A DNA stretch of 64,000 nt, from NCBI GenBank assembly GCA_963780015.1, contig CAWAAO010000009.1, forward strand, positions 907 to 64,906. Direction: 5' to 3'. Source of the stretch: an uncultured Actinomycetes bacterium (lineage in GTDB: Bacteria > Actinomycetota > UBA4738 > HRBIN12). Positions 1 to 64,000 of the stretch are shown piece after piece (position 1 is the stretch's first letter; every line of letters starts with the position of its first letter). Both the position numbers and the translations under genes were made by a program. The notes beneath the pieces are model-generated. The model was given only the letters and a program-made list of their open reading frames with translations. It had not been told where the DNA came from and searched no databases.

Positions 1-1221
1 CGAAGCCTGTCCGACCTGATTGTCGGGTACGGCCGACGTCGATGCCGACGACGCGGGTCCGTTCGAGAGGCCGAGTCCGGCCGAGATGGCGACCAACGGC
101 AGGATGAACGCAACGTACTCCCAATCCGATCCGACGAACGCGAGCCACCCGAACCCGACCGCGGCGAGCGCGAAGCCGATGCCGATCGCCTGACGGCTCC
201 CGATCTTGACGGCGATCGGCGTGATGAACGGTGTGATCGCGATCATCACCGCGGCCGCAGGGAGCGTCGCGAGGCCCGCCTTGAGAGCGGTCATGCCGAA
301 CCCACTGGGGTCCTGGAAGTACAGGCTGAGCACGTACATCAGCGCGTTGATCGTGCCGGCGACGATGAGGATCGCGATCGTCGAGCCGACCAGGATGCGG
401 TTCCGCAGGAGCTTGAGGTCGACGAGCGGCGCCGCGACGCGACCCTCCACCCGCACGAATGCGATCGCCCCGACCACCGAGATCACGATGCAGCCGATCG
501 TGCCCGCGGAGAGCCAGCCCCACGAGGCGCCCTCGCTCAGTGCAAGCACGAGCGGCACGAGGATGACGGCGATCAAGATCGTTCCGATGAAATCGATCGA
601 CTGCGAACGGGTCGGATCGCGTGATTCCTGCACTGACCGGATCGTGATCGGGATGCAGGCGGCCGCGACGAGGGCGTCGATCCAGAACAGGCCTTGCCAC
701 CCGGTGCTGTTGACGAGGAGGCCGCCGACCAATGGCCCGGCCGCCGCACCCGCGGCAGAGGCGGCGCCCCAGGTCGTGATCGCCCGCATCTGGCCGGTCC
801 CCGAGGCGCTCACCGACAGCAGGCTCATGCCGCACGCGAGGATCGTCGATCCCGCCGCGCCCTGGATCCACCGGCCGACGACGAACCCGCCGCCGCTTCC
901 CGCAAGGGCGATGAACGCACACGAGATCACGAAGAGCCCGAGACCGGCGAGGAAGACGCGCCGCCGCCCCAGGACGTCGCCGAGCGCGCCCGACGTCACG
1001 ATCGTGGCCGCCCCGACCAGCATGTAGCCCGTCACCGCCCATTGCAGCAGCGAGATCGGCGCGTCGAGATCCTTGCTGATCGCCGGCAGCAGGATCGTCA
1101 CGGCGGACGTGTTCGCATTGACCACGAAGGCGGACACGCACGCGACGATCAGGATGCCGCGGCCGGCGGCCTGGTCCGTTGCGACGGCGGGACCGTTCGT
1201 CACGTCCATGTGGGGCGCCAT
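1..1221 (-). CDS. MFS transporter, DHA2 (EmrB/QacA-like) family; C-terminal part runs off the left edge
   Basis: Absent from the ORF track because there is no stop inside the window. My reverse-complement translation from ATG 1219-1221 reads MAPHMDVTNGPAVATDQAAGRGILIVACVSAFVVNANTSAVTILLPAISKDLDAPISLLQWAVTGYML... and stays open to position 1. This is the typical TM1-TM2 region of DHA2 exporters. The + ORFs 206..1027 and 694..1293 are its antisense shadows. Confidence 0.75.
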   Translation of the reverse strand, partial: MAPHMDVTNGPAVATDQAAGRGILIVACVSAFVVNANTSAVTILLPAISKDLDAPISLLQWAVTGYMLVGAATIVTSGALGDVLGRRRVFLAGLGLFVISCAFIALAGSGGGFVVGRWIQGAAGSTILACGMSLLSVSASGTGQMRAITTWGAASAAGAAAGPLVGGLLVNSTGWQGLFWIDALVAAACIPITIRSVQESRDPTRSQSIDFIGTILIAVILVPLVLALSEGASWGWLSAGTIGCIVISVVGAIAFVRVEGRVAAPLVDLKLLRNRILVGSTIAILIVAGTINALMYVLSLYFQDPSGFGMTALKAGLATLPAAAVMIAITPFITPIAVKIGSRQAIGIGFALAAVGFGWLAFVGSDWEYVAFILPLVAISAGLGLSNGPASSASTSAVPDNQVGQAS

Positions 1222-1302
1222 CTTATTCACCGGGCTGGGGTGCGTGCGTCGAGCCGCCGCTGTGGTAGATACTGCGGCTACTTCTTTCGGTAGGAGGATG
1301 GG

Positions 1303-2637
1303 TTGAGCGAAACCACGACCGCCATCGTCGAGGGCCTGGTCGTCGTCATGGCGATCGTCATGGGTGTTCGCGTCGGCGGCATCGGCTTGGGACTCTGGGG
1401 CGCCGCCGGCACCGCCGTCCTCATCTTCGCCTTCCAGGACACGCCGGGTGATCCGCCCGTCAGCGCCTTCTTCATCATCATCGCGGTGATCACGGCATCG
1501 GCCGCGATGCAAGCGGCGGGCGGCATCGACTGGCTGGTGGGGATCGCGGGACACATCATCCGGCGCAACCCGTCGCGGATCACCTACGTGGCGCCGATCG
1601 TCACGTTCTTTTTCACGATGGGCGCCGGCACGGGGAACATCTACCTCTCGCTGATCCCGGTGATCTACGCGACGTCGTACGAGGCGAAGATCCGACCCGA
1701 GCGGCCCCTGTCGGTTTCGACGATCGCATCCGGGTTCGGGCTCACGGCGTCACCGGTGGCCGCCGCGATGGCCGCGATGCTCGCGCTTGTCACGATCACG
1801 GACAAGAGCTTCACCCTGTCGAACATCCTGATGATCACGATCCCCGCCGGGCTGGCCGGCACACTGGTCGCGGCGTTCGCGATGTCGCGTCACGGGAAGG
1901 ACCTGGACGAGGACGAGGTGTACCGGCAGCGGCTCGCGGATGGCAAGGTGAGTCCGCCGATCCCGCCCGAGGACATCGTGTTGCTGCCCGGCGCCAAGCG
2001 CAGCGCGATCATCTTCCTCGCCGGCGTGGCGTTCATCGTTCTTGCCGGCTTGTTCCCGCAGTTGCGCCCCGACGTGATCCCGACAGACAAGAAGGGCGTG
2101 TTCGATCCGCTCGGCATGAACGAGACGATCCAGCTCGTGATGTTCGTTGTGGCGCTCGTCATCGTGATGTGGAACCACGTGAAGCCGGGCGACGTGGCGA
2201 AGCAGCCGTTGATCGCGTCCGGTCTCGTCGCCGCGATCGCCTTGTTCGGCCTGGCGTGGATGACGGCGACGTACTTGGACGCCAACCCGATCGTGATCTC
2301 GTCGATCGGCGACATCGTGACGGCGCACCCGCTGTTCCTTGCGGTCGCGCTGTTCCTCGTGTGTGCCATGACCACGAGCCAGTCGGCGACGACCAACGCG
2401 ATCGTGCCGATCGGTCTCGCGGCGTTGGCCGTGCCGACCGTTGTGGCGATGTGGCCCTCGCTCGTCGGCTGTTTCATGCTGCCGGCCAACGGCACCCAGC
2501 TCGCTGCGGTCGAGATCGACAAGACGGGGTCGACGCGCCTGACGAACAACCCTCTGGTCCACTCGTTCACGATTCCGGTCTTCACCGGATGGATCGGATC
2601 GCTCGTCGTCGGGCTGATCGTCTCTCGCTTCGTCTAG
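1303..2637 (+). CDS. anaerobic C4-dicarboxylate transporter, DcuA/DcuB family
   Basis: 444-aa all-TM ORF with a TTG start 7 nt after AGGAGG. The translation has the Dcu-family look (GGIGLGLWGAAG..., ...TTSQSATTNAIVPIGLA...). Overlapping - strand ORFs are Arg/His-rich shadows. Confidence 0.8.
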   Translation: MSETTTAIVEGLVVVMAIVMGVRVGGIGLGLWGAAGTAVLIFAFQDTPGDPPVSAFFIIIAVITASAAMQAAGGIDWLVGIAGHIIRRNPSRITYVAPIVTFFFTMGAGTGNIYLSLIPVIYATSYEAKIRPERPLSVSTIASGFGLTASPVAAAMAAMLALVTITDKSFTLSNILMITIPAGLAGTLVAAFAMSRHGKDLDEDEVYRQRLADGKVSPPIPPEDIVLLPGAKRSAIIFLAGVAFIVLAGLFPQLRPDVIPTDKKGVFDPLGMNETIQLVMFVVALVIVMWNHVKPGDVAKQPLIASGLVAAIALFGLAWMTATYLDANPIVISSIGDIVTAHPLFLAVALFLVCAMTTSQSATTNAIVPIGLAALAVPTVVAMWPSLVGCFMLPANGTQLAAVEIDKTGSTRLTNNPLVHSFTIPVFTGWIGSLVVGLIVSRFV

Positions 2638-2696
2638 CGGCGATACTGTCGCGGTGTCCGTGATGGCCATCCACCGAAGAGAACAGGGGATTCTTC

Positions 2697-4053
2697 ATGT
2701 CTGATGTCGATGGGGTTCGCACCGCCGCGAAGGCGATGCTGCCGGACATCCTGCAGCAGCTCGAACGGATGGTGGCCGTCCCGTCGGTCGCGTTCCCGGG
2801 GTATCCGCCCGAGCCCGTCCACGAGATGGCCGCCACCGTGCTCGACCTGTTCCAGGCGGCGGGCATCTCGAACGCGGCGCTCCAGGACGTGCCCGACGGC
2901 TATCCGCCGATCTACGGGGTGCTCGAAGGGCCTCCCGGGTCACCCGTGGTGGTCCTCTACGCGCACTACGACGTCCAGCCGGCACCGCCCGAGCAGGGGT
3001 GGACCTCCGATCCGTGGGTTCCGACGCGCAAGGACGACGGTCGGATCTACGGACGTGGCGCGGCCGACGACAAGGGCGGGCTCGCGATCCATCTGGGGAC
3101 GCTCCGGCACTTCGGTGGCTCGCCACCCTGCACGATCAAGCTGATCGTGGAGGGCATGGAGGAGACGTCGTCGAACCTCGAGCCGTTCGTGGAGGCACAC
3201 CCCGACCTGTTCGCGTGCGACCTGTTCGTCGTGTGCGACATGGGCAACCTTGCGGTCAACGAGCCGACGCTGACCACGACCCTTCGCGGCGACGTCGCGT
3301 GCGTCGTCACCGTGCGCACGCTCGAGCACCCGCTGCACTCGGGCGTCTTCGGCGGTCCCGTTCCCGACGCGATGATGGCGCTCGCCCGGTTGCTCGCGAC
3401 GCTCCACGACGATGCGGGCAACGTCGCCGTCGAAGGTGTGAGCTCGTTCGAATGGGACGGCATGGACTTCAACGAGGACGACCTGCGCGCGGGCGCCGAC
3501 ATGTTGGACGGCGTCGGGACGACCGGCAGCGGCTCGGTCGGGTCGCGACTGTGGTCCCACCCGTCGATCTCGGCGATCGGGATCGACACGACCTCGATCG
3601 ACGGCTCCTCCAACGTGCTCTTGCCACAGGCGCGGGCGAAGCTCTCGATGCGCATCGTGCCGGGCGCCGAGCCGTCCGCCGAGCTCGACGCGCTCGTGCG
3701 GCATCTCGAGACACACGCGCCGTGGGGCGCGACCGTCGAGGTCGAGCGGACGAAGGAAGCTCCACCGTTCCGATGTGAGACGGGTGGACCCGGCTACGCG
3801 GCCGCTCGCATCGGCGATGGAGGAGGCCTTCGGCGCGCCACCCGGCGAGGCCGGCTCCGGTGGGTCGATCCCGTTGCTGCGAACCCTCCAGGGGGTCGCG
3901 CCCGGCGCGGAGTTCATCCTCTGGGGTCCGGAGGACGTGGCGAAGTCGCGGATCCACGCCTCCGACGAGAGCGTCGACCCCGATGAGATCGAACGGATGA
4001 TCGTGGCTCAGATCCGGCTCCTGGAGCACCTCGCGGACGCAAAGACTGGCTGA
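2697..4053 (+). pseudogene. M20 family dipeptidase/metallohydrolase with one +1 frame break near 3795-3812
   Basis: Frame 0 carries LYAHYDVQP, GRGAADDKGG and EGMEETSS (M20 metal-ligand motifs). The conserved C-terminus ...SAMEEAFGAPPGEAGSGGSIPLL...WGPEDVAKSRIHASDESV... continues only in ORF 3775..4053 (frame +1). Confidence 0.8.
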
Positions 4054-4056
4054 GCC

Positions 4057-4221
4057 TTAGACGCGGGTTCGGGTGATGCTCACGATCGCGTTCATCGGGA
4101 TGCGCGCGACCTCGGCGCCCGCGAGGTGGAACACCCAATCCTCGCCGTCGCGTTCGTAGCCATCGGCGATGACCTCGTCGGGGGAGTCGTCGGTGGTCGA
4201 CAGGAGGTAGAGGTTCGGCAT
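4057..4221 (-). CDS. hypothetical small acidic protein (54 aa)
   Basis: Below the ORF-track length cutoff. My translation is MPNLYLLSTTDDSPDEVIADGYERDGEDWVFHLAGAEVARIPMNAIVSITRTRV*. It has almost uniformly G/C third positions like the real genes here, and is co-directional with and 25 nt downstream of ORF 4247..4429. Confidence 0.4.
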   Translation of the reverse strand: MPNLYLLSTTDDSPDEVIADGYERDGEDWVFHLAGAEVARIPMNAIVSITRTRV

Positions 4222-4246
4222 CCGGCGATCGAGGCGGCGCGTCCGG

Positions 4247-4429
4247 CTAGGACGCGGCCTGCTCCCGCTTCTTGGTCGAGGCCACCGCGTACCCGAGCCA
4301 CAGCACGAGCGGGATCAGCATCAGGGCCGTCAGCAGGGCGAAGTAGACGGCGATCTCGGCGATCAGCTGCAGCTTCTGGGGCAGGTGATCCAGCAGGCCG
4401 TTGATGAACTCCTGGCTCGTCGCGAGCAT
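4247..4429 (-). CDS. hypothetical small membrane protein (60 aa, one TM)
   Basis: MLATSQEFINGLLDHLPQKLQLIAEIAVYFALLTALMLIPLVLWLGYAVASTKKREQAAS. The composition is not shadow-like (K, F, I, N, Q present), GC3 is high, and it lies just downstream of the metal transporter on the same strand. Confidence 0.5.
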   Translation of the reverse strand: MLATSQEFINGLLDHLPQKLQLIAEIAVYFALLTALMLIPLVLWLGYAVASTKKREQAAS

Positions 4430-4490
4430 CGTGTCCTCCGGGTCGGGTGCCGCGACATCCTATCGCTCCGTCCGCAGGACGCGAACGACC

Positions 4491-5903
4491 TCAGGCAGTT
4501 GCCGTGCGAGCGACGAGCGCGACCCCCAGCAGGCAGATCCCCGCGGCGCTGAGGACCGGCGCCCACGTCGCGAGCGCCCCCGGCAACCGGCGGCCCATCA
4601 GGTCGCGCACCCGGATCGTGCCGAACCCGACACCCATCAACACGGCGGCGAGTCCCACACCGAAGGCCAGCACGAGCGCCAGGCCGAAGACCAGCCGCCC
4701 GATCGCCACGGCCGCCAGCAGCGCGATCAGCGCCGACGGCGAGGGAAGGATGCCGCCCGACACCGCCAGCGTCGCGAGACCGAAGCGACCGGACCGCGGC
4801 TCGTGCGTGTGGTCGTGGTCGTGCCCGTGCGCGTGTGCGCGGCCGTGCGCGATCGCTCGCGAACGCGTCACGAGGAGGTAGCCGCCGAGGATCGCCACGA
4901 GCCCGCCCGAGGCCAGCGTCGTCCACCGGTACGCGACCTCCGGCGTGAAGGCCTGTCCCGCGGCAAGCACCGTCAGGCCGAGCGCCACGACCGATGCCGT
5001 GTGCATCGCCGAGACCGCGGCACCGACCGCGACGATCTGCCGCGGCCGAACGTCGGTGCCGACGAGATAGGCGGCCATCAGCGTCTTGCCGTGCCCGGGG
5101 CCGAGCGCATGCAGCCCGCCGATCGCGAACGCGGTCGCGAGGGCGAGGAGCCACAGCAGCGGCGACGAACCACCGGTCGTGACGAGGGACGCGAACGCCG
5201 TCGTGAACCGGTCGCCGAACCCTCGAGCGATCGGGGCGGTTGTGAGATCGGTCGCGGGCGCGGCATCCGTGTCCGCAGCCGTGCCCGCCACGATCGAGGC
5301 GCTGCGCTGATCCAGCGGGGAGCTCAACAGGTCGGCCGGGTAGGCGGTCAGGCGACCGCTCGAGCTGGTGGCCGGCACGTCGGAGCGTGCCAGCGTCATG
5401 CCGTCGCCTGCCGCCGTGACCTCGTGCCAGCCGATGCGACCGGGGTCGGCGTCGTCGCGGAACGCGATCGCCGTGCCGGGGCGGATCGTGACCTCGGCGT
5501 GCAGGGAGCATTCGACTCGCAAGGTGGAGAGGCCGCCGGCCCCCGGCGGGAGGGCCAGGGAGCCTGCGGCCGAGGGGTGCAGCGCGATCGCGGTCCCATC
5601 CACCGAGACCGCGAGGTCATCGGCCGCGCCGGCGCACGTGCGCGCCACGTAGGCGGCGGACTCGTCGTCGCCGATCTGTCCGTCGCCGTTGGCGTCGATC
5701 CGCGATCGTTCCTGGAAGGCGGGGATCTCGGCCATGTCGATGACGTGGTCGACGTCGATGCCGTGGGAGCGGATCGCGAGCCCGTCGTAGAGGTTGATCG
5801 TGAAGTTCCCGAGCGGGTGCGCCTGGGCGGCGCCGGCGCCGAGCACGAGGACGCCGCCGAGCACGACGGCGATCGTGGCCAGCCGTACCGTTCGTCGCCG
5901 CAT
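4491..5903 (-). CDS. NicO/RcnA-type nickel/cobalt transporter fused to an N-terminal secreted domain
   Basis: HALGPGHGKT motif, His-rich loop HGRAHAHGHDHDHTHE and multiple TMs. I prefer ATG 5901-5903 (GGGGGGAGG RBS; MRRRTVRLATIAVVLGG...AAQA signal peptide) over the track start at 6050. The mature N-terminus is HPLGNFTIN. Confidence 0.75.
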   Translation of the reverse strand: MRRRTVRLATIAVVLGGVLVLGAGAAQAHPLGNFTINLYDGLAIRSHGIDVDHVIDMAEIPAFQERSRIDANGDGQIGDDESAAYVARTCAGAADDLAVSVDGTAIALHPSAAGSLALPPGAGGLSTLRVECSLHAEVTIRPGTAIAFRDDADPGRIGWHEVTAAGDGMTLARSDVPATSSSGRLTAYPADLLSSPLDQRSASIVAGTAADTDAAPATDLTTAPIARGFGDRFTTAFASLVTTGGSSPLLWLLALATAFAIGGLHALGPGHGKTLMAAYLVGTDVRPRQIVAVGAAVSAMHTASVVALGLTVLAAGQAFTPEVAYRWTTLASGGLVAILGGYLLVTRSRAIAHGRAHAHGHDHDHTHEPRSGRFGLATLAVSGGILPSPSALIALLAAVAIGRLVFGLALVLAFGVGLAAVLMGVGFGTIRVRDLMGRRLPGALATWAPVLSAAGICLLGVALVARTATA

Positions 5904-6055
5904 CGAGCCTCCCCCCGCCGGTGTCGAAGCCGGTTCGCAGGCCACCGGGGGTCGGATCACCGCGGTTGGTCCTTGCCGGGCGCCGGTGACATCATCGTCG
6001 GACCGCTCGGCGCGACGCCGATCCGGGGAGGGGGGAGCTGCGAACCGCATGTGTC

Positions 6056-6706
6056 GTGATCACCGCCGAGTTCCCTCTCGCCCCCCAGCGTTCGCATGCG
6101 CGTATCGTCAGGCTGCCGGAGGCGACCGTGGCCGTCCGTGACATGGACGATGCCCGGGATCGGGAGCTCCTGGGCCGGGTCCGCGACGGCGATCCGACCG
6201 GTGAGGCGTTCCGCACCCTGTTCCGACGCAACGCCGGGGTCGCGAAGGCGGTGGCCCTGCGCATCACGCGGAGCGATCCCTTGGCGGAAGAGGCGGTCCA
6301 GGAGGCGTTCCTGCAACTGTGGCGGGCGCCGGAGCGCTACGACCAGACCCGCAGCACCGTGCGGCGCTGGCTCCTCACGATGGTGCACGGGCGGGCGGTG
6401 GACCTGGTGCGCCGCGAGCAGGCGCACCGGCGGCGTGCCGAGGGTGCGGCCGCGTCGATCGAGGTCGAGCCCGATCACGCCGACGAGGTGGCGACGACGA
6501 TCGATCGCCCGGGCGAGCAGGAGGCGGTGCGCGCCGCGCTGGCCGTGCTGCCCGACGAACAGCGGGCGGTGATCGACCTGATGTACTTCCAGGGCGTGTC
6601 GCAAACCGGCGTGGCCGAACGACTGGGCATCCCGCTGGGCACGGTCAAGTCACGGTCGTTGTTGGCGATGCGCAAGCTGCGCGGCGCCATGGGGACGGAG
6701 CGATGA
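6056..6706 (+). CDS. ECF-type RNA polymerase sigma factor (SigK-like)
   Basis: Sigma-70 region 2 (EAVQEAFLQLWRAPERYD...WLLTMVHGRAVDLVRR) and region 4 HTH (VIDLMYFQGVSQTGVAERLGIPLGTVKSRSLLAMRKLR). An alternative, more typical start is ATG 6143 (MDDARDRELLGRV...). Confidence 0.9.
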   Translation: MITAEFPLAPQRSHARIVRLPEATVAVRDMDDARDRELLGRVRDGDPTGEAFRTLFRRNAGVAKAVALRITRSDPLAEEAVQEAFLQLWRAPERYDQTRSTVRRWLLTMVHGRAVDLVRREQAHRRRAEGAAASIEVEPDHADEVATTIDRPGEQEAVRAALAVLPDEQRAVIDLMYFQGVSQTGVAERLGIPLGTVKSRSLLAMRKLRGAMGTER

Positions 6707-7401
6707 GAGAACACGGCGAGATCGAGGAGCTCCTGGCGCTCGAAGCGATCGGCGGGCTCGAGCCTGCCGACGGCGAGCGCCTGGCCGAGCTCCGCGCCGA
6801 GCACGGACCCGAGTGCGCCGAGTGCGCGGCGCTCGAGGCGGGGTTCCGGGACACGGCCGCCGGGCTCGGCGCCGCGCTCGCGCCGGCGAGGCTCAGCGAC
6901 GATCTGGAGGAGCGAACCGTCGCGGCGGCTCTTGCCGAGCCGCGGTCCGAGCCAACGCCGCGACGCGGACGCTCGATGGCGTGGCTCGCCGTCGCCGCCG
7001 CGATCGTGTTGCTGGCGGTCGGCGCGATCGGCGGGTACCTGGCGGCGCCGAGAAGCTCCGTGGCCGCCTTCATCCAGCAACCCGGCGTCACCCTGGTCCC
7101 GTTCGAGCAGTCGACCGGAGCGGCGGGCACGATGACGCTCGCGATCGGCCCCGACGGCACGGACGCATACGTGATCGGGACGGGGCTCCCGACCCCGCCG
7201 GACGGGCAGGTCTACGAGGTGTGGACGATCGCCGGGGACACCCCGACGTCGCTCGGGTGCGTGGTGCCCAGCGACGGCCACGTCACCGAGAAGGTGCAAG
7301 GGGCGTTCTCGACGGCCGACGTCGCGGCCGTGACCGTTGAGAGCGCGGCGTGTCCATCCGCACCGACCACCGACCCGGTGCAGGTCGCCACCCTTCGCTG
7401 A
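6703..7401 (+). CDS. anti-sigma factor, RskA-like, with ZAS motif
   Basis: ATGA overlap with the sigma gene stop. HGPECAEC fits H-x3-C-x2-C. One TM (WLAVAAAIVLLAVGAIGGYL) and an extracytoplasmic C-domain with ...DGQVYEVWTIAG... as in anti-sigma-K proteins. Confidence 0.8.
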   Translation: MREHGEIEELLALEAIGGLEPADGERLAELRAEHGPECAECAALEAGFRDTAAGLGAALAPARLSDDLEERTVAAALAEPRSEPTPRRGRSMAWLAVAAAIVLLAVGAIGGYLAAPRSSVAAFIQQPGVTLVPFEQSTGAAGTMTLAIGPDGTDAYVIGTGLPTPPDGQVYEVWTIAGDTPTSLGCVVPSDGHVTEKVQGAFSTADVAAVTVESAACPSAPTTDPVQVATLR

Positions 7402-7467
7402 CCGCGGCTTGCGCGCCGTTTCCCTTTCATGGAAGACTCCGCGAGTCCCGGCCTGTCCGGGTCACGA

Positions 7468-7508
7468 GATGGCGGCACGTCGCGGGCACGTGCCGCCATC
7501 TGCATTTC
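7468..7508 (+). terminator. hairpin after the anti-sigma gene
   Basis: GATGGCGGCACG (7468-7479) pairs perfectly with CGTGCCGCCATC (7489-7500) around a 9-nt loop, followed by TGCATTTCC. Confidence 0.45.
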
Positions 7509-7538
7509 CAGCGCCGTTGGTATCGTGACGGCACTCCC

Positions 7539-7610
7539 GGGCGCGTAGCTCAGCGGGAGAGCGCTCGCCTCACACGCGAGAGGTCGCTGGTTCGATCCCA
7601 GCCGCGCCCA
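7539..7610 (+). tRNA. tRNA-Val (anticodon CAC)
   Basis: Folded by hand into a 72-nt cloverleaf: acceptor GGGCGCG/CGCGCCC, D arm GCTC-AGCGGGA-GAGC, anticodon arm CTCGC-CTCACAC-GCGAG, variable AGGTC, T arm GCTGG-TTCGATC-CCAGC, discriminator A. CCA is not encoded. Confidence 0.9.
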
Positions 7611-7627
7611 CTGCTCGCGGAGGTCCG

Positions 7628-8410
7628 ATGTTCCGCCTGACTGACGAACGAATGGGGGATCGCTCGATGTCCATGCAGACGACGGTGCAGCCCGCGGCGC
7701 GTGCCGAAGCGTTGCGCAAGGTCTACGGCACGGGCGGCGCGGCCGTCGAGGCGCTGCGCGGCGTCTCGATCGAGATCGCGGCGGCGGAGTGGACGGCGAT
7801 CATGGGCCCGTCGGGGTCGGGCAAGTCCACGCTCCTGCACATCCTCGCCGGGCTCGACTCGCCCACCGAGGGAAAGGTCTTCATCGGCGACGTCGATCTC
7901 ACGACGCTGAACGACAAGCAGCTGACCCAGTTGCGGCGCGACAAGGTCGGGTTCGTCTTCCAGGCGTTCAACCTGATCCCCACGCTGACCGCGGAGGAGA
8001 ACATCACGCTGCCGCTCGACATCGCGGGCACGTCGGTGGATCGCGCCTGGTTCGACACCGTGGTCGACACGGTCGGGTTGCGCGACCGGCTCGGCCACCG
8101 CCCCTCCGAGCTCTCGGGCGGCCAGCAGCAGCGGGTCGCCGGCGCCCGGGCCCTCGTGTCGCAGCCGGCGATCGTCTTCGCCGACGAGCCCACGGGCAAC
8201 CTCGACTCACGCAGCGGCGCGGAGCTGCTGACGTTCCTGCGAACGGCCGTCGACGACCACGGGCAGACGATCGTGATGGTGACCCACGATGCGCACGCCG
8301 CCGCGCACGCGGATCGGATCGTCTTCCTGGCCGACGGCAACATCGTGGACGAGCTCCGCGAACCGACCGCCGATCGCATCCTGGACCGGCTGAAGGCGAT
8401 GGAGGCCTAG
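7628..8410 (+). CDS. ABC transporter ATP-binding protein (MacB/LolD-like)
   Basis: Walker A GPSGSGKST, Q-loop, signature LSGGQQQRV, Walker B IVFADEPTGNLD, H-loop VTHD. GGAGG lies just upstream of ATG 7628; in-frame alternative starts are at 7652 and 7667. No frame breaks. Confidence 0.9.
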   Translation: MFRLTDERMGDRSMSMQTTVQPAARAEALRKVYGTGGAAVEALRGVSIEIAAAEWTAIMGPSGSGKSTLLHILAGLDSPTEGKVFIGDVDLTTLNDKQLTQLRRDKVGFVFQAFNLIPTLTAEENITLPLDIAGTSVDRAWFDTVVDTVGLRDRLGHRPSELSGGQQQRVAGARALVSQPAIVFADEPTGNLDSRSGAELLTFLRTAVDDHGQTIVMVTHDAHAAAHADRIVFLADGNIVDELREPTADRILDRLKAMEA

Positions 8411-8412
8411 GC

Positions 8413-10971
8413 GTGCTCCGCGCCACCATCAAGAGCCTGCTCGGGCGCAAGCTGCGTCTGGCGCTGACGGCGCTCGCCGTCGTGCTTGGGCGTGGGCATG
8501 ACGGCGGGGTCGTTCATCCTGACCGACACCGCGCTCAAGAGCTTCGACTCCCTGTTCGGCGATCTGTTCAAGGGCACCGACGTCGTCGTGCAGGCCACCA
8601 CCGCCTTCGAACCGGGAGCCGCGGGCAACAGCGGGGGCGGCAGCGAGCGCAAGCCGATCCCCGAGAGCGTCCTGCCGCAGGTGCAGGCCGTCGACGGCGT
8701 CGGCAGCGCGGACGGATCGATCGGCGGCACGGCCTGGATCGTCGATCCGGCGACGAACAAGGTGGTGCAGAACGGCGGCGCACCGCCGATCGGCGGATCG
8801 TGGGACCCGAACACCACCACCTTGACGGTCGATCGCGGGTGGCGCGCCGCCCGCCGGGCCGGACCAGGTGGTGGTCGATGCCGGCACGGCGCTCGATCAC
8901 GACCTGTCGGTCGGGCAGAGGATCAAGGTCGTCACGTCGACCGGCCCGGGCCGAGTACACGATCTCCGGCATCATTCGTCTTGGTACGTCGAACAGCCTG
9001 CTTGGGCGCGACCCTCGCGCTGTTCGATCTGCCGACCGCCCAGAAGCTGTTCGATCGCGAGGGGGAACTCGACGCGATCTACGTCAAGGGGGACGGCTCC
9101 GTCTCGCCCGATCAGCTCGCCGCCGGCGTCGGCGCCGTGCTGCCCGACGGGCTACCAGGCGATCACCGCCGCGTCGGCCGCCGCCGAGCAGCAGGATCAG
9201 GTCGGCCAGGGCCTCGGCTTCCTTCGCACGTTCTTCTTGATCTTCGGGTTCGTGGCGCTGTTCGTCGGCGCGTTCATCATCTTCAACACGTTCAACATCG
9301 TGGTGAGCCAGCGCAGCCGCGAGCTGGCGCTGTTCCGCGCGCTCGGAGCGCCGCCGGCGACAGGTGATGACCTCCGTGATGGTGGAGTCGGCGATCGTCG
9401 GGCTCATCGCCTCGCTCGGCGGCGTCCTGCTCGGCATGGCCCTCGCGAAGGGCCTCGAGGCGCTGCTGTCGGCCTCGGGCTGCAGCTGCCGCCGACGGCG
9501 CTCGTCGTCGCCAGCCGCACGATCATCGTGTCGATCGTGCTCGGCACGGGCATCACGATGGCGGCCGCCTATCCGCCGGCGCGGCGGGCCGGGCGGCTCG
9601 CGCCGCTCGAGGCGCTGCGCGACAGCCGGGCACCGAGCGCCTCGATCCGGCGCCGGGTCGTGGTGGGCTCGCTGATCACGATCGCGGGCATCGCGGCGAT
9701 CGGTCTCGCCCTGTTCGGCGATGTGTCGAACGCCGGGCTCGTGGTCGGCCTCGGCGCCGCGCTCACCTTCCTCGGGGTCGCGATGCTGTCGCCGCTGTTC
9801 GCCAAGCCCATCTCGGCCGTGATCGGCCGCCCCTTCCGCGGCAAGATCGCCGGGCGGCTCGGCGTCGAGAACGCGAACCGCAATCCGCGGCGCACCGCCT
9901 CCACCGCGGCGGCGCTGATGATCGGGCTCGGGCTGGTCGCGTTCGTCTCGGTGTTCGCGGCCTCGCTGAAGGCCTCGGCGACCGCAGACGCTCGACGAGG
10001 TGCTGGGCGCCGACTTCACCCTGTCGTCGAACCAGTTCGCGCCGTTCTCGCCGCAGCTGGCGAAGGATCTGTCCGCCGACAGCCAGTTCTCCACCGTGTC
10101 GGCGCTGCGCCAGAGCCGAGGCGCATGCGGGTGCCTCGGACACGTTCATCACGGGCATCGACCCGGCCACGATCACCTCGGTCATGAACATCGAGCATGG
10201 TGTCGCGGGTCGGTGGCGGATCTCTCGCAACCGAACACGGTGATCGTGTCCCGGACCGAGGCCGACGGCAAGGGTCTGTCGATCGGCAGCACGGTCGACA
10301 TGCAGTTCGCGGCGACGGGGGACCAACCGCTGCGCGTCGTCGGCACGTTCGAGACCAACGGGTTGCTGAACGACTACGCGGTCTCGCTCGACACCTACGA
10401 CGCGAACGTGGCGCAGGTGCTCGACCAGGCGGTGTTCGTCAACGTCGCGGACGGCGTTCCCGTCGAGCAGGCGAAGGCCGATCTCGACGCGCTCCTGGAG
10501 AAGGACTATCCGGGGGTGCACCGCCAACGACCAGGAGGCCACGAAGCAGCAGTACCTCGACGTCGGTGAACCAGTTGCTCGCGATCGTGTTCGTGCTGCT
10601 GTTCCTGTCCGTGTTCATCTCCCTGTTCGGGATCGTGAACACGCTGGGGTTGTCGATCTACGAGCGGATCCGGGAGCTCGGGCTGCTCCGCGCGGTGGGC
10701 ATGAGCCGCAAGCAGGTCAAGCGGATGATCCGAACCGAGGCGGTGATCATCGCGATCCTGGGGGCGGTGCTGGGGCTGGTGATCGGGATCGCGTTCGCGT
10801 GGGCGATGCAGCGGGCGCTCGCGGACCTCGGCATCTCGAGCTCTCGCCATCCCGGTCGGCCAGCTCGTCTTCCTCCTGATCGTGGCCGGCCTTCTCGGGG
10901 TCTTCGCCGCCATCTTCCCGGCCCGACGGGCCGCGAAACTCAACATGCTGGAGGCCATCTCCTACGAGTAG
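8413..10971 (+). pseudogene. ABC transporter permease, FtsX/MacB type with two FtsX domains, interrupted by about 13 frame changes
   Basis: A GTG start overlaps the ATPase stop region. The family-like translation (VLRATIKSLLGRKLRLALTALAVVLG / VGMTAGSFILTDT... / ...FLRTFFLIFGFVALFVGAFIIFNTFNIVVSQRSRELALFRALGA / RRQVMTSVMVESAIVG... / ...VNQLLAIVFVLLFLSVFISLFGIVNTLGLSIYERIRELGLLRAVGMSRKQV... / ...LAIPVGQLVFLLIVAGLLGVFAAIFPARRAAKLNMLEAISYE*) can only be followed by hopping among ORFs 7789.., 8486.., 8868.., 9364.., 10000.., 10197.. . Approximate junctions: 8490, 8840, 8945, 9003, 9160, 9350, 9480, 9980, 10113, 10200, 10520, 10560, 10845. Confidence 0.85.
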
Positions 10972-11009
10972 GCCCGGTCGGCCGTAGGTCGTCGGCTATC
11001 CTGCGACGC

Positions 11010-12959
11010 ATGCCGACCCTGCGTCTGCCCGATGGCACCACCGTCGCGCTTCCCGAAGGGGAGCCGGTCGGCAGCGCCCTGGCGCCCGGCGCGATCGCCG
11101 CGCGCGTCGACGGCGAGCTGCGTGACCTCTCCTACGTGCCGGCCGGCGACGCGGCGGTCGAGCCCGTCGACGTGCGCACCGACGACGGCCTCCACGTGTT
11201 GCGCCACTCGACCGCCCACGTGCTCGCGCAGGCGGTCTCCCGGCTGTGGCCGGGCACCAAGCTCGGCATCGGGCCGACGATCGCCGACGGCTTCTACTAC
11301 GACCTGGCGATCCCGAAACACGTCAGCGTCGATGACCTGCCAAGGATCGAGGAGACGATGCGGGCGATCGTGGCCGAGGACCAGGCGTTCGTCCGCGAGG
11401 ACGTCGACCGCGACGAAGCGCTTCGCCGCCTGACCGAGCAGCCCTTCAAACGGGAGATCGTGGAGGGTCTCGCCGCCGAGGAGGGCGCGGGCGACATCGC
11501 CGCCGGCGCCCAGACCGCCAGCTTCTACCGCAACGACGGCTGGGAGGACCTGTGCCTCGGGCCGCACGTGCCCTCGAGCGGGCGTCTCGGCGCGTTCACC
11601 TTGACCGCGGTCAGCGGCGCGTACTGGCGCGGCGACGAGAAGAACCCGCAGCTCACCCGCATCTACGGGACCGCGTGGGCGACGCAGGAGGACCTCGACG
11701 CCTACCTGCTGCGCATGGAGGAAGCCGAGCGCCGCGACCACCGCAAGCTCGGCGTCGACCTCGACCTGTTCTCGTTCCCCGAGGAGATCGGCTCGGGCCT
11801 GGCCGTCTTCCATCCGCGCGGCGGGCTCGTTCGGATGATCATGGAGGACTACTCGCGGCAGCGCCACGTGGAGGGCGACTACGAGTTCGTGTACTCGCCC
11901 CACATCACGAAGCGCGAGCTGTTCGACACGAGCGGGCACCTCGAGTGGTACGCGGACGGCATGTTCCCGCCGATGGAGCTCGACGGCGGCACCGAGTACT
12001 ACCTGAAGCCGATGAACTGCCCGTTCCACGTGCTGATCTACAAGGCGCGGACGCGCTCCTACCGCGAGCTGCCGCTGCGGCTGTTCGAGTTCGGCGGCGT
12101 CTACCGCTACGAGAAGTCCGGCGTCGTGCACGGCCTCACCCGCGTACGCGGCATGACGCAGGACGACGCGCACATCTTCACGACCCGCGAGCAGATGGGG
12201 GAGGAGCTCCAATCGTTGCTCGACTTCACCCTCTCCCTGCTGCGCGACTACGGTCTCGACGACTTCTACCTGGAGCTGTCGACGAAGCCCGAGGAGAAGG
12301 CGGTCGGGTCCGACGAGGAGTGGGACGAGGCGACCGAGGCGCTTCGCCAGGCGGCCCTGAGCAAGGATCTCGAGCTCGTGATGGACCCGGGTGGCGGTGC
12401 CTTCTACGGCCCGAAGATCAGCGTGCAGGCGCGCGACGCGATCGGGCGCACCTGGCAGATGTCGACGATCCAGCTCGACTTCCAGACGCCCCAGCGCTTC
12501 GAGATGTACTACGCGGGCGCCGACAGCAAGCGCCATCGCCCGATCATGATCCACCGGGCGCTGTTCGGGTCGGTGGAGCGGTTCTTCGCCGTGCTCACCG
12601 AGCACTACGCGGGCGCGTTCCCGTTGTGGCTTGCGCCGGAGCAGCTTCGTCTGTTGCCGGTTGCCGATCGCAACGTCGAGGTCGCCCACGAGCTGGCGGC
12701 GCGGGCGCGCGCGGCGGGTCTGCGCGTCGAGGTCGACGACTCGAAGCAGTCGGTCGGCAAGAAGATCCGCGCCGCGCAGCTGATGAAGACGCCCTACACG
12801 GTGGTGCTCGGCGATCGCGACCTCGAGGCCGGCACGTTCACGGTGCGCGGTCGCGGCGGCGTGGAGACCCCGGGCGTCGCCTTCGACGCGATCGTGGCGG
12901 CGTTGGTGGCGGAGTCGACCACGCGTTCGCTCGACGCGACCGACTTCACGGCGGTGTGA
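11010..12959 (+). CDS. thrS: threonine--tRNA ligase
   Basis: From ATG 11010: MPTLRLPDGTTVALPEG... (TGS domain), HSTAHVLAQAV (editing domain), class II core (...YLKPMNCPFH..., ...FGGVYRYEKSG...HGLTRVRGMTQDDAHIF...) and anticodon-binding C-terminus. The track ORF 10197..12959 is this frame extended upstream into the permease pseudogene. Confidence 0.95.
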   Translation: MPTLRLPDGTTVALPEGEPVGSALAPGAIAARVDGELRDLSYVPAGDAAVEPVDVRTDDGLHVLRHSTAHVLAQAVSRLWPGTKLGIGPTIADGFYYDLAIPKHVSVDDLPRIEETMRAIVAEDQAFVREDVDRDEALRRLTEQPFKREIVEGLAAEEGAGDIAAGAQTASFYRNDGWEDLCLGPHVPSSGRLGAFTLTAVSGAYWRGDEKNPQLTRIYGTAWATQEDLDAYLLRMEEAERRDHRKLGVDLDLFSFPEEIGSGLAVFHPRGGLVRMIMEDYSRQRHVEGDYEFVYSPHITKRELFDTSGHLEWYADGMFPPMELDGGTEYYLKPMNCPFHVLIYKARTRSYRELPLRLFEFGGVYRYEKSGVVHGLTRVRGMTQDDAHIFTTREQMGEELQSLLDFTLSLLRDYGLDDFYLELSTKPEEKAVGSDEEWDEATEALRQAALSKDLELVMDPGGGAFYGPKISVQARDAIGRTWQMSTIQLDFQTPQRFEMYYAGADSKRHRPIMIHRALFGSVERFFAVLTEHYAGAFPLWLAPEQLRLLPVADRNVEVAHELAARARAAGLRVEVDDSKQSVGKKIRAAQLMKTPYTVVLGDRDLEAGTFTVRGRGGVETPGVAFDAIVAALVAESTTRSLDATDFTAV

Positions 12960-12961
12960 CG

Positions 12962-13450
12962 GTGGACCGGCTCTGGAGCCCGTGGCGGATGGAGTACATC
13001 CAGGCCAACAAGGAGGAGCCGCCGGATCGTGGGTGCGTGTTCTGCGCGGCGCTCGAGGGCGAGGAGGACGGCGAGCGCATCCTGCGACGCGACGAGCACG
13101 CGTTCGTGACGCTCGCGAAGTACCCGTACAACCCCGGCCACCTGCTGGTGCTGCCGGTGCGCCACGTGGGCGAGCTCGAGGAGCTCACCGTCGAGGAGAA
13201 CGTGGGCATCGCGTCGCTGCTGCAGCGTGGCGTGCGGGCGCTCCGCGCCGCCGCGGAGCCCCACGGGTTCAACGTCGGGCTCAACCTCGGCCGGGTCGCC
13301 GGCGCCGGCATCCCCGAGCACCTGCACTGGCACGTCGTGCCCCGATGGGGCGGCGACACGAACTTCATGCCGGTGGTGGGCGGCACCCGGGTGCTGCCGG
13401 AGCTGCTCGCCGAGACCCACGAGAAGCTCGCGCCGCACTTCGCAGACTGA
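12962..13450 (+). CDS. HIT family protein (Ap4A phosphorylase-like, position of Rv2613c)
   Basis: A GTG start gives VDRLWSPWRMEYIQ...CVFC...; histidine triad HLHWHVVPRW. It sits directly after thrS, as in other actinobacteria. Confidence 0.85.
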   Translation: MDRLWSPWRMEYIQANKEEPPDRGCVFCAALEGEEDGERILRRDEHAFVTLAKYPYNPGHLLVLPVRHVGELEELTVEENVGIASLLQRGVRALRAAAEPHGFNVGLNLGRVAGAGIPEHLHWHVVPRWGGDTNFMPVVGGTRVLPELLAETHEKLAPHFAD

Positions 13451-14259
13451 TGGACGGCACGATCGCGCTCGTCGACGGTGGACATCTCGCCTTCGAAGAC
13501 GTGGGCGACGGTCCCGCGGTCGTCTTCCTGCATCCGGGGCTGTGGGACATGCGCACGTGGGATCCGCAGATCGTCCCGTTCACCGACGCGGGCTACCGCG
13601 TGATCCGCTACGACCTGCGCGGCTACGGCCAGTCGAGCCGGACGACCGCCGAGCCGTACTCGCACGTCGCCGACCTGTGCAGCCTGCTCGACACGCTCGA
13701 CGTCGAGCAGGCGGCGCTCATCGGGTGCTCGATGGGCGGCGCGGTCGCGATCGACACGGTCCTGACGGCGCCGACCCGGGTGTGGGCGCTCGTGACGGTG
13801 GCGGCGGGACTGGGCGGCTTCGAGCCGAACACCGAGGAAGAGGAGTGGTGGGAGGACGCGGGCGCCGGCATCGAGGAGGCCGTCGAGGCGGGGGAGTTGG
13901 TGCGCGCCCAGGACCTTCGCCTCGCGATCTGGGCGCCGCTCGGCACCGAGGACGCGGCCGGCGCCACGATCCGCCGGATCGCGTTCGACAACATCCACGA
14001 GCTGACGATGGACGAGAGCGGCGAGATCGAGCTCGACCCGCCGGCCGCGCACCGGCTGCACGAGATCGACGCGCCGACCCTGGTCCTCAAGGCCGAGCAC
14101 GATCCGCCGGACATGCGGCGCATCTCGGACCTGATCGCCGCCGGTGTGCCGGGCGCGCGCGCCCGGATGATCGAGGGCGCCGACCACGTGGTGAACCTGC
14201 GCCAGCCCGCGGCGTTCGACGACGCCGTGCTGCCGTTCCTGGCCGAGGTTCGTCCCTAG
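13450..14259 (+). CDS. alpha/beta hydrolase
   Basis: MDGTIALVDGGHLAFEDVGDGPAVVFLHPG..., nucleophile elbow GCSMGG, C-terminal ...GADHVVNLRQP.... ATG 13450 overlaps the HIT stop. Confidence 0.85.
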   Translation: MDGTIALVDGGHLAFEDVGDGPAVVFLHPGLWDMRTWDPQIVPFTDAGYRVIRYDLRGYGQSSRTTAEPYSHVADLCSLLDTLDVEQAALIGCSMGGAVAIDTVLTAPTRVWALVTVAAGLGGFEPNTEEEEWWEDAGAGIEEAVEAGELVRAQDLRLAIWAPLGTEDAAGATIRRIAFDNIHELTMDESGEIELDPPAAHRLHEIDAPTLVLKAEHDPPDMRRISDLIAAGVPGARARMIEGADHVVNLRQPAAFDDAVLPFLAEVRP

Positions 14260-14629
14260 ATGGGGCGGGCGCTGTCTCGGCGCCGGCGCGCTGCTCGGGT
14301 TCCTCGGGGTGGCCGCCGGCGCGTTCGGCGCCCACGCGATGCGGGCGAAGCTCACGCCCGAGCGGCTCGACAACTGGAAGACCGCCGCCGACTACCAGCT
14401 GTGGCACGCGCTCGCGACGATCGCCGCGGGGCTGGCGGCGGCCCGGTGGGAGAGCGGCGCCGCGGCCGCGGCGGGCTGGTGCTTCGTGGCCGGCACGCTC
14501 GTGTTCAGCGGCAGCCTCTACGCGTTGGCCGTGACCGACAGGCGGAAGCTCGGCGCGATCACGCCGATCGGCGGCGTGCTGTTCCTGATCGGCTGGGCGC
14601 TGTTGGTCGTGGCCGCCCTCACCGCCTGA
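14260..14629 (+). CDS. DUF423 (YgdD-like) membrane protein; probable +1 frame break near 14275
   Basis: The track ORF 14309..14629 starts inside the conserved first TM (GALLGFLGVAAGAFGAHA), which is readable upstream in the same frame but has no start there. The only ATG (14260, MGRAL...) is in the -1 neighbouring frame. Otherwise GTG 14309 gives a truncated TM1. Confidence 0.65.
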
Positions 14630-14632
14630 GCG

Positions 14633-16723
14633 CTACTTCTTGTGGGCTTCCTCTTTGGCGGCCTGATACTCGGCGATCACCTTCGAGGCGAGATGCGCGG
14701 GCATCTCCTCGTAGTGGTCGAAGGTCATCGTGAAGGCGCCGCGGCCGCCGGTCATCGAGCGCAGGTCGATCACGTAGCGCGCCACCTCGCTCTGGGGCAC
14801 CAGCGCGTTGATCCGCTGCTTGCCACCGCCGATCTGCTCCATGCCCTGGATCTTGCCGCGCTTGACGTTGAGGTCGCCCATGATGTCGCCGGTGAACGTG
14901 TCGGGCACGACGACCTGCAGCGCCACGACCGGCTCCAGCAGCGCGACGCCGGCGGCCTCGACCGCCTCCTTCAGCGCGAGCGAGCCCGCGACCTGGAACG
15001 CCATGTCGGAGGAGTCGACCGTGTGGAACTTCCCGTCGACCAGCGCGACGTGGACGTCGACCATCGGGTTCCCGCTCAAGACGCCGTCGGCCATCGTCTT
15101 GACGATGCCCTTCTGGACCGAGGGGATGAACTGCTGGGGGATCGCGCCGCCGACGATCTTGGACTCGAACACGAAGCCCTCGCCGCGTGCGCTCGGGGAG
15201 ATGTCGATGTCGCAGACCGCGTACTGGCCGTGCCCGCCCGATTGCTTCACGTGGCGGCCGTGCCCCTTCGCCGCGCCGCGGATCGTCTCGCGGAACGCGA
15301 TCTTCGCGGGGTGGTGCAGCACGTCGACGCCGAACTTCGTCTTGAGCCGGCTCATCTGCACGTCGAGGTGCGCCTCGCCCATGCCGTAGATCACCGTCTC
15401 GTGCGTCTCCTCGTTCCGCTCGATCCGGAACGACGGGTCCTCCTCGCGGAGCCGCGTGAGCCCGGTCGCCAGCTTGTCCTCGTCGCCCTTGGAGGCGGGC
15501 TCGATCGCGTAGGCGAGCAGCGGTTCCGGCAGCTCGACGGGAAGCAGGGTCGCCGGCGTGTCCTTCGCCGACCAGGTGTCGCCGGTGTGCGCGTGCTGCA
15601 GCTTCGCGACCGCGCCGATGTCGCCCGCGGGCACCTCCGCGACCGACTCGTGGTCCTTGCCGCGCTGGGTGAAGAGCTGGCTGATCCGCTCCTCGGTGCC
15701 CTGGGTCGCGTCGTGCACGGTGGAGTCGGGCCGGACCGTTCCGGAGAACACGCGAAACATCGTGATGTGCCCGACGAAGGGGTCCGAGACCGTCTTGAAC
15801 ACGTAGGCGGCGAGCGGTCCGTTCGGGTCCGGCGTGCGCTCGAGCTCGGCCTCCGCCTTCCCGTGCACGGTGATCGCGCCCCGATCCACCGGCGAGGGGA
15901 ACTCTTCCACGATGAAGTCGAGCAGCCGGTCGATCCCGATCGCCTTGGCGGCCGAGCCGCAGATCACGGGCGCGAGACGTGCCCGCGCGAACCCGCCCTT
16001 CGCGCCCTCGACGATGTGCTCCTCGGGCAGCGAGCCGGTTTCCAGATACTCCTCGATCAACGCGTCGTCGGACTCGGCCACCGCCTCGATCAGCTTCTCG
16101 CGGGCCGGGTCGGCCATCGCGTGCAGATCGTCGGGCCAGTCCGATTCCTCGGCCTTCGGTCCGCTCGGGTACAGGTCGGCCTTCTCGTGCAGCAGGTCGG
16201 CGATCCCGCGGAACTCCTGCTCGGCGCCGATCGGCAGCTCGAACGGCGCGACCTGGTTGCCGAAGCTCGACACGAGCTGCGCGAGCGTCGCCTCGAAGTC
16301 GGCGCGCTCCCGGTCCAGCTTGTTGACGAAGATCGCGCGGGGGAGCCCTTCGTCGACCGCCAGCTCCCACGCGTACTCGGTCTGGACCTCCACGCCGTCG
16401 ACCGCGGACACGACCACGATCACCGCGTCGACCGCGCGGATCGCGTTGCGCAGATCGCCGACGAAGTCGGCGGTGCCCGGCGCGTCGAGCACGTTGATCT
16501 TCGTGCCCTTCCACTCCACCGGGGCCATCGCGAGCGACACGGAGATGCCGCGGCGTTGCTCGTCGGGATCGTGGTCGGACAGGGTGTTCCCGTCCTCGAC
16601 CGTGCCCATCCGCGTGATCGATCCGGCGGTGAACAGCATGGCTTCCAGGAGCGAGGTCTTCCCCGCTCCGGCATGGCCGACCAGCAAGACGTTCCGGATG
16701 TCGTTCGCGCCGTAGGTCTTCAA
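14633..16723 (-). CDS. elongation factor G-like GTPase (EF-G2 paralogue type)
   Basis: 696 aa. G1 GHAGAGKTS, G3 DAPGTADF, G4 NKLD, then EF-G domains II-V. No fusA/tuf/rps context. Convergent with the DUF423 gene (3-nt gap). Confidence 0.9.
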   Translation of the reverse strand: MKTYGANDIRNVLLVGHAGAGKTSLLEAMLFTAGSITRMGTVEDGNTLSDHDPDEQRRGISVSLAMAPVEWKGTKINVLDAPGTADFVGDLRNAIRAVDAVIVVVSAVDGVEVQTEYAWELAVDEGLPRAIFVNKLDRERADFEATLAQLVSSFGNQVAPFELPIGAEQEFRGIADLLHEKADLYPSGPKAEESDWPDDLHAMADPAREKLIEAVAESDDALIEEYLETGSLPEEHIVEGAKGGFARARLAPVICGSAAKAIGIDRLLDFIVEEFPSPVDRGAITVHGKAEAELERTPDPNGPLAAYVFKTVSDPFVGHITMFRVFSGTVRPDSTVHDATQGTEERISQLFTQRGKDHESVAEVPAGDIGAVAKLQHAHTGDTWSAKDTPATLLPVELPEPLLAYAIEPASKGDEDKLATGLTRLREEDPSFRIERNEETHETVIYGMGEAHLDVQMSRLKTKFGVDVLHHPAKIAFRETIRGAAKGHGRHVKQSGGHGQYAVCDIDISPSARGEGFVFESKIVGGAIPQQFIPSVQKGIVKTMADGVLSGNPMVDVHVALVDGKFHTVDSSDMAFQVAGSLALKEAVEAAGVALLEPVVALQVVVPDTFTGDIMGDLNVKRGKIQGMEQIGGGKQRINALVPQSEVARYVIDLRSMTGGRGAFTMTFDHYEEMPAHLASKVIAEYQAAKEEAHKK

Positions 16724-16792
16724 CGCGGGCTCCTTCGTCCGTGGGGAACAGGTTCGGGCATCCTACCCAGTTGCTAGGCTCGCGCTCACCCC

Positions 16793-17323
16793 ATGGTTCG
16801 CTTCCAGCGTCAACCACCCGGCACCGCCCTCACCCGCGCAAGCTCCGTCGTCGGGCTGGGCTTGGCCGTGGGCGCGGCCTTCGTGATCCTGGACGGCCGG
16901 CTGGAGCGCGGAGGCGTGCTCGCGGCGACCAGCGGCGCGTTGCTGCTGCTGGGGGGCCATCGTGCCAACCACGGTCTCGGCGGGCCCGTCGACCGGATGC
17001 TCACCGAGCTGTTCGACCGCGGCTGGGACGCGTGCGTGCTCGCGCCGATCGTCTGGATCACCTACGGCACCGAGCCCGAGATCGCCGTGGGGGCGCTGGT
17101 GGCGCTGTGCGCGAGCTTCCTGTCGTCCTACGTCCGCGCCCGTGGCGCCGCGCTGAACTACTCGATCGAGGAGAGCCATGTGACGCGCGGCGTTCGCTAC
17201 GCGCTGGTGTCGGCGGGGCTGCTGTTCGGCTGGCTGGCGTGGACCGTGTGGGCGGCGGCGGCGCTCGCGGTGCTCGCCGCGCTCGTGCGGACCGGGCAGA
17301 TGGCCCGCGAGGAGCGTGCGTGA
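16793..17323 (+). CDS. CDP-alcohol phosphatidyltransferase-like membrane protein in the pgsA1 position, catalytic motif divergent
   Basis: 176 aa, multi-TM. ...ILDGRLER... and ...SSYVRARGAALNYSIEESHVTRGVRYAL... resemble the PgsA1 segments LDGAMAR and SYIKARAE...ERPERLII. GTGA overlap with the next gene. Confidence 0.5.
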   Translation: MVRFQRQPPGTALTRASSVVGLGLAVGAAFVILDGRLERGGVLAATSGALLLLGGHRANHGLGGPVDRMLTELFDRGWDACVLAPIVWITYGTEPEIAVGALVALCASFLSSYVRARGAALNYSIEESHVTRGVRYALVSAGLLFGWLAWTVWAAAALAVLAALVRTGQMAREERA

Positions 17324-18249
17324 GCACGACCGACGCGCAGCCCATCGAATCCGACGAGGCCGCCGAGACGTTTCGCGAGCGCCTGGCGTTCCACGCCTAC
17401 GCGTCGGTCGCCTGGCTCGGACGCACCTTGCCCACCCATACGGGTCGGGCGCTGTTCCGGTTGTTCGGCACGCTGGCGTTCCACCTCGCCTCGCGTACGC
17501 GCGCCGTCGTCGCGGCGAACCAGGCGCAGGTGATCGGCCGGCCCGTGGACGACCCGCTCGTCGTGGCGAGCACGCGCGAGGCGTTCCGCTCCTACGGCCG
17601 CTACTGGTACGACACGTTCGCGCTCACCTCGATGGGCGACGAGCAGATGCGCGCCGCCTTCGACTGGGACGGCGACCAGTTCCTGTTGGAGCCGACGTCC
17701 CGCGGGCAGGGGGTGATCGCGGTGCTCCCGCATCTCGGCAACTGGGACGCGTGCGGCCGCGACATGACGGCGCGCGGTCTGCCGGTGGTGGCCGTGGCCG
17801 AGCGGCTCCGTCCGGAGCGTCTGTACCGCCTGTTCGTCCGCGAGCGCGAGGCCAACGGCGTCCGCGTGATCGGTCTCGGCGGCGCCGGGGTCGGCAGGTC
17901 GCTGAGCGCCGCGATCGAGGAGGGCAACGTGCTCGCGCTGCTGGCGGACCGCGACCTGTCCGGCCGGGGGATCAAGGTCGAGATGTTCGGCGCCACCCGC
18001 CGCATGCCCGCCGGGCCCGCGATGCTCGCGCTGTCCACCGGCGCCCCGATCGTGGTGGTCGGGTGCTACCAGACCGCGGCGGGCTGGCGCGCGATCGTGC
18101 GCCCGCTGCCGATGCCCGAGCCGACGGGGGATCGCAAGACCGACGCGCGCGCGATCACCCAGCGGATCGCCGAGGCGTTCGAGCGGCTGATCGCCGCCGC
18201 GCCGGCCGAGTGGCACGTGTTCCAGCCCGGCTGGCCGAGCGAGGACTGA
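17320..18249 (+). CDS. lauroyl/myristoyl (HtrB/LpxL-family) acyltransferase, PIM acyltransferase-like (Rv2611c position)
   Basis: A GTG start gives VSTTDAQPIES...; HLGNWD (HX4D acyltransferase motif); ...ALLADRDLSGRGIKVEMFG.... It lies between the pgsA-like gene and pimA. Confidence 0.85.
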   Translation: MSTTDAQPIESDEAAETFRERLAFHAYASVAWLGRTLPTHTGRALFRLFGTLAFHLASRTRAVVAANQAQVIGRPVDDPLVVASTREAFRSYGRYWYDTFALTSMGDEQMRAAFDWDGDQFLLEPTSRGQGVIAVLPHLGNWDACGRDMTARGLPVVAVAERLRPERLYRLFVREREANGVRVIGLGGAGVGRSLSAAIEEGNVLALLADRDLSGRGIKVEMFGATRRMPAGPAMLALSTGAPIVVVGCYQTAAGWRAIVRPLPMPEPTGDRKTDARAITQRIAEAFERLIAAAPAEWHVFQPGWPSED

Positions 18250-19358
18250 TGCGCGTCGCGATCGCCTGTCCCTACGCCTGGGACGACCCCGGCGGCGTCC
18301 AGGTCCACGTGCGCGAACTCGCGGAGCACCTGCGGCGGCGCGACCACGAGGTCCTCGTCCTGGCCCCGACGCGCACCCCGCCGTCGCAGCCGTGGGTGGC
18401 GTCGGTGGGCCGGCCCATCGACATCCCGTACAACGATTCGAACGCGCCGATCGATCCGCGCCCGTGGTCGCGGCGCGTCGTGCGCCACGAGCTGGCCACG
18501 TTCGGCCCCGACGTGGTCCACGCCCACCAACCGACCGCGCCGTCCACGGGGCTGTGGGCCACGCTCGAGTCGCGCGTGCCGGTCGTGGGCACGTTCCATT
18601 CGGGGGCGACGCGCGCGCGGCTCTACGACCTGGCCGCGCCCGTCCTGCGTCGGGCCGCCCGGCGTCTGGCGGTCCGGATCGCCGTGTCCGAGCGCGCCGC
18701 CGCGTTCGAACGCGCCCATATCGGCGGCGCGTTCCGGGTGGTGCCCAACGGGGTCGACACCGAACGGTTCGCGGCCGCGGCGCCGGCCGACCTCGGCCCC
18801 GGGCGGAAGCTCCTGTTCGTCGGGCGGCTGGACGAGCGCAAGGGCTTCCCCGTCGCCGTCGGGGCCTTCGCGGAGCTCGCCGAGACGCGGCCGGACCTGC
18901 ACCTGGTGGTCGTCGGCGACGGGCCCGAGCGCACGGCGCTGGACACGCTCCCCACGGCGCTGCGCGCCCGCGTCACGATGCTCGGGCGCGTGCCGAACGT
19001 CGAGCTCCCACCGATCCACGCGGCGTGCGACCTGTACCTGGGGCCCTCGATCGGTGGCGAGTCCTTCGGGATCGTGGTGATCGAGGCGATGGCCGCGGGG
19101 CTGCCGGTGGTGGTGAGCGACACGCCCGGCTACGACGAGGTCGTGACCGATGCGGTCGATGGCCTGTTGGTCCCGCCTCGCGACGTGGGAGCCCTCGCGG
19201 GCGCGGCCGGCCGCGTGCTCGATGACCCCGACCTGGCCGCCCGCCTCGCGGCGGCCGGCCGCGCCCGCGCCGCCGCCTTCGACTGGTCCGTCGTGATCGA
19301 GCAGATCGAGGCCTGCTACCGCGAGGCGCTGGACATCGGCGCCCCCCCGCTACGATAG
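18249..19358 (+). CDS. pimA: GT4 glycosyltransferase, phosphatidylinositol alpha-mannosyltransferase
   Basis: MRVAIACPYAWDDPGGVQVHVRELAEHL..., ...FVGRLDERKG..., E-x7-E region GESFGIVVIEAMAAGLPVV. Conserved pgsA-acyltransferase-pimA order. Confidence 0.85.
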   Translation: MRVAIACPYAWDDPGGVQVHVRELAEHLRRRDHEVLVLAPTRTPPSQPWVASVGRPIDIPYNDSNAPIDPRPWSRRVVRHELATFGPDVVHAHQPTAPSTGLWATLESRVPVVGTFHSGATRARLYDLAAPVLRRAARRLAVRIAVSERAAAFERAHIGGAFRVVPNGVDTERFAAAAPADLGPGRKLLFVGRLDERKGFPVAVGAFAELAETRPDLHLVVVGDGPERTALDTLPTALRARVTMLGRVPNVELPPIHAACDLYLGPSIGGESFGIVVIEAMAAGLPVVVSDTPGYDEVVTDAVDGLLVPPRDVGALAGAAGRVLDDPDLAARLAAAGRARAAAFDWSVVIEQIEACYREALDIGAPPLR

Positions 19359-19362
19359 GGCC

Positions 19363-19926
19363 ATGTCCCCGGCCCTCTGGATCGTGCTCGGCCTCGTCGT
19401 CGTGATCGTCGGCTGGCTGATCTGGGCGTTCAACCGCCTGGTGAAGTACCGCAACCGCGCCGACGAGGGCTGGTCGCAGATCGACGTCCAGCTACGCCGA
19501 CGCTACGACCTGATCCCCAACCTCGTGTCGGCGGTGCAGGGCTACGCGGCGCACGAGCGCGAGACGTTCGAGAGCGTGACGAAGGCGCGTGCCCAGGCCG
19601 AGGGCGCGACCGGCGTCGCGGGACAGGCCGACGCCGAGAACGCCGTGACCACGGGGCTTCGCCAGTTGCTCGCCGTGGCCGAGAACTATCCCGACCTCAA
19701 GGCCAACGCGAACTTCCTCGCGCTCCAGGAGGAGCTGACCGGCACCGAGTCGAAGATCGCCTACGCCCGGCAGTACTACAACGACCAGGTGCGCCTGCTG
19801 AATACGGCGATCCAGTCGTTCCCCTCGAGCATCCTCGCGTCGATGTTCCACTTCACCGCCCGAGAGTTCTTCGACATCGAGGATGCGGCGCGCGGGCCGG
19901 TGCAGGTCACCTTCGAGGGGTCATAG
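19363..19926 (+). CDS. lemA: LemA family protein
   Basis: N-terminal TM, then ...YRNRADEGWSQIDVQLRRRYDLIPNLV...AENYPDLKANANFLALQEEL...YARQYYN... Confidence 0.9.
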   Translation: MSPALWIVLGLVVVIVGWLIWAFNRLVKYRNRADEGWSQIDVQLRRRYDLIPNLVSAVQGYAAHERETFESVTKARAQAEGATGVAGQADAENAVTTGLRQLLAVAENYPDLKANANFLALQEELTGTESKIAYARQYYNDQVRLLNTAIQSFPSSILASMFHFTAREFFDIEDAARGPVQVTFEGS

Positions 19927-19929
19927 ACG

Positions 19930-20845
19930 GTGCACGAACAGATCGCGCGGAACAAGCGCAAGACCTTCCTGCTGCTCGCGTTGGCGGTGTTGTTCACCGC
20001 GCTGATCGGCTATGTGATCGGCTACTTCTTCTTCTCGGGATCCGTCGGCGTGATCATCGCGGTGATCCTCGCCATCGTGCTGTCGCTCGGCTCCTACTTC
20101 TACGGCGACCGGGCGGTGCTGGCCTCGACCCACGCGCACAAGGTGACGGCGGAGCAGGAACCGCGGTTGCACAACATCGTCGAGGGCATCGCGATCGCCG
20201 CCGGCGTGCCGAAGCCCGAGGTGTACGTCGTGCCCGAGATGGCGCCCAACGCCTTCGCGACCGGTCGCGACCCGCAGCACTCCTCGATCGCCGTCACCCA
20301 GGGCCTGCTCGACACGATGAACCGGGTGGAGTTGGAGGGCGTGATCGGCCACGAGATGTCGCACATCCTGGACCGCGACATCCTGATCGGCACCGTGGTG
20401 GCGACCGTCGTCGGCGCGGCGGTCTTGATGTCGCAGATCTTCATGCGGTCGTGGTTCTGGGGCGGTGGCCGCGGGCGACGCGACTCGAACAGCGGTGGGG
20501 AGGGCGCCGGGGCGCTCACGTTGATCCTGTTCGCCGTCGGCATCGTGCTGCTGATCATCGCGCCGCTGGCGGGCCAGCTGATCAAGCTCTCGGTCAGCCG
20601 CAACCGCGAGTACCTCGCCGACGCGGAAGGTGTCGCGCTCACCCGCTATCCGCCCGGCCTGATCTCGGCGCTGGAGAAGATCGCGGTCGGCGCCACACGC
20701 GATGCGCGGCGCCAACAACGCGACCGCGCACCTGTGGCTCGACCAGCCCTCGCAGGTCCCCGGCGAGCAGACGAGCTCGATGGAGAAGCTGTTCTCGACG
20801 CACCCGCCGATCCAGGAGCGGATCAAGCGTCTCCAGGAGATGTAG
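19930..20845 (+). CDS. htpX: M48 family zinc protease HtpX, with one +1 frame break near 20690
   Basis: GTG start, HEMSH zinc motif, ...NREYLADAEGVALTRYPPGLISALEKI.... The conserved tail ...AMRGANNATAHLWLDQP...LFSTHPPIQERIKRLQEM* is only readable in the +1 frame and ends at TAG 20843-20845. Confidence 0.85.
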
Positions 20846-20928
20846 CCCCGCGCACGATTGCTGCCCCGCAGGTCACCGGCGGTACACTGGCGCTCTACCG
20901 ATAGCGAGCTCCGAGGAGGTCATCCACC

Positions 20929-21810
20929 GTGCAGCGCGAGACCGGGACGTTCACCGTGAAGTCCGGCTTGGCCGAGATGCTCAAGGGCGGCGTCATCATG
21001 GACGTCACCAACGCCGAGCAGGCCAAGATCGCCGAGGACGCCGGCGCGTGCGCCGTGATGGCCCTCGAGCGCGTCCCCGCCGACATCCGCAAGGAAGGCG
21101 GCGTCGCGCGCATGGCCGACCCGACCAAGATCGAGGAGATCAAGGCGGTCGTGTCGATCCCGGTCATGGCGAAGGCGCGCATCGGTCACTTCGTCGAGGC
21201 GCAGATCCTGCAGTCCCTCGGCGTCGACTACATCGATGAGTCCGAGGTGCTGACGCCGGCCGACGAGGCGTTCCACATCGACAAGTGGGCGTTCACCGTG
21301 CCGTTCGTCTGCGGCTGCCGCAACCTCGGCGAGGCGCTGCGACGGATCGCCGAAGGCGCCGCGATGATCCGCACGAAGGGCGAGGCCGGGACCGGCAACG
21401 TCGTGGAGGCCGTGCGGCACGAGCGCCAGCTGCTCACCGACATCGCCGAGTGCACGACGCTGCGTCCCGAGCAGTACGTCGCGAAGGCCAAGGAGCTCGG
21501 CGCGCCGGTCGAGCTCGTCCGGATGGTGGCCGAGCAGGGCCGTCTGCCCGTCGTGAACTTCTCCGCCGGCGGCATCGCGACCCCGGCGGACGCGGCGCTG
21601 ATGATGCAGCTCGGCGTCGACGGCGTGTTCGTGGGCTCCGGCATCTTCAAGTCCGAGGACCCCGCGACCATGGCGCGCGCGATCGTCGAGGCGACCACGC
21701 ACTTCCAGGACCCCGACGTCTTGGCGAAGGTCTCGCGCGGCATCGGTGACCCGATGGCCGGGCTGGAGATCGGCACGCTCGAGACGCGCCTGCAAGACCG
21801 CGGCTGGTAG
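20929..21810 (+). CDS. pdxS: pyridoxal 5'-phosphate synthase lyase subunit
   Basis: GTG start after GAGGAGG. ...[42 protein letters not shown]... is a near-canonical PdxS sequence. Confidence 0.95.
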
Positions 21811-21814
21811 CACC

Positions 21815-22372
21815 ATGAAGGCCGGCGTGCTCGCCCTCCAGGGCGACTTCCGGGAGCACGCACGCGTCTTCGCGGACGCGGGCGCGACACCGATCGAGGT
21901 CCGCACCGCCGAGCAGCTCGCCCAGGTCGACTGTCTGGCGATCCCCGGCGGCGAGTCGACGACGATCGCGAAGCTCGCCCACGCCTACGACCTCGTCGAG
22001 CCGCTGCGTGCGCGCGCCGCCGAGGGCATGCCGGTCCTCGGCACCTGCGCGGGCATGATCGTGCTCGCGACCGAGGTGCTCGGCGGCGAGCCGTTGTTCG
22101 CGCTGATGGACATCACCGTGCGCCGCAACGCCTACGGTCGGCAGGTCGACTCCTTCGAGGCCGACATCGATGTGCGCGGCGTCGATCACGCCGTCCGCGG
22201 CGTCTTCATCCGCGCCCCGTGGATCGAGCGGGTCGGCGCCGATGTCGAGGTGCTCGCGACGTTCGAGGACCGGCCCGTCGTCCTCGAGCAGGGGACCCTC
22301 GTTGTGGCATCCTTCCACCCGGAGCTCGTGGGCGAGACCGGTCTCCACGAGTATCTGCTGAGGAAGGTGTAG
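21815..22372 (+). CDS. pdxT: pyridoxal 5'-phosphate synthase glutaminase subunit
   Basis: MKAGVLALQGDFREH..., catalytic GTCAGMI, ...ASFHPEL.... Directly after pdxS. Confidence 0.95.
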   Translation: MKAGVLALQGDFREHARVFADAGATPIEVRTAEQLAQVDCLAIPGGESTTIAKLAHAYDLVEPLRARAAEGMPVLGTCAGMIVLATEVLGGEPLFALMDITVRRNAYGRQVDSFEADIDVRGVDHAVRGVFIRAPWIERVGADVEVLATFEDRPVVLEQGTLVVASFHPELVGETGLHEYLLRKV

Positions 22373-22376
22373 CGCG

Positions 22377-23126
<750 letters not shown>

Positions 23127-23174
23127 GCGCGCCGGCCGCTTCCGTCCGACGCATCCCGGGTATACCGTCGAGCC

Positions 23175-24329
23175 GTGCGCATCCGCTGGGCGTTTCTCGC
23201 GATCGTCGTGGTCGTCACCTCGTGTACGTCGACGTCCACGACGAGCACGCCGGCGCCGACGATCGACGGATCACCGGCGCCATCGACGACGACGCCCCCG
23301 GTCGGCACGACCCTGGCCGACGGCTCGGGACTGCCCGAGGGATGTCCGGGGAAGGCGACGACCCGGGAGACGGTCGCGTTCGTCGCCGAAGGTCGCGCCT
23401 GGGCGCTCGATCCCCTGACGGGGGCGCTCGCGTGCCTGTTCGAGGTCGCGGATCCGGGACCCTTCGCGTTCGGCCCGCAGGGCGACCGAACGTTGCTCGC
23501 CGACATGCAGGTGCAGGGCCTGTCGTCGAAGGCGCCGACCTGGCCGCCGAAGGGGCAGACCCCGGGCGTGTTCGACTGGGGCCACCCGCTCGGGCTCGCG
23601 ATCGTCTACGCGAACGGAGCGGACACCCCGCTGAAGCGCTTCATGGACGACGGGAAGGTCGAGCGCCTCTCGACGCTGCCCACCGGGACCTACCAGGCGA
23701 TCGCGTATCACCCGAGCGGCCTGGCGCTCGGCTTCATCGTCAACGAGGGGGAGCGCCAGGGCATCTGGCTCTCCGACAACGAGGGGAAGGACCCCGTGCG
23801 GCTCGTCTTCTCGAAGCCGGACACGGTGTTCTCCTCGCTCGCCTTCAGCCCCGACGGCACACAGATCTGGTGGATCGCGCAGCACGCCGGCGCGATCTCG
23901 GAGATCCACTGGATGGATCTGGCCGATCGGACCGGGTTCGAGACGATCCTGACCCGCGGGCTCGCGCCGACCGCGCACGGGTTGCTGCTGGCGCCCTCGG
24001 GCCCGCTGATCGCCGCGACCCAAGGGACGGGGTGTGCCGACCAGCAGGCGATGATCGTCGACGCCGACGGCGCGCGCCCCGCGATCCCGGGTGGTGCGCA
24101 ACCCACGCAGGCGCTCGGATGGCTCGACGCCTCGACGCTGCTGGTGTCGGCTGGGGGTTGCGACGAGCCGGCGCAGCTGTTCGCGGTCGGCGCCCACGGG
24201 CAACACGCCGTGCTGCTGGTCGACGGGGTCGATATCGGGGCGCCGCGGACCGTGCTGCGCGATGCCCCGACCGAGGTGCCCGCGCCGCCGAACGAGGCGC
24301 CGCCGGCTCCGCCCGGCGGGGTGGGGTGA
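23175..24329 (+). CDS. putative lipoprotein with TolB-like (PD40) beta-propeller repeats
   Basis: Signal peptide plus lipobox (IVVVVTSC), a Thr/Pro-rich linker, and repeats such as AFSPDGTQIWW. Confidence 0.6.
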   Translation: MRIRWAFLAIVVVVTSCTSTSTTSTPAPTIDGSPAPSTTTPPVGTTLADGSGLPEGCPGKATTRETVAFVAEGRAWALDPLTGALACLFEVADPGPFAFGPQGDRTLLADMQVQGLSSKAPTWPPKGQTPGVFDWGHPLGLAIVYANGADTPLKRFMDDGKVERLSTLPTGTYQAIAYHPSGLALGFIVNEGERQGIWLSDNEGKDPVRLVFSKPDTVFSSLAFSPDGTQIWWIAQHAGAISEIHWMDLADRTGFETILTRGLAPTAHGLLLAPSGPLIAATQGTGCADQQAMIVDADGARPAIPGGAQPTQALGWLDASTLLVSAGGCDEPAQLFAVGAHGQHAVLLVDGVDIGAPRTVLRDAPTEVPAPPNEAPPAPPGGVG

Positions 24330-24382
24330 TAGCGCCGATCGACGGCGGCCGGTCGGCCGCCACAGTCGGGAAGGCTCCGTAG

Positions 24383-25091
24383 ATGTTCGATCGGAGCGCG
24401 CATCTCTACGACCTGATCTACGGGTTCAAGGACTACGAGCAGGAGGCCCGCGACCTGGTGACGGTCGTCCGTGAGCGGAACCCCGAGGCATCGTCGCTCC
24501 TCGACGTCGCCTGCGGCACCGGGCGAGCACCTCCGCTTGGTGCGGCCGGCGTTCGCGCACGTGGAAGGCGTCGACGTGGAGCCGGACATGCTGGCCGTCG
24601 CGCGCGCCAAGCTCCCCGATGTCGTGTTCACCGACGCCGACATGCGCACGTTCGACCTCGGGCGGACCTTCGACGCCGTGACGTGCCTCTTCTCCTCGGT
24701 CGGTTACATGGCCGACGTCGCGGAGCTGCGCGCCGCGGTCGCGAGGATGGCGGCGCATCTCGCGCCCGGCGGCGTCCTGGTGATCGACGGCTGGATCCGT
24801 CCCGACGCCTGGCGCCCGCGCGGCAGCGTGATGGCCCAGAGCGAGACCGACGAGGAGACGGCGGTCGCCCGCGTCGTGCGGAGTCGACGGGAAGGGGATC
24901 GGACCCATCTCGAGATGCGGTACCTGGTGGCGACCCGCGACGGTTTCGACACGATCGAGGAGACCCACGTCCTCACCCTGTTCGGCGACGAGGACTACCG
25001 ATCCGCGTTCGAGGTGGCCGGCCTCGATCCCCAGGTCATCCCCGGACCGATGGGACCCGATCGGGACCGGTACCTTGCGGTCCGCGCCTAG
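24383..25091 (+). CDS. TylM1/DesVI-like SAM-dependent (sugar N,N-di)methyltransferase homologue, one +1 frame break at about 24521-24524
   Basis: ...HLYDLIYGFKDYEQEARDLV...SLLDVACGTG | EHLRLVRPAFAHVEGVDVEPDMLAVA...DMRTFDLGRTFDAVTCLFSSVGY...HLAPGGVLVIDGW... is collinear with TylM1 as I recall it. The two halves lie in ORFs 24383.. and 24471..25091. Confidence 0.75.
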
Positions 25092-25134
25092 GTCGTTGCC
25101 CGCAGGAACCCCCGCGCTAGACTCCAGCGAACAG

Positions 25135-25647
25135 ATGTTCGATGCGTGTGTACTCGGTGTGGACCCCGGTGTGGCCCGGTTGGGCCTCGCCATCCTCGCC
25201 CAGCACGACCGGAAGGTCACCTTGGTGTGGAGCGGCACGGTCCAGACCGACAGCGATCTCGACGAGGCCGCGCGTCTGTGCGCCCTGGCCGACGGCGCAC
25301 GGTCCGCGATCGACGAGCACCGACCGACCGCCGTCGCGATCGAACGCGTGGCATGGAGCCGCAATCAGGTCAGCGCGCTGCACGTCGCCCGCGCGACCGG
25401 CGCGATCATGCTGATCGCGGCCCAGGCCGGTTTGCTCGTGGAGGAATACGCGCCCAACGAGGTCAAGCAGGCCATCACCGGCATGGGCAACGCCGACAAG
25501 CGCCAGGTGCAGGACGCGCTCGCGCGGATCCACGGACTCCGTGACGTGCCGTCCCAGCCCGATGCCGCCGACGCGGTGGCCGTCGGGTTGACCCATCTGC
25601 TCGCTTCGCGCATGCGGGGCATCGCGGCGCGGGCGGGCGTCCGATGA
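25135..25647 (+). CDS. ruvC: crossover junction endodeoxyribonuclease RuvC
   Basis: From ATG 25135: MFDACVLGVDPGVARLGLAIL...VAIERV...ADAVAVGLTH. Confidence 0.9.
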   Translation: MFDACVLGVDPGVARLGLAILAQHDRKVTLVWSGTVQTDSDLDEAARLCALADGARSAIDEHRPTAVAIERVAWSRNQVSALHVARATGAIMLIAAQAGLLVEEYAPNEVKQAITGMGNADKRQVQDALARIHGLRDVPSQPDAADAVAVGLTHLLASRMRGIAARAGVR

Positions 25648-26213
25648 TCGCGTTCCTCGACGGGGAACTCCTCGAGAAGAACGTCGGCCGTGTCGTGCTC
25701 AACGTCGGTGGCGTGGGCTACGAGCTTGCGGTGCCGACGTCGGTGCTCGCCGGTCTCCCGGGGGTGGGCGAGCGCGCCCGGTTGCACACGCGCATGGTCG
25801 TGCGCGAGGACTCGATGACGCTCTACGGGTTCGCCTCAACCGACGAACGCGAGCTGTTCGACCTTCTCACCGGGGTGACCGGCGTCGGGCCGAAGGTCGG
25901 GCTCGCGTTCCTGTCGGCTCTGCAGCCCGACGCGCTGCGACGCGCGGTCGTGGCCGGCGACGCCGACACCCTCACCGTTGTGCCGGGCGTCGGCAAGAAG
26001 GTCGCGCAGCGCGTCGTGCTCGATCTGCGCGACAAGCTCGGCGGGGAGGGAGCGGACGTGATCTCGATCGGGCCGCTGGCCGATGTCCGTGAGGCGCTGC
26101 TCGCGCTGGGGCTCACGTCGGCCGAGGCCGCGCAGGTCATGGCCGGGATCGATCCCGAGGGCAAGGCGCCCGACGATCTCCTTCGCGAGGCGCTGCAGAA
26201 GGTGGGACGATGA
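25644..26213 (+). CDS. ruvA: Holliday junction branch migration protein RuvA
   Basis: [28 protein letters not shown]...LYGF...[21 protein letters not shown]... Confidence 0.95.
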
Positions 26214-27262
26214 CCGTCATGCCGGGAACCGACGTGCCCAGCGACCCCTTCGACGAGCGCCTGATCGAGGCCGACGCGCTGAGCCCGGAGGACCGAGAGT
26301 TCGACGTGGCGCTGCGCCCCCGCACCCTCGACGACTTCGTGGGGCAGGACCGGGTGAAGGAACAGCTGAAGGTGCTTCTCAAAGGCGCGAGCCAGCGCAA
26401 CGACCCGGTCGATCATCTCCTGTTCAGCGGGCCGCCCGGGCTCGGCAAGACCACCCTCGCCCAGATCGTCGCGATCGAGATGGGGGCGGGCTTCCAACCG
26501 ACCAGCGGCCCCGCGCTGGAGCGCCCCTCCGACCTCGCGGCGATCCTGACCAACCTCGGCGACGGCGACGTGCTGTTCGTCGACGAGATCCACCGCATGC
26601 CCCGTGCCGTCGAGGAGGTCCTGTACCCGGCGCTCGAGGACTACAGCCTCGACGTGGTGCTCGGCAAAGGCCCGACCGCCCGTTCGATCCGGTTGGACCT
26701 GCCCCGGTTCACGCTGATCGCCGCGACCACGCGACCGGGGCGCATCACGCTGCCCCTGCGAGAGCGATTCGGGTTCAGCCCGAGGCTCGACTACTACGGC
26801 GCCGAGGACCTCACCCGCATCGTGTTGCGCAGCGCCGGCATCCTGGGGGTCGTGACGGCCGAGGAGGGTGCCGAGGAGATCGCCCGCCGCTCGCGCGGCA
26901 CCCCGCGCATCGCGAACCGGCTGCTGCGCCGGGTGCGCGACGTTGCCGAGGTCCGCCACGACGGGGCGATCACCGCCGATATCGCCCGGGCCGGGCTGGC
27001 GATGTTCGAGGTCGACGAGCAGGGGCTCGACCGTCTCGATCACGCGATCCTGCGGGCGATCATCGAGCGGTTCTCCGGGGGTCCGGTCGGTCTCTCGACC
27101 CTGGCCGCGGCCGTCGGGGAGGAGCCGGACACCGTCGAGGACGTGGTCGAGCCGTACCTCCTGCAGCTGGGGTTCTTGCAGCGCACACCGCGCGGACGGG
27201 TGGCGACCCCGCGCGCCTACGCCCACCTGGGGGTCACCGCCCCCGGCCAACTTCCCCTGTAA
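26210..27262 (+). CDS. ruvB: Holliday junction DNA helicase RuvB
   Basis: [12 protein letters not shown]..., Walker [10 protein letters not shown], Walker B LFVDEIHR, ...[16 protein letters not shown]... Confidence 0.95.
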
Positions 27263-27346
27263 CCGCGGCGTTCCCGCAGGTAGGATGGGGTCTCGCGCCC
27301 GTCGGGGCGCCTCGTTCGTTCGACCCGGAAGGAACCTCGATGATCC

Positions 27347-27724
27347 TTGCCCAAACATCCTCGCGGCGGCGGCAGCCCGCTGCTGCTGCTGATGCTGGCG
27401 ATGCCCGTCGTCCTGTGGCTGATGATGCGCTCGCAGAAGAAGAAGGTGGCTGCGCAGCAGGCACAGCAGCGCAGCGCCGAGATCGGCGACGAGATCATGA
27501 CGACGGCCGGCATCTTCGGCACGATCGTCGATGAGGACGAGGACGAGGGCACCGTGATCGTCGAGATCGCTCCCGGCACCCGGATCAAGATGATCCGTGC
27601 CGGCATCGCACGTCGCGTCGAGGACGACGCCGAGTACGAGGAGGACGTCGAGGAGGACGAGGAGCCCGACGAGGCCCCCGCCGTCGATCTCGACGACAAC
27701 GCCGAGGGCCCGTTCCGGTCGTGA
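27347..27724 (+). CDS. yajC: preprotein translocase subunit YajC
   Basis: ...PLLLLMLAMPVVLWLMMRSQKKK...IGDEIMTTAGIFGTIVDEDEDEGTVIVEIAPG... plus an acidic tail. The track start is TTG 27347. A better-placed ATG at 27340 (GGAAGGA RBS 7 nt upstream) is in the neighbouring frame, so a further +1 break near 27360 is possible. Confidence 0.85.
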   Translation: MPKHPRGGGSPLLLLMLAMPVVLWLMMRSQKKKVAAQQAQQRSAEIGDEIMTTAGIFGTIVDEDEDEGTVIVEIAPGTRIKMIRAGIARRVEDDAEYEEDVEEDEEPDEAPAVDLDDNAEGPFRS

Positions 27725-28464
27725 GCGACGAAGCGATCGGCACGCCGAGCGGCGCGCCGGTGCCCGAGGTGCCGCCCGTGGAGCCGGCGACCGCCGTCGC
27801 GACCGTCACGCTGGCCGATGTCCAGTCCGATCCCGACCTGTCGCTCTACATCGCGTCGGCCGATCGCGTGATGGATGCGATGGGGTACACCGAGCACGGC
27901 TTCCGTCACGCGCATCTGGTGGGCAAGATCGCCTATCAGGTGCTGAATCGGCTCGGATTCTCACAACGGGAAGCGGAGCTCGCGCGCGTCGCCGGCTATC
28001 TGCACGACATGGGCAACGCGCTCTCGCGCGAGGGGCACGCCCAGAGCGGCGCGATGCTCGCCTACCACGTGCTGCGCGAGCGGGTCGACGGAGCCGACCT
28101 GATGACGATCATGGCCGCGATCGCGAACCACGAGGAGGAAGAGGGCACGGCCGTGTCGCCGGTGTCGGCCGCGGTGATCCTTGCGGACAAGGCTGACGTA
28201 CACCGCAGCAGGGTCCGCAAGCCGGCCGAACTCGAATTGGAGCATGACATCCACGATCGTGTGAACTATGCCGTCGAACAGAGTTTCCTGCGGGTAGACT
28301 CCGACGCTCGAACCGTCAGTTTGGAGCTGACGATCGACACCCGGATCAGCCAAGTGATGGAGTACTTCGAGATCTTCCTTGCCAGGATGCAGATGTGCCG
28401 CCACGCCGCCATGGCGATCGATGCGCGCTTCCAACTGTTCGTCAACGGGCAGGAGCTCGCGTGA
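27721..28464 (+). CDS. HD domain-containing phosphohydrolase
   Basis: GTG start overlapping the yajC stop. H...HD signature (GFRHAHLVGK...AGYLHDMGN...). 247 aa, no frame breaks. Confidence 0.75.
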   Translation: MSDEAIGTPSGAPVPEVPPVEPATAVATVTLADVQSDPDLSLYIASADRVMDAMGYTEHGFRHAHLVGKIAYQVLNRLGFSQREAELARVAGYLHDMGNALSREGHAQSGAMLAYHVLRERVDGADLMTIMAAIANHEEEEGTAVSPVSAAVILADKADVHRSRVRKPAELELEHDIHDRVNYAVEQSFLRVDSDARTVSLELTIDTRISQVMEYFEIFLARMQMCRHAAMAIDARFQLFVNGQELA

Positions 28465-30643
28465 AGCGCAGTCGTGGGCTGTGGGTCTCGGTCATCGCGA
28501 TCGGGTTGATCATGGCGATATCGATCGCCGCGTTCGCCGCCAACCGCCTGCGCCCGGTGCTCGGGTTGGACCTGCAGGGCGGCGTGTCGGTGATCCTGTC
28601 CGCGCCGGAGGGCACCGACGCCGACACGATGAACACGGCCCTGGAGAACATCCGCAACCGGGTGGACGCTTTCGGCGTCGGGGAGCCCGACATCGCTTTG
28701 TCGGGCACGACGATCGAGATCCAGATCCCGGGGCTGTCCGACAGCACGGTCGAGGAGCGCACGGCGGACCTGGAGTGCATCGCCGATGCCAAGGGCGCCA
28801 CGTACGGCTGTTCGGCGACGCGCAAACCCCGACCACCGCCCTGAAGGGGTTCGACGTGGCGTCGCAGGTGGCCAAGGTGTGTGTGGTCGCGGGCGACACC
28901 GAGCTCACCTGCTTCCAGACCCAGGCGGCGGCCGACGCCGCGAAGACCGGGATCACGACGGAGCCCAAAGCCGTCCGCGTCCGCGTCCGCCTCCGCCTCA
29001 GCTTCGGCCTCGGTCTCGGCAAGCCCGACGCCGACGGAGGGCCCGGGCTCGACGGCCGGCGAGTACTGTCTGACCGACTTCGTCGGCGCGGAGCTGCAGT
29101 GCTATCCCGACTACAAGACCGCGCAGGCCGCCTACAAGTCACTCGACACCAAGGTGACCGAGACGACGTGGTGCATCACGGCACCGCAGCCCAAGACCCC
29201 CGACGCCTCGGCGACACCGACCCCCAGCGCCTCGCCGAAGAAGTCTGCGTCGCCCTCGCCCTCGGCGTCCGCGAGCGCCGCGAACGATCCGGGCACGGCC
29301 TACGCCGAGCTCGATCAGACCGGCTCCTCGCCGCTGCCGTGCGACGCCAAGACGAAGCAGGAGGCCGAACAGGCCCTCGAGGCGCTCGCGGTCCAGCACA
29401 TCACCACGCGCTATTGCGTGGTGAGCTCGCAGGGACAGGACCTCGGGTGTTACACGACCCAGAGCGCGGCCGCGGAGCGCCAACGCGAGACCGGCCAGCA
29501 GCACCTGTTGGAGCTGATCGGCCAGACCGCCCGGCTCGAAGAGCGACCCACGATCGAGATCGTGGCTCCGGGCGATCCTCGATTCCAGTCGATCCAGTTG
29601 ACCTGTCAGACCGACGTCGAGCGCGCCTCGAAGGCGTGCGCGGGCGACGCCCAGGACGGCAACGAGGTCTGGTACCCGGACGAGCAGGGCAACGCCGTGC
29701 ACCTCGGCCCCGTGACGATCACCGGCGGCAACATCACGAACGCGCGCGCGGCGCTCAGCGGTGGCTCGCAGTCGGTCGCCGAATGGCTGGTCAACTTCGA
29801 GCTCGATGGCGAGGGCACGCAGAAGTTCGCCGACGCGACCCGCCTCGCCGTGACCCAGCCGCCGCCCCAGAACCAGATCGCGATCGCGGTCGACCGCAAG
29901 ATCATCTCCAACCCGGTCGTCCAGGGCGCGATCACCGCCGGTCAGGGCAGATCAGCGGCAACTTCACCGAGCAGAGCGCGAAGGATCTGGCCGCGATCCT
30001 GAACGCGGGCTCGCTGCCCGTGAACCTCACGCAGGAATCGGTGCAGACGGTCAGCCCCACCCTGGGCTCCGAGTCGCTGGACCAGGGGATCGTGGCGGGC
30101 GCCGCCGGGTTGTTCCTGTTGTTCATGTACCTGCTCTTCTACTACCGGATGCTCGGTGTGGTGGCGTGGTTCGGCATGGCGATCTGGGCGGTCCTCGCGG
30201 TCACGCTGATCTCGCTGGCGGGCCGCAGCTTCGGCTACGCGCTGACGCTTGCCGGCGTGGCGGGCCTCGTGATCTCGCTGGGGGTGACCGCCGACTCCTA
30301 CATCGTGTTCTTCGAGCGATTGAAGGACGAAGTGCGGGCCGGCCGGTCGCCGCGCACCGCGGTGCAGCCGGCGTTCCAGCGCGCCTTCAAGACCATCGTG
30401 GCCGCCGACGTGGTGACGGGGATCGCGGCCGCCGTGCTGTACTTCACCGCGGTCAGCTCGGTGCGCGGGTTCGCGCTGACGCTCGGGGTGGCCACGGCGC
30501 TCGACCTGTTCGTCGTGTACTTCTTCAAGCGCCCGACCGTCTTCCTGATCGCGCGGAGCTCGAAGCTGTCCAGGATGAAGGGCTTCGGCCTCGCCTCGGC
30601 GACCGGCGCCGACCACATGCAGGCACCCGAGGGGCCGGCATGA
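28461..30643 (+). pseudogene. secD: protein translocase subunit SecD with an enlarged Cys-rich periplasmic insert; three frame breaks, all in the periplasmic part
   Basis: GTG start VKRSRGLWVSVIAIGLIM...LGLDLQGGVSVIL...NRVDAFGVGEP... (ORF 28395.. frame). It switches near 28812 to the 28379.. frame, near 28970 to the 28881.. frame, and near 29945 back to the 28379.. frame. There the canonical C-half (...GQISGNFTEQSAKDLAAILNAGSLPVNL...SPTLG... and 6 TMs) runs to 30643. Confidence 0.85.
28973..29020 (+). repeat. degenerate hexanucleotide tandem repeat (GTCCGC/CTCCGC/CTCGGC)x8 encoding (Ser-Ala)n
   Basis: gtccgcgtccgcgtccgcctccgcctcagcttcggcctcggtctcggc; read as SASASASASASASVSAS in the 28881.. 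frame. It lies exactly at the second secD frame junction. Confidence 0.8.
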
Positions 30644-31731
30644 ACCTGCGCCACGCCTACGACGTCTACCGCGGGTACCGCGTTCCGCACCTGCAGCTGA
30701 TCGAGCATCGCCGCTGGTGGTTCACGTTCTCGGGGATCCTGCTCGTGCTGTCGCTGATCGGAATGATCTTCAGCGGGTTTCACTTCTCGATCGACTTCGT
30801 CGGCGGCGCGGAGATCGTCTACACACCCTCGACCCCCGTGACGACCGATCAGATCCAGTCGGTCCTGGACGACTTCGGCCTCACCGGTGAGATCCAGCTC
30901 GTGGCCGGTGGCGATGAGGTGTCGATCCGGACCGACTCGTTCACCGACCTGCCCAACAACCAAGACCTCATCAAGGAGCTCGCCGATCAAGCGGGCGTGT
31001 CGCCGCAGGAGGTCAACGTGGAGGACATCGGGCCCACCTGGGGTCAGCAGATCTCCCGAAAGGCGTTCCGCGGACTGTTGCTCGTGTTGGTGTTCATCGC
31101 CATCTACATCGCGTGGCGCTTCCAGTGGTCGATGGCGATCGGCGCCATGGTCGCGCTCGTGCACGACGTGGTGATCACCGCGGGCATCTACGCGCTCGTC
31201 GGGCGCCAGGTCACGCCGGAGACGGTGATCGCGATCCTGACGATCCTCGGGTTCTCGTTGTACGACACCGTCGTGATCTACGACAAGATCCAGGAGAACA
31301 CCGAGTCCGCGGCGCTGACCGCGCGCCTCGGCTACACGGGCGTGGTCGACCTGTCGCTGAACCAGACCGTGATGCGCTCGGTGAACACCTCGCTCGTCGT
31401 GCTCCTGCCGATCCTGTCGTTGCTGCTGTTCGGCGGGGACACGCTGAAGGACTTCGCCTTCGCGATGTTCGTCGGGGTCGCGATCGGCGCCTACTCCTCG
31501 ATCTTCATCGCCGCCCCGGTGCTCACGATCGTGCACGAGCGCCAGGTTCGTCGCGCCGCGGGTCCCGCCGCCGCGCCGACGCGCGAGAAGGCCACCGCGG
31601 GCGCCGCGTCCGCGATCGCCGTCGACGCCGCGGCGACGAAGGCGACCGCCGGCATGGGCGGCACCAAGCCCAAGCCCAAGGCCAAGCCCCGGAACAAGAA
31701 GGGCCAACCCGCCAAACGCAAGCGGAGGTAG
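30640..31731 (+). CDS. secF: protein translocase subunit SecF
   Basis: ATGA overlap with the secD stop. ...FSIDFVGGAEIVY..., ...IGPTWGQQISRKAF..., 6 TMs and a Lys/Pro-rich basic tail. No frame breaks. Confidence 0.9.
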   Translation: MNLRHAYDVYRGYRVPHLQLIEHRRWWFTFSGILLVLSLIGMIFSGFHFSIDFVGGAEIVYTPSTPVTTDQIQSVLDDFGLTGEIQLVAGGDEVSIRTDSFTDLPNNQDLIKELADQAGVSPQEVNVEDIGPTWGQQISRKAFRGLLLVLVFIAIYIAWRFQWSMAIGAMVALVHDVVITAGIYALVGRQVTPETVIAILTILGFSLYDTVVIYDKIQENTESAALTARLGYTGVVDLSLNQTVMRSVNTSLVVLLPILSLLLFGGDTLKDFAFAMFVGVAIGAYSSIFIAAPVLTIVHERQVRRAAGPAAAPTREKATAGAASAIAVDAAATKATAGMGGTKPKPKAKPRNKKGQPAKRKRR

Positions 31732-31734
31732 ACC

Positions 31735-32256
31735 GTGCAGATCGAGCAGATCGAAGCCCTGATCCGCGACGTCCCCGACTTCCCGGAGCCGGGCATCGTC
31801 TTCAAGGACATCACCCCGGTGCTGGCCGACCCGATCGCCTTCAGCACGATCATCGACCTGATCGTCGTGCATTTCGGCCGGGGCAACGTCGACAAGGTCG
31901 TCGGGATCGAGGCCCGCGGGTTCATCCTCGGGGCGCCGGTCGCCTACCACTTCGGGGCCGGGGTGATCCCGGTGCGCAAGAAGGGCAAGCTCCCGTACGA
32001 GACGATCGAGGAGGAGTACGCCCTCGAGTACGGGACGGCGACGCTGGAGATCCACACCGACGCCGTCACGCCGGGCGAGCGGGTGCTGGTCGTCGACGAC
32101 GTCCTGGCCACCGGCGGGACGGCCGCCGCCACCGCGAGCCTCGTCGAGCGGATCGGCGGGAAGGTGTGCGGCATCGCGACCCTGATCGAGCTGGACTTCC
32201 TGCACGGCCGCGACAAGGTGTCGGGATACGACCTCTTCACGCTGATCCACTACTGA
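31735..32256 (+). CDS. apt: adenine phosphoribosyltransferase
   Basis: ...IRDVPDFPEPGIVFKDITPVLADP...GIEARGFILGAP... with the PRPP motif VLVVDDVLATGGT. Confidence 0.95.
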   Translation: MQIEQIEALIRDVPDFPEPGIVFKDITPVLADPIAFSTIIDLIVVHFGRGNVDKVVGIEARGFILGAPVAYHFGAGVIPVRKKGKLPYETIEEEYALEYGTATLEIHTDAVTPGERVLVVDDVLATGGTAAATASLVERIGGKVCGIATLIELDFLHGRDKVSGYDLFTLIHY

Positions 32257-32287
32257 GCGCGAGAACCGGGCCGGTGCGGCCGTAGAC

Positions 32288-34561
32288 TTGACCGCAGGCG
32301 TGGATACCCGGGACGAGCTCACGGTCGGTACGGCACAGCCACCCGCTCGGCGAGGTGGCCGTCTCCCCCTGCCGCGCCGCCGTCGCGCCGAGCATCCGCC
32401 GACCGGGTTCGCGGCGCTGCAGAAGAAGATCCGCACCTACAACCCCAAGGGCGACCTCAAGATGCTCGAGGCCGCCTATCGGGTCGCCGAGGAGGCCCAC
32501 GAGGGCCAGGTGCGCCTCTCGGGGGAGCCGTTCATCGAACATCCGCTGGCGGTGGCGCAGATCCTCGCCGACCTGCGCCTGGACACGACGACGCTCGAGG
32601 CGGCGCTGCTGCACGACACCGTGGAGGACACGCCCGTCACGCTCGACCGGCTCCGCGAGGAGTTCGGCGACGACGTCGCCGAGATCGTCGACGGCCTGAC
32701 GAAGCTCGACAAGCTGCAGTTCCAGACCCGCGAGCTGGCGCAGGCCGAGAACGTGCGCAAGATGATCGTGGCGATGGCGGGCGACATCCGCGTGCTGCTG
32801 ATCAAGCTCGCCGACCGTCTGCACAACATGCGGACACTCTCGGCGCTGCCCGTCGCCAAGCAACGCCGGGTCGCCACCGAGACCCTCGAGATCTACGCCC
32901 CGCTGGCCAACCGCCTCGGTGTCCAGGAGGTCAAGTGGGAACTCGAGGACCTCGCCTTCAAGACGTTGCATCCGGGGCCGTACAAGGAGATCGCCCAGCT
33001 CGTCGAGACGCGTCGCGACGAGCGGACGCGGCGCATCCTCGAGCTCACCGACACGCTCCGGCAGAAGCTGAAGGAGCTCGGGATCAAGGCCGACGTCGAC
33101 GGACGCCCGAAGCATCTGTACTCGATCTACGAAAAGATGGTGATCCGCGGCAAGGACTTCGAAGAGATCTTCGACCTGATCGGCATCCGCATCCAGGTCG
33201 AGTCGATGCGCGACTGCTACGGCGCGCTCGGTGCCGTCCACGCGCTCTGGAAGCCCGTCCCGGGCCGGTTCAAGGACTACATCGCGATGCCCAAGTCGAA
33301 CATGTACCAGTCCCTGCACACGACGGTGCTCGGCCCCGAGGGCCGGCCGATCGAGATCCAGATCCGGACGCGCGACATGCATCGCACGGCGCAGTACGGC
33401 ATCGCGGCGCACTGGCGCTACAAGGAGAGCCCGAAGCAGAAAGAGGCCGCCGACCTGGCGTGGCTCGGCCAGATGATGGACTGGCTCAAGGACCTGGCCG
33501 ATCCGCGGGAGTTCATGGAGGGCCTGCGGATCGACCTGTCGGGCGGCCGGGTGTTCGTGTTCACGCCCAAGGGCGATGTCACGAACCTGCCCCAGGGCGC
33601 CACGCCGGTGGACTTCGCCTACACGATCCACACCGAGGTCGGCCACCGAACGATCGGCGCCAAGGTGAACGGCAAGCTCGTGCCCTTGGACTACGAACTG
33701 CGCACGGGGGATTCCGTCGAGATCCTCACGTCCAAGGCACAGGGCGAGGGCCCGAGCCAGGATTGGCTGCAGTTCGTGGTGACGCCTCGGGCGCGCAACA
33801 AGATCCGCCAGTGGTTCGCGCGCGGCCGTCGCGAGGACGCGCTCGATCAAGGCAAGGAGCTGCTGCAGCGCCAGATGCGCAAGCAGAACCTTCCGTTCAA
33901 GCGTCTTGCCACCGACGAGGTCCTTGAGCAGGTGGTCGCCGATCTGAAGTACCCCGACCTGGACGCGCTGTACGTCGCGGTGGGCGAGGGGCATGTCTCG
34001 CCGCAGTCGGTGGTGGCACGGCTGGCACGAAGCGTCAGCGGCACCGGCGACGAGGACGTCACGGCCGACGTGCCGCTCGCGCGTCCGGTGCGGATCTCGA
34101 AGACCGACGTCTCACAGGGCGTCATGGTCAAAGGGCTCCCCGATGTCTGGGTGAAGCTCGGTCGCTGCTGCACGCCGGTGCCGGGGGACGGGATCGTGGG
34201 CTTCGTCACCCGGGGCCAAGGCGTCAGCGTGCACCGAGCGGACTGCCCGAACGTCAAGACGCTGCGTCGCGAGCCCGAGCGCATGATCGAGGTGTCGTGG
34301 TCGGAGGGCAAGCCGACCTCCTTCGTCGTCGCGATCCAGGTTGAGGCGCTGGATCGGACGCGACTGCTCTCGGATATCGCCACCGTGCTCTCGGACCAGC
34401 ACGTCAACATCCTGGCGGCGAACTCGACCACGGGTCGGGACCGGATCACGCGCCTGCGCTTCACGTTCGAGCTCGGTGACATCACGCACCTGTCGTCGAT
34501 CCTGGCGACGGTGAAGCGCATCGACGGCGTCTACGACGCCTATCGGGTGGTTCCCTCCTAG
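32288..34561 (+). CDS. relA: bifunctional (p)ppGpp synthetase/hydrolase RelA/SpoT (Rel)
   Basis: 757 aa. HD hydrolase (...[12 protein letters not shown]...LLHDTVEDT...), synthetase (...YSIYEKM...DLIGIRI...YQSLHT...), TGS and ACT domains. The start (TTG 32288) is uncertain by some codons. Confidence 0.95.
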
Positions 34562-35007
34562 TGCGCGTCGTGCTCCAACGGGTCGCGCGCGCGGCCGTCG
34601 CCGTCGACGGTGCGCCGGTGTCCTCGATCGGCCCCGGGTACCTGTTGCTGGTCGGCGTCGGGCACGACGACACCGAGGCCGACGCCGAGGGGCTGGCGAC
34701 GAAGATCGCCGGTCTGCGGATCTTCCGCGATGGCGAGGGCAAGACGAATCTGGATCTCGCGGCGGTGGGGGGCGAGGCGCTCGTGGTGTCGCAGTTCACC
34801 CTGTACGCGGACACGCGCAAGGGCCGGCGCCCGTCCTTCCTCGGCGCGGCCGAACCGACGCGAGCCGCCGAGCTCGTCGAGCACCTGGCGGGCGCGCTCG
34901 AAACGCACGGGGTGCGCGTCGGCCGGGGTGTCTTCGGGGCCGAGATGGCGATCGACCTGCTGAACGACGGGCCCTTCACGATCGTGTTCGACACGGCCTC
35001 GCCCTGA
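34561..35007 (+). CDS. dtd: D-aminoacyl-tRNA deacylase
   Basis: [13 protein letters not shown]...LLVGVGHDD...[20 protein letters not shown]...NDGPFTI... Confidence 0.95.
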
Positions 35008-35071
35008 GCGGCCGTCGCCCGGCAGCCCCCGCCAATCCTCCGGCCAACCCTCCGGGTAGCATGACCACCGC

Positions 35072-35695
35072 ATGTACCTGGACGTCTTCGATCGCAATCC
35101 CTACGGGACGAATTGCTGGTTGCTCGGTGCCGAGGGCGCACCGGACGTCGTCGTGGTCGACCCCGGGTTCGAGCCCGAGACGGTGGCCGGGATCCTGGAG
35201 GCCGCCGGCCGGCGCCCGGCCGCGGTCCTGTTGACCCACGCGCACATGGACCACGCCGGCGCCGCCGGAACGTTCGCGGGCGACATCCCCGTCTACGTGC
35301 ACGGGGACGACCGTCCGGCCTTCGCCGACTACCAAGGCTGGGGCGGGATGAGCCCGATCGAGCTCGATCCCGTCCGTGACCTGCGCACCTTCGCCGACGG
35401 CGACGTGCTCCGCCTGGCCGGGCTGGCCATCGAGGTCCTGCACACCCCGGGGCACACGCCCGGGTCCTCGTGCTTCCGGCTCGACGACGACGTGCTGGTG
35501 TGCTCCGGCGATCTCGTGTTCGCGGGCACGATCGGCCGGTCGGACTTCCACAACTCCGACCCGGTCGCGATGCGGGCGTCGCTGGCGCGCTTCCTGACGC
35601 TGCCCGACGATCTGCGGGTGTTGCCGGGGCACGGGGCCGAGACGGTGGTCGGCCGGGAGCGCGCCTCGAACCCCTTCCTGCAAGGGGTGGGCTGA
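35072..35695 (+). CDS. MBL-fold metallo-hydrolase (glyoxalase II-like)
   Basis: THAHMDH (HxHxDH), ...HTPGHTPGS..., ...LPGHG.... Confidence 0.85.
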   Translation: MYLDVFDRNPYGTNCWLLGAEGAPDVVVVDPGFEPETVAGILEAAGRRPAAVLLTHAHMDHAGAAGTFAGDIPVYVHGDDRPAFADYQGWGGMSPIELDPVRDLRTFADGDVLRLAGLAIEVLHTPGHTPGSSCFRLDDDVLVCSGDLVFAGTIGRSDFHNSDPVAMRASLARFLTLPDDLRVLPGHGAETVVGRERASNPFLQGVG

Positions 35696-36975
35696 TGGAG
35701 CTCGCGCCCGCCCGTGGCACGCAGGACCTCCTGCCGCCCGCCGGCGGTCGGATGCGCGCGCTCTACGACCGTGCGGCCGACCTCGCGCGCCGCTACGGCT
35801 ATCGCTACGTCGAGACCCCCGTGTTCGAGGCGACCGAGCTGTTCGCCCGGACGTCGGGCGAGACCAGCGACGTGGTGGCCAAGGAGATGTATACGTTCAC
35901 CGACCGCCGCGATCGATCGCTGACCCTTCGCCCCGAGGGCACGGCCCCCGTGATGCGCGCCTACCTGCACGACCGCCAGCGTCTCGGGTCGCCCTTCAAG
36001 GCCTACTACCTCACGCGGATGTATCGCTACAGCCGACCGCAGGCGGGCCGCTATCGCGAGCACCGGCAGTTCGGTGTGGAGGTGTTCGGGACCGACGCGC
36101 CCGACGCCGACGTCGAGGTGATCGGGCTCGGCGACGCGTTCCTGCGGTCGCTCGGGTTGCGACGCTACCGGCTCGAGCTGAACTCGCTCGGCGACGACGT
36201 GTGCCGCCCGGCCTACCGCACGGCGTTGATCGCGTACCTGACCGAGCACGCGGACGAGCTCCGCGACGAGCACAAGGACCGCTTCGCCGACAACCCGCTG
36301 CGGGTGCTCGATTGCAAGGACGAAGCCTGTCGGGCCGTCGCGGCGGGCGCGCCGATCATGGTCGAGCACCTCTGCGATGCGTGCGACGCTCATTTCGACG
36401 CCGTGGTCGCGGGCGTGCGCGCCCACGGGCTCGAACCCGTCATCACCCCGACGCTCGTCCGTGGCCTCGACTACTACACGCGAACCGCGTTCGAGTTCGT
36501 CAGCGATGCGATGCAAGAAGGCGGCAACGCGCAGCAGGCGACGCTCTTCGGTGGGGGCCGGTACGACGGGCTTGCCGAAACGCTCGGCGGCCCGCGCGTG
36601 CCGGGGGTGGGGTTCGGCATGGGTCTGGAGCGCGTGCTGCTGGCGCTGGCCGACGAAGAGGTGGCGCCGCCGAGCGAGCCACCGCTCGCCGCCTACGTGG
36701 TCGCGATCGGCGGTGCGGCCCGCACCGCCGCCCGGGCGCTCGTTGCGGAGCTGCGCACGGCGGGGATCGGTGCCGACCTCGGGTACGAGGATCGTCCGTT
36801 GAAGGCCCAGCTCAAGATGGCCGATCGTGCCGACGCCACCGTTGCGGTGATCATCGGCGAGCAGGAGCTCGCCGCCGGCAGCGTGACCCTGCGTCGGATG
36901 GACGACGGCACGCAGACCGCCGTCGCGCTGACCGAGGTGGCGTCGCATCTGCGCGCCGGCGAGGGATCCGCATGA
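35695..36975 (+). CDS. hisS: histidine--tRNA ligase
   Basis: From ATG 35695: MELAPARGTQDLLP...EMYTFTDRRDRSLTLRPEGTAPVMRAY...YRYSRPQAGRYREHRQFGVE...GGGRYDGL.... Confidence 0.95.
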   Translation: MELAPARGTQDLLPPAGGRMRALYDRAADLARRYGYRYVETPVFEATELFARTSGETSDVVAKEMYTFTDRRDRSLTLRPEGTAPVMRAYLHDRQRLGSPFKAYYLTRMYRYSRPQAGRYREHRQFGVEVFGTDAPDADVEVIGLGDAFLRSLGLRRYRLELNSLGDDVCRPAYRTALIAYLTEHADELRDEHKDRFADNPLRVLDCKDEACRAVAAGAPIMVEHLCDACDAHFDAVVAGVRAHGLEPVITPTLVRGLDYYTRTAFEFVSDAMQEGGNAQQATLFGGGRYDGLAETLGGPRVPGVGFGMGLERVLLALADEEVAPPSEPPLAAYVVAIGGAARTAARALVAELRTAGIGADLGYEDRPLKAQLKMADRADATVAVIIGEQELAAGSVTLRRMDDGTQTAVALTEVASHLRAGEGSA

Positions 36976-38765
36976 ACGAGCGATCCACACTGGCGACCGC
37001 GATGCGCTCACACGCGTGCGGGGAGCTTCGCGCGGGCGACGCCGGCCGCGAGGTGACGTTGTGCGGGTGGGTGGCGCACCGTCGGGATCACGGCGGGGTC
37101 ACGTTCATCGATCTGCGCGATCGCGAGGGCGTGATCCAGGTGGTCTTCCACCCGCAGGAGGCCACCGAGGCGCACACGATCGCCCAGGACCTTCGCGGGG
37201 AGTGGGTGGTCCGCGTGACCGGCACCGTGCGCGCGCGGCCGGCCGGCATGGTCAACGCGGGGCTCGCGACCGGCGAGATCGAGGTCGCGGCCACCGCCCT
37301 CGAGGTGCTCGCGCGCGCCGACACGCCGCCGTTCGTGATCGAAGACCGCGTGGAGGCCGACGAGCTGCTGCGACTGGAATACCGCTATCTGGACCTTCGC
37401 CGCCCCGAGATGACCGCGAACCTGCGTCTGCGTCACCAGGTGACGCGTCTGATGCACGAGCATCTCGATGCGCTGGGGTTCGTCGAGGTCGAGACGCCGA
37501 TGCTCGGCCGAGCCACGCCCGAGGGCTCGCGTGACTTCCTCGTGCCGGTGCGGGTGCGGCCGGGCACCTTCTTCGCGTTGCCGCAGTCGCCGCAGCAGCT
37601 GAAGCAACTCCTGATGGTGGGTGGCCAGGACCGGTACTACCAGATCGTGCGATGCCTCCGCGACGAGGCGACCCGCGCCGACCGCGGGTTCGAGTTCACG
37701 CAGCTCGACATCGAGATGGCCTTCGTCGACGAAGACGACATCATCGCCGTCATCGAGCCGCTGTACGCACGGATCATCGCCGAGACGCAGGGCGTCGAGG
37801 TGCCGGTCCCGTTCCGGCGGATGCCCTACGACGAGATGCTCCAGCGGTTCGGCTCCGACAAACCGGATCTCCGATACGGGATGGAGCTCGTCGACCTCGC
37901 GGATCTCTTCGCGGGCTCCGGTTTCAACGCCTTCGCCTCGGTCGCGGCGGACGGCGGCGCGATCAAGGCGCTGTGCGCCCCCGGCGGCGGCACCCTGAGC
38001 CGCAAGGAGCTCGACAGGCTGGTGGACGACGCCAAGGGCCGCGGCGCCGCCGGACTGGTGTGGCTGGTCGTCGAACCCGACGGATCGCTGCGCTCGCCGG
38101 TCGACAAGTTCCTGTCCGACGAGGAGCGCACGGGCATCGTGGCGCGCACCGCCGCGGCGGCGGGGGACCTGATCTGTGTGGTCGCCGACCGTCGCGACCG
38201 GGTCGACGTCGCGCTGGACGGCTGCCGCCGCGATCTCGCGGAGCGGCTCGATCTGATCCCGGAGGGTCGGTGGGAGTTCTGCTGGTACTCGGAGCCGCCG
38301 CTGTTCGAGTGGAGCGAGGAGGAGGCCCGGTGGGTGGCCAACCACCATCCGTTCACCGCGCCGCTGACCGATGACCTCGAGCCGACCACGGCAAAGGCCC
38401 GCGCCTACGACCTCATCCTGAACGGGTTCGAGATCGGTGGCGGCTCGATCCGGATCCACGAGCCGGCGGTCCAGCAGGCCGTCTTCGACGTGCTCGGGCT
38501 CACACCCGCCGAACAACAGGAGAAGTTCGGGCACCTGCTGAAGGCGTTCCGGTTCGGCGCGCCGCCCCACGGCGGGGTCGCCATGGGCCTGGACCGCCTC
38601 GTCATGCTGCTCGCCGGCAAGGATTCGTTGCGCGACGTCACGGCGTTCCCGAAGGCCCAGTCGGGCGCCGACCCCATGACCGGGGCACCGGCGGCCGCCG
38701 ACCCCGGCGCGCTCGCCGAGCTCGGGATCGCCGTGACCGCGCAGCCCGAGGAGGACGAGACATGA
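36972..38765 (+). CDS. aspS: aspartate--tRNA ligase
   Basis: From ATG 36972: ...CGWVAHRRDHGGVTFIDLRDREGVIQVV..., FFALPQSPQQLKQLLM, ...QIVRCLRDE..., ...GGGSIRIH..., ...APPHGGVAMGLDRLVMLL.... Confidence 0.95.
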   Translation: MNERSTLATAMRSHACGELRAGDAGREVTLCGWVAHRRDHGGVTFIDLRDREGVIQVVFHPQEATEAHTIAQDLRGEWVVRVTGTVRARPAGMVNAGLATGEIEVAATALEVLARADTPPFVIEDRVEADELLRLEYRYLDLRRPEMTANLRLRHQVTRLMHEHLDALGFVEVETPMLGRATPEGSRDFLVPVRVRPGTFFALPQSPQQLKQLLMVGGQDRYYQIVRCLRDEATRADRGFEFTQLDIEMAFVDEDDIIAVIEPLYARIIAETQGVEVPVPFRRMPYDEMLQRFGSDKPDLRYGMELVDLADLFAGSGFNAFASVAADGGAIKALCAPGGGTLSRKELDRLVDDAKGRGAAGLVWLVVEPDGSLRSPVDKFLSDEERTGIVARTAAAAGDLICVVADRRDRVDVALDGCRRDLAERLDLIPEGRWEFCWYSEPPLFEWSEEEARWVANHHPFTAPLTDDLEPTTAKARAYDLILNGFEIGGGSIRIHEPAVQQAVFDVLGLTPAEQQEKFGHLLKAFRFGAPPHGGVAMGLDRLVMLLAGKDSLRDVTAFPKAQSGADPMTGAPAAADPGALAELGIAVTAQPEEDET

Positions 38766-39157
38766 ACGAACTCACGGCGGCGGATCGCGCGCTGCTCGGC
38801 CCGCCCAACTTCGCGTGGATCGTGACCCTGAACGCCGACGGGTCACCGCAGGCGACGCTCACCTGGGTGGGCGCGAACGAGACCCACGTCCTGGTGAACA
38901 CCGCCGTCGGCCGGAAGAAGGATCGCAACGTCGAGCGCGACCCGCACGTCACGGTCGCGGTCCAGCAACACGGTGACGCGTACCGCTGGATCTCGATCGA
39001 AGGCGTGGTCGAGCGGCGCGAGCTCGGCCCCGGCGCCGAGGACCACATCGCCGAACTGGCGCTCGCCTACGACGGCGCGGAGTGGACGCCGGTCGAGGGC
39101 CAGGTCCGCGTGCGCTGGCACGTTCGCCCGACCCACATCATCCGGTACGGGGAGTAG
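38762..39157 (+). CDS. PPOX-class (pyridoxamine 5'-phosphate oxidase-like, probably F420-dependent) small protein
   Basis: 131 aa. ...NFAWIVTLNADGSPQATLTWVG...VLVNTAVGRKKDRNVERDPHVTVAV... follows the typical split-barrel pattern. Confidence 0.65.
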   Translation: MNELTAADRALLGPPNFAWIVTLNADGSPQATLTWVGANETHVLVNTAVGRKKDRNVERDPHVTVAVQQHGDAYRWISIEGVVERRELGPGAEDHIAELALAYDGAEWTPVEGQVRVRWHVRPTHIIRYGE

Positions 39158-39167
39158 CGACGGCCGC

Positions 39168-40433
39168 GTGAGCGATCAGCCGCTCGCCGCCCGGATGCGT
39201 CCCCGCACGCCCGCGGAGTTCGTCGGGCAGAAACACCTCGTCGGTCCCGGTCGGGCGCTGCAGAAGCTCCTGGACCGCGGCGCGTTGCCCTCGCTCGTGC
39301 TCTGGGGACCGGCGGGTACGGGAAAGACGACGCTTGCAACGATCCTGGCCGACGCGGTCGGGGCGCAACTCACCACGTTGTCCGCGGTGTCCTCCGGCGT
39401 CGCGGACGCGCGCAAGGTGATGACGGGCGCCGAGGGCGGTCTGTTCAAGACGGTGCTGTTCGTCGACGAGGTGCATCGGTGGTCGAAGGCGCAGCAGGAC
39501 GTCCTGTTGCCGGCCGTCGAGCAGGGCACGGTGACGCTGATCGGGGCCACGACCGAGAACCCCTATTTCTCGCTCAACACGCCGTTGCTGTCGCGCTGCC
39601 TGTTGCTGCGGCTGGAGCCGCTGACGGCCGAGGACATCGCCGCGTTGCTGCACCGTGCCCTCGCCGACGAGGAGCGCGGGCTCGGCGGGATGCACCTGTC
39701 GATCGACGAGGACGCCGTCGAGCACCTCATCACGATCAGCGGCGGCGACGCACGGATGGCCCTGACGGGGCTCGAGGCTGCGGCGCTGGCGGTGACCCCC
39801 GACGGTCCCCAGGTCATCACCCTCGACCTCGTCGCCGACGCGGTGCAGCGCAAGGCCATCGTGTACGACCGGCAGGGCGATGCCCACTACGACGTCGTCA
39901 GCGCGTTCATCAAGTCGATCCGGGGCTCCGATCCGGATGCCGCGCTGTTCTGGCTGGCACGGATGCTCGAGGCGGGCGAGGACCCGCGCTTCATCGTCCG
40001 GCGGCTGATCGTGCACGCGAGCGAGGACGTCGGTCTGGCGGACCCGATGGCGCTCCTGCAGGCCACCGCCGCCGCCCACGCCGTCGAGCATGTGGGTCTG
40101 CCCGAGGCGCGCCTCAACCTGGCGCAGGCCACGATCTACCTCGCGCGGGCGCCGAAGTCCAACAGCGTCGCCACCGCGCTCGCCGCGGCCCAGGAGGACG
40201 CGCTCGGCGCCGAACCGGTGCCCGCGCACCTGCGGGATGCCTCCTACGGTGGCGCCCGAGCCCTCGGCCACGGCCAGGGCTACATCTACCCGCACGACGA
40301 GCCCGATCACTGGGCCGACCAGCCCTATCGCCCCGAGGGCTACGAGGATCATCGGTACTACCAGCCCTCGGGGATGGGGGAGGAGACCGAGGAGTGGCGC
40401 CCCGGCTCAGGCCCCTCCCGCCCGGCCCAGTGA
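39168..40433 (+). CDS. rarA: replication-associated recombination protein A (AAA+ ATPase)
   Basis: A GTG start gives VSDQPLAARMRPRTPAEFVGQ...; Walker A GPAGTGKTT, Walker B LFVDEVHR, ...YDVVSAFIKSIRGSDPDAALFWLARML.... Confidence 0.9.
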   Translation: MSDQPLAARMRPRTPAEFVGQKHLVGPGRALQKLLDRGALPSLVLWGPAGTGKTTLATILADAVGAQLTTLSAVSSGVADARKVMTGAEGGLFKTVLFVDEVHRWSKAQQDVLLPAVEQGTVTLIGATTENPYFSLNTPLLSRCLLLRLEPLTAEDIAALLHRALADEERGLGGMHLSIDEDAVEHLITISGGDARMALTGLEAAALAVTPDGPQVITLDLVADAVQRKAIVYDRQGDAHYDVVSAFIKSIRGSDPDAALFWLARMLEAGEDPRFIVRRLIVHASEDVGLADPMALLQATAAAHAVEHVGLPEARLNLAQATIYLARAPKSNSVATALAAAQEDALGAEPVPAHLRDASYGGARALGHGQGYIYPHDEPDHWADQPYRPEGYEDHRYYQPSGMGEETEEWRPGSGPSRPAQ

Positions 40434-40478
40434 GTCCGGTAGGCTAGCCCCTCGAACGAGACCCAAGGAGCAGCGGAT

Positions 40479-40889
40479 ATGACGGTTCTGGCCATGACCG
40501 GCGGCGATGCCGCGATGATCGTGCTGGCGGTCGGCTGGGTCGTGTTGGTCGGCGGACTCCTGTTCGTGCTGCTGAACACCTTCCGTGTGCTCGAGAGCAC
40601 GAAGATGACGATCGACGCGATGCGCGAGGAGACGATCCCCTTGCTGCGCGAGGTCAAGACCTCGGTGGAGAAGACGAACCGCGAGATCGACCGGGTCGAC
40701 GTGATGCTCGACAACGCGAACTCGATCGTGGCGCGGGTCGAGAAGCTCTCGGGATTGGTCGAGGAGGCCGCCTCGAGCCCGTTGGTCAAGATCATCAGCA
40801 TCGCCTCGGGCCTCCGCAAGGGCTTCTCGAAGGCCTCCAAGGGATCCGCAAGGGATCCGGCAAGGGATCCGCCAAGGACACCGGGATGA
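40479..40889 (+). CDS. DUF948-like membrane-anchored coiled-coil protein
   Basis: N-terminal TM (IVLAVGWVVLVGGLLFVLL), then ...ESTKMTIDAMREETIPLLREVKTSVEKTNREIDRVDVMLDNANSIV.... The tail is encoded by the GGATCC-containing repeat. Confidence 0.65.
   Translation: MTVLAMTGGDAAMIVLAVGWVVLVGGLLFVLLNTFRVLESTKMTIDAMREETIPLLREVKTSVEKTNREIDRVDVMLDNANSIVARVEKLSGLVEEAASSPLVKIISIASGLRKGFSKASKGSARDPARDPPRTPG
40839..40878 (+). repeat. short tandem repeat AAGGGATCCG x3 (periods 11, 12, 12) plus a partial fourth copy
   Basis: aagggatccg c aagggatccg gc aagggatccg cc aagga. Three BamHI-type GGATCC sites fall within 30 nt, at the 3' end of the DUF948-like gene. Confidence 0.85.
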
Positions 40890-41134
40890 TCCGCCGACTG
40901 TTCTGGATGGCCTTCGGGGTTGGCCTCGGCGCCACCACCGCGGTGATCGCCTCTCGTTGGACCCGCAAGCAGGCGAAGAAGGCCGCGCCGGCGACGATCG
41001 CGCGCGAGGCCAAGGGCGGCCTGCTGGACCTCACGAAGCTGGTGACCGCCTCGGTGGACGAGGGCCGTCGCGCGATGGACGAGCGCGAGCGCGAGCTGCG
41101 CACGACCTACGGGCTCGACGAAGCGCACGGCTAG
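40886..41134 (+). CDS. small membrane protein (DUF6167-like), upstream of alaS
   Basis: MIRRLFWMAFGVGLGATTAVIASRWTRKQAKK.... ATGA overlap with the preceding gene. 82 aa. Confidence 0.55.
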   Translation: MIRRLFWMAFGVGLGATTAVIASRWTRKQAKKAAPATIAREAKGGLLDLTKLVTASVDEGRRAMDERERELRTTYGLDEAHG

Positions 41135-41145
41135 ACTCACCGGTC

Positions 41146-43758
41146 GTGAACGGCAGCGACATCCGCGAGACCTTCCTGCGCTTCTTCGAGGAGCGGGGAC
41201 ACACCCGCGTTCGGTCCTCGTCGTTGCTGGCGGCACCCGAGTCCGGCCTCCTGCTCACCGGCGCGGGCATGGAGCAATTCATCCCGTATTTCCTCGGCCA
41301 GGTCGAGCCACCCTTTCGCCGCGCGACGTCGGTCCAGAAGTGCTTCCGCGCCAATGACATCGAGAATGTGGGGCGGACCGATCGCCATCTCACGTTGTTC
41401 GAGATGCTGGGCAACTTCTCGTTCGGGGACTACTTCAAGGCCGAATCGTGCGCGTGGGGGCTCGAGCTCGTCACGCAGGGATACGGGATCGACCCCGATC
41501 GCCTGTGGATGACCGTCTACGAGGACGACGACGAGGCGATCGACATCTGGAAGAGCCTCGGGATCGCGGCCGACCGCCTCGTTCGCCGCGGGAAGGCCGA
41601 CAACTACTGGTGGACGCACGCCGCCGGACCGGCGGGCCCCTCCTCGGAGATCTTCGTCGACCGCGGATCGCGCTACGGCCCCGACGGCGGTCCCGAGGTC
41701 GACGAGGATCGCTTCTGCGAGATCTGGAACCACGTGTTCATGCAGCACCGGGTGGACGGCGCGTGCGAGCTGCTCGGTGACCTCCCCAACAAGAACATCG
41801 ACACGGGCTCGTCGGTCGAGCGTGTCGCGATGGTGTTGCAGGACAAGGCGAGCTTCTTCGAGACCGATCTGTTCGCCCCGCTGCTCGAGGAGGTGCAATC
41901 CCTGTCGGGCAAGCACTACGGCGCCGACGAGAAGCACGACGTCGCGATCAGGATCGTCGGCGAGCACGCGCGGGCCACGGCGTTCCTGGTGGCCGATGGG
42001 GTCCAGCCGTCGAACGAGGGTCGCGGGTACATCCTTCGGCGGATGCTGCGACGCGTGGTCTCCGCGTCGCGCCAGTTGGGCGCCCAGCGCGAGGTGTTCC
42101 GCCCGCTCGTGGCCCGGGTCGTCGACGGGTTCGGCGACGCCTATCCGGAGCTCCGGGAGAACCGGGCGTTCATCGAGGAGGTGCTCGCCTCCGAGGAGGA
42201 CCGCTTCTCGGCGACCCTGCGTCAGGGCATGGTCCTGTTCGACGAGGCGCGCGACCACGCCGACGCGGGAACCGTCACGGGAGCCGATGCGTTCAAGCTG
42301 TCCGACACGTTCGGGTTCCCGATCGAGCTGACGATCGAGCTGGCGGCCGACGCCGGGCTGCAGGTCGACGAGGAGGGCTTTCGCGTTCTGCTGCAGGAAC
42401 AGAAGGATCGCGCGCGCGCGGCCGCCAAGAAGGTGGAGATCGGGCTGGACGCGGGTGCGGTGCCCCCGACGATCTTCGTCGGCTACGAGCAGCCGGAGGC
42501 CGAGGCGCCGATCACGCTGTTGCTCAGCGACGAGAACGCACAGCTCGAGGTTGCCGAGGAGGGGCAGGCGGTGCGTCTGTTCCTGGAACGCACGCCGTTC
42601 TACGCGGAAGGCGGTGGTCAGGTCGGGGACCGCGGCGTGATCCGCACGCACACGGGAAGCGTTCGGATCACCGATACGCAGAAGGCCGGCGACCACGCGA
42701 TCGTGCACGAGGGGGTCGTCGAGAGCGGCGAGGTCCGCGCCGGTCAGGACGCGATCGGAGAGATCGATCGCCTCTTCCGCGAGGGGACGGCGCGCGCACA
42801 CACCTCGACCCACGTGATCCACGCGACGCTGCGGCACATCCTCGGTGAACACGCCCGCCAGGCAGGCTCGCTCATCGAGCCCGGCCGGCTCCGGTTCGAC
42901 TTCTCCCATCCGAGCAGCGTCCCGATCGAGGTGCTCGAGCAGGCGGAGCTCGAGGCGAACCGGCGTCTGGCCCAAGACGACGTGGTGCGGATCTTCGAGA
43001 CCTCGATGGACGAGGCGCAGGCGCTCGGCGCGACCGCGCTGTTCGGCGAGAAGTACGGCTCGATCGTCCGGGTCGTCGAGATCGGTGACTACTCGCGCGA
43101 GTTGTGCGGTGGCACCCACGTCGGTCGCACCGGCACGGTGGCGGTGATCCGGCTTCTGCGCGAGGGATCGATCGGCGCCGGTATGCGCCGGATCGAGGCG
43201 TTGGTCGGGCCCGATGCCTTGCGCGAGATCAACGTCGAGCGGGCGCTGCTGCGGGATCTCGTCGGGGCGCTCGATGCGAAGGATCCGCGCGCCGCTCTCG
43301 AGCGAGCGAGCAGGATCGTCGACGAAAACAAGCGCATGCGCAACGAGCTCGGCAAGCTTCGGGCGGGCGGGCGCGACCAGCTGATCGCGGAGCTGGCGGA
43401 CGGCGTGCGCGACGTGGACGGCGTCGCCCTCGTGACGGCCGAGGTGCCCGACCTGGATCCCGGGGAGCTCCGCGAGCTCGCGCTGAAGGTCCGCGATCGC
43501 CTCCAGGATCGCCCCGCCGTGATCGTCGTCGGCAACGGTGCCGGCGGCAAGGCGATGCTCGTGGCGGCGGCGACCACCGGCGCGATCGAGCGCGGGGTGA
43601 CGGCGCCGGCCGTGCTCGCCGACGCGGCCGTCGCGGTCGGCGGCGGCGCCGGCGGGAAGGACCAGCTCGCCAACGCCGGCGGCACGCGAGCGGAACGGGT
43701 CCCCGACGCCCTGGGCACGATCCCGGCCCGACTCGCCACGCTCCTGGCCGGCGCGTGA
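41146..43758 (+). CDS. alaS: alanine--tRNA ligase
   Basis: A GTG start gives VNGSDIRETFLRFFEERGHTRV...; ...FEMLGNFSFGDYFK..., editing-domain HTSTHVIHATLRHILG...CGGTHV.... 870 aa in a single frame. Confidence 0.95.
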   Translation: MNGSDIRETFLRFFEERGHTRVRSSSLLAAPESGLLLTGAGMEQFIPYFLGQVEPPFRRATSVQKCFRANDIENVGRTDRHLTLFEMLGNFSFGDYFKAESCAWGLELVTQGYGIDPDRLWMTVYEDDDEAIDIWKSLGIAADRLVRRGKADNYWWTHAAGPAGPSSEIFVDRGSRYGPDGGPEVDEDRFCEIWNHVFMQHRVDGACELLGDLPNKNIDTGSSVERVAMVLQDKASFFETDLFAPLLEEVQSLSGKHYGADEKHDVAIRIVGEHARATAFLVADGVQPSNEGRGYILRRMLRRVVSASRQLGAQREVFRPLVARVVDGFGDAYPELRENRAFIEEVLASEEDRFSATLRQGMVLFDEARDHADAGTVTGADAFKLSDTFGFPIELTIELAADAGLQVDEEGFRVLLQEQKDRARAAAKKVEIGLDAGAVPPTIFVGYEQPEAEAPITLLLSDENAQLEVAEEGQAVRLFLERTPFYAEGGGQVGDRGVIRTHTGSVRITDTQKAGDHAIVHEGVVESGEVRAGQDAIGEIDRLFREGTARAHTSTHVIHATLRHILGEHARQAGSLIEPGRLRFDFSHPSSVPIEVLEQAELEANRRLAQDDVVRIFETSMDEAQALGATALFGEKYGSIVRVVEIGDYSRELCGGTHVGRTGTVAVIRLLREGSIGAGMRRIEALVGPDALREINVERALLRDLVGALDAKDPRAALERASRIVDENKRMRNELGKLRAGGRDQLIAELADGVRDVDGVALVTAEVPDLDPGELRELALKVRDRLQDRPAVIVVGNGAGGKAMLVAAATTGAIERGVTAPAVLADAAVAVGGGAGGKDQLANAGGTRAERVPDALGTIPARLATLLAGA

Positions 43759-44205
43759 GCGCGACCGCGCCCGGACGGGTCCTCGGTCTGGATCTCGGCG
43801 ACGTGCGGATCGGCGCCGCGATCAGCGACCCCGATCGTCGCGTCGCCGTCGCACTCGGCACGATCCACGTGGGGCAGCCGCCCGGCGAGCTGTTGGCCGT
43901 TGCGGAGCTGGTCCGAGCCCACGACGTCACGACGATCGTGATCGGCGAGCCGCTGTCCATGGACGGCAGCCGCGGCACGCGGGCGTCCCATGCGGCGGCC
44001 TTCGCCGACGCGGTTCGGGCGGTGGTGGCGGTGCCCGTCGTGCTTGCAGGACGAGCGACTGTCCACGGTGGAGGCGTCGAGGGGATTGCGCGATGCGGGC
44101 GCGAGCGCGAAACGGCAGCGCGCGGTGATCGACGCGTCGGCGGCGCAGGTGATCCTGCAGGCCTGGCTCGACGTCGAACGGGGCCGGCGCGAGCGCGAGG
44201 GCTGA
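43755..44205 (+). CDS. ruvX: Holliday junction resolvase-like nuclease RuvX (YqgF), one +1 frame break near 44045
   Basis: [25 protein letters not shown]...[15 protein letters not shown]...AVPVVL | [18 protein letters not shown]...[18 protein letters not shown]. The second half is ORF 43990..44205. Confidence 0.85.
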
Positions 44206-44239
44206 GGCCGACCCCGGGCCCGGGTATCCTGCACCCTCG

Positions 44240-45346
44240 ATGGACGACGGCCGCCCTTCCTATCTCGCCGAGACGGATGCCACGTCGGAGCGACGTCGAC
44301 GACGGGTGGCCGCGATCGCGCTGCTCGTCGTCTTCTGCGTGCTCGCCGTGGCGGTGGCGGCCGGCGCGAACACCTACCGACGGTGCGGCCAACCGCCGGA
44401 CCCCGACGGCCGCAGCGTCGCCATCGTCGTCCCGGAGGGCGCCACGGGCCAGGAGGTCGTCCAGCAGCTCGCCGACCAGGGGCTGATCCGCTGCGGTGGG
44501 TTCGTCGGGAACCTGCTGCTGCGCGGGACCGGGCAGGCCACCGCGATCCTGGCCGGGTCCTACGACGTGCCGGTGGGCTCGTCGCTCGACCAGATCCTGG
44601 CGCTCATGACGACGCCGCCGCAGGAGGTGCGCACGGTTCGCGCCACCATCCCCGAAGGGCTCCGGATTCGCTCGACCTTCCCGGGGGAGCGCAGCACCTC
44701 GAGCGTGATCGAGCAGCAGACCGGCGTGCCGGCGTCGGTCTTCGCGACGTTGGCGGAGAGCGGTCGCTACGCCCTGCCGCCCTACCTCCCCAAGGGTCGA
44801 AGCGCGGAGGGATTCCTCTTTCCGGACACGTATGAATTCGTGCGGAAGGGTCTCGACGCCGACGCGATCATCCGTCGCATGCTCGAGCAGTTCGATACCG
44901 AGGCCACCGGTCTGGACCTGACCGCCGGCGCCAAGGCGCTCGGCCTGACGCCCTACCAGGTGGTCATCGTCGCCTCGATGATCGAACGCGAGGCGCAGGT
45001 CGATCAGGATCGCGCGACGATCGCCGGCGTCATCTACAACCGACTCGATGCGGGGCAGACGCTCGGGATCGACGCGACCCTGCTGTACGACGATCCGACG
45101 CCGGACGGGAAGCTGAGCACCGCGGACCTGGCCGCGGCGTCCCCCTACAACACGCGGATCAACGCGGGTCTGCCGCCGACCCCGATCGCGAGCCCGGGTC
45201 GCGCTTCGCTCGAGGCCGCGCTGCATCCGGAGCAGACCGACTACTTCTATTACGTGCTGTGTCCGCCCGACGGGGCCGGCGTGCATCGCTTCGCGGTGAC
45301 CTACAACGAGCATCTGGCCAACGTTCGCGAGTGTCTCGGTGGATGA
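44240..45346 (+). CDS. mltG: endolytic transglycosylase MltG (YceG-like)
   Basis: N-terminal TM, ...IPEGLRIRS..., ...EGFLFPDTYEF..., ...VVIVASMIEREA..., ...SPYNTRINAGLPPTPIASPG.... Confidence 0.9.
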   Translation: MDDGRPSYLAETDATSERRRRRVAAIALLVVFCVLAVAVAAGANTYRRCGQPPDPDGRSVAIVVPEGATGQEVVQQLADQGLIRCGGFVGNLLLRGTGQATAILAGSYDVPVGSSLDQILALMTTPPQEVRTVRATIPEGLRIRSTFPGERSTSSVIEQQTGVPASVFATLAESGRYALPPYLPKGRSAEGFLFPDTYEFVRKGLDADAIIRRMLEQFDTEATGLDLTAGAKALGLTPYQVVIVASMIEREAQVDQDRATIAGVIYNRLDAGQTLGIDATLLYDDPTPDGKLSTADLAAASPYNTRINAGLPPTPIASPGRASLEAALHPEQTDYFYYVLCPPDGAGVHRFAVTYNEHLANVRECLGG

Positions 45347-46191
45347 GCGCCACCGCATCGGCGGGTCGACCCACCTCGTCGGGGGTGATCGGCTGGCCGA
45401 TCGATCACAGCCTCTCGCCGGTGATCCACAACGCGGCATACGAGGCCCTGGGGCTCGATTGGGTCTACGTGGCCCTCCCGGTCGCGCAGGGCGCCGTGGG
45501 TGCGGCGCTGGAGGGACTCGAGGCGCTCGGGTTCGCCGGTGCGAACGTCACGATGCCGCACAAAGAGACCGTGGCCGCGACGCTGGAGGCGCTGAGCGAC
45601 GACGCCGCGCTGCTGCGCGCGGTCAACACGATCCATGCCACGCCGGCGGGGCTCGTCGGGCACAACACGGATGCACCGGGGTTCGGGCGCTTCCTCGAGC
45701 GCGACGCCGGGTTCGATGCGGCGGGCACGAGCGCGCTCGTGTTCGGCGCCGGGGGCGCCGCTCGGGCGTGCGCGCTGGCGATCGCCCGGGCGGGCGCGGC
45801 CCGGATCGTGGTCGCCCTGCGGGAACCGGTGCGCGCATCCGCGCTGATCGCGACGTTGGACGGCCTCGACACGACCGTGGAGGTGGTGAGCTTCGCGGAG
45901 GCCGCACGGGCGCGGCCGGACCTGATCGTGAACGCCACCCCCCTCGGCGCGCATGGCGAGGCGCTCCCGCTGCCGCCGCTCGGGGCCTCGATCCTTGCCG
46001 TCGATCTGCTCTACCGACCCGCGAGCACGCCGCTGCAGAGCGACGTCCGCGACGCGGGTGGGGTTGCGTTCGGGGGTCTGGGCCTCCTCCTGCATCAGGC
46101 GGCGCTCTCGATCGAACTGTGGACCGGACAGCCGGCGCCGCTGGAGGCGATGTCCGCGGCGGCCATCGGGGCGATCGGCACCGGGGCCTGA
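45343..46191 (+). CDS. aroE: shikimate dehydrogenase
   Basis: From ATG 45343: ...GVIGWPIDHSLSPVIHNAAYEALGLDWVY...ANVTMPHK...VGHNTD..., NAD(P) loop GAGGAARA. Confidence 0.9.
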   Translation: MSATASAGRPTSSGVIGWPIDHSLSPVIHNAAYEALGLDWVYVALPVAQGAVGAALEGLEALGFAGANVTMPHKETVAATLEALSDDAALLRAVNTIHATPAGLVGHNTDAPGFGRFLERDAGFDAAGTSALVFGAGGAARACALAIARAGAARIVVALREPVRASALIATLDGLDTTVEVVSFAEAARARPDLIVNATPLGAHGEALPLPPLGASILAVDLLYRPASTPLQSDVRDAGGVAFGGLGLLLHQAALSIELWTGQPAPLEAMSAAAIGAIGTGA

Positions 46192-46283
46192 CCCGACGGA
46201 GAGGCCATCCCTCCCTCGGGTGGTTTTCGCCCGCCCGCCTCAAGGCGGTCTGAGGCCCCGACGATGCCTCCCGCAGACGACCC

Positions 46284-47397
46284 ATGGATGAATTCGCTGC
46301 TCTCGCGCAGCGCGTCGTGCTCACGATGGACGACGTGCGAGGCTGTCTCGTGCTGTCCCGCGACGGCTTGGTCCTGGGCGCGTTCCCCGAAGACCAGGAG
46401 GCCGAGCTCAAGCCGGCCTGGCTGCGTTTCGTCAATGTCGGGGAAGCCCGCAAGGGGTTCGTCGAGTTCTCCGACCAGCTCTGGGCGTTCGTCCACCGCG
46501 GGCCCTACGCGGCCTTCGTCGTGACCGGCACCAGCGTGCGTCCCGGCGTCATGCTGGATCAGCTCGAGCAGGCCGTCATCGCGGCGGAGGAGACCCGGGC
46601 CAAGCAGAAGGAGGTCACCCTCAAGGTCCCCGACGCGGCGAGCGCACCCTCCGGTCGCCCCCGGACGTCCTTGCACCCGCCAACGGACCGCCCGGCGACG
46701 GCGCCCGTGGGGAGCACGCCGGCCGCCGCGTCCGCGGAGATGCCGAGCTTCGCGGCACCGACCACCGGAGGAGGCCGGCGCCGACCCCGCCTGGCAGGGC
46801 GCCGACCCCGCGCAGATGCAGCAGATGCAGGCGATGCAGGAGCAGATGGCCGCGATGCAGGCGCAGCTCCAGCAGCAGGCGCTCCAGCAGGCGCCCCCCG
46901 CCACCGTCACGCCCGCGACAGCGGCTCCTTCGCCGGCGGCCCCGAACCCCGGTCCCGCCGGCTCGCAGCAGCTGAGCGGCTATCGTCGCCCGGACTCGGC
47001 CGTGCCGACCCCGGCGCCCGAGCCGGCGGCCGACGCCGCCGCCCCGCCGCTGAGCGCGGATCTGTCCGGGCACGCCCGTCCGTCGGTGGAGGGCTCGCCG
47101 TACGAAGCCGTGCTGGCCGACGAACGCTCGGCGTCCCCGTTCGGATCGGAGTCCTCGCCGTTCGCACGGCTCGAGGCCGAACAGGCGGCGGCCGCGACCG
47201 CGGCGGAGACCTCGGCATCTGCCGACGACGGGGGTGTGTTCCGGCAGGAGCCGCAGCGTCTCGTGTCGCCGGAGGAGGCGCCCGCCCCGGCCCCGGCCGA
47301 GGAGGAGCCGGAGGAGCCGGGGGAGGTCGATCGCGTGATGCTCGCCAAGGAGTTCTCGGGGCTGCTTCAGGTCGGTGAGGACGGTGACGAAGACTAG
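46284..47397 (+). CDS. roadblock/LC7 (MglB-like) N-terminal domain protein with a long Gln/Ala/Pro-rich tail; probable +1 frame break near 46768
   Basis: N-terminal ~105 aa: ...MDDVRGCLVLSRDGLVLGAFPEDQE...GFVEFSDQLWAFVHRGPYAAFVVTGTSVRPGVMLDQLE.... The tail continues in ORF 46816..47397 (...PEEAGADPAWQGADPAQMQQMQAMQEQMAAMQAQLQQQALQQ...EVDRVMLAKEFSGLLQVGEDGDED*). The fold call rests on pattern only. Confidence 0.5.
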
Positions 47398-47438
47398 GTC
47401 CTGAAGGACCTAGCCCGAACGGACCCTTGAGGGGCGCG

Positions 47439-49127
47439 ATGTCGACGGTCAAGCGGAAGTCAAAACAGCTCGGCCAGATCCTCATCGAGCTCGGCTATAT
47501 CAAGCCCGAACAGCTCGAGGTCGCACTCGAAGAGCACCGCAAGACGCCCAAATCGCTCGGCCGCGTCCTGATCGACCTCGGCATGATCCGAGAGTCCGAC
47601 CTCGTGCGGGCGCTCGCCGAGCAGGTCGGCCTCGAGTTCGTCGATCTTGCGGACTTCCAGATCGATTCGCTCGCAACATCGCTGCTTCCCGAGGCCCTGG
47701 CCCGCCGGTACCGCGCGCTCCCGATCGGCGAGCGTGACGGGCGGCTGCTGGTGGCGATGTCCGATCCGGCCAACGTCTATGCGCTGGACGACATCCGCAC
47801 GATCACCGGCCGCGACGTGCTCCCGGTGGTGGCGACCGCCAACGATGTCGAGGCCGCGATCCAGAAGTACGCCGGCATGGACTCCCAGGTGGAGGCGATG
47901 GCGAGCATCGTGGCGGATGCCTCCGAGGAGGACGAGGACACCGATCTCGAGGTGGCCGTCGAGGACGCCCCGATCGTCAAGCTCGTGAACGCGATCATGA
48001 CCCAGGCGGTGGGGGACCGCGCATCCGACGTCCACATCGAGCCGCGCGAGCACGACGTGCGGATCCGCTTCCGCGTCGACGGGGTGCTGATCGAGCCGAT
48101 GCCGCCTGCGCCGAAGAACATCCAGAACGGGCTCATCAGTCGTCTGAAGGTGATGGCCGACCTCAACATCGCCGAGAAGCGGATCCCCCAGGACGGGCGG
48201 ATCCCGATGAAGGTCGGGGGCAAGGCGCTCGACCTCCGGATGGCGACCCTGCCCACGGTGTACGGGGAGAAGGTGGTGCTCCGGATCCTCGAGACCTCGA
48301 CGGCCATGCTTCGGCTCGAGGAGCTCGGGTTCCTGGAGGACTCGTTCAACCGCTTCTCGCAGTCCTTCCGCAAGCCGTACGGAGCGATCCTCGTCACCGG
48401 TCCGACGGGTTCGGGCAAGTCGACCACGATGTACGGGACGCTGAACATCCTCAACCAGATCGACAAGAACATCATCACCGTCGAGGACCCGGTCGAGTAC
48501 CGCCTCGCCGGCGTGAACCAGGTGCAGGTCAACGTCAAGGCCGGGCTGACCTTCGCCCTGGCGCTCCGCTCGATCCTGCGTATGGACCCCGACATCGTGC
48601 TGATCGGTGAGATCCGGGACAAGGAGACGGCCACGATCGCGATCGAGGCCGCGTTGACCGGACACCTCGTCCTGTCCTCGCTGCACACCAACGACGCCCC
48701 GAGCGCCATCTCGCGTCTGGTCGAGATGGAGGTCGAGACGTTCCTGGTGGCATCGGCGATCGACGCCGTGGTCGGCCAGCGCCTCGCCCGCAAGTTGTGC
48801 GAGCGCTGCCGCACCGGGTACCGGCCCGACGAGAACGAGCTGTTCGCCGCCGGCTATCCGGATTGGTTGTGGCCCGAGATCCAGGAGCTCCAGAAGCCCG
48901 TGGGGTGCCCCGCATGCGCGAACACCGGATTCCGCGGACGGATCGGACTGTACGAAGTGATGCAGATGACCGAAGAGGTGGAACGGCTCACGGTGGAGCG
49001 TGCATCTGCCGATGCCATCAAGGCTGTGGCCGTACAGCAGGGGATGATGACGCTCCGAGACGATGGTCTGGAGAAGGCTCGGATGGGCCTGACGTCACTG
49101 GAAGAGGTTGCAAGGGTGGTGAAGTGA
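47439..49127 (+). CDS. pilB: type IV pilus assembly (extension) ATPase PilB / GspE family
   Basis: ATG 47439 after GAGGGG (track start TTG 47427). N-terminal tandem GspE_N/MshEN-like repeats, Walker A GPTGSGKST, Asp box, Walker B DPDIVLIGEIRD, tetracysteine CERC...CPAC. Confidence 0.9.
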   Translation: MSTVKRKSKQLGQILIELGYIKPEQLEVALEEHRKTPKSLGRVLIDLGMIRESDLVRALAEQVGLEFVDLADFQIDSLATSLLPEALARRYRALPIGERDGRLLVAMSDPANVYALDDIRTITGRDVLPVVATANDVEAAIQKYAGMDSQVEAMASIVADASEEDEDTDLEVAVEDAPIVKLVNAIMTQAVGDRASDVHIEPREHDVRIRFRVDGVLIEPMPPAPKNIQNGLISRLKVMADLNIAEKRIPQDGRIPMKVGGKALDLRMATLPTVYGEKVVLRILETSTAMLRLEELGFLEDSFNRFSQSFRKPYGAILVTGPTGSGKSTTMYGTLNILNQIDKNIITVEDPVEYRLAGVNQVQVNVKAGLTFALALRSILRMDPDIVLIGEIRDKETATIAIEAALTGHLVLSSLHTNDAPSAISRLVEMEVETFLVASAIDAVVGQRLARKLCERCRTGYRPDENELFAAGYPDWLWPEIQELQKPVGCPACANTGFRGRIGLYEVMQMTEEVERLTVERASADAIKAVAVQQGMMTLRDDGLEKARMGLTSLEEVARVVK

Positions 49128-49128
49128 C

Positions 49129-50340
49129 ATGAGCACGGTAGCTCCTCCTGAAGATGATCTCCAGGTACCGATTCCAGAGTTGCTCGGGAAGCTTCTGGAG
49201 GCGAACGGATCGGACCTGCACCTGACGGCGGGCACGCCGCCGACGGTGCGCGTGCACGGCGAGCTCGAGCGCTTGGAGGAATATCCGCCGCTCACACCTC
49301 GTGCGCTGCAGGGGATGATCTACGCGATCCTGCCACAGAAGATGCGAGAGCGCTTCGAGCAGGAACTCGAGCTCGACATGTCGTACTCGCTGCCCGGGCG
49401 CGCCCGGTTCCGTGTGAACGTGTACATGCAACGCGATGCGGTGGGCGCCGTCTTCCGGGTGATCCCCTTCGAGATCAAGGGGCTCGACGATCTGGGGTTG
49501 CCGCCGGTCGCGGCCGACCTCGCCCGCTTCCCGCGCGGCTTCGTCGTCGTGACCGGACCCACCGGCTCGGGAAAGTCGACGACCCTCGCGGCCATGGTCG
49601 ACGTGGTGAACCGCGAGCGCGCGGGCCACATCATGACCGTCGAGGACCCGATCGAGTTCCTGCACAAGCACAAGGCATGCGTGGTGAACCAGCGTGAGAT
49701 CGGGGCGGACACGCACAGCTTCGCGGCCGCCCTCAAGCACGTGCTGCGCCAGGACCCCGACGTGATCCTCGTCGGCGAGATGCGTGACCTCGAGACGATC
49801 TCGACCGCGATCACGGCGGCCGAGACCGGACACCTCGTGTTCGCGACCCTGCACACGCAGGACGCGCCGCAGACGATCGACCGCATCATCGACGTCTTCC
49901 CGCCGCACCAGCAGCAGCAGACGCGCGTGCAGCTGTCCACGACCCTGCAGGGTGTGATCACCCAGCAGCTGGTCCCGACGGTCGACGGCAAGGGGCGCGT
50001 CGTGGCGGCCGAAGTGATGATCGCGACGCCGGGCATCCGCAACCTGATCCGCGAGGGCAAGGTGCACCAGATCTACTCGGCGATGCAGGCCGGCGGCCGC
50101 TACGGGATGCAGACGATGGATATGTCGCTGGCGTCCCACGTCAAGGCCGGACGGGTCACCCAGCAGATGGCGTTCGAACGCTGCCACGATCCCGAGGAGC
50201 TGCAGCGACTGATCGGCTCCACCGGCGCCCTGTCGGCCTTCGCCGGCGGCGGCAACTACAACGACGCCGGCGCGACGGACTTCGGAGCCGCCCCACCCGG
50301 TGGCGGCTGGGCCGGCGACGCAGGCACCACCGGATCGTGA
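49129..50340 (+). CDS. pilT: type IV pilus retraction ATPase PilT (twitching motility), with a Gly/Ala-rich C-terminal extension
   Basis: ...GSDLHLTAGTPPTVRVHGEL..., Walker A GPTGSGKST, ...DPDVILVGEMRDLETI..., ...GHLVFATLHT..., AIRNLIREGK-type motif GIRNLIREGKVHQIYS. It has about 55 extra C-terminal residues. Confidence 0.9.
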   Translation: MSTVAPPEDDLQVPIPELLGKLLEANGSDLHLTAGTPPTVRVHGELERLEEYPPLTPRALQGMIYAILPQKMRERFEQELELDMSYSLPGRARFRVNVYMQRDAVGAVFRVIPFEIKGLDDLGLPPVAADLARFPRGFVVVTGPTGSGKSTTLAAMVDVVNRERAGHIMTVEDPIEFLHKHKACVVNQREIGADTHSFAAALKHVLRQDPDVILVGEMRDLETISTAITAAETGHLVFATLHTQDAPQTIDRIIDVFPPHQQQQTRVQLSTTLQGVITQQLVPTVDGKGRVVAAEVMIATPGIRNLIREGKVHQIYSAMQAGGRYGMQTMDMSLASHVKAGRVTQQMAFERCHDPEELQRLIGSTGALSAFAGGGNYNDAGATDFGAAPPGGGWAGDAGTTGS

Positions 50341-50354
50341 GGAGGTGACGCGAG

Positions 50355-51561
50355 ATGCCAGATACCTATGCCTACAAAGCCCGTGACAAGGGCGGCAACA
50401 TCCTGAACGGCACCATCGTCGCCGACAACGAAGCGCTCGTCTTGGCGCGCCTGCGCGAGCAGGGCTTCGTGCCGCTCGAGGTCGACAAGCAGAAGCGCGG
50501 CATGAACATCGAGCTGACCGCGAAGAAGGTCAAGTTCAAGGAGCTGTCCGTCTTCGCCCGGCAGTTCGCCACGATGGTGAACTCCGGTCTGCCGATCCTG
50601 CGCTCGCTCGCGATCCTGGCCGAGCAGACCCAGAACCCCGAGCTCGCACGCGTGCTCGGCGAGATCCGCACCGACGTCGAGCAGGGCTCGTCGCTGTCGG
50701 GCGCGATGGTCAAGCACCCGAAGGTCTTCAACGACCTGTTCGTGGCGATGGTCAAGTCCGGTGAGACCGGCGGATCGCTCGACGACGTGCTCCTGCGGTT
50801 GGCGGACATGATCGAGGCCGAGGTGCGCTTGCGCGGCAAGATCAAGTCGGCGATGACCTACCCGATCGCGGTCGTCGCGCTCGTCGTGTTGATCATGTCG
50901 GCGATGCTGTTGTTCGTCGTGCCGCAGTTCCAGACGATCTACGGCTCGCTCGGCGGCTCGCTGCCGCTGCCGACACGCGTGCTGCTCACGATGTCCAACA
51001 TCTTCAAGAAGTACTGGTACATCGTGTTGATCGGCACGTTCGTGTTCCGATTCTTCTTCAAGCGCTGGAAGAAGACCGACAACGGTCGCGCCTGGGTGGA
51101 CAAGATGAAGCTGCGGGTGCCGGTCTTCGGGATCCTGTTCCAGAAGACGGCGCTGTCGCGGTTCGCATCGACCTTCTCGATGCTGCTGCGCTCGGGCGTG
51201 CCGATCCTGCAGTCGCTCGAGATCGTGGCCGAGACGGTGAACAACCGGGTCGTGTCCGACGCCGTGAACGACGTGCAGGCCAGCGTTCGGCGAGGGTGAG
51301 TCGATGGCCAAGCCGCTGGCCAAGCACGCGGTCTTCCCGCCGATGGTCGTGCAGATGATCGCGGTCGGGGAGGAGACGGGACAGGTCGACATGATGCTCG
51401 AGAAGGTCGCCATCTTCTACGAGCAGGAGGTCGAGGCGTCGGTCGACGCCCTGACGTCGCTGATCGAGCCGCTGCTGATCGCGGTGATCGGCGGGTGCGT
51501 CGGTGCGGCCGTCATCGCCCTGTACATGCCGATGTTCAACATCATCAAGCTGATCCAGTAA
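50355..51561 (+). CDS. pilC: type IV pilus platform protein PilC (GspF family), one +1 frame break at the GGG run 51294-51296
   Basis: Two GspF repeats. ...ASVRRG*(TGA 51297) is followed in the +1 frame by ...ESMAKPLAKHAVFPPMVVQMIAVGEETGQVDMML...PLLIAVIGGCVGAAVIALYMPMFNIIKLIQ*. Removing one G restores ...RRGESMAKPL.... Confidence 0.9.
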
Positions 51562-51580
51562 CTCGACGTCTGGCACGGTT

Positions 51581-51613
51581 CCGAGGCCTCCGGGCGAGAC
51601 CCGGGGGCCTCGG
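51581..51613 (+). terminator. strong hairpin just after pilC (terminator or attenuator before the pilin gene)
   Basis: CCGAGGCCTCCGGG (51581-51594), loop CGAGA, CCCGGGGGCCTCGG (51600-51613): 14 bp with one G-U pair, followed by CCGTTTCC. Confidence 0.4.
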
Positions 51614-51709
51614 CCGTTTCCGGACCCGTCGCGGGCCTACCCGATCCCGGGTATCTGCGCTCGCCGGCCCTACAGGTACACCTCGCCGGGACCGAAACCA
51701 GGGGGGAAC

Positions 51710-51728
51710 GCGCACCAGCAAGGTGCGC
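51710..51728 (+). promoter_or_regulatory. small hairpin in the pilin 5' leader
   Basis: GCGCACC-AGCAA-GGTGCGC (7-bp stem), 28 nt upstream of the pilin ATG and just before the GGAAGGAGG RBS. Confidence 0.3.
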
Positions 51729-51756
51729 CTCGTCACATGGAAGGAGGCGAAAGCAG

Positions 51757-52265
51757 ATGCTCAAGGGACTCATGAAGCGCGTCCGTGAGGACGAGGGCTT
51801 TACCCTGATTGAGCTGATGGTGGTCGTTCTGATCATCGGCATCCTGGTCGCCATCGCTCTGCCGACGTTCCTCGGAGCCCGGAACCGGGCCAACGACAAG
51901 GCCGCCCAGTCGGGCGTCCGCAACGCCATCGCAGCCGCGAAGACGTGCTTCACGGACACGGACTCGCTACCAGGGTTGTGACTCCGCGAAGCTGGCCACG
52001 ATCGAGACGGCGCTGACCTTCGTTGACGGCACGGTGACCTCGACCGACCCCGGTCGATCTGAGCAACATCCCGGCGGAGGCACGGCGCCGACGGTGACCA
52101 CGCGGTGACCAGCATCAACCTCGCGGCGTAGTCGAAGTCGGGTACCTGCTTCTACCTGCGGGACAATGCCGCAGGCCGGAGCACGTTCTACGGGTCGTCT
52201 GCGTCCGACGGCACCGCCTGCCTGTCGACGACGCCATCGGCGCCGCGCAACGCCTCAGCTGGTAA
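51757..52265 (+). pseudogene. pilA: type IV major pilin (PilA-like), disrupted by at least 3 frame changes and one in-frame TAG
   Basis: Class III signal MLKGLMKRVREDEG/FTLIELMVVVLIIGILVAIALPTFL (Gly-1, Phe+1, Glu+5). The body must be read as ...KTCFTDTDS|YQGCDSAKLATIETALTFVDGTVTSTDP|VDLSNIPAE|...AVTSINLAA*(TAG 52129-52131)SKSGTCFYLRDNAAGRSTFYGSSASDGTACLSTTPS.... The C-terminal Cys pair is typical of a pilin D-region. The 3' end is uncertain (possible ...LSW* at TAA 52263-52265). Confidence 0.75.
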
Positions 52266-52290
52266 GCCACACACCAGGTCGCAGATCCGC

Positions 52291-52318
52291 GAAGGGCGGC
52301 CCTCCGGGGCCGCCCTTC
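52291..52318 (+). terminator. hairpin downstream of the major pilin gene
   Basis: GAAGGGCGGCC (52291-52301), loop CTCCGG, GGCCGCCCTTC (52308-52318): a perfect 11-bp stem with a weak T tract (CGGCGTTCTGG). Confidence 0.45.
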
Positions 52319-52393
52319 CGGCGTTCTGGGCCTCAAGGCCACCCCCCATCCGACCGACACCTACAGGACACGGGCTGGAGGAGCCGATTGTTG

Positions 52394-53888
52394 ATGATGC
52401 GCATGTTGCAGACGCTCCGCCGCCGGATGAACGGCGAAGGCGGCTTCACGATCGTCGAGGCGATGATCTCGATCACGATCTTGGCCGTCGGCGCGTTCGC
52501 GGTCGCCCAGGCGATCGATCTTCGGGCTGAGCACGACCGGCCTGTCGCGCCAGAAGCTCTCCTCGCGCGCCGCGGTCGACCAGCAGATGGAAGAGGCTCG
52601 CGCGCTCAATTACGACAACCTCGTGCTGTCGGACTCCTCGCCGCTCACGCACTCGGCCGACACGACGAACCCCGACCACTGGGTCGACGCCAACGCCCAG
52701 ACCTTCGATCCCGATGGGACCGGGGGCCTGGCCGCCGAGTCGCTCGTGCGCGTCGCAGGCGCGTCGCCGGCGCTGCAGCACTACCAGAACCCGCTGCTCG
52801 ACGGCGCCACGACCTACGAGGTGTACCGCTACGTGACCTGGGTCGACTCGACCCAGGACGGCACGGGTGACGCCGACGCCACGGACGGGAACAACGACGG
52901 CATCAGCGACGCCAACGGCCACGACGCCAAGCGTGTCACCGTCGTCGTCGTGTGGAACGACGAGCTCGGTCGCGGCAATACGTCGCTCGCCGAATCGTCG
53001 CTCTTCTCCGACGGCCAGATCATCTACACGGCTCCGGCGACCAACCGCGCTCCGACGGTGTTGTGCCCGACCGCCAGCGTGAGCGACAAGACGGTGACCT
53101 TCACGGCCAACGCCAGCGACTCCGACGGAACGATCGCAAGCGTCTCGTGGAACTTCGGCGATAGCGCGACCGACACAGGCACTTCAGTGGTCCATACGTA
53201 CGCCGAGCTACGCGACCTACACGGTCGTGAACACGGTGACGGACAACGGCGGCTCGACATCCAGCAACTCCGCGGCGGGCTGCACAGTGACGACGGTGAC
53301 CGCCGCCGCCGGGCAACGGCGGTCCCGACGGCATCGTGACCGATCAACGGCGGTGCTTCATACACGAACTCGACGACGGTGACGCTGAGCCTCGCGAAGA
53401 GCGGGGGCGGGCCGAACCCCGCGACGATGTATCTGTCGAACGACAACTCGACGTGGCTCGGTCCCTTCGGCTTCGCCACCTCGTACACGTGGAACCTGCC
53501 GTCGGGGACGGCACCAAGACCGTGTACGCCCAGTTCTACAGTTCGACCGGCAAGTACGGTGCGATCGCGAGCGATACGATCGTTCTTGACACGGTTGCCC
53601 CAGGGACCCCGACGAGCTTCGCGAAGTCCGCATACCACGATCATCGGGTGCCAACACGACGATCACCTTCACGTGGGTCGCGCCCGTCGGCGTCACGGAC
53701 CTGGGCGGCTATCGCGTGTATCGGCGCCTGATCACCTCGACGGGCAGCTACTCGCTCGTGTGCGACACCGCATCGACCTGACCTGCAGTGACACTCACAA
53801 GACGACGGACACCTATGAGTACTACATCGTGGCTTATGACTTGGCGACGAATGTCAGCGCTGGCTCGACACCGCACCTCACGGGCTGA
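52394..53888 (+). pseudogene. minor pilin (PilV-like N-terminus) fused to PKD, Ig-like and FN3-like modules; about 8 frame changes
   Basis: GGAGGAG RBS, then MMRMLQTLRRRMNGEGG/FTIVEAMISITILAVGAFAV (Glu+5). Then |FGLSTTGLSRQKLSSRAAVDQQMEEARALNYDNLVL...; PKD-like ...VTFTANASDSDGTIASVSWNFGDSATDTGTSVVHTYA|SYATYTVVNTVTDNGGSTS...; |INGGASYTNSTTVTLSLAKSGGGPNPATMYLSNDNSTWLGPFGFATSYTWNLPSG|DGTKTVYAQFYSSTGKYGAIASDTIVLDTVAPGTP...; |ANTTITFTWVAPVGVTDLGGYRVYRR...|LTCSDTHKTTDTYEYYIVAYDLATNVSAGS...*. Approximate junctions: 52515, 53205, 53305, 53341, 53504, 53636, 53647, 53775. Confidence 0.7.
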
Positions 53889-54421
53889 CCGGGGCGAGGC
53901 CGGGTTCACCCTGGTCGAGCTGATGGTCACCATGGCGGTGATGAGCATCGTGGCGACGTCGGTGATGGCTGTTGCGTTCCGCTCGTTCACGACGACGAGC
54001 ACGATCACGAACCGTCGCGACGTGCTGACGGACGGGCGCATCGCGATCGACCAGATGACCAAGCAGCTGCGGCAAGGTGAATCCGTCGATCAGGCGGTGA
54101 GCGACGGATCGACGATCACGTTCGACACCTACATCGACGGCGTGCCGGCGACGATCGTGTGGCGGGTGACGGGTTCCTATCCCTACACGCTTGGAGCAGT
54201 CGCGCGACGGCGGCGCGAACTTCGCCCCGCTGGTGTCGCCGATCAAGTGCAATTCGCGACGGACGCACGGCTGCTCGGCGGATCCCTTCACCTACATCCG
54301 GTCTACGGAGGCGTACGTCGACCAAGTGACGATCGATCTGACCTTCCTGACCGACACGTCTACGATCGATCTGATCTCGGACGTCCATCTGCGGAACGCG
54401 CGAAGAGTGAGGACGCGATGA
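53851..54421 (+). pseudogene. minor pilin (PilW/FimT-like prepilin-type protein), at least one +1 frame break near 54190
   Basis: MSALARHRTSRADRGEAG/FTLVELMVTMAVMSIVATSVMAV (Glu+5), ...GRIAIDQMTKQLRQGESV...IVWRVTGSYPYTL|EQSRDGGANFAPLVSPI...DPFTYIRSTEAYVDQVTIDLTFLTDTSTIDLISDVHLRNA...*. It overlaps the previous gene by about 38 nt. Confidence 0.65.
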
Positions 54422-55949
54422 TGCTGACGATCGCTGATCCGCCGACTGCAGCGACGAGGAAGAGGGCTACTCCCTCGTCATCGCGATGTTGCTGCTCTCG
54501 ATCATGATGGTGCTCCTGGCGGTGTCGCTCGATGCCGGGAACGCCTCGCTGCGCCAGTCCGGCTTGTCGATCGAGTGGAGCAAGTCGTTGACCGTCGCTG
54601 AAGCGGGCGTGAACCGGGCCGTCACGCTGCTCGGTGAGAGCCGGGGCGCGACCAACCCGTGTGGGATCTCGACCAGCACCGTGTGCACCGGTGGTGGCGG
54701 CGAGTACCAAATGAGTTGGGCAACGAGCGGCGGGACCGTCCTCGTGAGCTCGATCGGGTACTACCCGACGAAGGCGCGTCCGACGTTCGCGCGCGAGGTG
54801 CAGGTGACGTACGAGCCGGTGCCTTCCTTCAAGTACGCGATCTACTCACAGACCTCCCTGTCCGTCGCCAACAACATGACGGTCATCGGCGACGTCTACT
54901 CCGCGGGCGATATCACGCTGGGCAACGGCGCGACAGTGTGCGGCAGCATCATCTCCTCCGGCGGTGGCGTGAACCTCGTGCAAAGCTCCAACATCGTCAA
55001 GACCGATGCGACGTACGGATGCTCGGGCAAGTCTGGCAACGTCTGGACCGGGGGCACGGGTGGCATCACGTGCCAGAGTCAGGTCACGATCGAGGGGAAC
55101 GCGACTGCATCGAACCCGTCCTCCGCGACCTGCAGCAACCTCGGCACCGATTACGACATCGTTCAAGCTCGGGCGGGACGACCACGGTCGGCGGTGCGGC
55201 GACCGCCTGCGGTGCGCATCTCGAGCGACATCTCCGCTGCGACGACCTCCGCCGGGACGTCCTCGAGTCAACCGGTGCCGGTCGGGTTCCCGGCCTTCAC
55301 GTTCGATCCAAACAACTACCCGAGCGACCCGAGCGACCCGTTGCACCTCCAGTGCTATCCGACCGGAGGCACGTGCGGCTCGAACGATTCCACCACCGCT
55401 GTCTCGGACTTCAACGCCTACGTTGCCGCGCACGCAACCAGCCTTACCGGGACGTTCGCGGTCTGGCAGCGGACGCCGACAAGCTCGACCTACATCAACC
55501 TGGACGGCATCACGTTGTCCGGCGACTTCACCCTCATCACGAACGCGCCGGTCAACTTCGGCAACACGAGCACGATCACGACGACATCGTCGTCGATCGC
55601 GGCGGACCTCGTCGTGAACTCGAGCTACCAGCCCACGGCCGCCTGCACCGCGGACCTCGTCAACACCGGCGGCGCGGACTGCAGCATCTACGGCAAGAAC
55701 GCGATCGAGTTCGACGCCGGCGACGCATCCGATCCCGACGACGGTGTCGTGGGCCTGCTCTATACGACCGGCAAGATGGCCTTCGTGAACTCGGCCAACA
55801 ACTTCGACAGCACCGGCGACGGCGCGCTGTACGCGCAGTCGATGGACTTCAAGAACGGCTTCAACATCATCTACAACTCGCGCGTCGAGCGGGTGCTCGG
55901 CTTCGGAACGACGCTCGAACAGGTGCTCTGGCAAGAGATCAACGTCTAG
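54418..55949 (+). pseudogene. PilX-N/ComGG-like pilus-associated protein with a large Thr/Ser/Gly/Cys-rich C-terminal domain; frame changes at the 5' end and a compensated pair near 55162/55217
   Basis: ATGA overlap at ATG 54418. The conserved ...DEEEGYSLVIAMLLLSIMMVLLAVSL... (no Glu+5) is in the frame of ORF 54486..55949, which has no upstream start. The body has repetitive motifs: ...VIGDVYSAGDITLGNGATVCGSIISSGGGVNLV... Confidence 0.6.
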
Positions 55950-55958
55950 AGTGCGGCC

Positions 55959-56739
55959 GTGCTCACTGCATTCCTCCTCGTCCTGCTGACGGTGTTCGGC
56001 CTTGCCATCGGTAGTTTCATGACGGTGGTCGCCGCCCGAGTGCCGGCGGGGGAGTCGGTGGTGCGCCCCCGGTCGAAGTGTCCGAGCTGCGGTGCCGAGA
56101 TCCGGAACCGCGACAACGTGCCCGTGCTCAGCTGGCTCCTGCTTCGCGGGCGATGTCGCGACTGTGGCGCCCGCATCCCGGTTCGGTACCCGCTCCTGGA
56201 GGTGTCCACGGCGGCGGTCATCGTGGGCTCGTTCCTCGTCTACGACGACCTGTGGATCGCGTTCGGCGTGGCCGCGTTCCTCGCGTTGATGCCGGTCATC
56301 TCGGTCATCGACCTGGAGCACCGGATCATCCCCAACAAGATCGTGTACCCCGCGTTGATCGCCTTCCCGATCTACTCTCGTGGGCGCCCGTCTCGCCGGT
56401 GCGCCCGTCGACCTGACCCGGATGGCGATCGGCTTTCTCGCCTACGGGGGGGCGTTGTTCGTGATCGCGCTCGTGTCCCGCGGCATGGGCATGGGCGACG
56501 TGAAGCTTGCGGCCCTGATCGGGATCGTCCTGGGGTCCCTCGACCTCGGGCAGGTCGCCGTCGCGGCCGGCGCGGCGATCGTCCTGGGCGGTCTCGGGGC
56601 CATCCTCGCGTTGCTGCGTGGGGCCGGGAGGAAAGGGGCGATGCCGTTCGGCCCGTTCCTCGCGGCGGGGGCGATCGTGGCGGCCTTCTGGGGTCCCCAG
56701 ATCGCGGACTGGTACTCGCGCACCTTCCTGCACGTCTGA
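55959..56739 (+). CDS. pilD: prepilin peptidase / N-methyltransferase PilD (A24 family), one +1 frame break near 56375
   Basis: GTG start. ...GSFMTVVAARVPAGESVVRPRSKCPSCGAEIRNRDNVPVLSWLLLRGRCRDCGARI... (zinc-ribbon Cys pairs), ...VISVIDLEHRIIPNKIVYPALIAFPIY|...VGARLAG...GMGMGDVKLAALIG...MPFGPFLAAGAIV... (second half is ORF 56380..56739). Confidence 0.85.
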
Positions 56740-56942
56740 CGCGGACCGCTCGGGCGGGCAATCGGGCCGAACAAGCGTTCGACCTGCAGAAATGACCTCC
56801 TGAGGTGTTTGACTCACCGTGTGCCCTGATGTTTCGTAAGCGTGCTTTCGGGGCTAGAAGGCCCAGATGAGCTTCTTGTGGAAGATGTGGCACATGAGGC
56901 ACGTGAGTTTGGCTCACGGCCGGACTTGGAGACCGCTCGGAC

Positions 56943-57161
56943 ATGGTGACGACAGGGGCCCAGGCACTCTTCGGTGACGGCACACGACTGCTCACCGTCG
57001 CCGAGGTCGCCTCCGCGATGCGCGTGTCCACGATGACCGTGTACCGACTGATCAAGAGCGGCGACCTCCCGGCCGTGCGGGTCGGGCACAACTACCGGGT
57101 CCGCGGCGCGGACGTCGAGCGCTATCTGGCCTCCCGATCGGTCCAGGTGGAGGGATCGTGA
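56943..57161 (+). CDS. small excisionase-family (MerR-superfamily) helix-turn-helix DNA-binding protein
   Basis: 72 aa. ...LLTVAEVASAMRVSTMTVYRLIKSGDLPAVRVGHNYRVRGADVERYL.... Its stop TGA 57159-57161 overlaps the pilM start, and it is preceded by a ~200-bp less GC-rich spacer. Confidence 0.75.
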   Translation: MVTTGAQALFGDGTRLLTVAEVASAMRVSTMTVYRLIKSGDLPAVRVGHNYRVRGADVERYLASRSVQVEGS

Positions 57162-58207
57162 TGGCGAAGGGCCGGATCGGTCTGGACATCGGCTCCACGG
57201 CCGTGCGCGCCGTGGAGCTGGTCGGCTCGCCCTTGACGGTCGTGCGCGCGAGCCAGGTCGCCCTGCCGCCCGGCGCCGTGGAGAGCGGCGAGGTCCGGGA
57301 TCCGGGCGCGGTCAGCGACGCGCTCAAGAAGCTGTGGAGCGAGGGCGGCTTCAAGGGTCGACAGGTGTGGCTCGGCGTCGGCAATCAGCGGGTCGTCGTG
57401 CGTGAGATCTCCCTGCCCTACCTGCCGGACAAGGAGCTGCGCTCCTCGCTCGGCTTCCAGGTGCAGGAGTTCATCCCGATGCCGGTGGACGACGCGGTCC
57501 TCGACTACGACCCGATCGGGGAGTTCGAGCAGGAGGACCGTCGCATGCTTCGGATGCTCCTCGTCGCGGCCCAGCGAGGCATGGTCGATCAGGTCGTGCA
57601 GGCCGTGACCGGCGGCAAGCTCGAGCCGATGGGGCTGGATCTGATCCCCTTCGCGATGGTCCGCTCGGTCGGTGCGACCGACGGCGGTCTCGACCTCGAA
57701 GAGGGCGTGGTCGAGGAGGCGATCGTGGACGTCGGCGCGCATGTGACCAACATCGTCGTCCACGCGCGCGGGGCGACCCGGTTCGTCCGGATCCTGCCGA
57801 GCGGTGGGCGCGATGTGACCGTCGCGATCGCGCGCTCGGCCGGCGTCGAGGACGACATCGCCGAGCGGCTGAAGCGCGGCGAGGCGGTGGAGGACGCGCC
57901 CGAACCCCAGGCCGTTCGCCAGGCCGCGTTGCAGCGCGCCGCCGCGTTCGTCGACGAGGTCCGATCCTCGCTCGAGTTCTACACGGCGCAGGCGAAGGAC
58001 GCGCGGATCGGCAAGGTCCTCGTCACGGGTGGCGGTTCGCGGCTCGAGGGCCTCTTCGATCTGATGCGTCAGCGGATCCCGGTGCCGGTGGAGCCCGGCG
58101 CCGTCTTCAGCCGCGTCCCGCATCAGCTGGACGAGGCCGACGTCGCCGCTGCGGAGCCGCTCCTTGCCGTCGCGATCGGCCTTGCCCTGCCGGAGGAGGA
58201 GCGATGA
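57161..58207 (+). CDS. pilM: type IV pilus assembly protein PilM (actin-like ATPase fold)
   Basis: GGAGGG RBS, ATG 57161 (GTG 57158 in the track). MAKGRIGLDIGSTAVRAVEL...VVVREISLPYLPDKELRSSLGFQVQEFIPMPVDDAVLDY...VDVGAHVTNIVV...LVTGGGSRLEGL.... No frame breaks. Confidence 0.9.
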   Translation: MAKGRIGLDIGSTAVRAVELVGSPLTVVRASQVALPPGAVESGEVRDPGAVSDALKKLWSEGGFKGRQVWLGVGNQRVVVREISLPYLPDKELRSSLGFQVQEFIPMPVDDAVLDYDPIGEFEQEDRRMLRMLLVAAQRGMVDQVVQAVTGGKLEPMGLDLIPFAMVRSVGATDGGLDLEEGVVEEAIVDVGAHVTNIVVHARGATRFVRILPSGGRDVTVAIARSAGVEDDIAERLKRGEAVEDAPEPQAVRQAALQRAAAFVDEVRSSLEFYTAQAKDARIGKVLVTGGGSRLEGLFDLMRQRIPVPVEPGAVFSRVPHQLDEADVAAAEPLLAVAIGLALPEEER

Positions 58208-58842
58208 GTCGCGTCAATCTGCTTCCCACCGACATCAAGAAGGGCCAGGAGGTTCGCCGCCGGACGCTGCTCGTGTTGATCGGCGCCGCCGCCGTGATCG
58301 GCCTGATCATCTTCTTCTGGGTGCTCCAGGGTGTGCGACTCAGCGGTGTGAACGACGACATCGAGGCGCAGAACCAAACGAACGCGGCGCTCAAGCAGGA
58401 GATCGCCGACCTGCAGAAGTACGAGGACTCTGCAGGTCGAGGCGCAGCAGCAGGAGCAGCTGCTCGCGTCCGCGTACGCGAATGAGGTGGCGTACTTCGT
58501 CGGTCCTGCTCGACGTGTCCAAGGTGATCCCGCCCGACACGTACCTGACCTCGTGGGCGTCCACCGTCGACACGACTGCGGTTCCGCTCCGACCGATCCC
58601 GACATCGACGCCCACGTTCGTCGGCACGATGACGTTCGCTGGGTGCGACCCTGCACTTCGATTCGCTGAGTACGTGGCTCAACAGGCTCGAGGGCGTGGA
58701 TGGATGGGCGAACCCGTGGACGTCGAACATCTCCCAGGAGAGTTCGGTCGCCGGCGCGTTCACCTTCGATACCTCCGTCGACCTGACGCAGGACGCCCTG
58801 ACGGAACGCGGCTTGGCCGGAGCGGCGGTGGCCGGTGGGTAA
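58204..58842 (+). pseudogene. pilN: type IV pilus assembly protein PilN-like, three +1 frame changes
   Basis: MSRVNLLPTDIKKGQEVRRRTLLVLIGAAAVIGLIIFFWVL...LKQEIADLQKYED|LQVEAQQQEQLLASAYANEV|...SSVLLDVSKVIPPDTYLTSWAST...FVGTMTFAG|ATLHFDSLSTWLNRLEGVDGWANPWTSNISQE...*. Approximate junctions: 58430, 58495, 58640. Confidence 0.7.
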
Positions 58843-59429
58843 CCCGCGCGCACCGATCTTCGCCGCCGCCGGCGCGGTCGTGATCGCGATCCTCCTCGTC
58901 GTGCTGCTCGTGCTGCCCAAGATGGGGCAGGTGTCGACGGCCAAGGAGGACCTCGCCGCGGCGGCGAGCCAGGAGCAGACGCTCGAGACGCAGAAGGGCG
59001 CGCTGGAGGACACGAAGGCGCAGGCGCCGGAGAACAAGCAGACGATCGACGAGGTCCACGCGAAGATCCCGCCGACCGCCGACGAAGCCGGACTGATCCA
59101 GCTGATCAATCTGTCGGCCTTGGATTCGGGGCTCGATCTCACGACAGCTGGGCCCGAGCCCGCCGGTCTTCGACGACGTGACCGGGCTCAGCACGATCGT
59201 GCTGTCCTTCAGCGCGATCGGGACCTACAACGAGGTCACCGAGTTCAGCTACCAGATCGAGTCGTTGCCACGCGCGGCCAAGATCACGTCGATGACGCTG
59301 TCGCCCGCGGGCGTGACCGACTCGCTCGGGAACCAGGTGCTGACCGTCTCGATGCAGATCGACGCCTACACGAGCGACACGAGCGCAGGCCCGGGGTCCA
59401 CGCCCGGGCCGACCGAGGCGGGTGGCTGA
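58835..59429 (+). CDS. pilO: type IV pilus assembly protein PilO-like, one +1 frame break near 59160
   Basis: GTG start overlapping the pilN stop. ...PIFAAAGAVVIAILLVVLLVLPKMGQVSTAKEDLAAAASQEQTLETQKGALEDTKAQ...IPPTADEAGLIQLINLSALDSGLDLTT|...VTGLSTIVLSFSAIGTYNEVTEFSYQIESLPRAAKITSMTLSP... (second half is ORF 59178..59429). Confidence 0.65.
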
Positions 59430-59430
59430 G

Positions 59431-60026
59431 ATGCCGATCAGTGACCGCGACCGGCGCATGCTCCGCATCGGCGGGATCGTGATCGGCGTGCTGGTCGTCG
59501 GGTTCCTGCTGCTCAAGCTTCTCGGAGGCGGCGGCGAGGAGGAAGCGTTCCCGTCCTCCTCACCACTGAGGCCGTCGAGCAGTTCGACCCAGCCGACCGG
59601 CACGCCGAGCCTCGCGCCCTCGCCGATACTCGTCCTGCCCGCACGCGACCCCTTCTCGGTCCCACCGGGCTTCGATGTGACGACGAGCTGACCTCGACCG
59701 GCGGGGACGACGACCTCGACCGGCGGGACGACGACGACCTCGACCGGCGGGGGCACGACCACGACCCGACCGCCACGCCGCCGACACAGCCGGGGAACGA
59801 CGCGAGCAAGACGGTCGGGGGACACACGGTGGTGCTCCTGGACACCTTCACGGCAAACGGGGTCGAGCAGGCGCAGGTCGAGGTTGACGGCACGGTCTAT
59901 GACCCGTCGGTCGGGCAGACCTTCGGCCCGAACAAGCAGTACCGACTGCAGTCGGTCTCGGGGAACTGTGCCACGTTCCTCTACGGCGACGAATCGTTCA
60001 CGCTCTGCGTGTCGCCGAACAAGTAG
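59431..60026 (+). pseudogene. PilP-like / unknown pilus-locus protein: TM anchor, Ser/Pro/Thr-rich linker, small C-terminal beta domain; several frame changes in the linker
   Basis: MPISDRDRRMLRIGGIVIGVLVVGFLLLKLL...PARDPFSVPPGFDVTTS* then, in other frames, (TSTGGTTT)n and ...GGHTVVLLDTFTANGVEQAQVEVDGTVYDPSVGQTFGPNKQYRLQSVSGNCATFLYGDESFTLCVSPNK*. Confidence 0.5.
59691..59766 (+). repeat. three tandem ~22-27 nt units ACCTCGACCGGCGGG(G)ACGACG... encoding (T-S-T-G-G-T-T-T)n, with G-run lengths of 4, 3 and 5
   Basis: acctcgaccggcggggacgacg / acctcgaccggcgggacgacgacg / acctcgaccggcgggggcacgaccacg. The unequal G runs put each unit in a different frame. Confidence 0.8.
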
Positions 60027-60176
60027 GGACCGGCGTCGACGCCGGCGATGCGCCCACGGGGGGAGCGGTCGCCGGTCGCGCGGGGGCGGTCCGTTTGGAC
60101 CGCCCCCGCCATCTTCATCGCGCGACCGATCCCACGCCCTGAGGACCGGGGGACGCCCTTCCCTATGATGGGGCGC

Positions 60177-61328
60177 ATGCTGCGCATCCTGACGGCCGGG
60201 GAGTCCCATGGGCCCGGCCTCGCTGTGATCCTCGAAGGCCTGCCCGCCGGGGTGCCCGTCAGCAAGGCGTCGATCGCCGGTGAGCTGGCGCGGCGACGGC
60301 ACGGGTACGGTCGGGGCGGGCGGCAGCGATTCGAGGCGGATGCGTTCGAGATCCAGGCCGGCGTGCGGCACGGTCGCACGATCGGGTCACCGGTGGCGAT
60401 CACGATCCCGAACGTGGAGTTCGAGACCACGTACCGCGAGCTCATGGGCCCCGAGGGCGAGATGGACCCGTCGAAGCGCCTGACGCGCCCCCGACCGGGG
60501 CACGCGGACCTCGTCGGCACCCTCAAGTACGGCTTCGACGACGTGCGAAACGTCCTGGAGCGGGCGAGCGCGCGGGAGACGGCGGCTCGGGTGGCCGCGG
60601 GCGTGCTCTGCAAGTCCTTCCTGGCCGAGCTGGGCGTGCGCGTGTTCTCCCACGTCGTGCAGATCGGGAAGGTGCGCGTGCGACGCTCCACGCTGCCCAC
60701 GCCCGATGATCTCGGCGCGATCGACGCCTCGCCGGTCCGGTGTGCGGACGCCACGGCCGCCGCCGCGATGGTCAAGGAGATCGACCGGTTGCGGAAGGCG
60801 AAGGACAGCGTGGGCGGCGTCTTCGAGGTCCTGTCCTACGGGGTGCCGGCCGGCCTCGGCTCCTACGTCCAGTGGGATCGCAAGCTCGACGCCCGCCTGG
60901 CCGCCGCGCTGATGTCGATCCAATCGGTCAAAGGGGTGGAGGTCGGTGACGGGTTCGCGACGGCCGCACGGCCGGGTTCGCGGGCGCACGACGAGATCGT
61001 GATCCGGGGCGGGCGACTCGCCCGCGCATCGGCCCGCGCGGGCGGGATCGAGGGGGGCATGTCGACGGGGCAGCCGATCCGCGTGCGTGCGGCGATGAAG
61101 CCGTTCTCGACGATGCCGCAGCCCCTGCGCACCGTGGACCTCGAGACCGGCGCCCCCGCGCAGGCCATCAAACAGCGCACCGACGTCTGCGCCGTGCCCG
61201 CCGGGGGTGTCGTCGGGGAAGCCGTCGTGGCCTTCACCCTGGCCGATGCGACCCTGGAGAAGTTCGGCGGCGACTCGCTGCCCGAGACCGCGCGCAACCT
61301 GACCGCCTACCTGGAGGAGCTCCCGTGA
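60177..61328 (+). CDS. aroC: chorismate synthase
   Basis: From ATG 60177: MLRILTAGESHGPGLAVILEGLPAG...RRRHGYGRGGRQ...RPGHADL...ERASARETAARVAAG...GGMSTGQPI.... Confidence 0.95.
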   Translation: MLRILTAGESHGPGLAVILEGLPAGVPVSKASIAGELARRRHGYGRGGRQRFEADAFEIQAGVRHGRTIGSPVAITIPNVEFETTYRELMGPEGEMDPSKRLTRPRPGHADLVGTLKYGFDDVRNVLERASARETAARVAAGVLCKSFLAELGVRVFSHVVQIGKVRVRRSTLPTPDDLGAIDASPVRCADATAAAAMVKEIDRLRKAKDSVGGVFEVLSYGVPAGLGSYVQWDRKLDARLAAALMSIQSVKGVEVGDGFATAARPGSRAHDEIVIRGGRLARASARAGGIEGGMSTGQPIRVRAAMKPFSTMPQPLRTVDLETGAPAQAIKQRTDVCAVPAGGVVGEAVVAFTLADATLEKFGGDSLPETARNLTAYLEELP

Positions 61329-61822
61329 TCGTCTACCTCGTCGGGATGCCCGGCTCCGGCAAGTCCACCGTCGGCGCGGAGCTCGGCGGCCGGCTCGGCG
61401 TGCCGTTCGTCGACCTCGACGTCGAGATCGCCCGACGCGATGGGCGCAGCATCACCCAGATCTTCGATGAGGAGGGCGAGTCCGGCTTCCGCGCGATCGA
61501 GGCTCGCGCGCTCGTGGAAGCCTCGACGCAGGACCCCGCGGTGATCGCCTGCGGGGGCGGTGTGGTGCTCGAGCCCGCGAACCGGATCACGTTGCGCAGC
61601 ACGGGCACGTGCGTGTTCCTCGACGTGCCGATCTCGGTGTTGGAGGCTCGGGTCGAGCCGAACGCCGAGCGGCCGTTGATCCGGGCGACCGGCGACCTGC
61701 AGCGACTGCTCGAAGAACGGGAGGCCCTGTATCGGGAGTTCGCCGGCCACGTCGTGGACGGCAGCGGCGATCCCGGTGAGGTTGCGGACGCCATCGTGGA
61801 GGAGCTTCGTTGGAGCGCGTGA
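61325..61822 (+). CDS. aroK: shikimate kinase
   Basis: GTG start overlapping the aroC stop. P-loop VGMPGSGKST, ...GESGFRAIE..., ...GGGVV.... Confidence 0.95.
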   Translation: MIVYLVGMPGSGKSTVGAELGGRLGVPFVDLDVEIARRDGRSITQIFDEEGESGFRAIEARALVEASTQDPAVIACGGGVVLEPANRITLRSTGTCVFLDVPISVLEARVEPNAERPLIRATGDLQRLLEEREALYREFAGHVVDGSGDPGEVADAIVEELRWSA

Positions 61823-62898
61823 CCGTCCCGGTCGCGGGGCGGTCCTACGACGTCACGATCGGCACCGGTGTGGTCGCCGACGCCGCGGCGCACCTGCCCG
61901 ATCTCGCGCCCGCGACCCGCGCGTTCGTCGTCGCCGACCAGGCGGTGGCGCCGGCCTGGCTGCCGCCGCTGGAGGCCTCGCTGTCGACGCGGGGGCTCCA
62001 TGCCGTGCCGCTCGCGGTCCCCTCCGGCGAGGCGGCAAAGACGCTGCAGGTCTACGGCACCCTGTTGCATCAGCTCGCGAGCCAGGAAGCACACCGGGAC
62101 GATGTCGTGGTCGCCCTCGGGGGCGGCACGGTCGGCGATCTCGCGGGCTTCGTCGCATCGACCTACATGCGCGGCATGCGGTTCGTGCAGGTGCCCACGA
62201 CGTTGATCGGCCAGGTCGACGCGGCGATCGGTGGCAAGACCGCGGTCAACCTCCCCGAGGGCAAGAACCTCGTGGGCACCTTCTACCAGCCGGTCGCGGT
62301 GCTGTGCGACGTGGCCGCGCTGGCGAGTCTGCCGGACCGGGACTTCCGATCGGGCCTGGGCGAGGTGGCCAAGTACGCGCTCACCCTCGACGTCGAGCTG
62401 CTCGACGTGCTGGAGCGAGACCCCGGACCGATCCTCGCGCGGGACCCGGGGGCGCTCGAGCCGTTGGTGGCCCGCTGCGCCCGTCTCAAGGCCGGCACCG
62501 TCGCCGACGACGAGCGGGACACGGGTGTCCGGTTGTTCCTGAACTACGGGCACACGCTGGGGCACGCGTTGGAGCGTCTCGAGTCCTTCGCCGGGCGCTC
62601 GCACGGAGAGGCGATCGCGATCGGCATGGTGTTCGCCGCACGACTGGCCGAGGCGCGGGGCGTCTGCGCGCCGGGGCTCGTCGGGCGGACCGTCCGGCTG
62701 CTGACATCCCTCGGGCTCGAGACCGATGGGGCGCTCCCGCCCGTGCGTGACATCCTGTCTGCCATCCGCATGGACAAGAAGTTCCAGGCGGGGGTCCGCT
62801 TCGTGCTGTTGGCGGACGTGGGCCGGCCCGTGGTGGTCGCGGGGGTCACGGACGACGAGATGCGTGCGGTGCTGATCGAGATGGGGGCTGCCGGATGA
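61810..62898 (+). CDS. aroB: 3-dehydroquinate synthase
   Basis: ...VVALGGGTVGDLAGFVASTYMRGMRFVQVPTTLIGQVDAAIGGKTAVN..., ...LNYGHTLGHALE.... Confidence 0.95.
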   Translation: MERVTVPVAGRSYDVTIGTGVVADAAAHLPDLAPATRAFVVADQAVAPAWLPPLEASLSTRGLHAVPLAVPSGEAAKTLQVYGTLLHQLASQEAHRDDVVVALGGGTVGDLAGFVASTYMRGMRFVQVPTTLIGQVDAAIGGKTAVNLPEGKNLVGTFYQPVAVLCDVAALASLPDRDFRSGLGEVAKYALTLDVELLDVLERDPGPILARDPGALEPLVARCARLKAGTVADDERDTGVRLFLNYGHTLGHALERLESFAGRSHGEAIAIGMVFAARLAEARGVCAPGLVGRTVRLLTSLGLETDGALPPVRDILSAIRMDKKFQAGVRFVLLADVGRPVVVAGVTDDEMRAVLIEMGAAG

Positions 62899-63329
62899 AC
62901 GTGCTGTATCTCTTCGGGCCGAACCTGGGCACGCTCGGGCGGCGCGATCCCGAGACCTACGGGTCGCAGACGATCGCCGAGATCATGTCGGACCTCGACG
63001 GCCGGGCGCGCGAGCACGGCCACACCCTGCGGTGGCATCAGTCCGACCACGAGGGCGAGCTGATCGGGTGGCTGCTGGCCGCCCGCGAGGAGCACGTCGA
63101 GTTCGTCGTGCTCAATCCCGGAGCCCTCTCGCACTATTCGTACGCGCTCCGTGACGCGATCGAGGCCTCGGAGCTGCCCGTGGTCGAGGTGCACATGTCC
63201 AACATCTACGCCCGCGAGGCCTTCCGGCATACCTCGGTCATCTCCGATGTCTGCCGGGGCACGATCAGTGGTCTCGGGGCCGGTGGCTATCATCTGGCGC
63301 TGGAGGCGATGCCGTGGATCACCGAGTAA
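62895..63329 (+). CDS. aroQ: type II 3-dehydroquinate dehydratase
   Basis: MNVLYLFGPNLGTLGRRDPETYG...QSDHEGELI...VLNPGALSHYSYALRDA...VVEVHMSNIYAREAFRH.... Confidence 0.95.
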   Translation: MNVLYLFGPNLGTLGRRDPETYGSQTIAEIMSDLDGRAREHGHTLRWHQSDHEGELIGWLLAAREEHVEFVVLNPGALSHYSYALRDAIEASELPVVEVHMSNIYAREAFRHTSVISDVCRGTISGLGAGGYHLALEAMPWITE

Positions 63330-64000
63330 GGCGGGACGCGCTGTCCGCGCGTCTGGAAGACCTGTCTGTCGATGCGTTGCTGATCACGCGATTGCTCCAC
63401 ACGCGCTACCTCACGGGGTTCACCGGGTCCAACGGACAGGTGCTCGTGCGGCGTGACGGCGCCCTGTTCCTCACGGACGGGCGCTACACGGAGCAGTCCC
63501 GCCGGGAGGTCCCCGATCTGGAGCGCGTGACCTATCTGAACCCGCTTCGCGAGGAGCTGGCGGGGTACCTCGATGGCGTGACCCGTCTCGGGTTCGAGGC
63601 GGAGGAGATGACGGTCGCGACGCGGGATCGGTTCGCCGACGCGCTCGCCGACGTCGAGCTCGTCGCGACGACCGAGGTCGTCGAGACCCTGCGCGCGGTG
63701 AAGGACGACGATGAGCGTGACGCGATCCGCCGGGCGCAGGCGATCACCGACGCCGCGTTCGATCGTATCCTCGAGCATTTCGCGGTCGGGGTCAGCGAGC
63801 AGCAGATGTCCCGGCAGCTCGAGGCCCTGCTGATGGACGAGGGAGCCGAGGGACTCGCCTTCGACTCCATCGTGGCCTTCGGCGAGAACGCGGCCGAGCC
63901 CCATCATGAGCCCGCGCACCGGCTGCTCGAAGAGGGCGATGTGATCAAGCTCGACTTCGGCGCGCGGTTCGCCGGCTACCACGCCGACATGACGCGCACG
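63314..64000 (+). CDS. M24 family Xaa-Pro aminopeptidase (PepQ-like), N-terminal part; continues past the right edge
   Basis: Not in the track because there is no stop in the window. My translation from GTG 63314: VDHRVRRDALSARLEDLSVDALLITRLLHTRYLTGFTGSNGQVLVRRDGALFLTDGRYTEQS...LRAVKDDDERDAIRRAQAITDAAF...GLAFDSIVAFGENAAEPHHEP...GDVIKLDFGARFAGYHADMTRT. The - strand ORF 63290..63982 is its shadow. Confidence 0.85.
   Translation, partial: MDHRVRRDALSARLEDLSVDALLITRLLHTRYLTGFTGSNGQVLVRRDGALFLTDGRYTEQSRREVPDLERVTYLNPLREELAGYLDGVTRLGFEAEEMTVATRDRFADALADVELVATTEVVETLRAVKDDDERDAIRRAQAITDAAFDRILEHFAVGVSEQQMSRQLEALLMDEGAEGLAFDSIVAFGENAAEPHHEPAHRLLEEGDVIKLDFGARFAGYHADMTRT

Follow-up and report, generated by a model that had tools for sequence, protein, structure and literature searches.

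Clustered frame breaks in envelope and pilus genes of an uncultured actinomycete contig are probably consensus errors

Contig CAWAAO010000009.1, from an uncultured Actinomycetes bacterium (assembly GCA_963780015.1), contains a 64,000-nucleotide stretch, here called the window, that raises the question of whether its many interrupted genes are broken in the organism or only in the assembly. Annotated at face value, the window would have a nonfunctional type IV pilus and MacB-type exporter and a broken SecD, with about 18 genes split or called as pseudogenes. A preliminary description of the same DNA had counted at least 40 frame changes, mostly in genes for envelope-exposed proteins, and offered two readings: artefacts of consensus or polishing in a microdiverse population, or genuine and recent inactivation of surface structures. 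The comparisons reported here lead to the conclusion that the frame breaks are very probably consensus errors of a long-read metagenome assembly and not mutations of the organism.

Frame switches were located with a GC3 frame-plot HMM, and individual events were fixed by frameshift-aware protein-to-DNA alignment and by aligning the DNA with that of close relatives. When orthologues were run against the window by plain tblastn, the matches passed through the out-of-frame stretches and the breaks could not be placed, so a frameshift-aware DP aligner was purpose-written for this step. The HMM reproduced the earlier list of forward-frame switches, and alignment to orthologues confirmed and positioned the breaks, raising the minimum total to 43, between 3.7 and 59.8 kb. 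An FtsX/MacB permease carries 14, the head of SecD three and a pilus cluster about 22, and single breaks occur in a DUF423 gene, htpX, an M20 peptidase gene, a methyltransferase gene, ruvX and a roadblock-like gene. Excluded from the count were window-private indels at 7397-7467 and 7651, which are intergenic, and two apparent -1 breaks at 56911 and 56925 upstream of an HTH_17 gene, which probably reflect an over-extended 5' leader in the gene call of the relative L085.

The densest set of breaks adjoins an intact gene:

7667..8410, + strand: ABC ATPase, partner of the permease; intact single ORF, used as internal control
8413..10971, + strand: FtsX/MacB-type ABC permease, 849 aa when corrected; 14 single-base indels (13 insertions, 1 deletion)

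Against each of three orthologues the permease required 13 frame changes. DNA alignment with the relatives L081 and L082 resolved 14 indels, +1 at 8488, 8833, 8951, 9004, 9143, 9351, 9986, 10114, 10195, 10206, 10521, 10559 and 10840 and a sole -1 at 9469, all of them private to the window, although none of the comparators is conspecific (best 85-87% DNA identity) and this comparison alone therefore leaves room for a very recent private burst. The ATPase showed no window-private indel in the three-way alignment. Once corrected, the permease is 90% identical to the intact protein P0001. We looked for excess private substitutions or unusual divergence of the permease relative to its neighbors and found none. 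Its window-private substitutions amount to 5.4%, the window/L081 ratio is 0.87 (0.57-1.10 in intact neighbors), and codon position 3 takes 64% of the private substitutions, a share equal to that in the ATPase and thrS. Since private load and codon-position-3 fraction match those of intact neighbors, the permease shows no sign of relaxed selection.

Further downstream, three more membrane or envelope genes are affected:

14260..14629, + strand: DUF423 membrane protein; +1 insertion at 14274, five codons into the gene
19930..20845, + strand: HtpX (M48 protease); +1 insertion (T) at 20687
28460..30643, + strand: SecD; three breaks (-1 at 28815, +7 at 28970, -1 at 29941) in pairwise alignment with L083

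The DUF423 and htpX insertions are window-private; L081 and L082 both encode an intact 122-aa DUF423 protein, and htpX is intact, at 304 aa, in these two and in L083. The latter is conspecific (97% nucleotide identity) and has no break at htpX 20687 or at any of the three SecD positions; its 723-aa SecD (P0121) is 96% identical to the corrected window product. The SecD breaks all lie inside the periplasmic P1 head or at its margin, and the transmembrane half and SecF are free of breaks, as the preliminary description had stated. Throughout the three-way alignment of 7.5-21 kb, 17 of 17 window indels were private and 1 nt long (16 insertions, 1 deletion), and the private indels of L081 and L082 were intergenic or multiples of 3.

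The largest group of breaks lies in the pilus cluster:

50355..51561, + strand: PilC (T2SS F family); +1 insertion at 51292, window-private relative to L085-L088
51757..52262, + strand: major type IV pilin (N_methyl); 3-5 frame breaks (51965, about 52053, about 52171, others) and an in-frame TAG
52394..53882, + strand: 528-aa pilin-like protein (N_methyl, fn3-like); about seven breaks (52514, 53207, 53310, 53341, 53504, 53638, 53778)
53932..54400, + strand: 147-aa pilin-like protein; one break at 54189, from alignment with the L085 orthologue (51% identity)
54438..55949, + strand: 504-aa putative pilus-associated protein; compensating +2/+1 pair at 55178 and 55213, ORF remaining open
55959..56739, + strand: PilD prepilin peptidase; one +1 break at 56375, the only frameshift in alignment with L085 PilD (87% identity)
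58204..58839, + strand: PilN-like protein; three +1 breaks (58428, 58495, 58640), against the 209-aa L085 orthologue (81% identity)
58835..59426, + strand: PilO; +1 break at 59146, from alignment with L085 PilO (82% identity)
59431..60026, + strand: PilP-like protein, 196 aa; 1-2 breaks in a T/S-rich tract at 59689-59766, against the L085 orthologue (82% identity), with an HMM frame switch at 59679/59680

Frameshift-aware alignment, mainly with L085 as reference, thus confirmed the claim that every pilin-like gene and the pilN/O/P-like genes are broken, and the single breaks claimed for pilC, pilD, htpX and the DUF423 gene were likewise recovered. The pilC insertion is the only indel over 4 kb relative to L086 (96% nucleotide identity); relatives have CAG or GAG where the window has C-G-AG, and the site is unbroken in three independent JGI contigs. 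For the major pilin, the breaks were placed with the L087 and L085 pilins as references in frameshift-aware alignment, and by DNA alignment. The 528-aa pilin-like gene was aligned to L085 (54% identity) and to L087 (94% over the first 225 aa, with one break), and its number of breaks past 53100 is approximate because the reference there is distant. The pair in the 504-aa ORF is the weakest item of the inventory, as its reference, a 306-aa L085 orthologue, is only 51% identical. Only one in-frame stop in the broken genes is clear, the pilin TAG at 52129-52131, a codon for W or Y in relatives; another may lie at 59689. Amino acid identity in the pilin block is 51-81%, versus 87-99% in its flanks, which makes the block hypervariable, and relatives are separated by natural multi-base indels in the C-terminal region of the pilin and in the minor pilins.

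Four broken genes lie outside the membrane and envelope class:

2697..4053, + strand: M20/M25/M40 peptidase; one +1-type break near 3757 (HMM switch from +2 to +0 at 3757/3758)
24384..25091, + strand: SAM-dependent methyltransferase; one +1-type break near 24520, inside motif I (HMM switch)
43748..44203, + strand: RuvX (YqgF); one +1-type break near 44044 (HMM switch)
46284..47397, + strand: protein with a roadblock-like N-terminal domain and a P/A/Q-rich tail; one +1-type break near 46766 (HMM switch)

Here, too, the breaks described earlier were substantiated, three by Pfam matches that continue across the junction. Peptidase_M20 is covered over 1-205 of 206 in the corrected reading versus 1-135 in the straight ORF, Methyltransf_23/25 matches bridge the methyltransferase junction, and corrected RuvX matches its profile over 2-133 of 134. 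The roadblock-like protein matched no Pfam family, so L085 served for confirmation: its version is continuous at the junction, with five breaks elsewhere, and the corrected window protein can be aligned to it over the full length. Frame HMM and alignment together showed no break in thrS, the EF-G-like gene, relA, hisS, aspS, alaS, ruvABC, pdxST, aroC, pilB, pilT or pilM, and the HMM gave no switch in aroK, aroB or aroQ, so the long housekeeping genes are unbroken, as previously asserted. Membrane and envelope genes of the window carry about 1.8 events/kb versus about 0.11/kb in cytoplasmic genes, a 17-fold enrichment. The clustering exceeds chance, with an index of dispersion of 2.7 in 1-kb bins that 0 of 20,000 simulations reached; because the breaks form about three clusters, they are not independent events.

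Sister assemblies show that this envelope association belongs to the window and is not a rule. Over the same 22 kb, L083 carries 41 frameshifts private to it, affecting relA, aspS, apt, pdxT, yebC, ruvC/A/B and rarA, and its frameshifted relA is otherwise 100% identical over 757 aa. L084 has 16 frameshifts of its own and L085 at least 17, the latter in alaS, mltG, aroE, pilB and pilT, with its pilus structural genes intact. All of relA, aspS, alaS, ruvABC, apt, pdxT, pilB and pilT, frameshifted in one or another of these three, are intact in the window. Conversely, none of the window lesions for which a comparison was possible is present in L081-L088, and corrected window products are 90-99% identical to intact orthologues. 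Exact-sequence look-ups of the ATPase, with two alternative start codons, and of PilT returned no record. The envelope clustering noted earlier hence holds within the window and does not extend to the sister assemblies, whose clusters strike cytoplasmic ruvC/ruvA, alaS, mltG, aroE and relA. The accompanying idea that surface proteins vary most applies to the hypervariable pilin block and not to the permease, whose variability between relatives is not visibly above that of neighboring genes, leaving microdiversity unproven as the cause of its breaks.

The spectrum of the breaks is narrow. All are 1-2 nt except the +7 in SecD, and 34 of 43 (79%) are insertion-type and nine deletion-type (p = 2e-4). 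Homopolymers of 4 or more, the classic Nanopore signature, hold none of the breaks, and runs of 3 are touched by 25% of events versus a 17% background. GATC, CGATCG, CCGG, GGCC and the other palindromic motifs tested were not enriched within 10 nt of breaks, no motif or slippery site is common to the breaks, and sequence contexts and run-length statistics revealed no simple-sequence repeat tract at them. At 8488, 8833, 10521 and pilC 51292 the window holds both alleles of its relatives side by side. Of 16 resolved insertions, 4 show this pattern clearly, where chance would give a roughly estimated 1-2, and five more lie at variable sites; the pattern is suggestive and not significant on its own.

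These features suggest how the breaks could have arisen. Where the consensus is poorly supported, through low local read depth, piled-up reads of co-existing strains, or both, single bases would be added and less often dropped. If two strains differed by a substitution, a consensus that kept both alleles side by side would turn the SNP into a 1-nt insertion. The window was most likely assembled from Nanopore reads by a Flye-type assembler: the sequences most closely related to it are Nanopore-only MFD MAGs and ENA contigs named in Flye style, and the ERZ accessions of L081 and L083-L085 may be linked to the Microflora Danica long-read project. MFD assembly used Flye and one round of Medaka (PMC12313526), and a near-finished R10.4 consensus needs about 40x coverage (PMC9262707). 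Because the breaks are not concentrated in homopolymers, the error mode is atypical and we infer low depth or mixed haplotypes, either of which may account for a given cluster. In line with mixed haplotypes, the dense cluster of L083 (ruvC/ruvA) lies within a stretch of 6-14% SNPs versus a 2.5% baseline. On this account the permease, SecD, the type IV pilus genes, HtpX, RuvX and the rest would be intact and under purifying selection in the organism.

The alternative that survives best is a mixture, in which most breaks are artefacts and a few, in the methyltransferase, at the pilin TAG and among the indels of the pilin C-terminus and minor pilins, are real strain lesions. We regard it as possible but doubtful. 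The population is losing the methyltransferase gene, which L083 and L084 lack through two different deletions, and the multi-base indels between relatives in the pilin region indicate that some length differences are natural variation. Yet the candidate events are the same in kind as the others, also 1-nt and private, and the corrected pilin and minor-pilin readings stay family-like. Among all the breaks, only that in the methyltransferase could plausibly be genuine. Equally tentative is the suggestion that the error clusters mark the most microdiverse loci (pilins, PilN/O/P, the SecD head, extracellular domains of the permease), frameshift density thus being a read-free proxy for hypervariability, and that a small subset of lesions (methyltransferase, pilin TAG) is real.

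Very recent pseudogenization of the permease, SecD, the pilus and the other genes, for example under phage or predation pressure, is highly improbable. It would fit the enrichment in envelope genes, the pilin TAG, a hypervariable block as expected of a phage-exposed structure, and a methyltransferase whose independent deletion in two relatives implies that it is dispensable. It does not explain why a single gene should hold 14 redundant single-base indels when its substitutions are not in excess and keep their codon-position-3 bias, nor why almost all events are 1 nt long and 79% are insertion-type, where natural decay leaves mixed sizes and mostly deletions. The breaks are missing from conspecific and near-conspecific sequences, and the same type of lesion occurs in sister relA, aspS and alaS, whose joint loss is not credible. 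Of the two readings first proposed, genuine inactivation is therefore unsupported, with conspecific and JGI contigs intact and no decay signature, and the artefact is strongly supported by private, single-base, insertion-biased indels under no relaxed selection.

Systematic platform errors tied to sequence context, at homopolymers or at a DNA-methylation motif that misleads the basecaller, are the best-known source of Nanopore consensus indels (PMC9262707), but such errors should be spread window-wide, not restricted to about three clusters beside clean genes, and with runs and motifs as described they too have very little probability here. Regulated frame changes, by slipped-strand phase variation at surface-gene repeat tracts or programmed ribosomal frameshifting, suit the affected gene classes, since contingency loci are typically pili and surface proteins, but can be dismissed, given sites devoid of homopolymer or short-repeat tracts and of a common slippery motif, up to 14 breaks of mixed sign per gene, and orthologues that are plain single ORFs.

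Because the breaks are almost certainly assembly errors, the organism should not be read as lacking pili, the transporter or SecD. The value of the finding lies mainly in caution. L083, L084 and L085 carry the same risk of mis-annotation in other genes, and protein databases built from such contigs will contain fragments and artificial fusions, such as the 852-aa "SecD" P0128 and a RuvA-RuvB fusion in L084. Pseudogene counts, pangenome presence/absence and claims of lost surface structures need frameshift-aware annotation or read-level checks, and the clustered, non-homopolymer, insertion-biased error mode is worth reporting to the authors of the pipeline used for assembly.

Genomes in reductive evolution, such as those of Mycobacterium leprae and recently host-restricted pathogens, are rich in pseudogenes. 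In true pseudogenes, which related strains have in common, nonsense codons build up together with deletions of varied size, and substitutions fall at every codon position. The window resembles such genomes in having many genes that are interrupted by frameshifts yet recognizable, but is without mixed-size deletions, all-position substitutions or strain-shared lesions. Phase-variable contingency loci switch by slipped-strand mispairing in pilus or outer-membrane genes. The window frameshifts likewise favor pilus and surface genes, but none of them lies at a repeat tract, a gene can have many breaks in place of one switch, and cytoplasmic genes are affected in the sister assemblies. The closest likeness is to indel artefacts of long-read (Nanopore/PacBio) assemblies: single-base indels in otherwise perfect ORFs, private to one assembly, with same-population assemblies broken in different genes and short-read-type contigs of close relatives intact. 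Fragmentation of gene calls by such indels is addressed by the IDEEL test, proovframe and frameshift-corrected metagenomes (PMC9262707, 10.1101/2021.08.23.457338). Unlike the usual artefacts, the window indels lie outside homopolymers, are insertion-biased and are clustered, reaching 0.5% over 2.6 kb beside error-free genes, which points to a locally unsupported or mixed-strain consensus and not to the usual context-dependent basecalling error.

The reading-frame breaks of the window are very probably errors of its assembly and not mutations of the organism, and what was found does not reflect its biology. The window has about 70% GC over its 64 kb and a gene order typical of Actinomycetota (thrS, pgsA-htrB-pimA-like, pdxST, ruvCAB, yajC-secDF, apt-relA, hisS, aspS, alaS-ruvX-mltG-aroE, type IV pilus cluster, aroCKBQ). 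Among GTDB species representatives, the best matches to its ABC ATPase (7667-8410) were uncultured "Actinomycetota bacterium" MAGs at no more than 80-81% amino acid identity, many of them "MFD..." MAGs. Since spurious ORFs are plentiful at this GC content, a seven-state HMM assigned the coding frame from the GC pattern across codon positions, and breaks were placed with a protein-to-DNA aligner written with explicit frameshift states. The corrected products of the FtsX/MacB-type permease, SecD and PilC had intact full-length orthologues at 90%, 96% and 99% identity, respectively, and the DNA surrounding such orthologues supplied the comparator loci.

Comparator loci (source; nucleotide identity to the window; window region covered)
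L081: ENA; 87%; 4.2-21 kb
L082: NCBI; 85%; 4.3-21 kb
L083: ENA; 97%, conspecific; 17.8-40.6 kb
L084: ENA; 93-95%; 23.4-31.8 kb
L085: ENA; about 85%; 40.35-61.6 kb
L086-L088: JGI; 93-96%; 47.6-53.1 kb

The HMM showed dense forward-frame switching at 8.4-11.0 kb, three switches in SecD, and further switches in pilC, pilD, pilN/O/P, htpX, ruvX, and the M20 peptidase, methyltransferase and roadblock-like genes; each long housekeeping gene stayed in one frame throughout, as the preliminary description had stated. A three-way alignment of 7.5-21 kb with L081 and L082 revealed 16 1-nt insertions and one 1-nt deletion private to the window, of which 14 fell in the permease and one each in the DUF423 gene, htpX and an intergenic region, while the private indels of L081 and L082 were intergenic or multiples of three. 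Against L083, window frames were broken only in htpX and SecD. Pfam profiles span the junctions in the M20 peptidase, methyltransferase and RuvX only once the frame is corrected, and L085 reads without interruption over the junction in the roadblock-like gene. Some length differences in the pilin C-terminus and the minor pilins are natural variation, and counts there are therefore approximate.

Breaks located by alignment
8413-10971, permease: 13 frame changes with each of three orthologues; the corrected product aligns over its whole length and is free of in-frame stops
14274, DUF423 gene: one indel
20687, htpX: one indel
28815 (-1), 28970 (+7) and 29941 (-1), SecD
51292, pilC: one private +1 (against four sequences)
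Major pilin: 3-5 breaks (approximate) and a TAG at 52129
528-aa pilin-like gene: 7 breaks (approximate)
147-aa gene: 1 break (approximate)
54438-55949, 504-aa ORF: compensating +2/+1 pair at 55178 and 55213
pilD: 1 break
pilN: 3 breaks
pilO: 1 break
pilP-like gene: 1-2 breaks
pilM and aroC: 0 breaks by frameshift-aware alignment

The pair in the 504-aa ORF lies 35 nt apart, leaving the ORF open with about 11 residues replaced relative to the L085 orthologue, and may be an alignment effect, the reference being only 51% identical. Several further private 1-nt indels at 7397-7467 and 7651, in the intergenic DNA between an anti-sigma gene and the ATPase, may be natural variation or error; they surround an intact tRNA-Val (7539-7611), the only RNA gene detected in the window. 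SecD of this lineage (about 723 aa) carries an unusually long, Cys-containing, partly low-complexity (S/P/A-rich) insert in its periplasmic P1 head (28800-29950), which is conserved in relatives with natural 6-7-nt length variation.

The HMM, frameshift-aware alignment and comparator DNA gave a minimum of 43 breaks, which confirms the earlier count of at least 40 and, with the alignments, Pfam and L085, the gene-by-gene list, including about 13 breaks in the permease and three in SecD. The claim of a single in-frame stop stood for the one clear case, the pilin TAG, which may be lesion or error; a possible second lies at 59689. Clustering was also upheld (index of dispersion 2.7, reached in 0 of 20,000 simulations), as was the concentration in membrane or envelope genes, about 17-fold denser than in cytoplasmic genes of the window.

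Each comparable break is private to the window. The conspecific L083 has intact htpX and SecD, pilC is intact in three independent JGI contigs, and the pilC indel is the sole indel difference from L086 (96% identity) in 4 kb. When the window's intact proteins were used as queries against the relatives, the relationship proved reciprocal: L083 has 41 frameshifts of its own in the same 22 kb, including one in a relA that is 100% identical over 757 aa apart from that break, further ones in aspS, apt, pdxT, yebC and rarA, and about 20 in a 1-kb stretch at ruvC/ruvA; L084 has 16; and L085 has at least 17, in alaS, mltG, aroE, pilB and pilT, with intact pilins, pilD and pilN/O/P. It is not plausible that one sample lost relA, aspS, alaS and ruvABC and another its pilus, SecD and permease in otherwise near-identical sequences.

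Genuine recent inactivation of surface structures, one of two readings offered previously, is contradicted by these observations and by the lesions themselves. All events are 1-2 nt except the +7 in SecD, and insertion-type events account for 34 of the 43 (p = 2e-4), a spectrum unlike natural decay. Window-private substitutions are as frequent in the permease as in its intact neighbours, and 64% of those in the permease fall at codon position 3, matching the ATPase and thrS; there is no sign of relaxed selection, and 14 neutral indels could not have accumulated without many accompanying substitutions. The same evidence strongly favors the other reading, a consensus artefact. Classic context-dependent errors were rejected as its source, there being no homopolymer run of 4 or more and no enrichment of methylation-type motifs at the break sites.

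One exception may be genuine. The SAM-methyltransferase gene (24384-25091), between a lipoprotein-like gene and ruvC, has been removed by two different deletions: in L083 (6583-6640) no more than its first 27 nt survive, joined to the sequence immediately preceding ruvC, and in L084 (about 930-1000) its 3' end alone remains. It is therefore a strain-variable accessory gene genuinely being lost in the population, and the one break it carries may be a real lesion.

The envelope association rests on about three clusters and is absent from the sister assemblies, whose clusters fall in cytoplasmic genes. Its earlier explanation, that surface proteins vary most in a microdiverse population, is plausible for the pilus block: the major pilin shares 77-81% identity with its counterparts in relatives whose PilC matches at 97-99%, and GC falls to 64-66% (52900-55500 and 51757-52262). 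The minor pilins are 51-54% identical to L085 in amino acids, with unalignable DNA stretches, unlike the flanking pilC, pilD and pilM (87-97%). The permease gave no such sign, its comparators being relatives at 85-87% nucleotide identity and none conspecific. The hypervariable minor-pilin block includes the 528-aa pilin-like protein, which has an N_methyl signal at its N-terminus and is fn3-like in its C-terminal part.

What the finding offers is a warning to those who annotate long-read MAGs or analyse them comparatively. Sister-assembly frameshifts yield artificial fusion proteins now in public protein collections.

Artificial fusions
L084 1790-3232: RuvA-RuvB, 480 aa
L084 4071-6629: "SecD" (entry P0128) running into SecF, 852 aa
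L083 22010 onwards: DUF948-AlaS, 870 aa

In another long-read MAG (MFD02134.bin.2.91, locus L002, 10730-13278), the orthologous permease is apparently split into two ORFs, of 443 and 681 aa, that overlap.

The errors behave as those of a locally unsupported consensus would. Error-rich stretches have sharp edges against clean genes and a local indel rate of about 0.5%. The dense ruvC/ruvA cluster of L083 (6830-7800, window 25250-26250) overlaps 6-14% SNPs against a 2.5% baseline and resembles a segment of low quality, or one from a divergent haplotype, inside an otherwise 97%-identical contig. At several insertions in the window, two alleles of the relatives stand side by side.

Adjacent alleles
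51292 (pilC): window C-G-AG; relatives CAG or GAG
8488: window GG-G-C; both relatives' alleles
8833: window GA-T-C; both relatives' alleles
10521: window GT-G-C; both relatives' alleles

These two observations implicate mixed haplotypes: in a two-strain pile-up, a substitution might be recorded as an insertion paired with a deletion, of which only the insertion is kept. Only 4 of the 16 resolved sites show this pattern clearly, so low read depth may contribute as much or more. A Nanopore-only project that used Flye and a single round of Medaka (PMC12313526) is the source of the window's most similar relatives, and we infer that the window derives from similar Nanopore/Flye-type data. Earlier work by the same authors (PMC9262707) found that an R10.4 consensus needs about 40x coverage to be near-finished and that microdiversity lowers the quality of MAGs.
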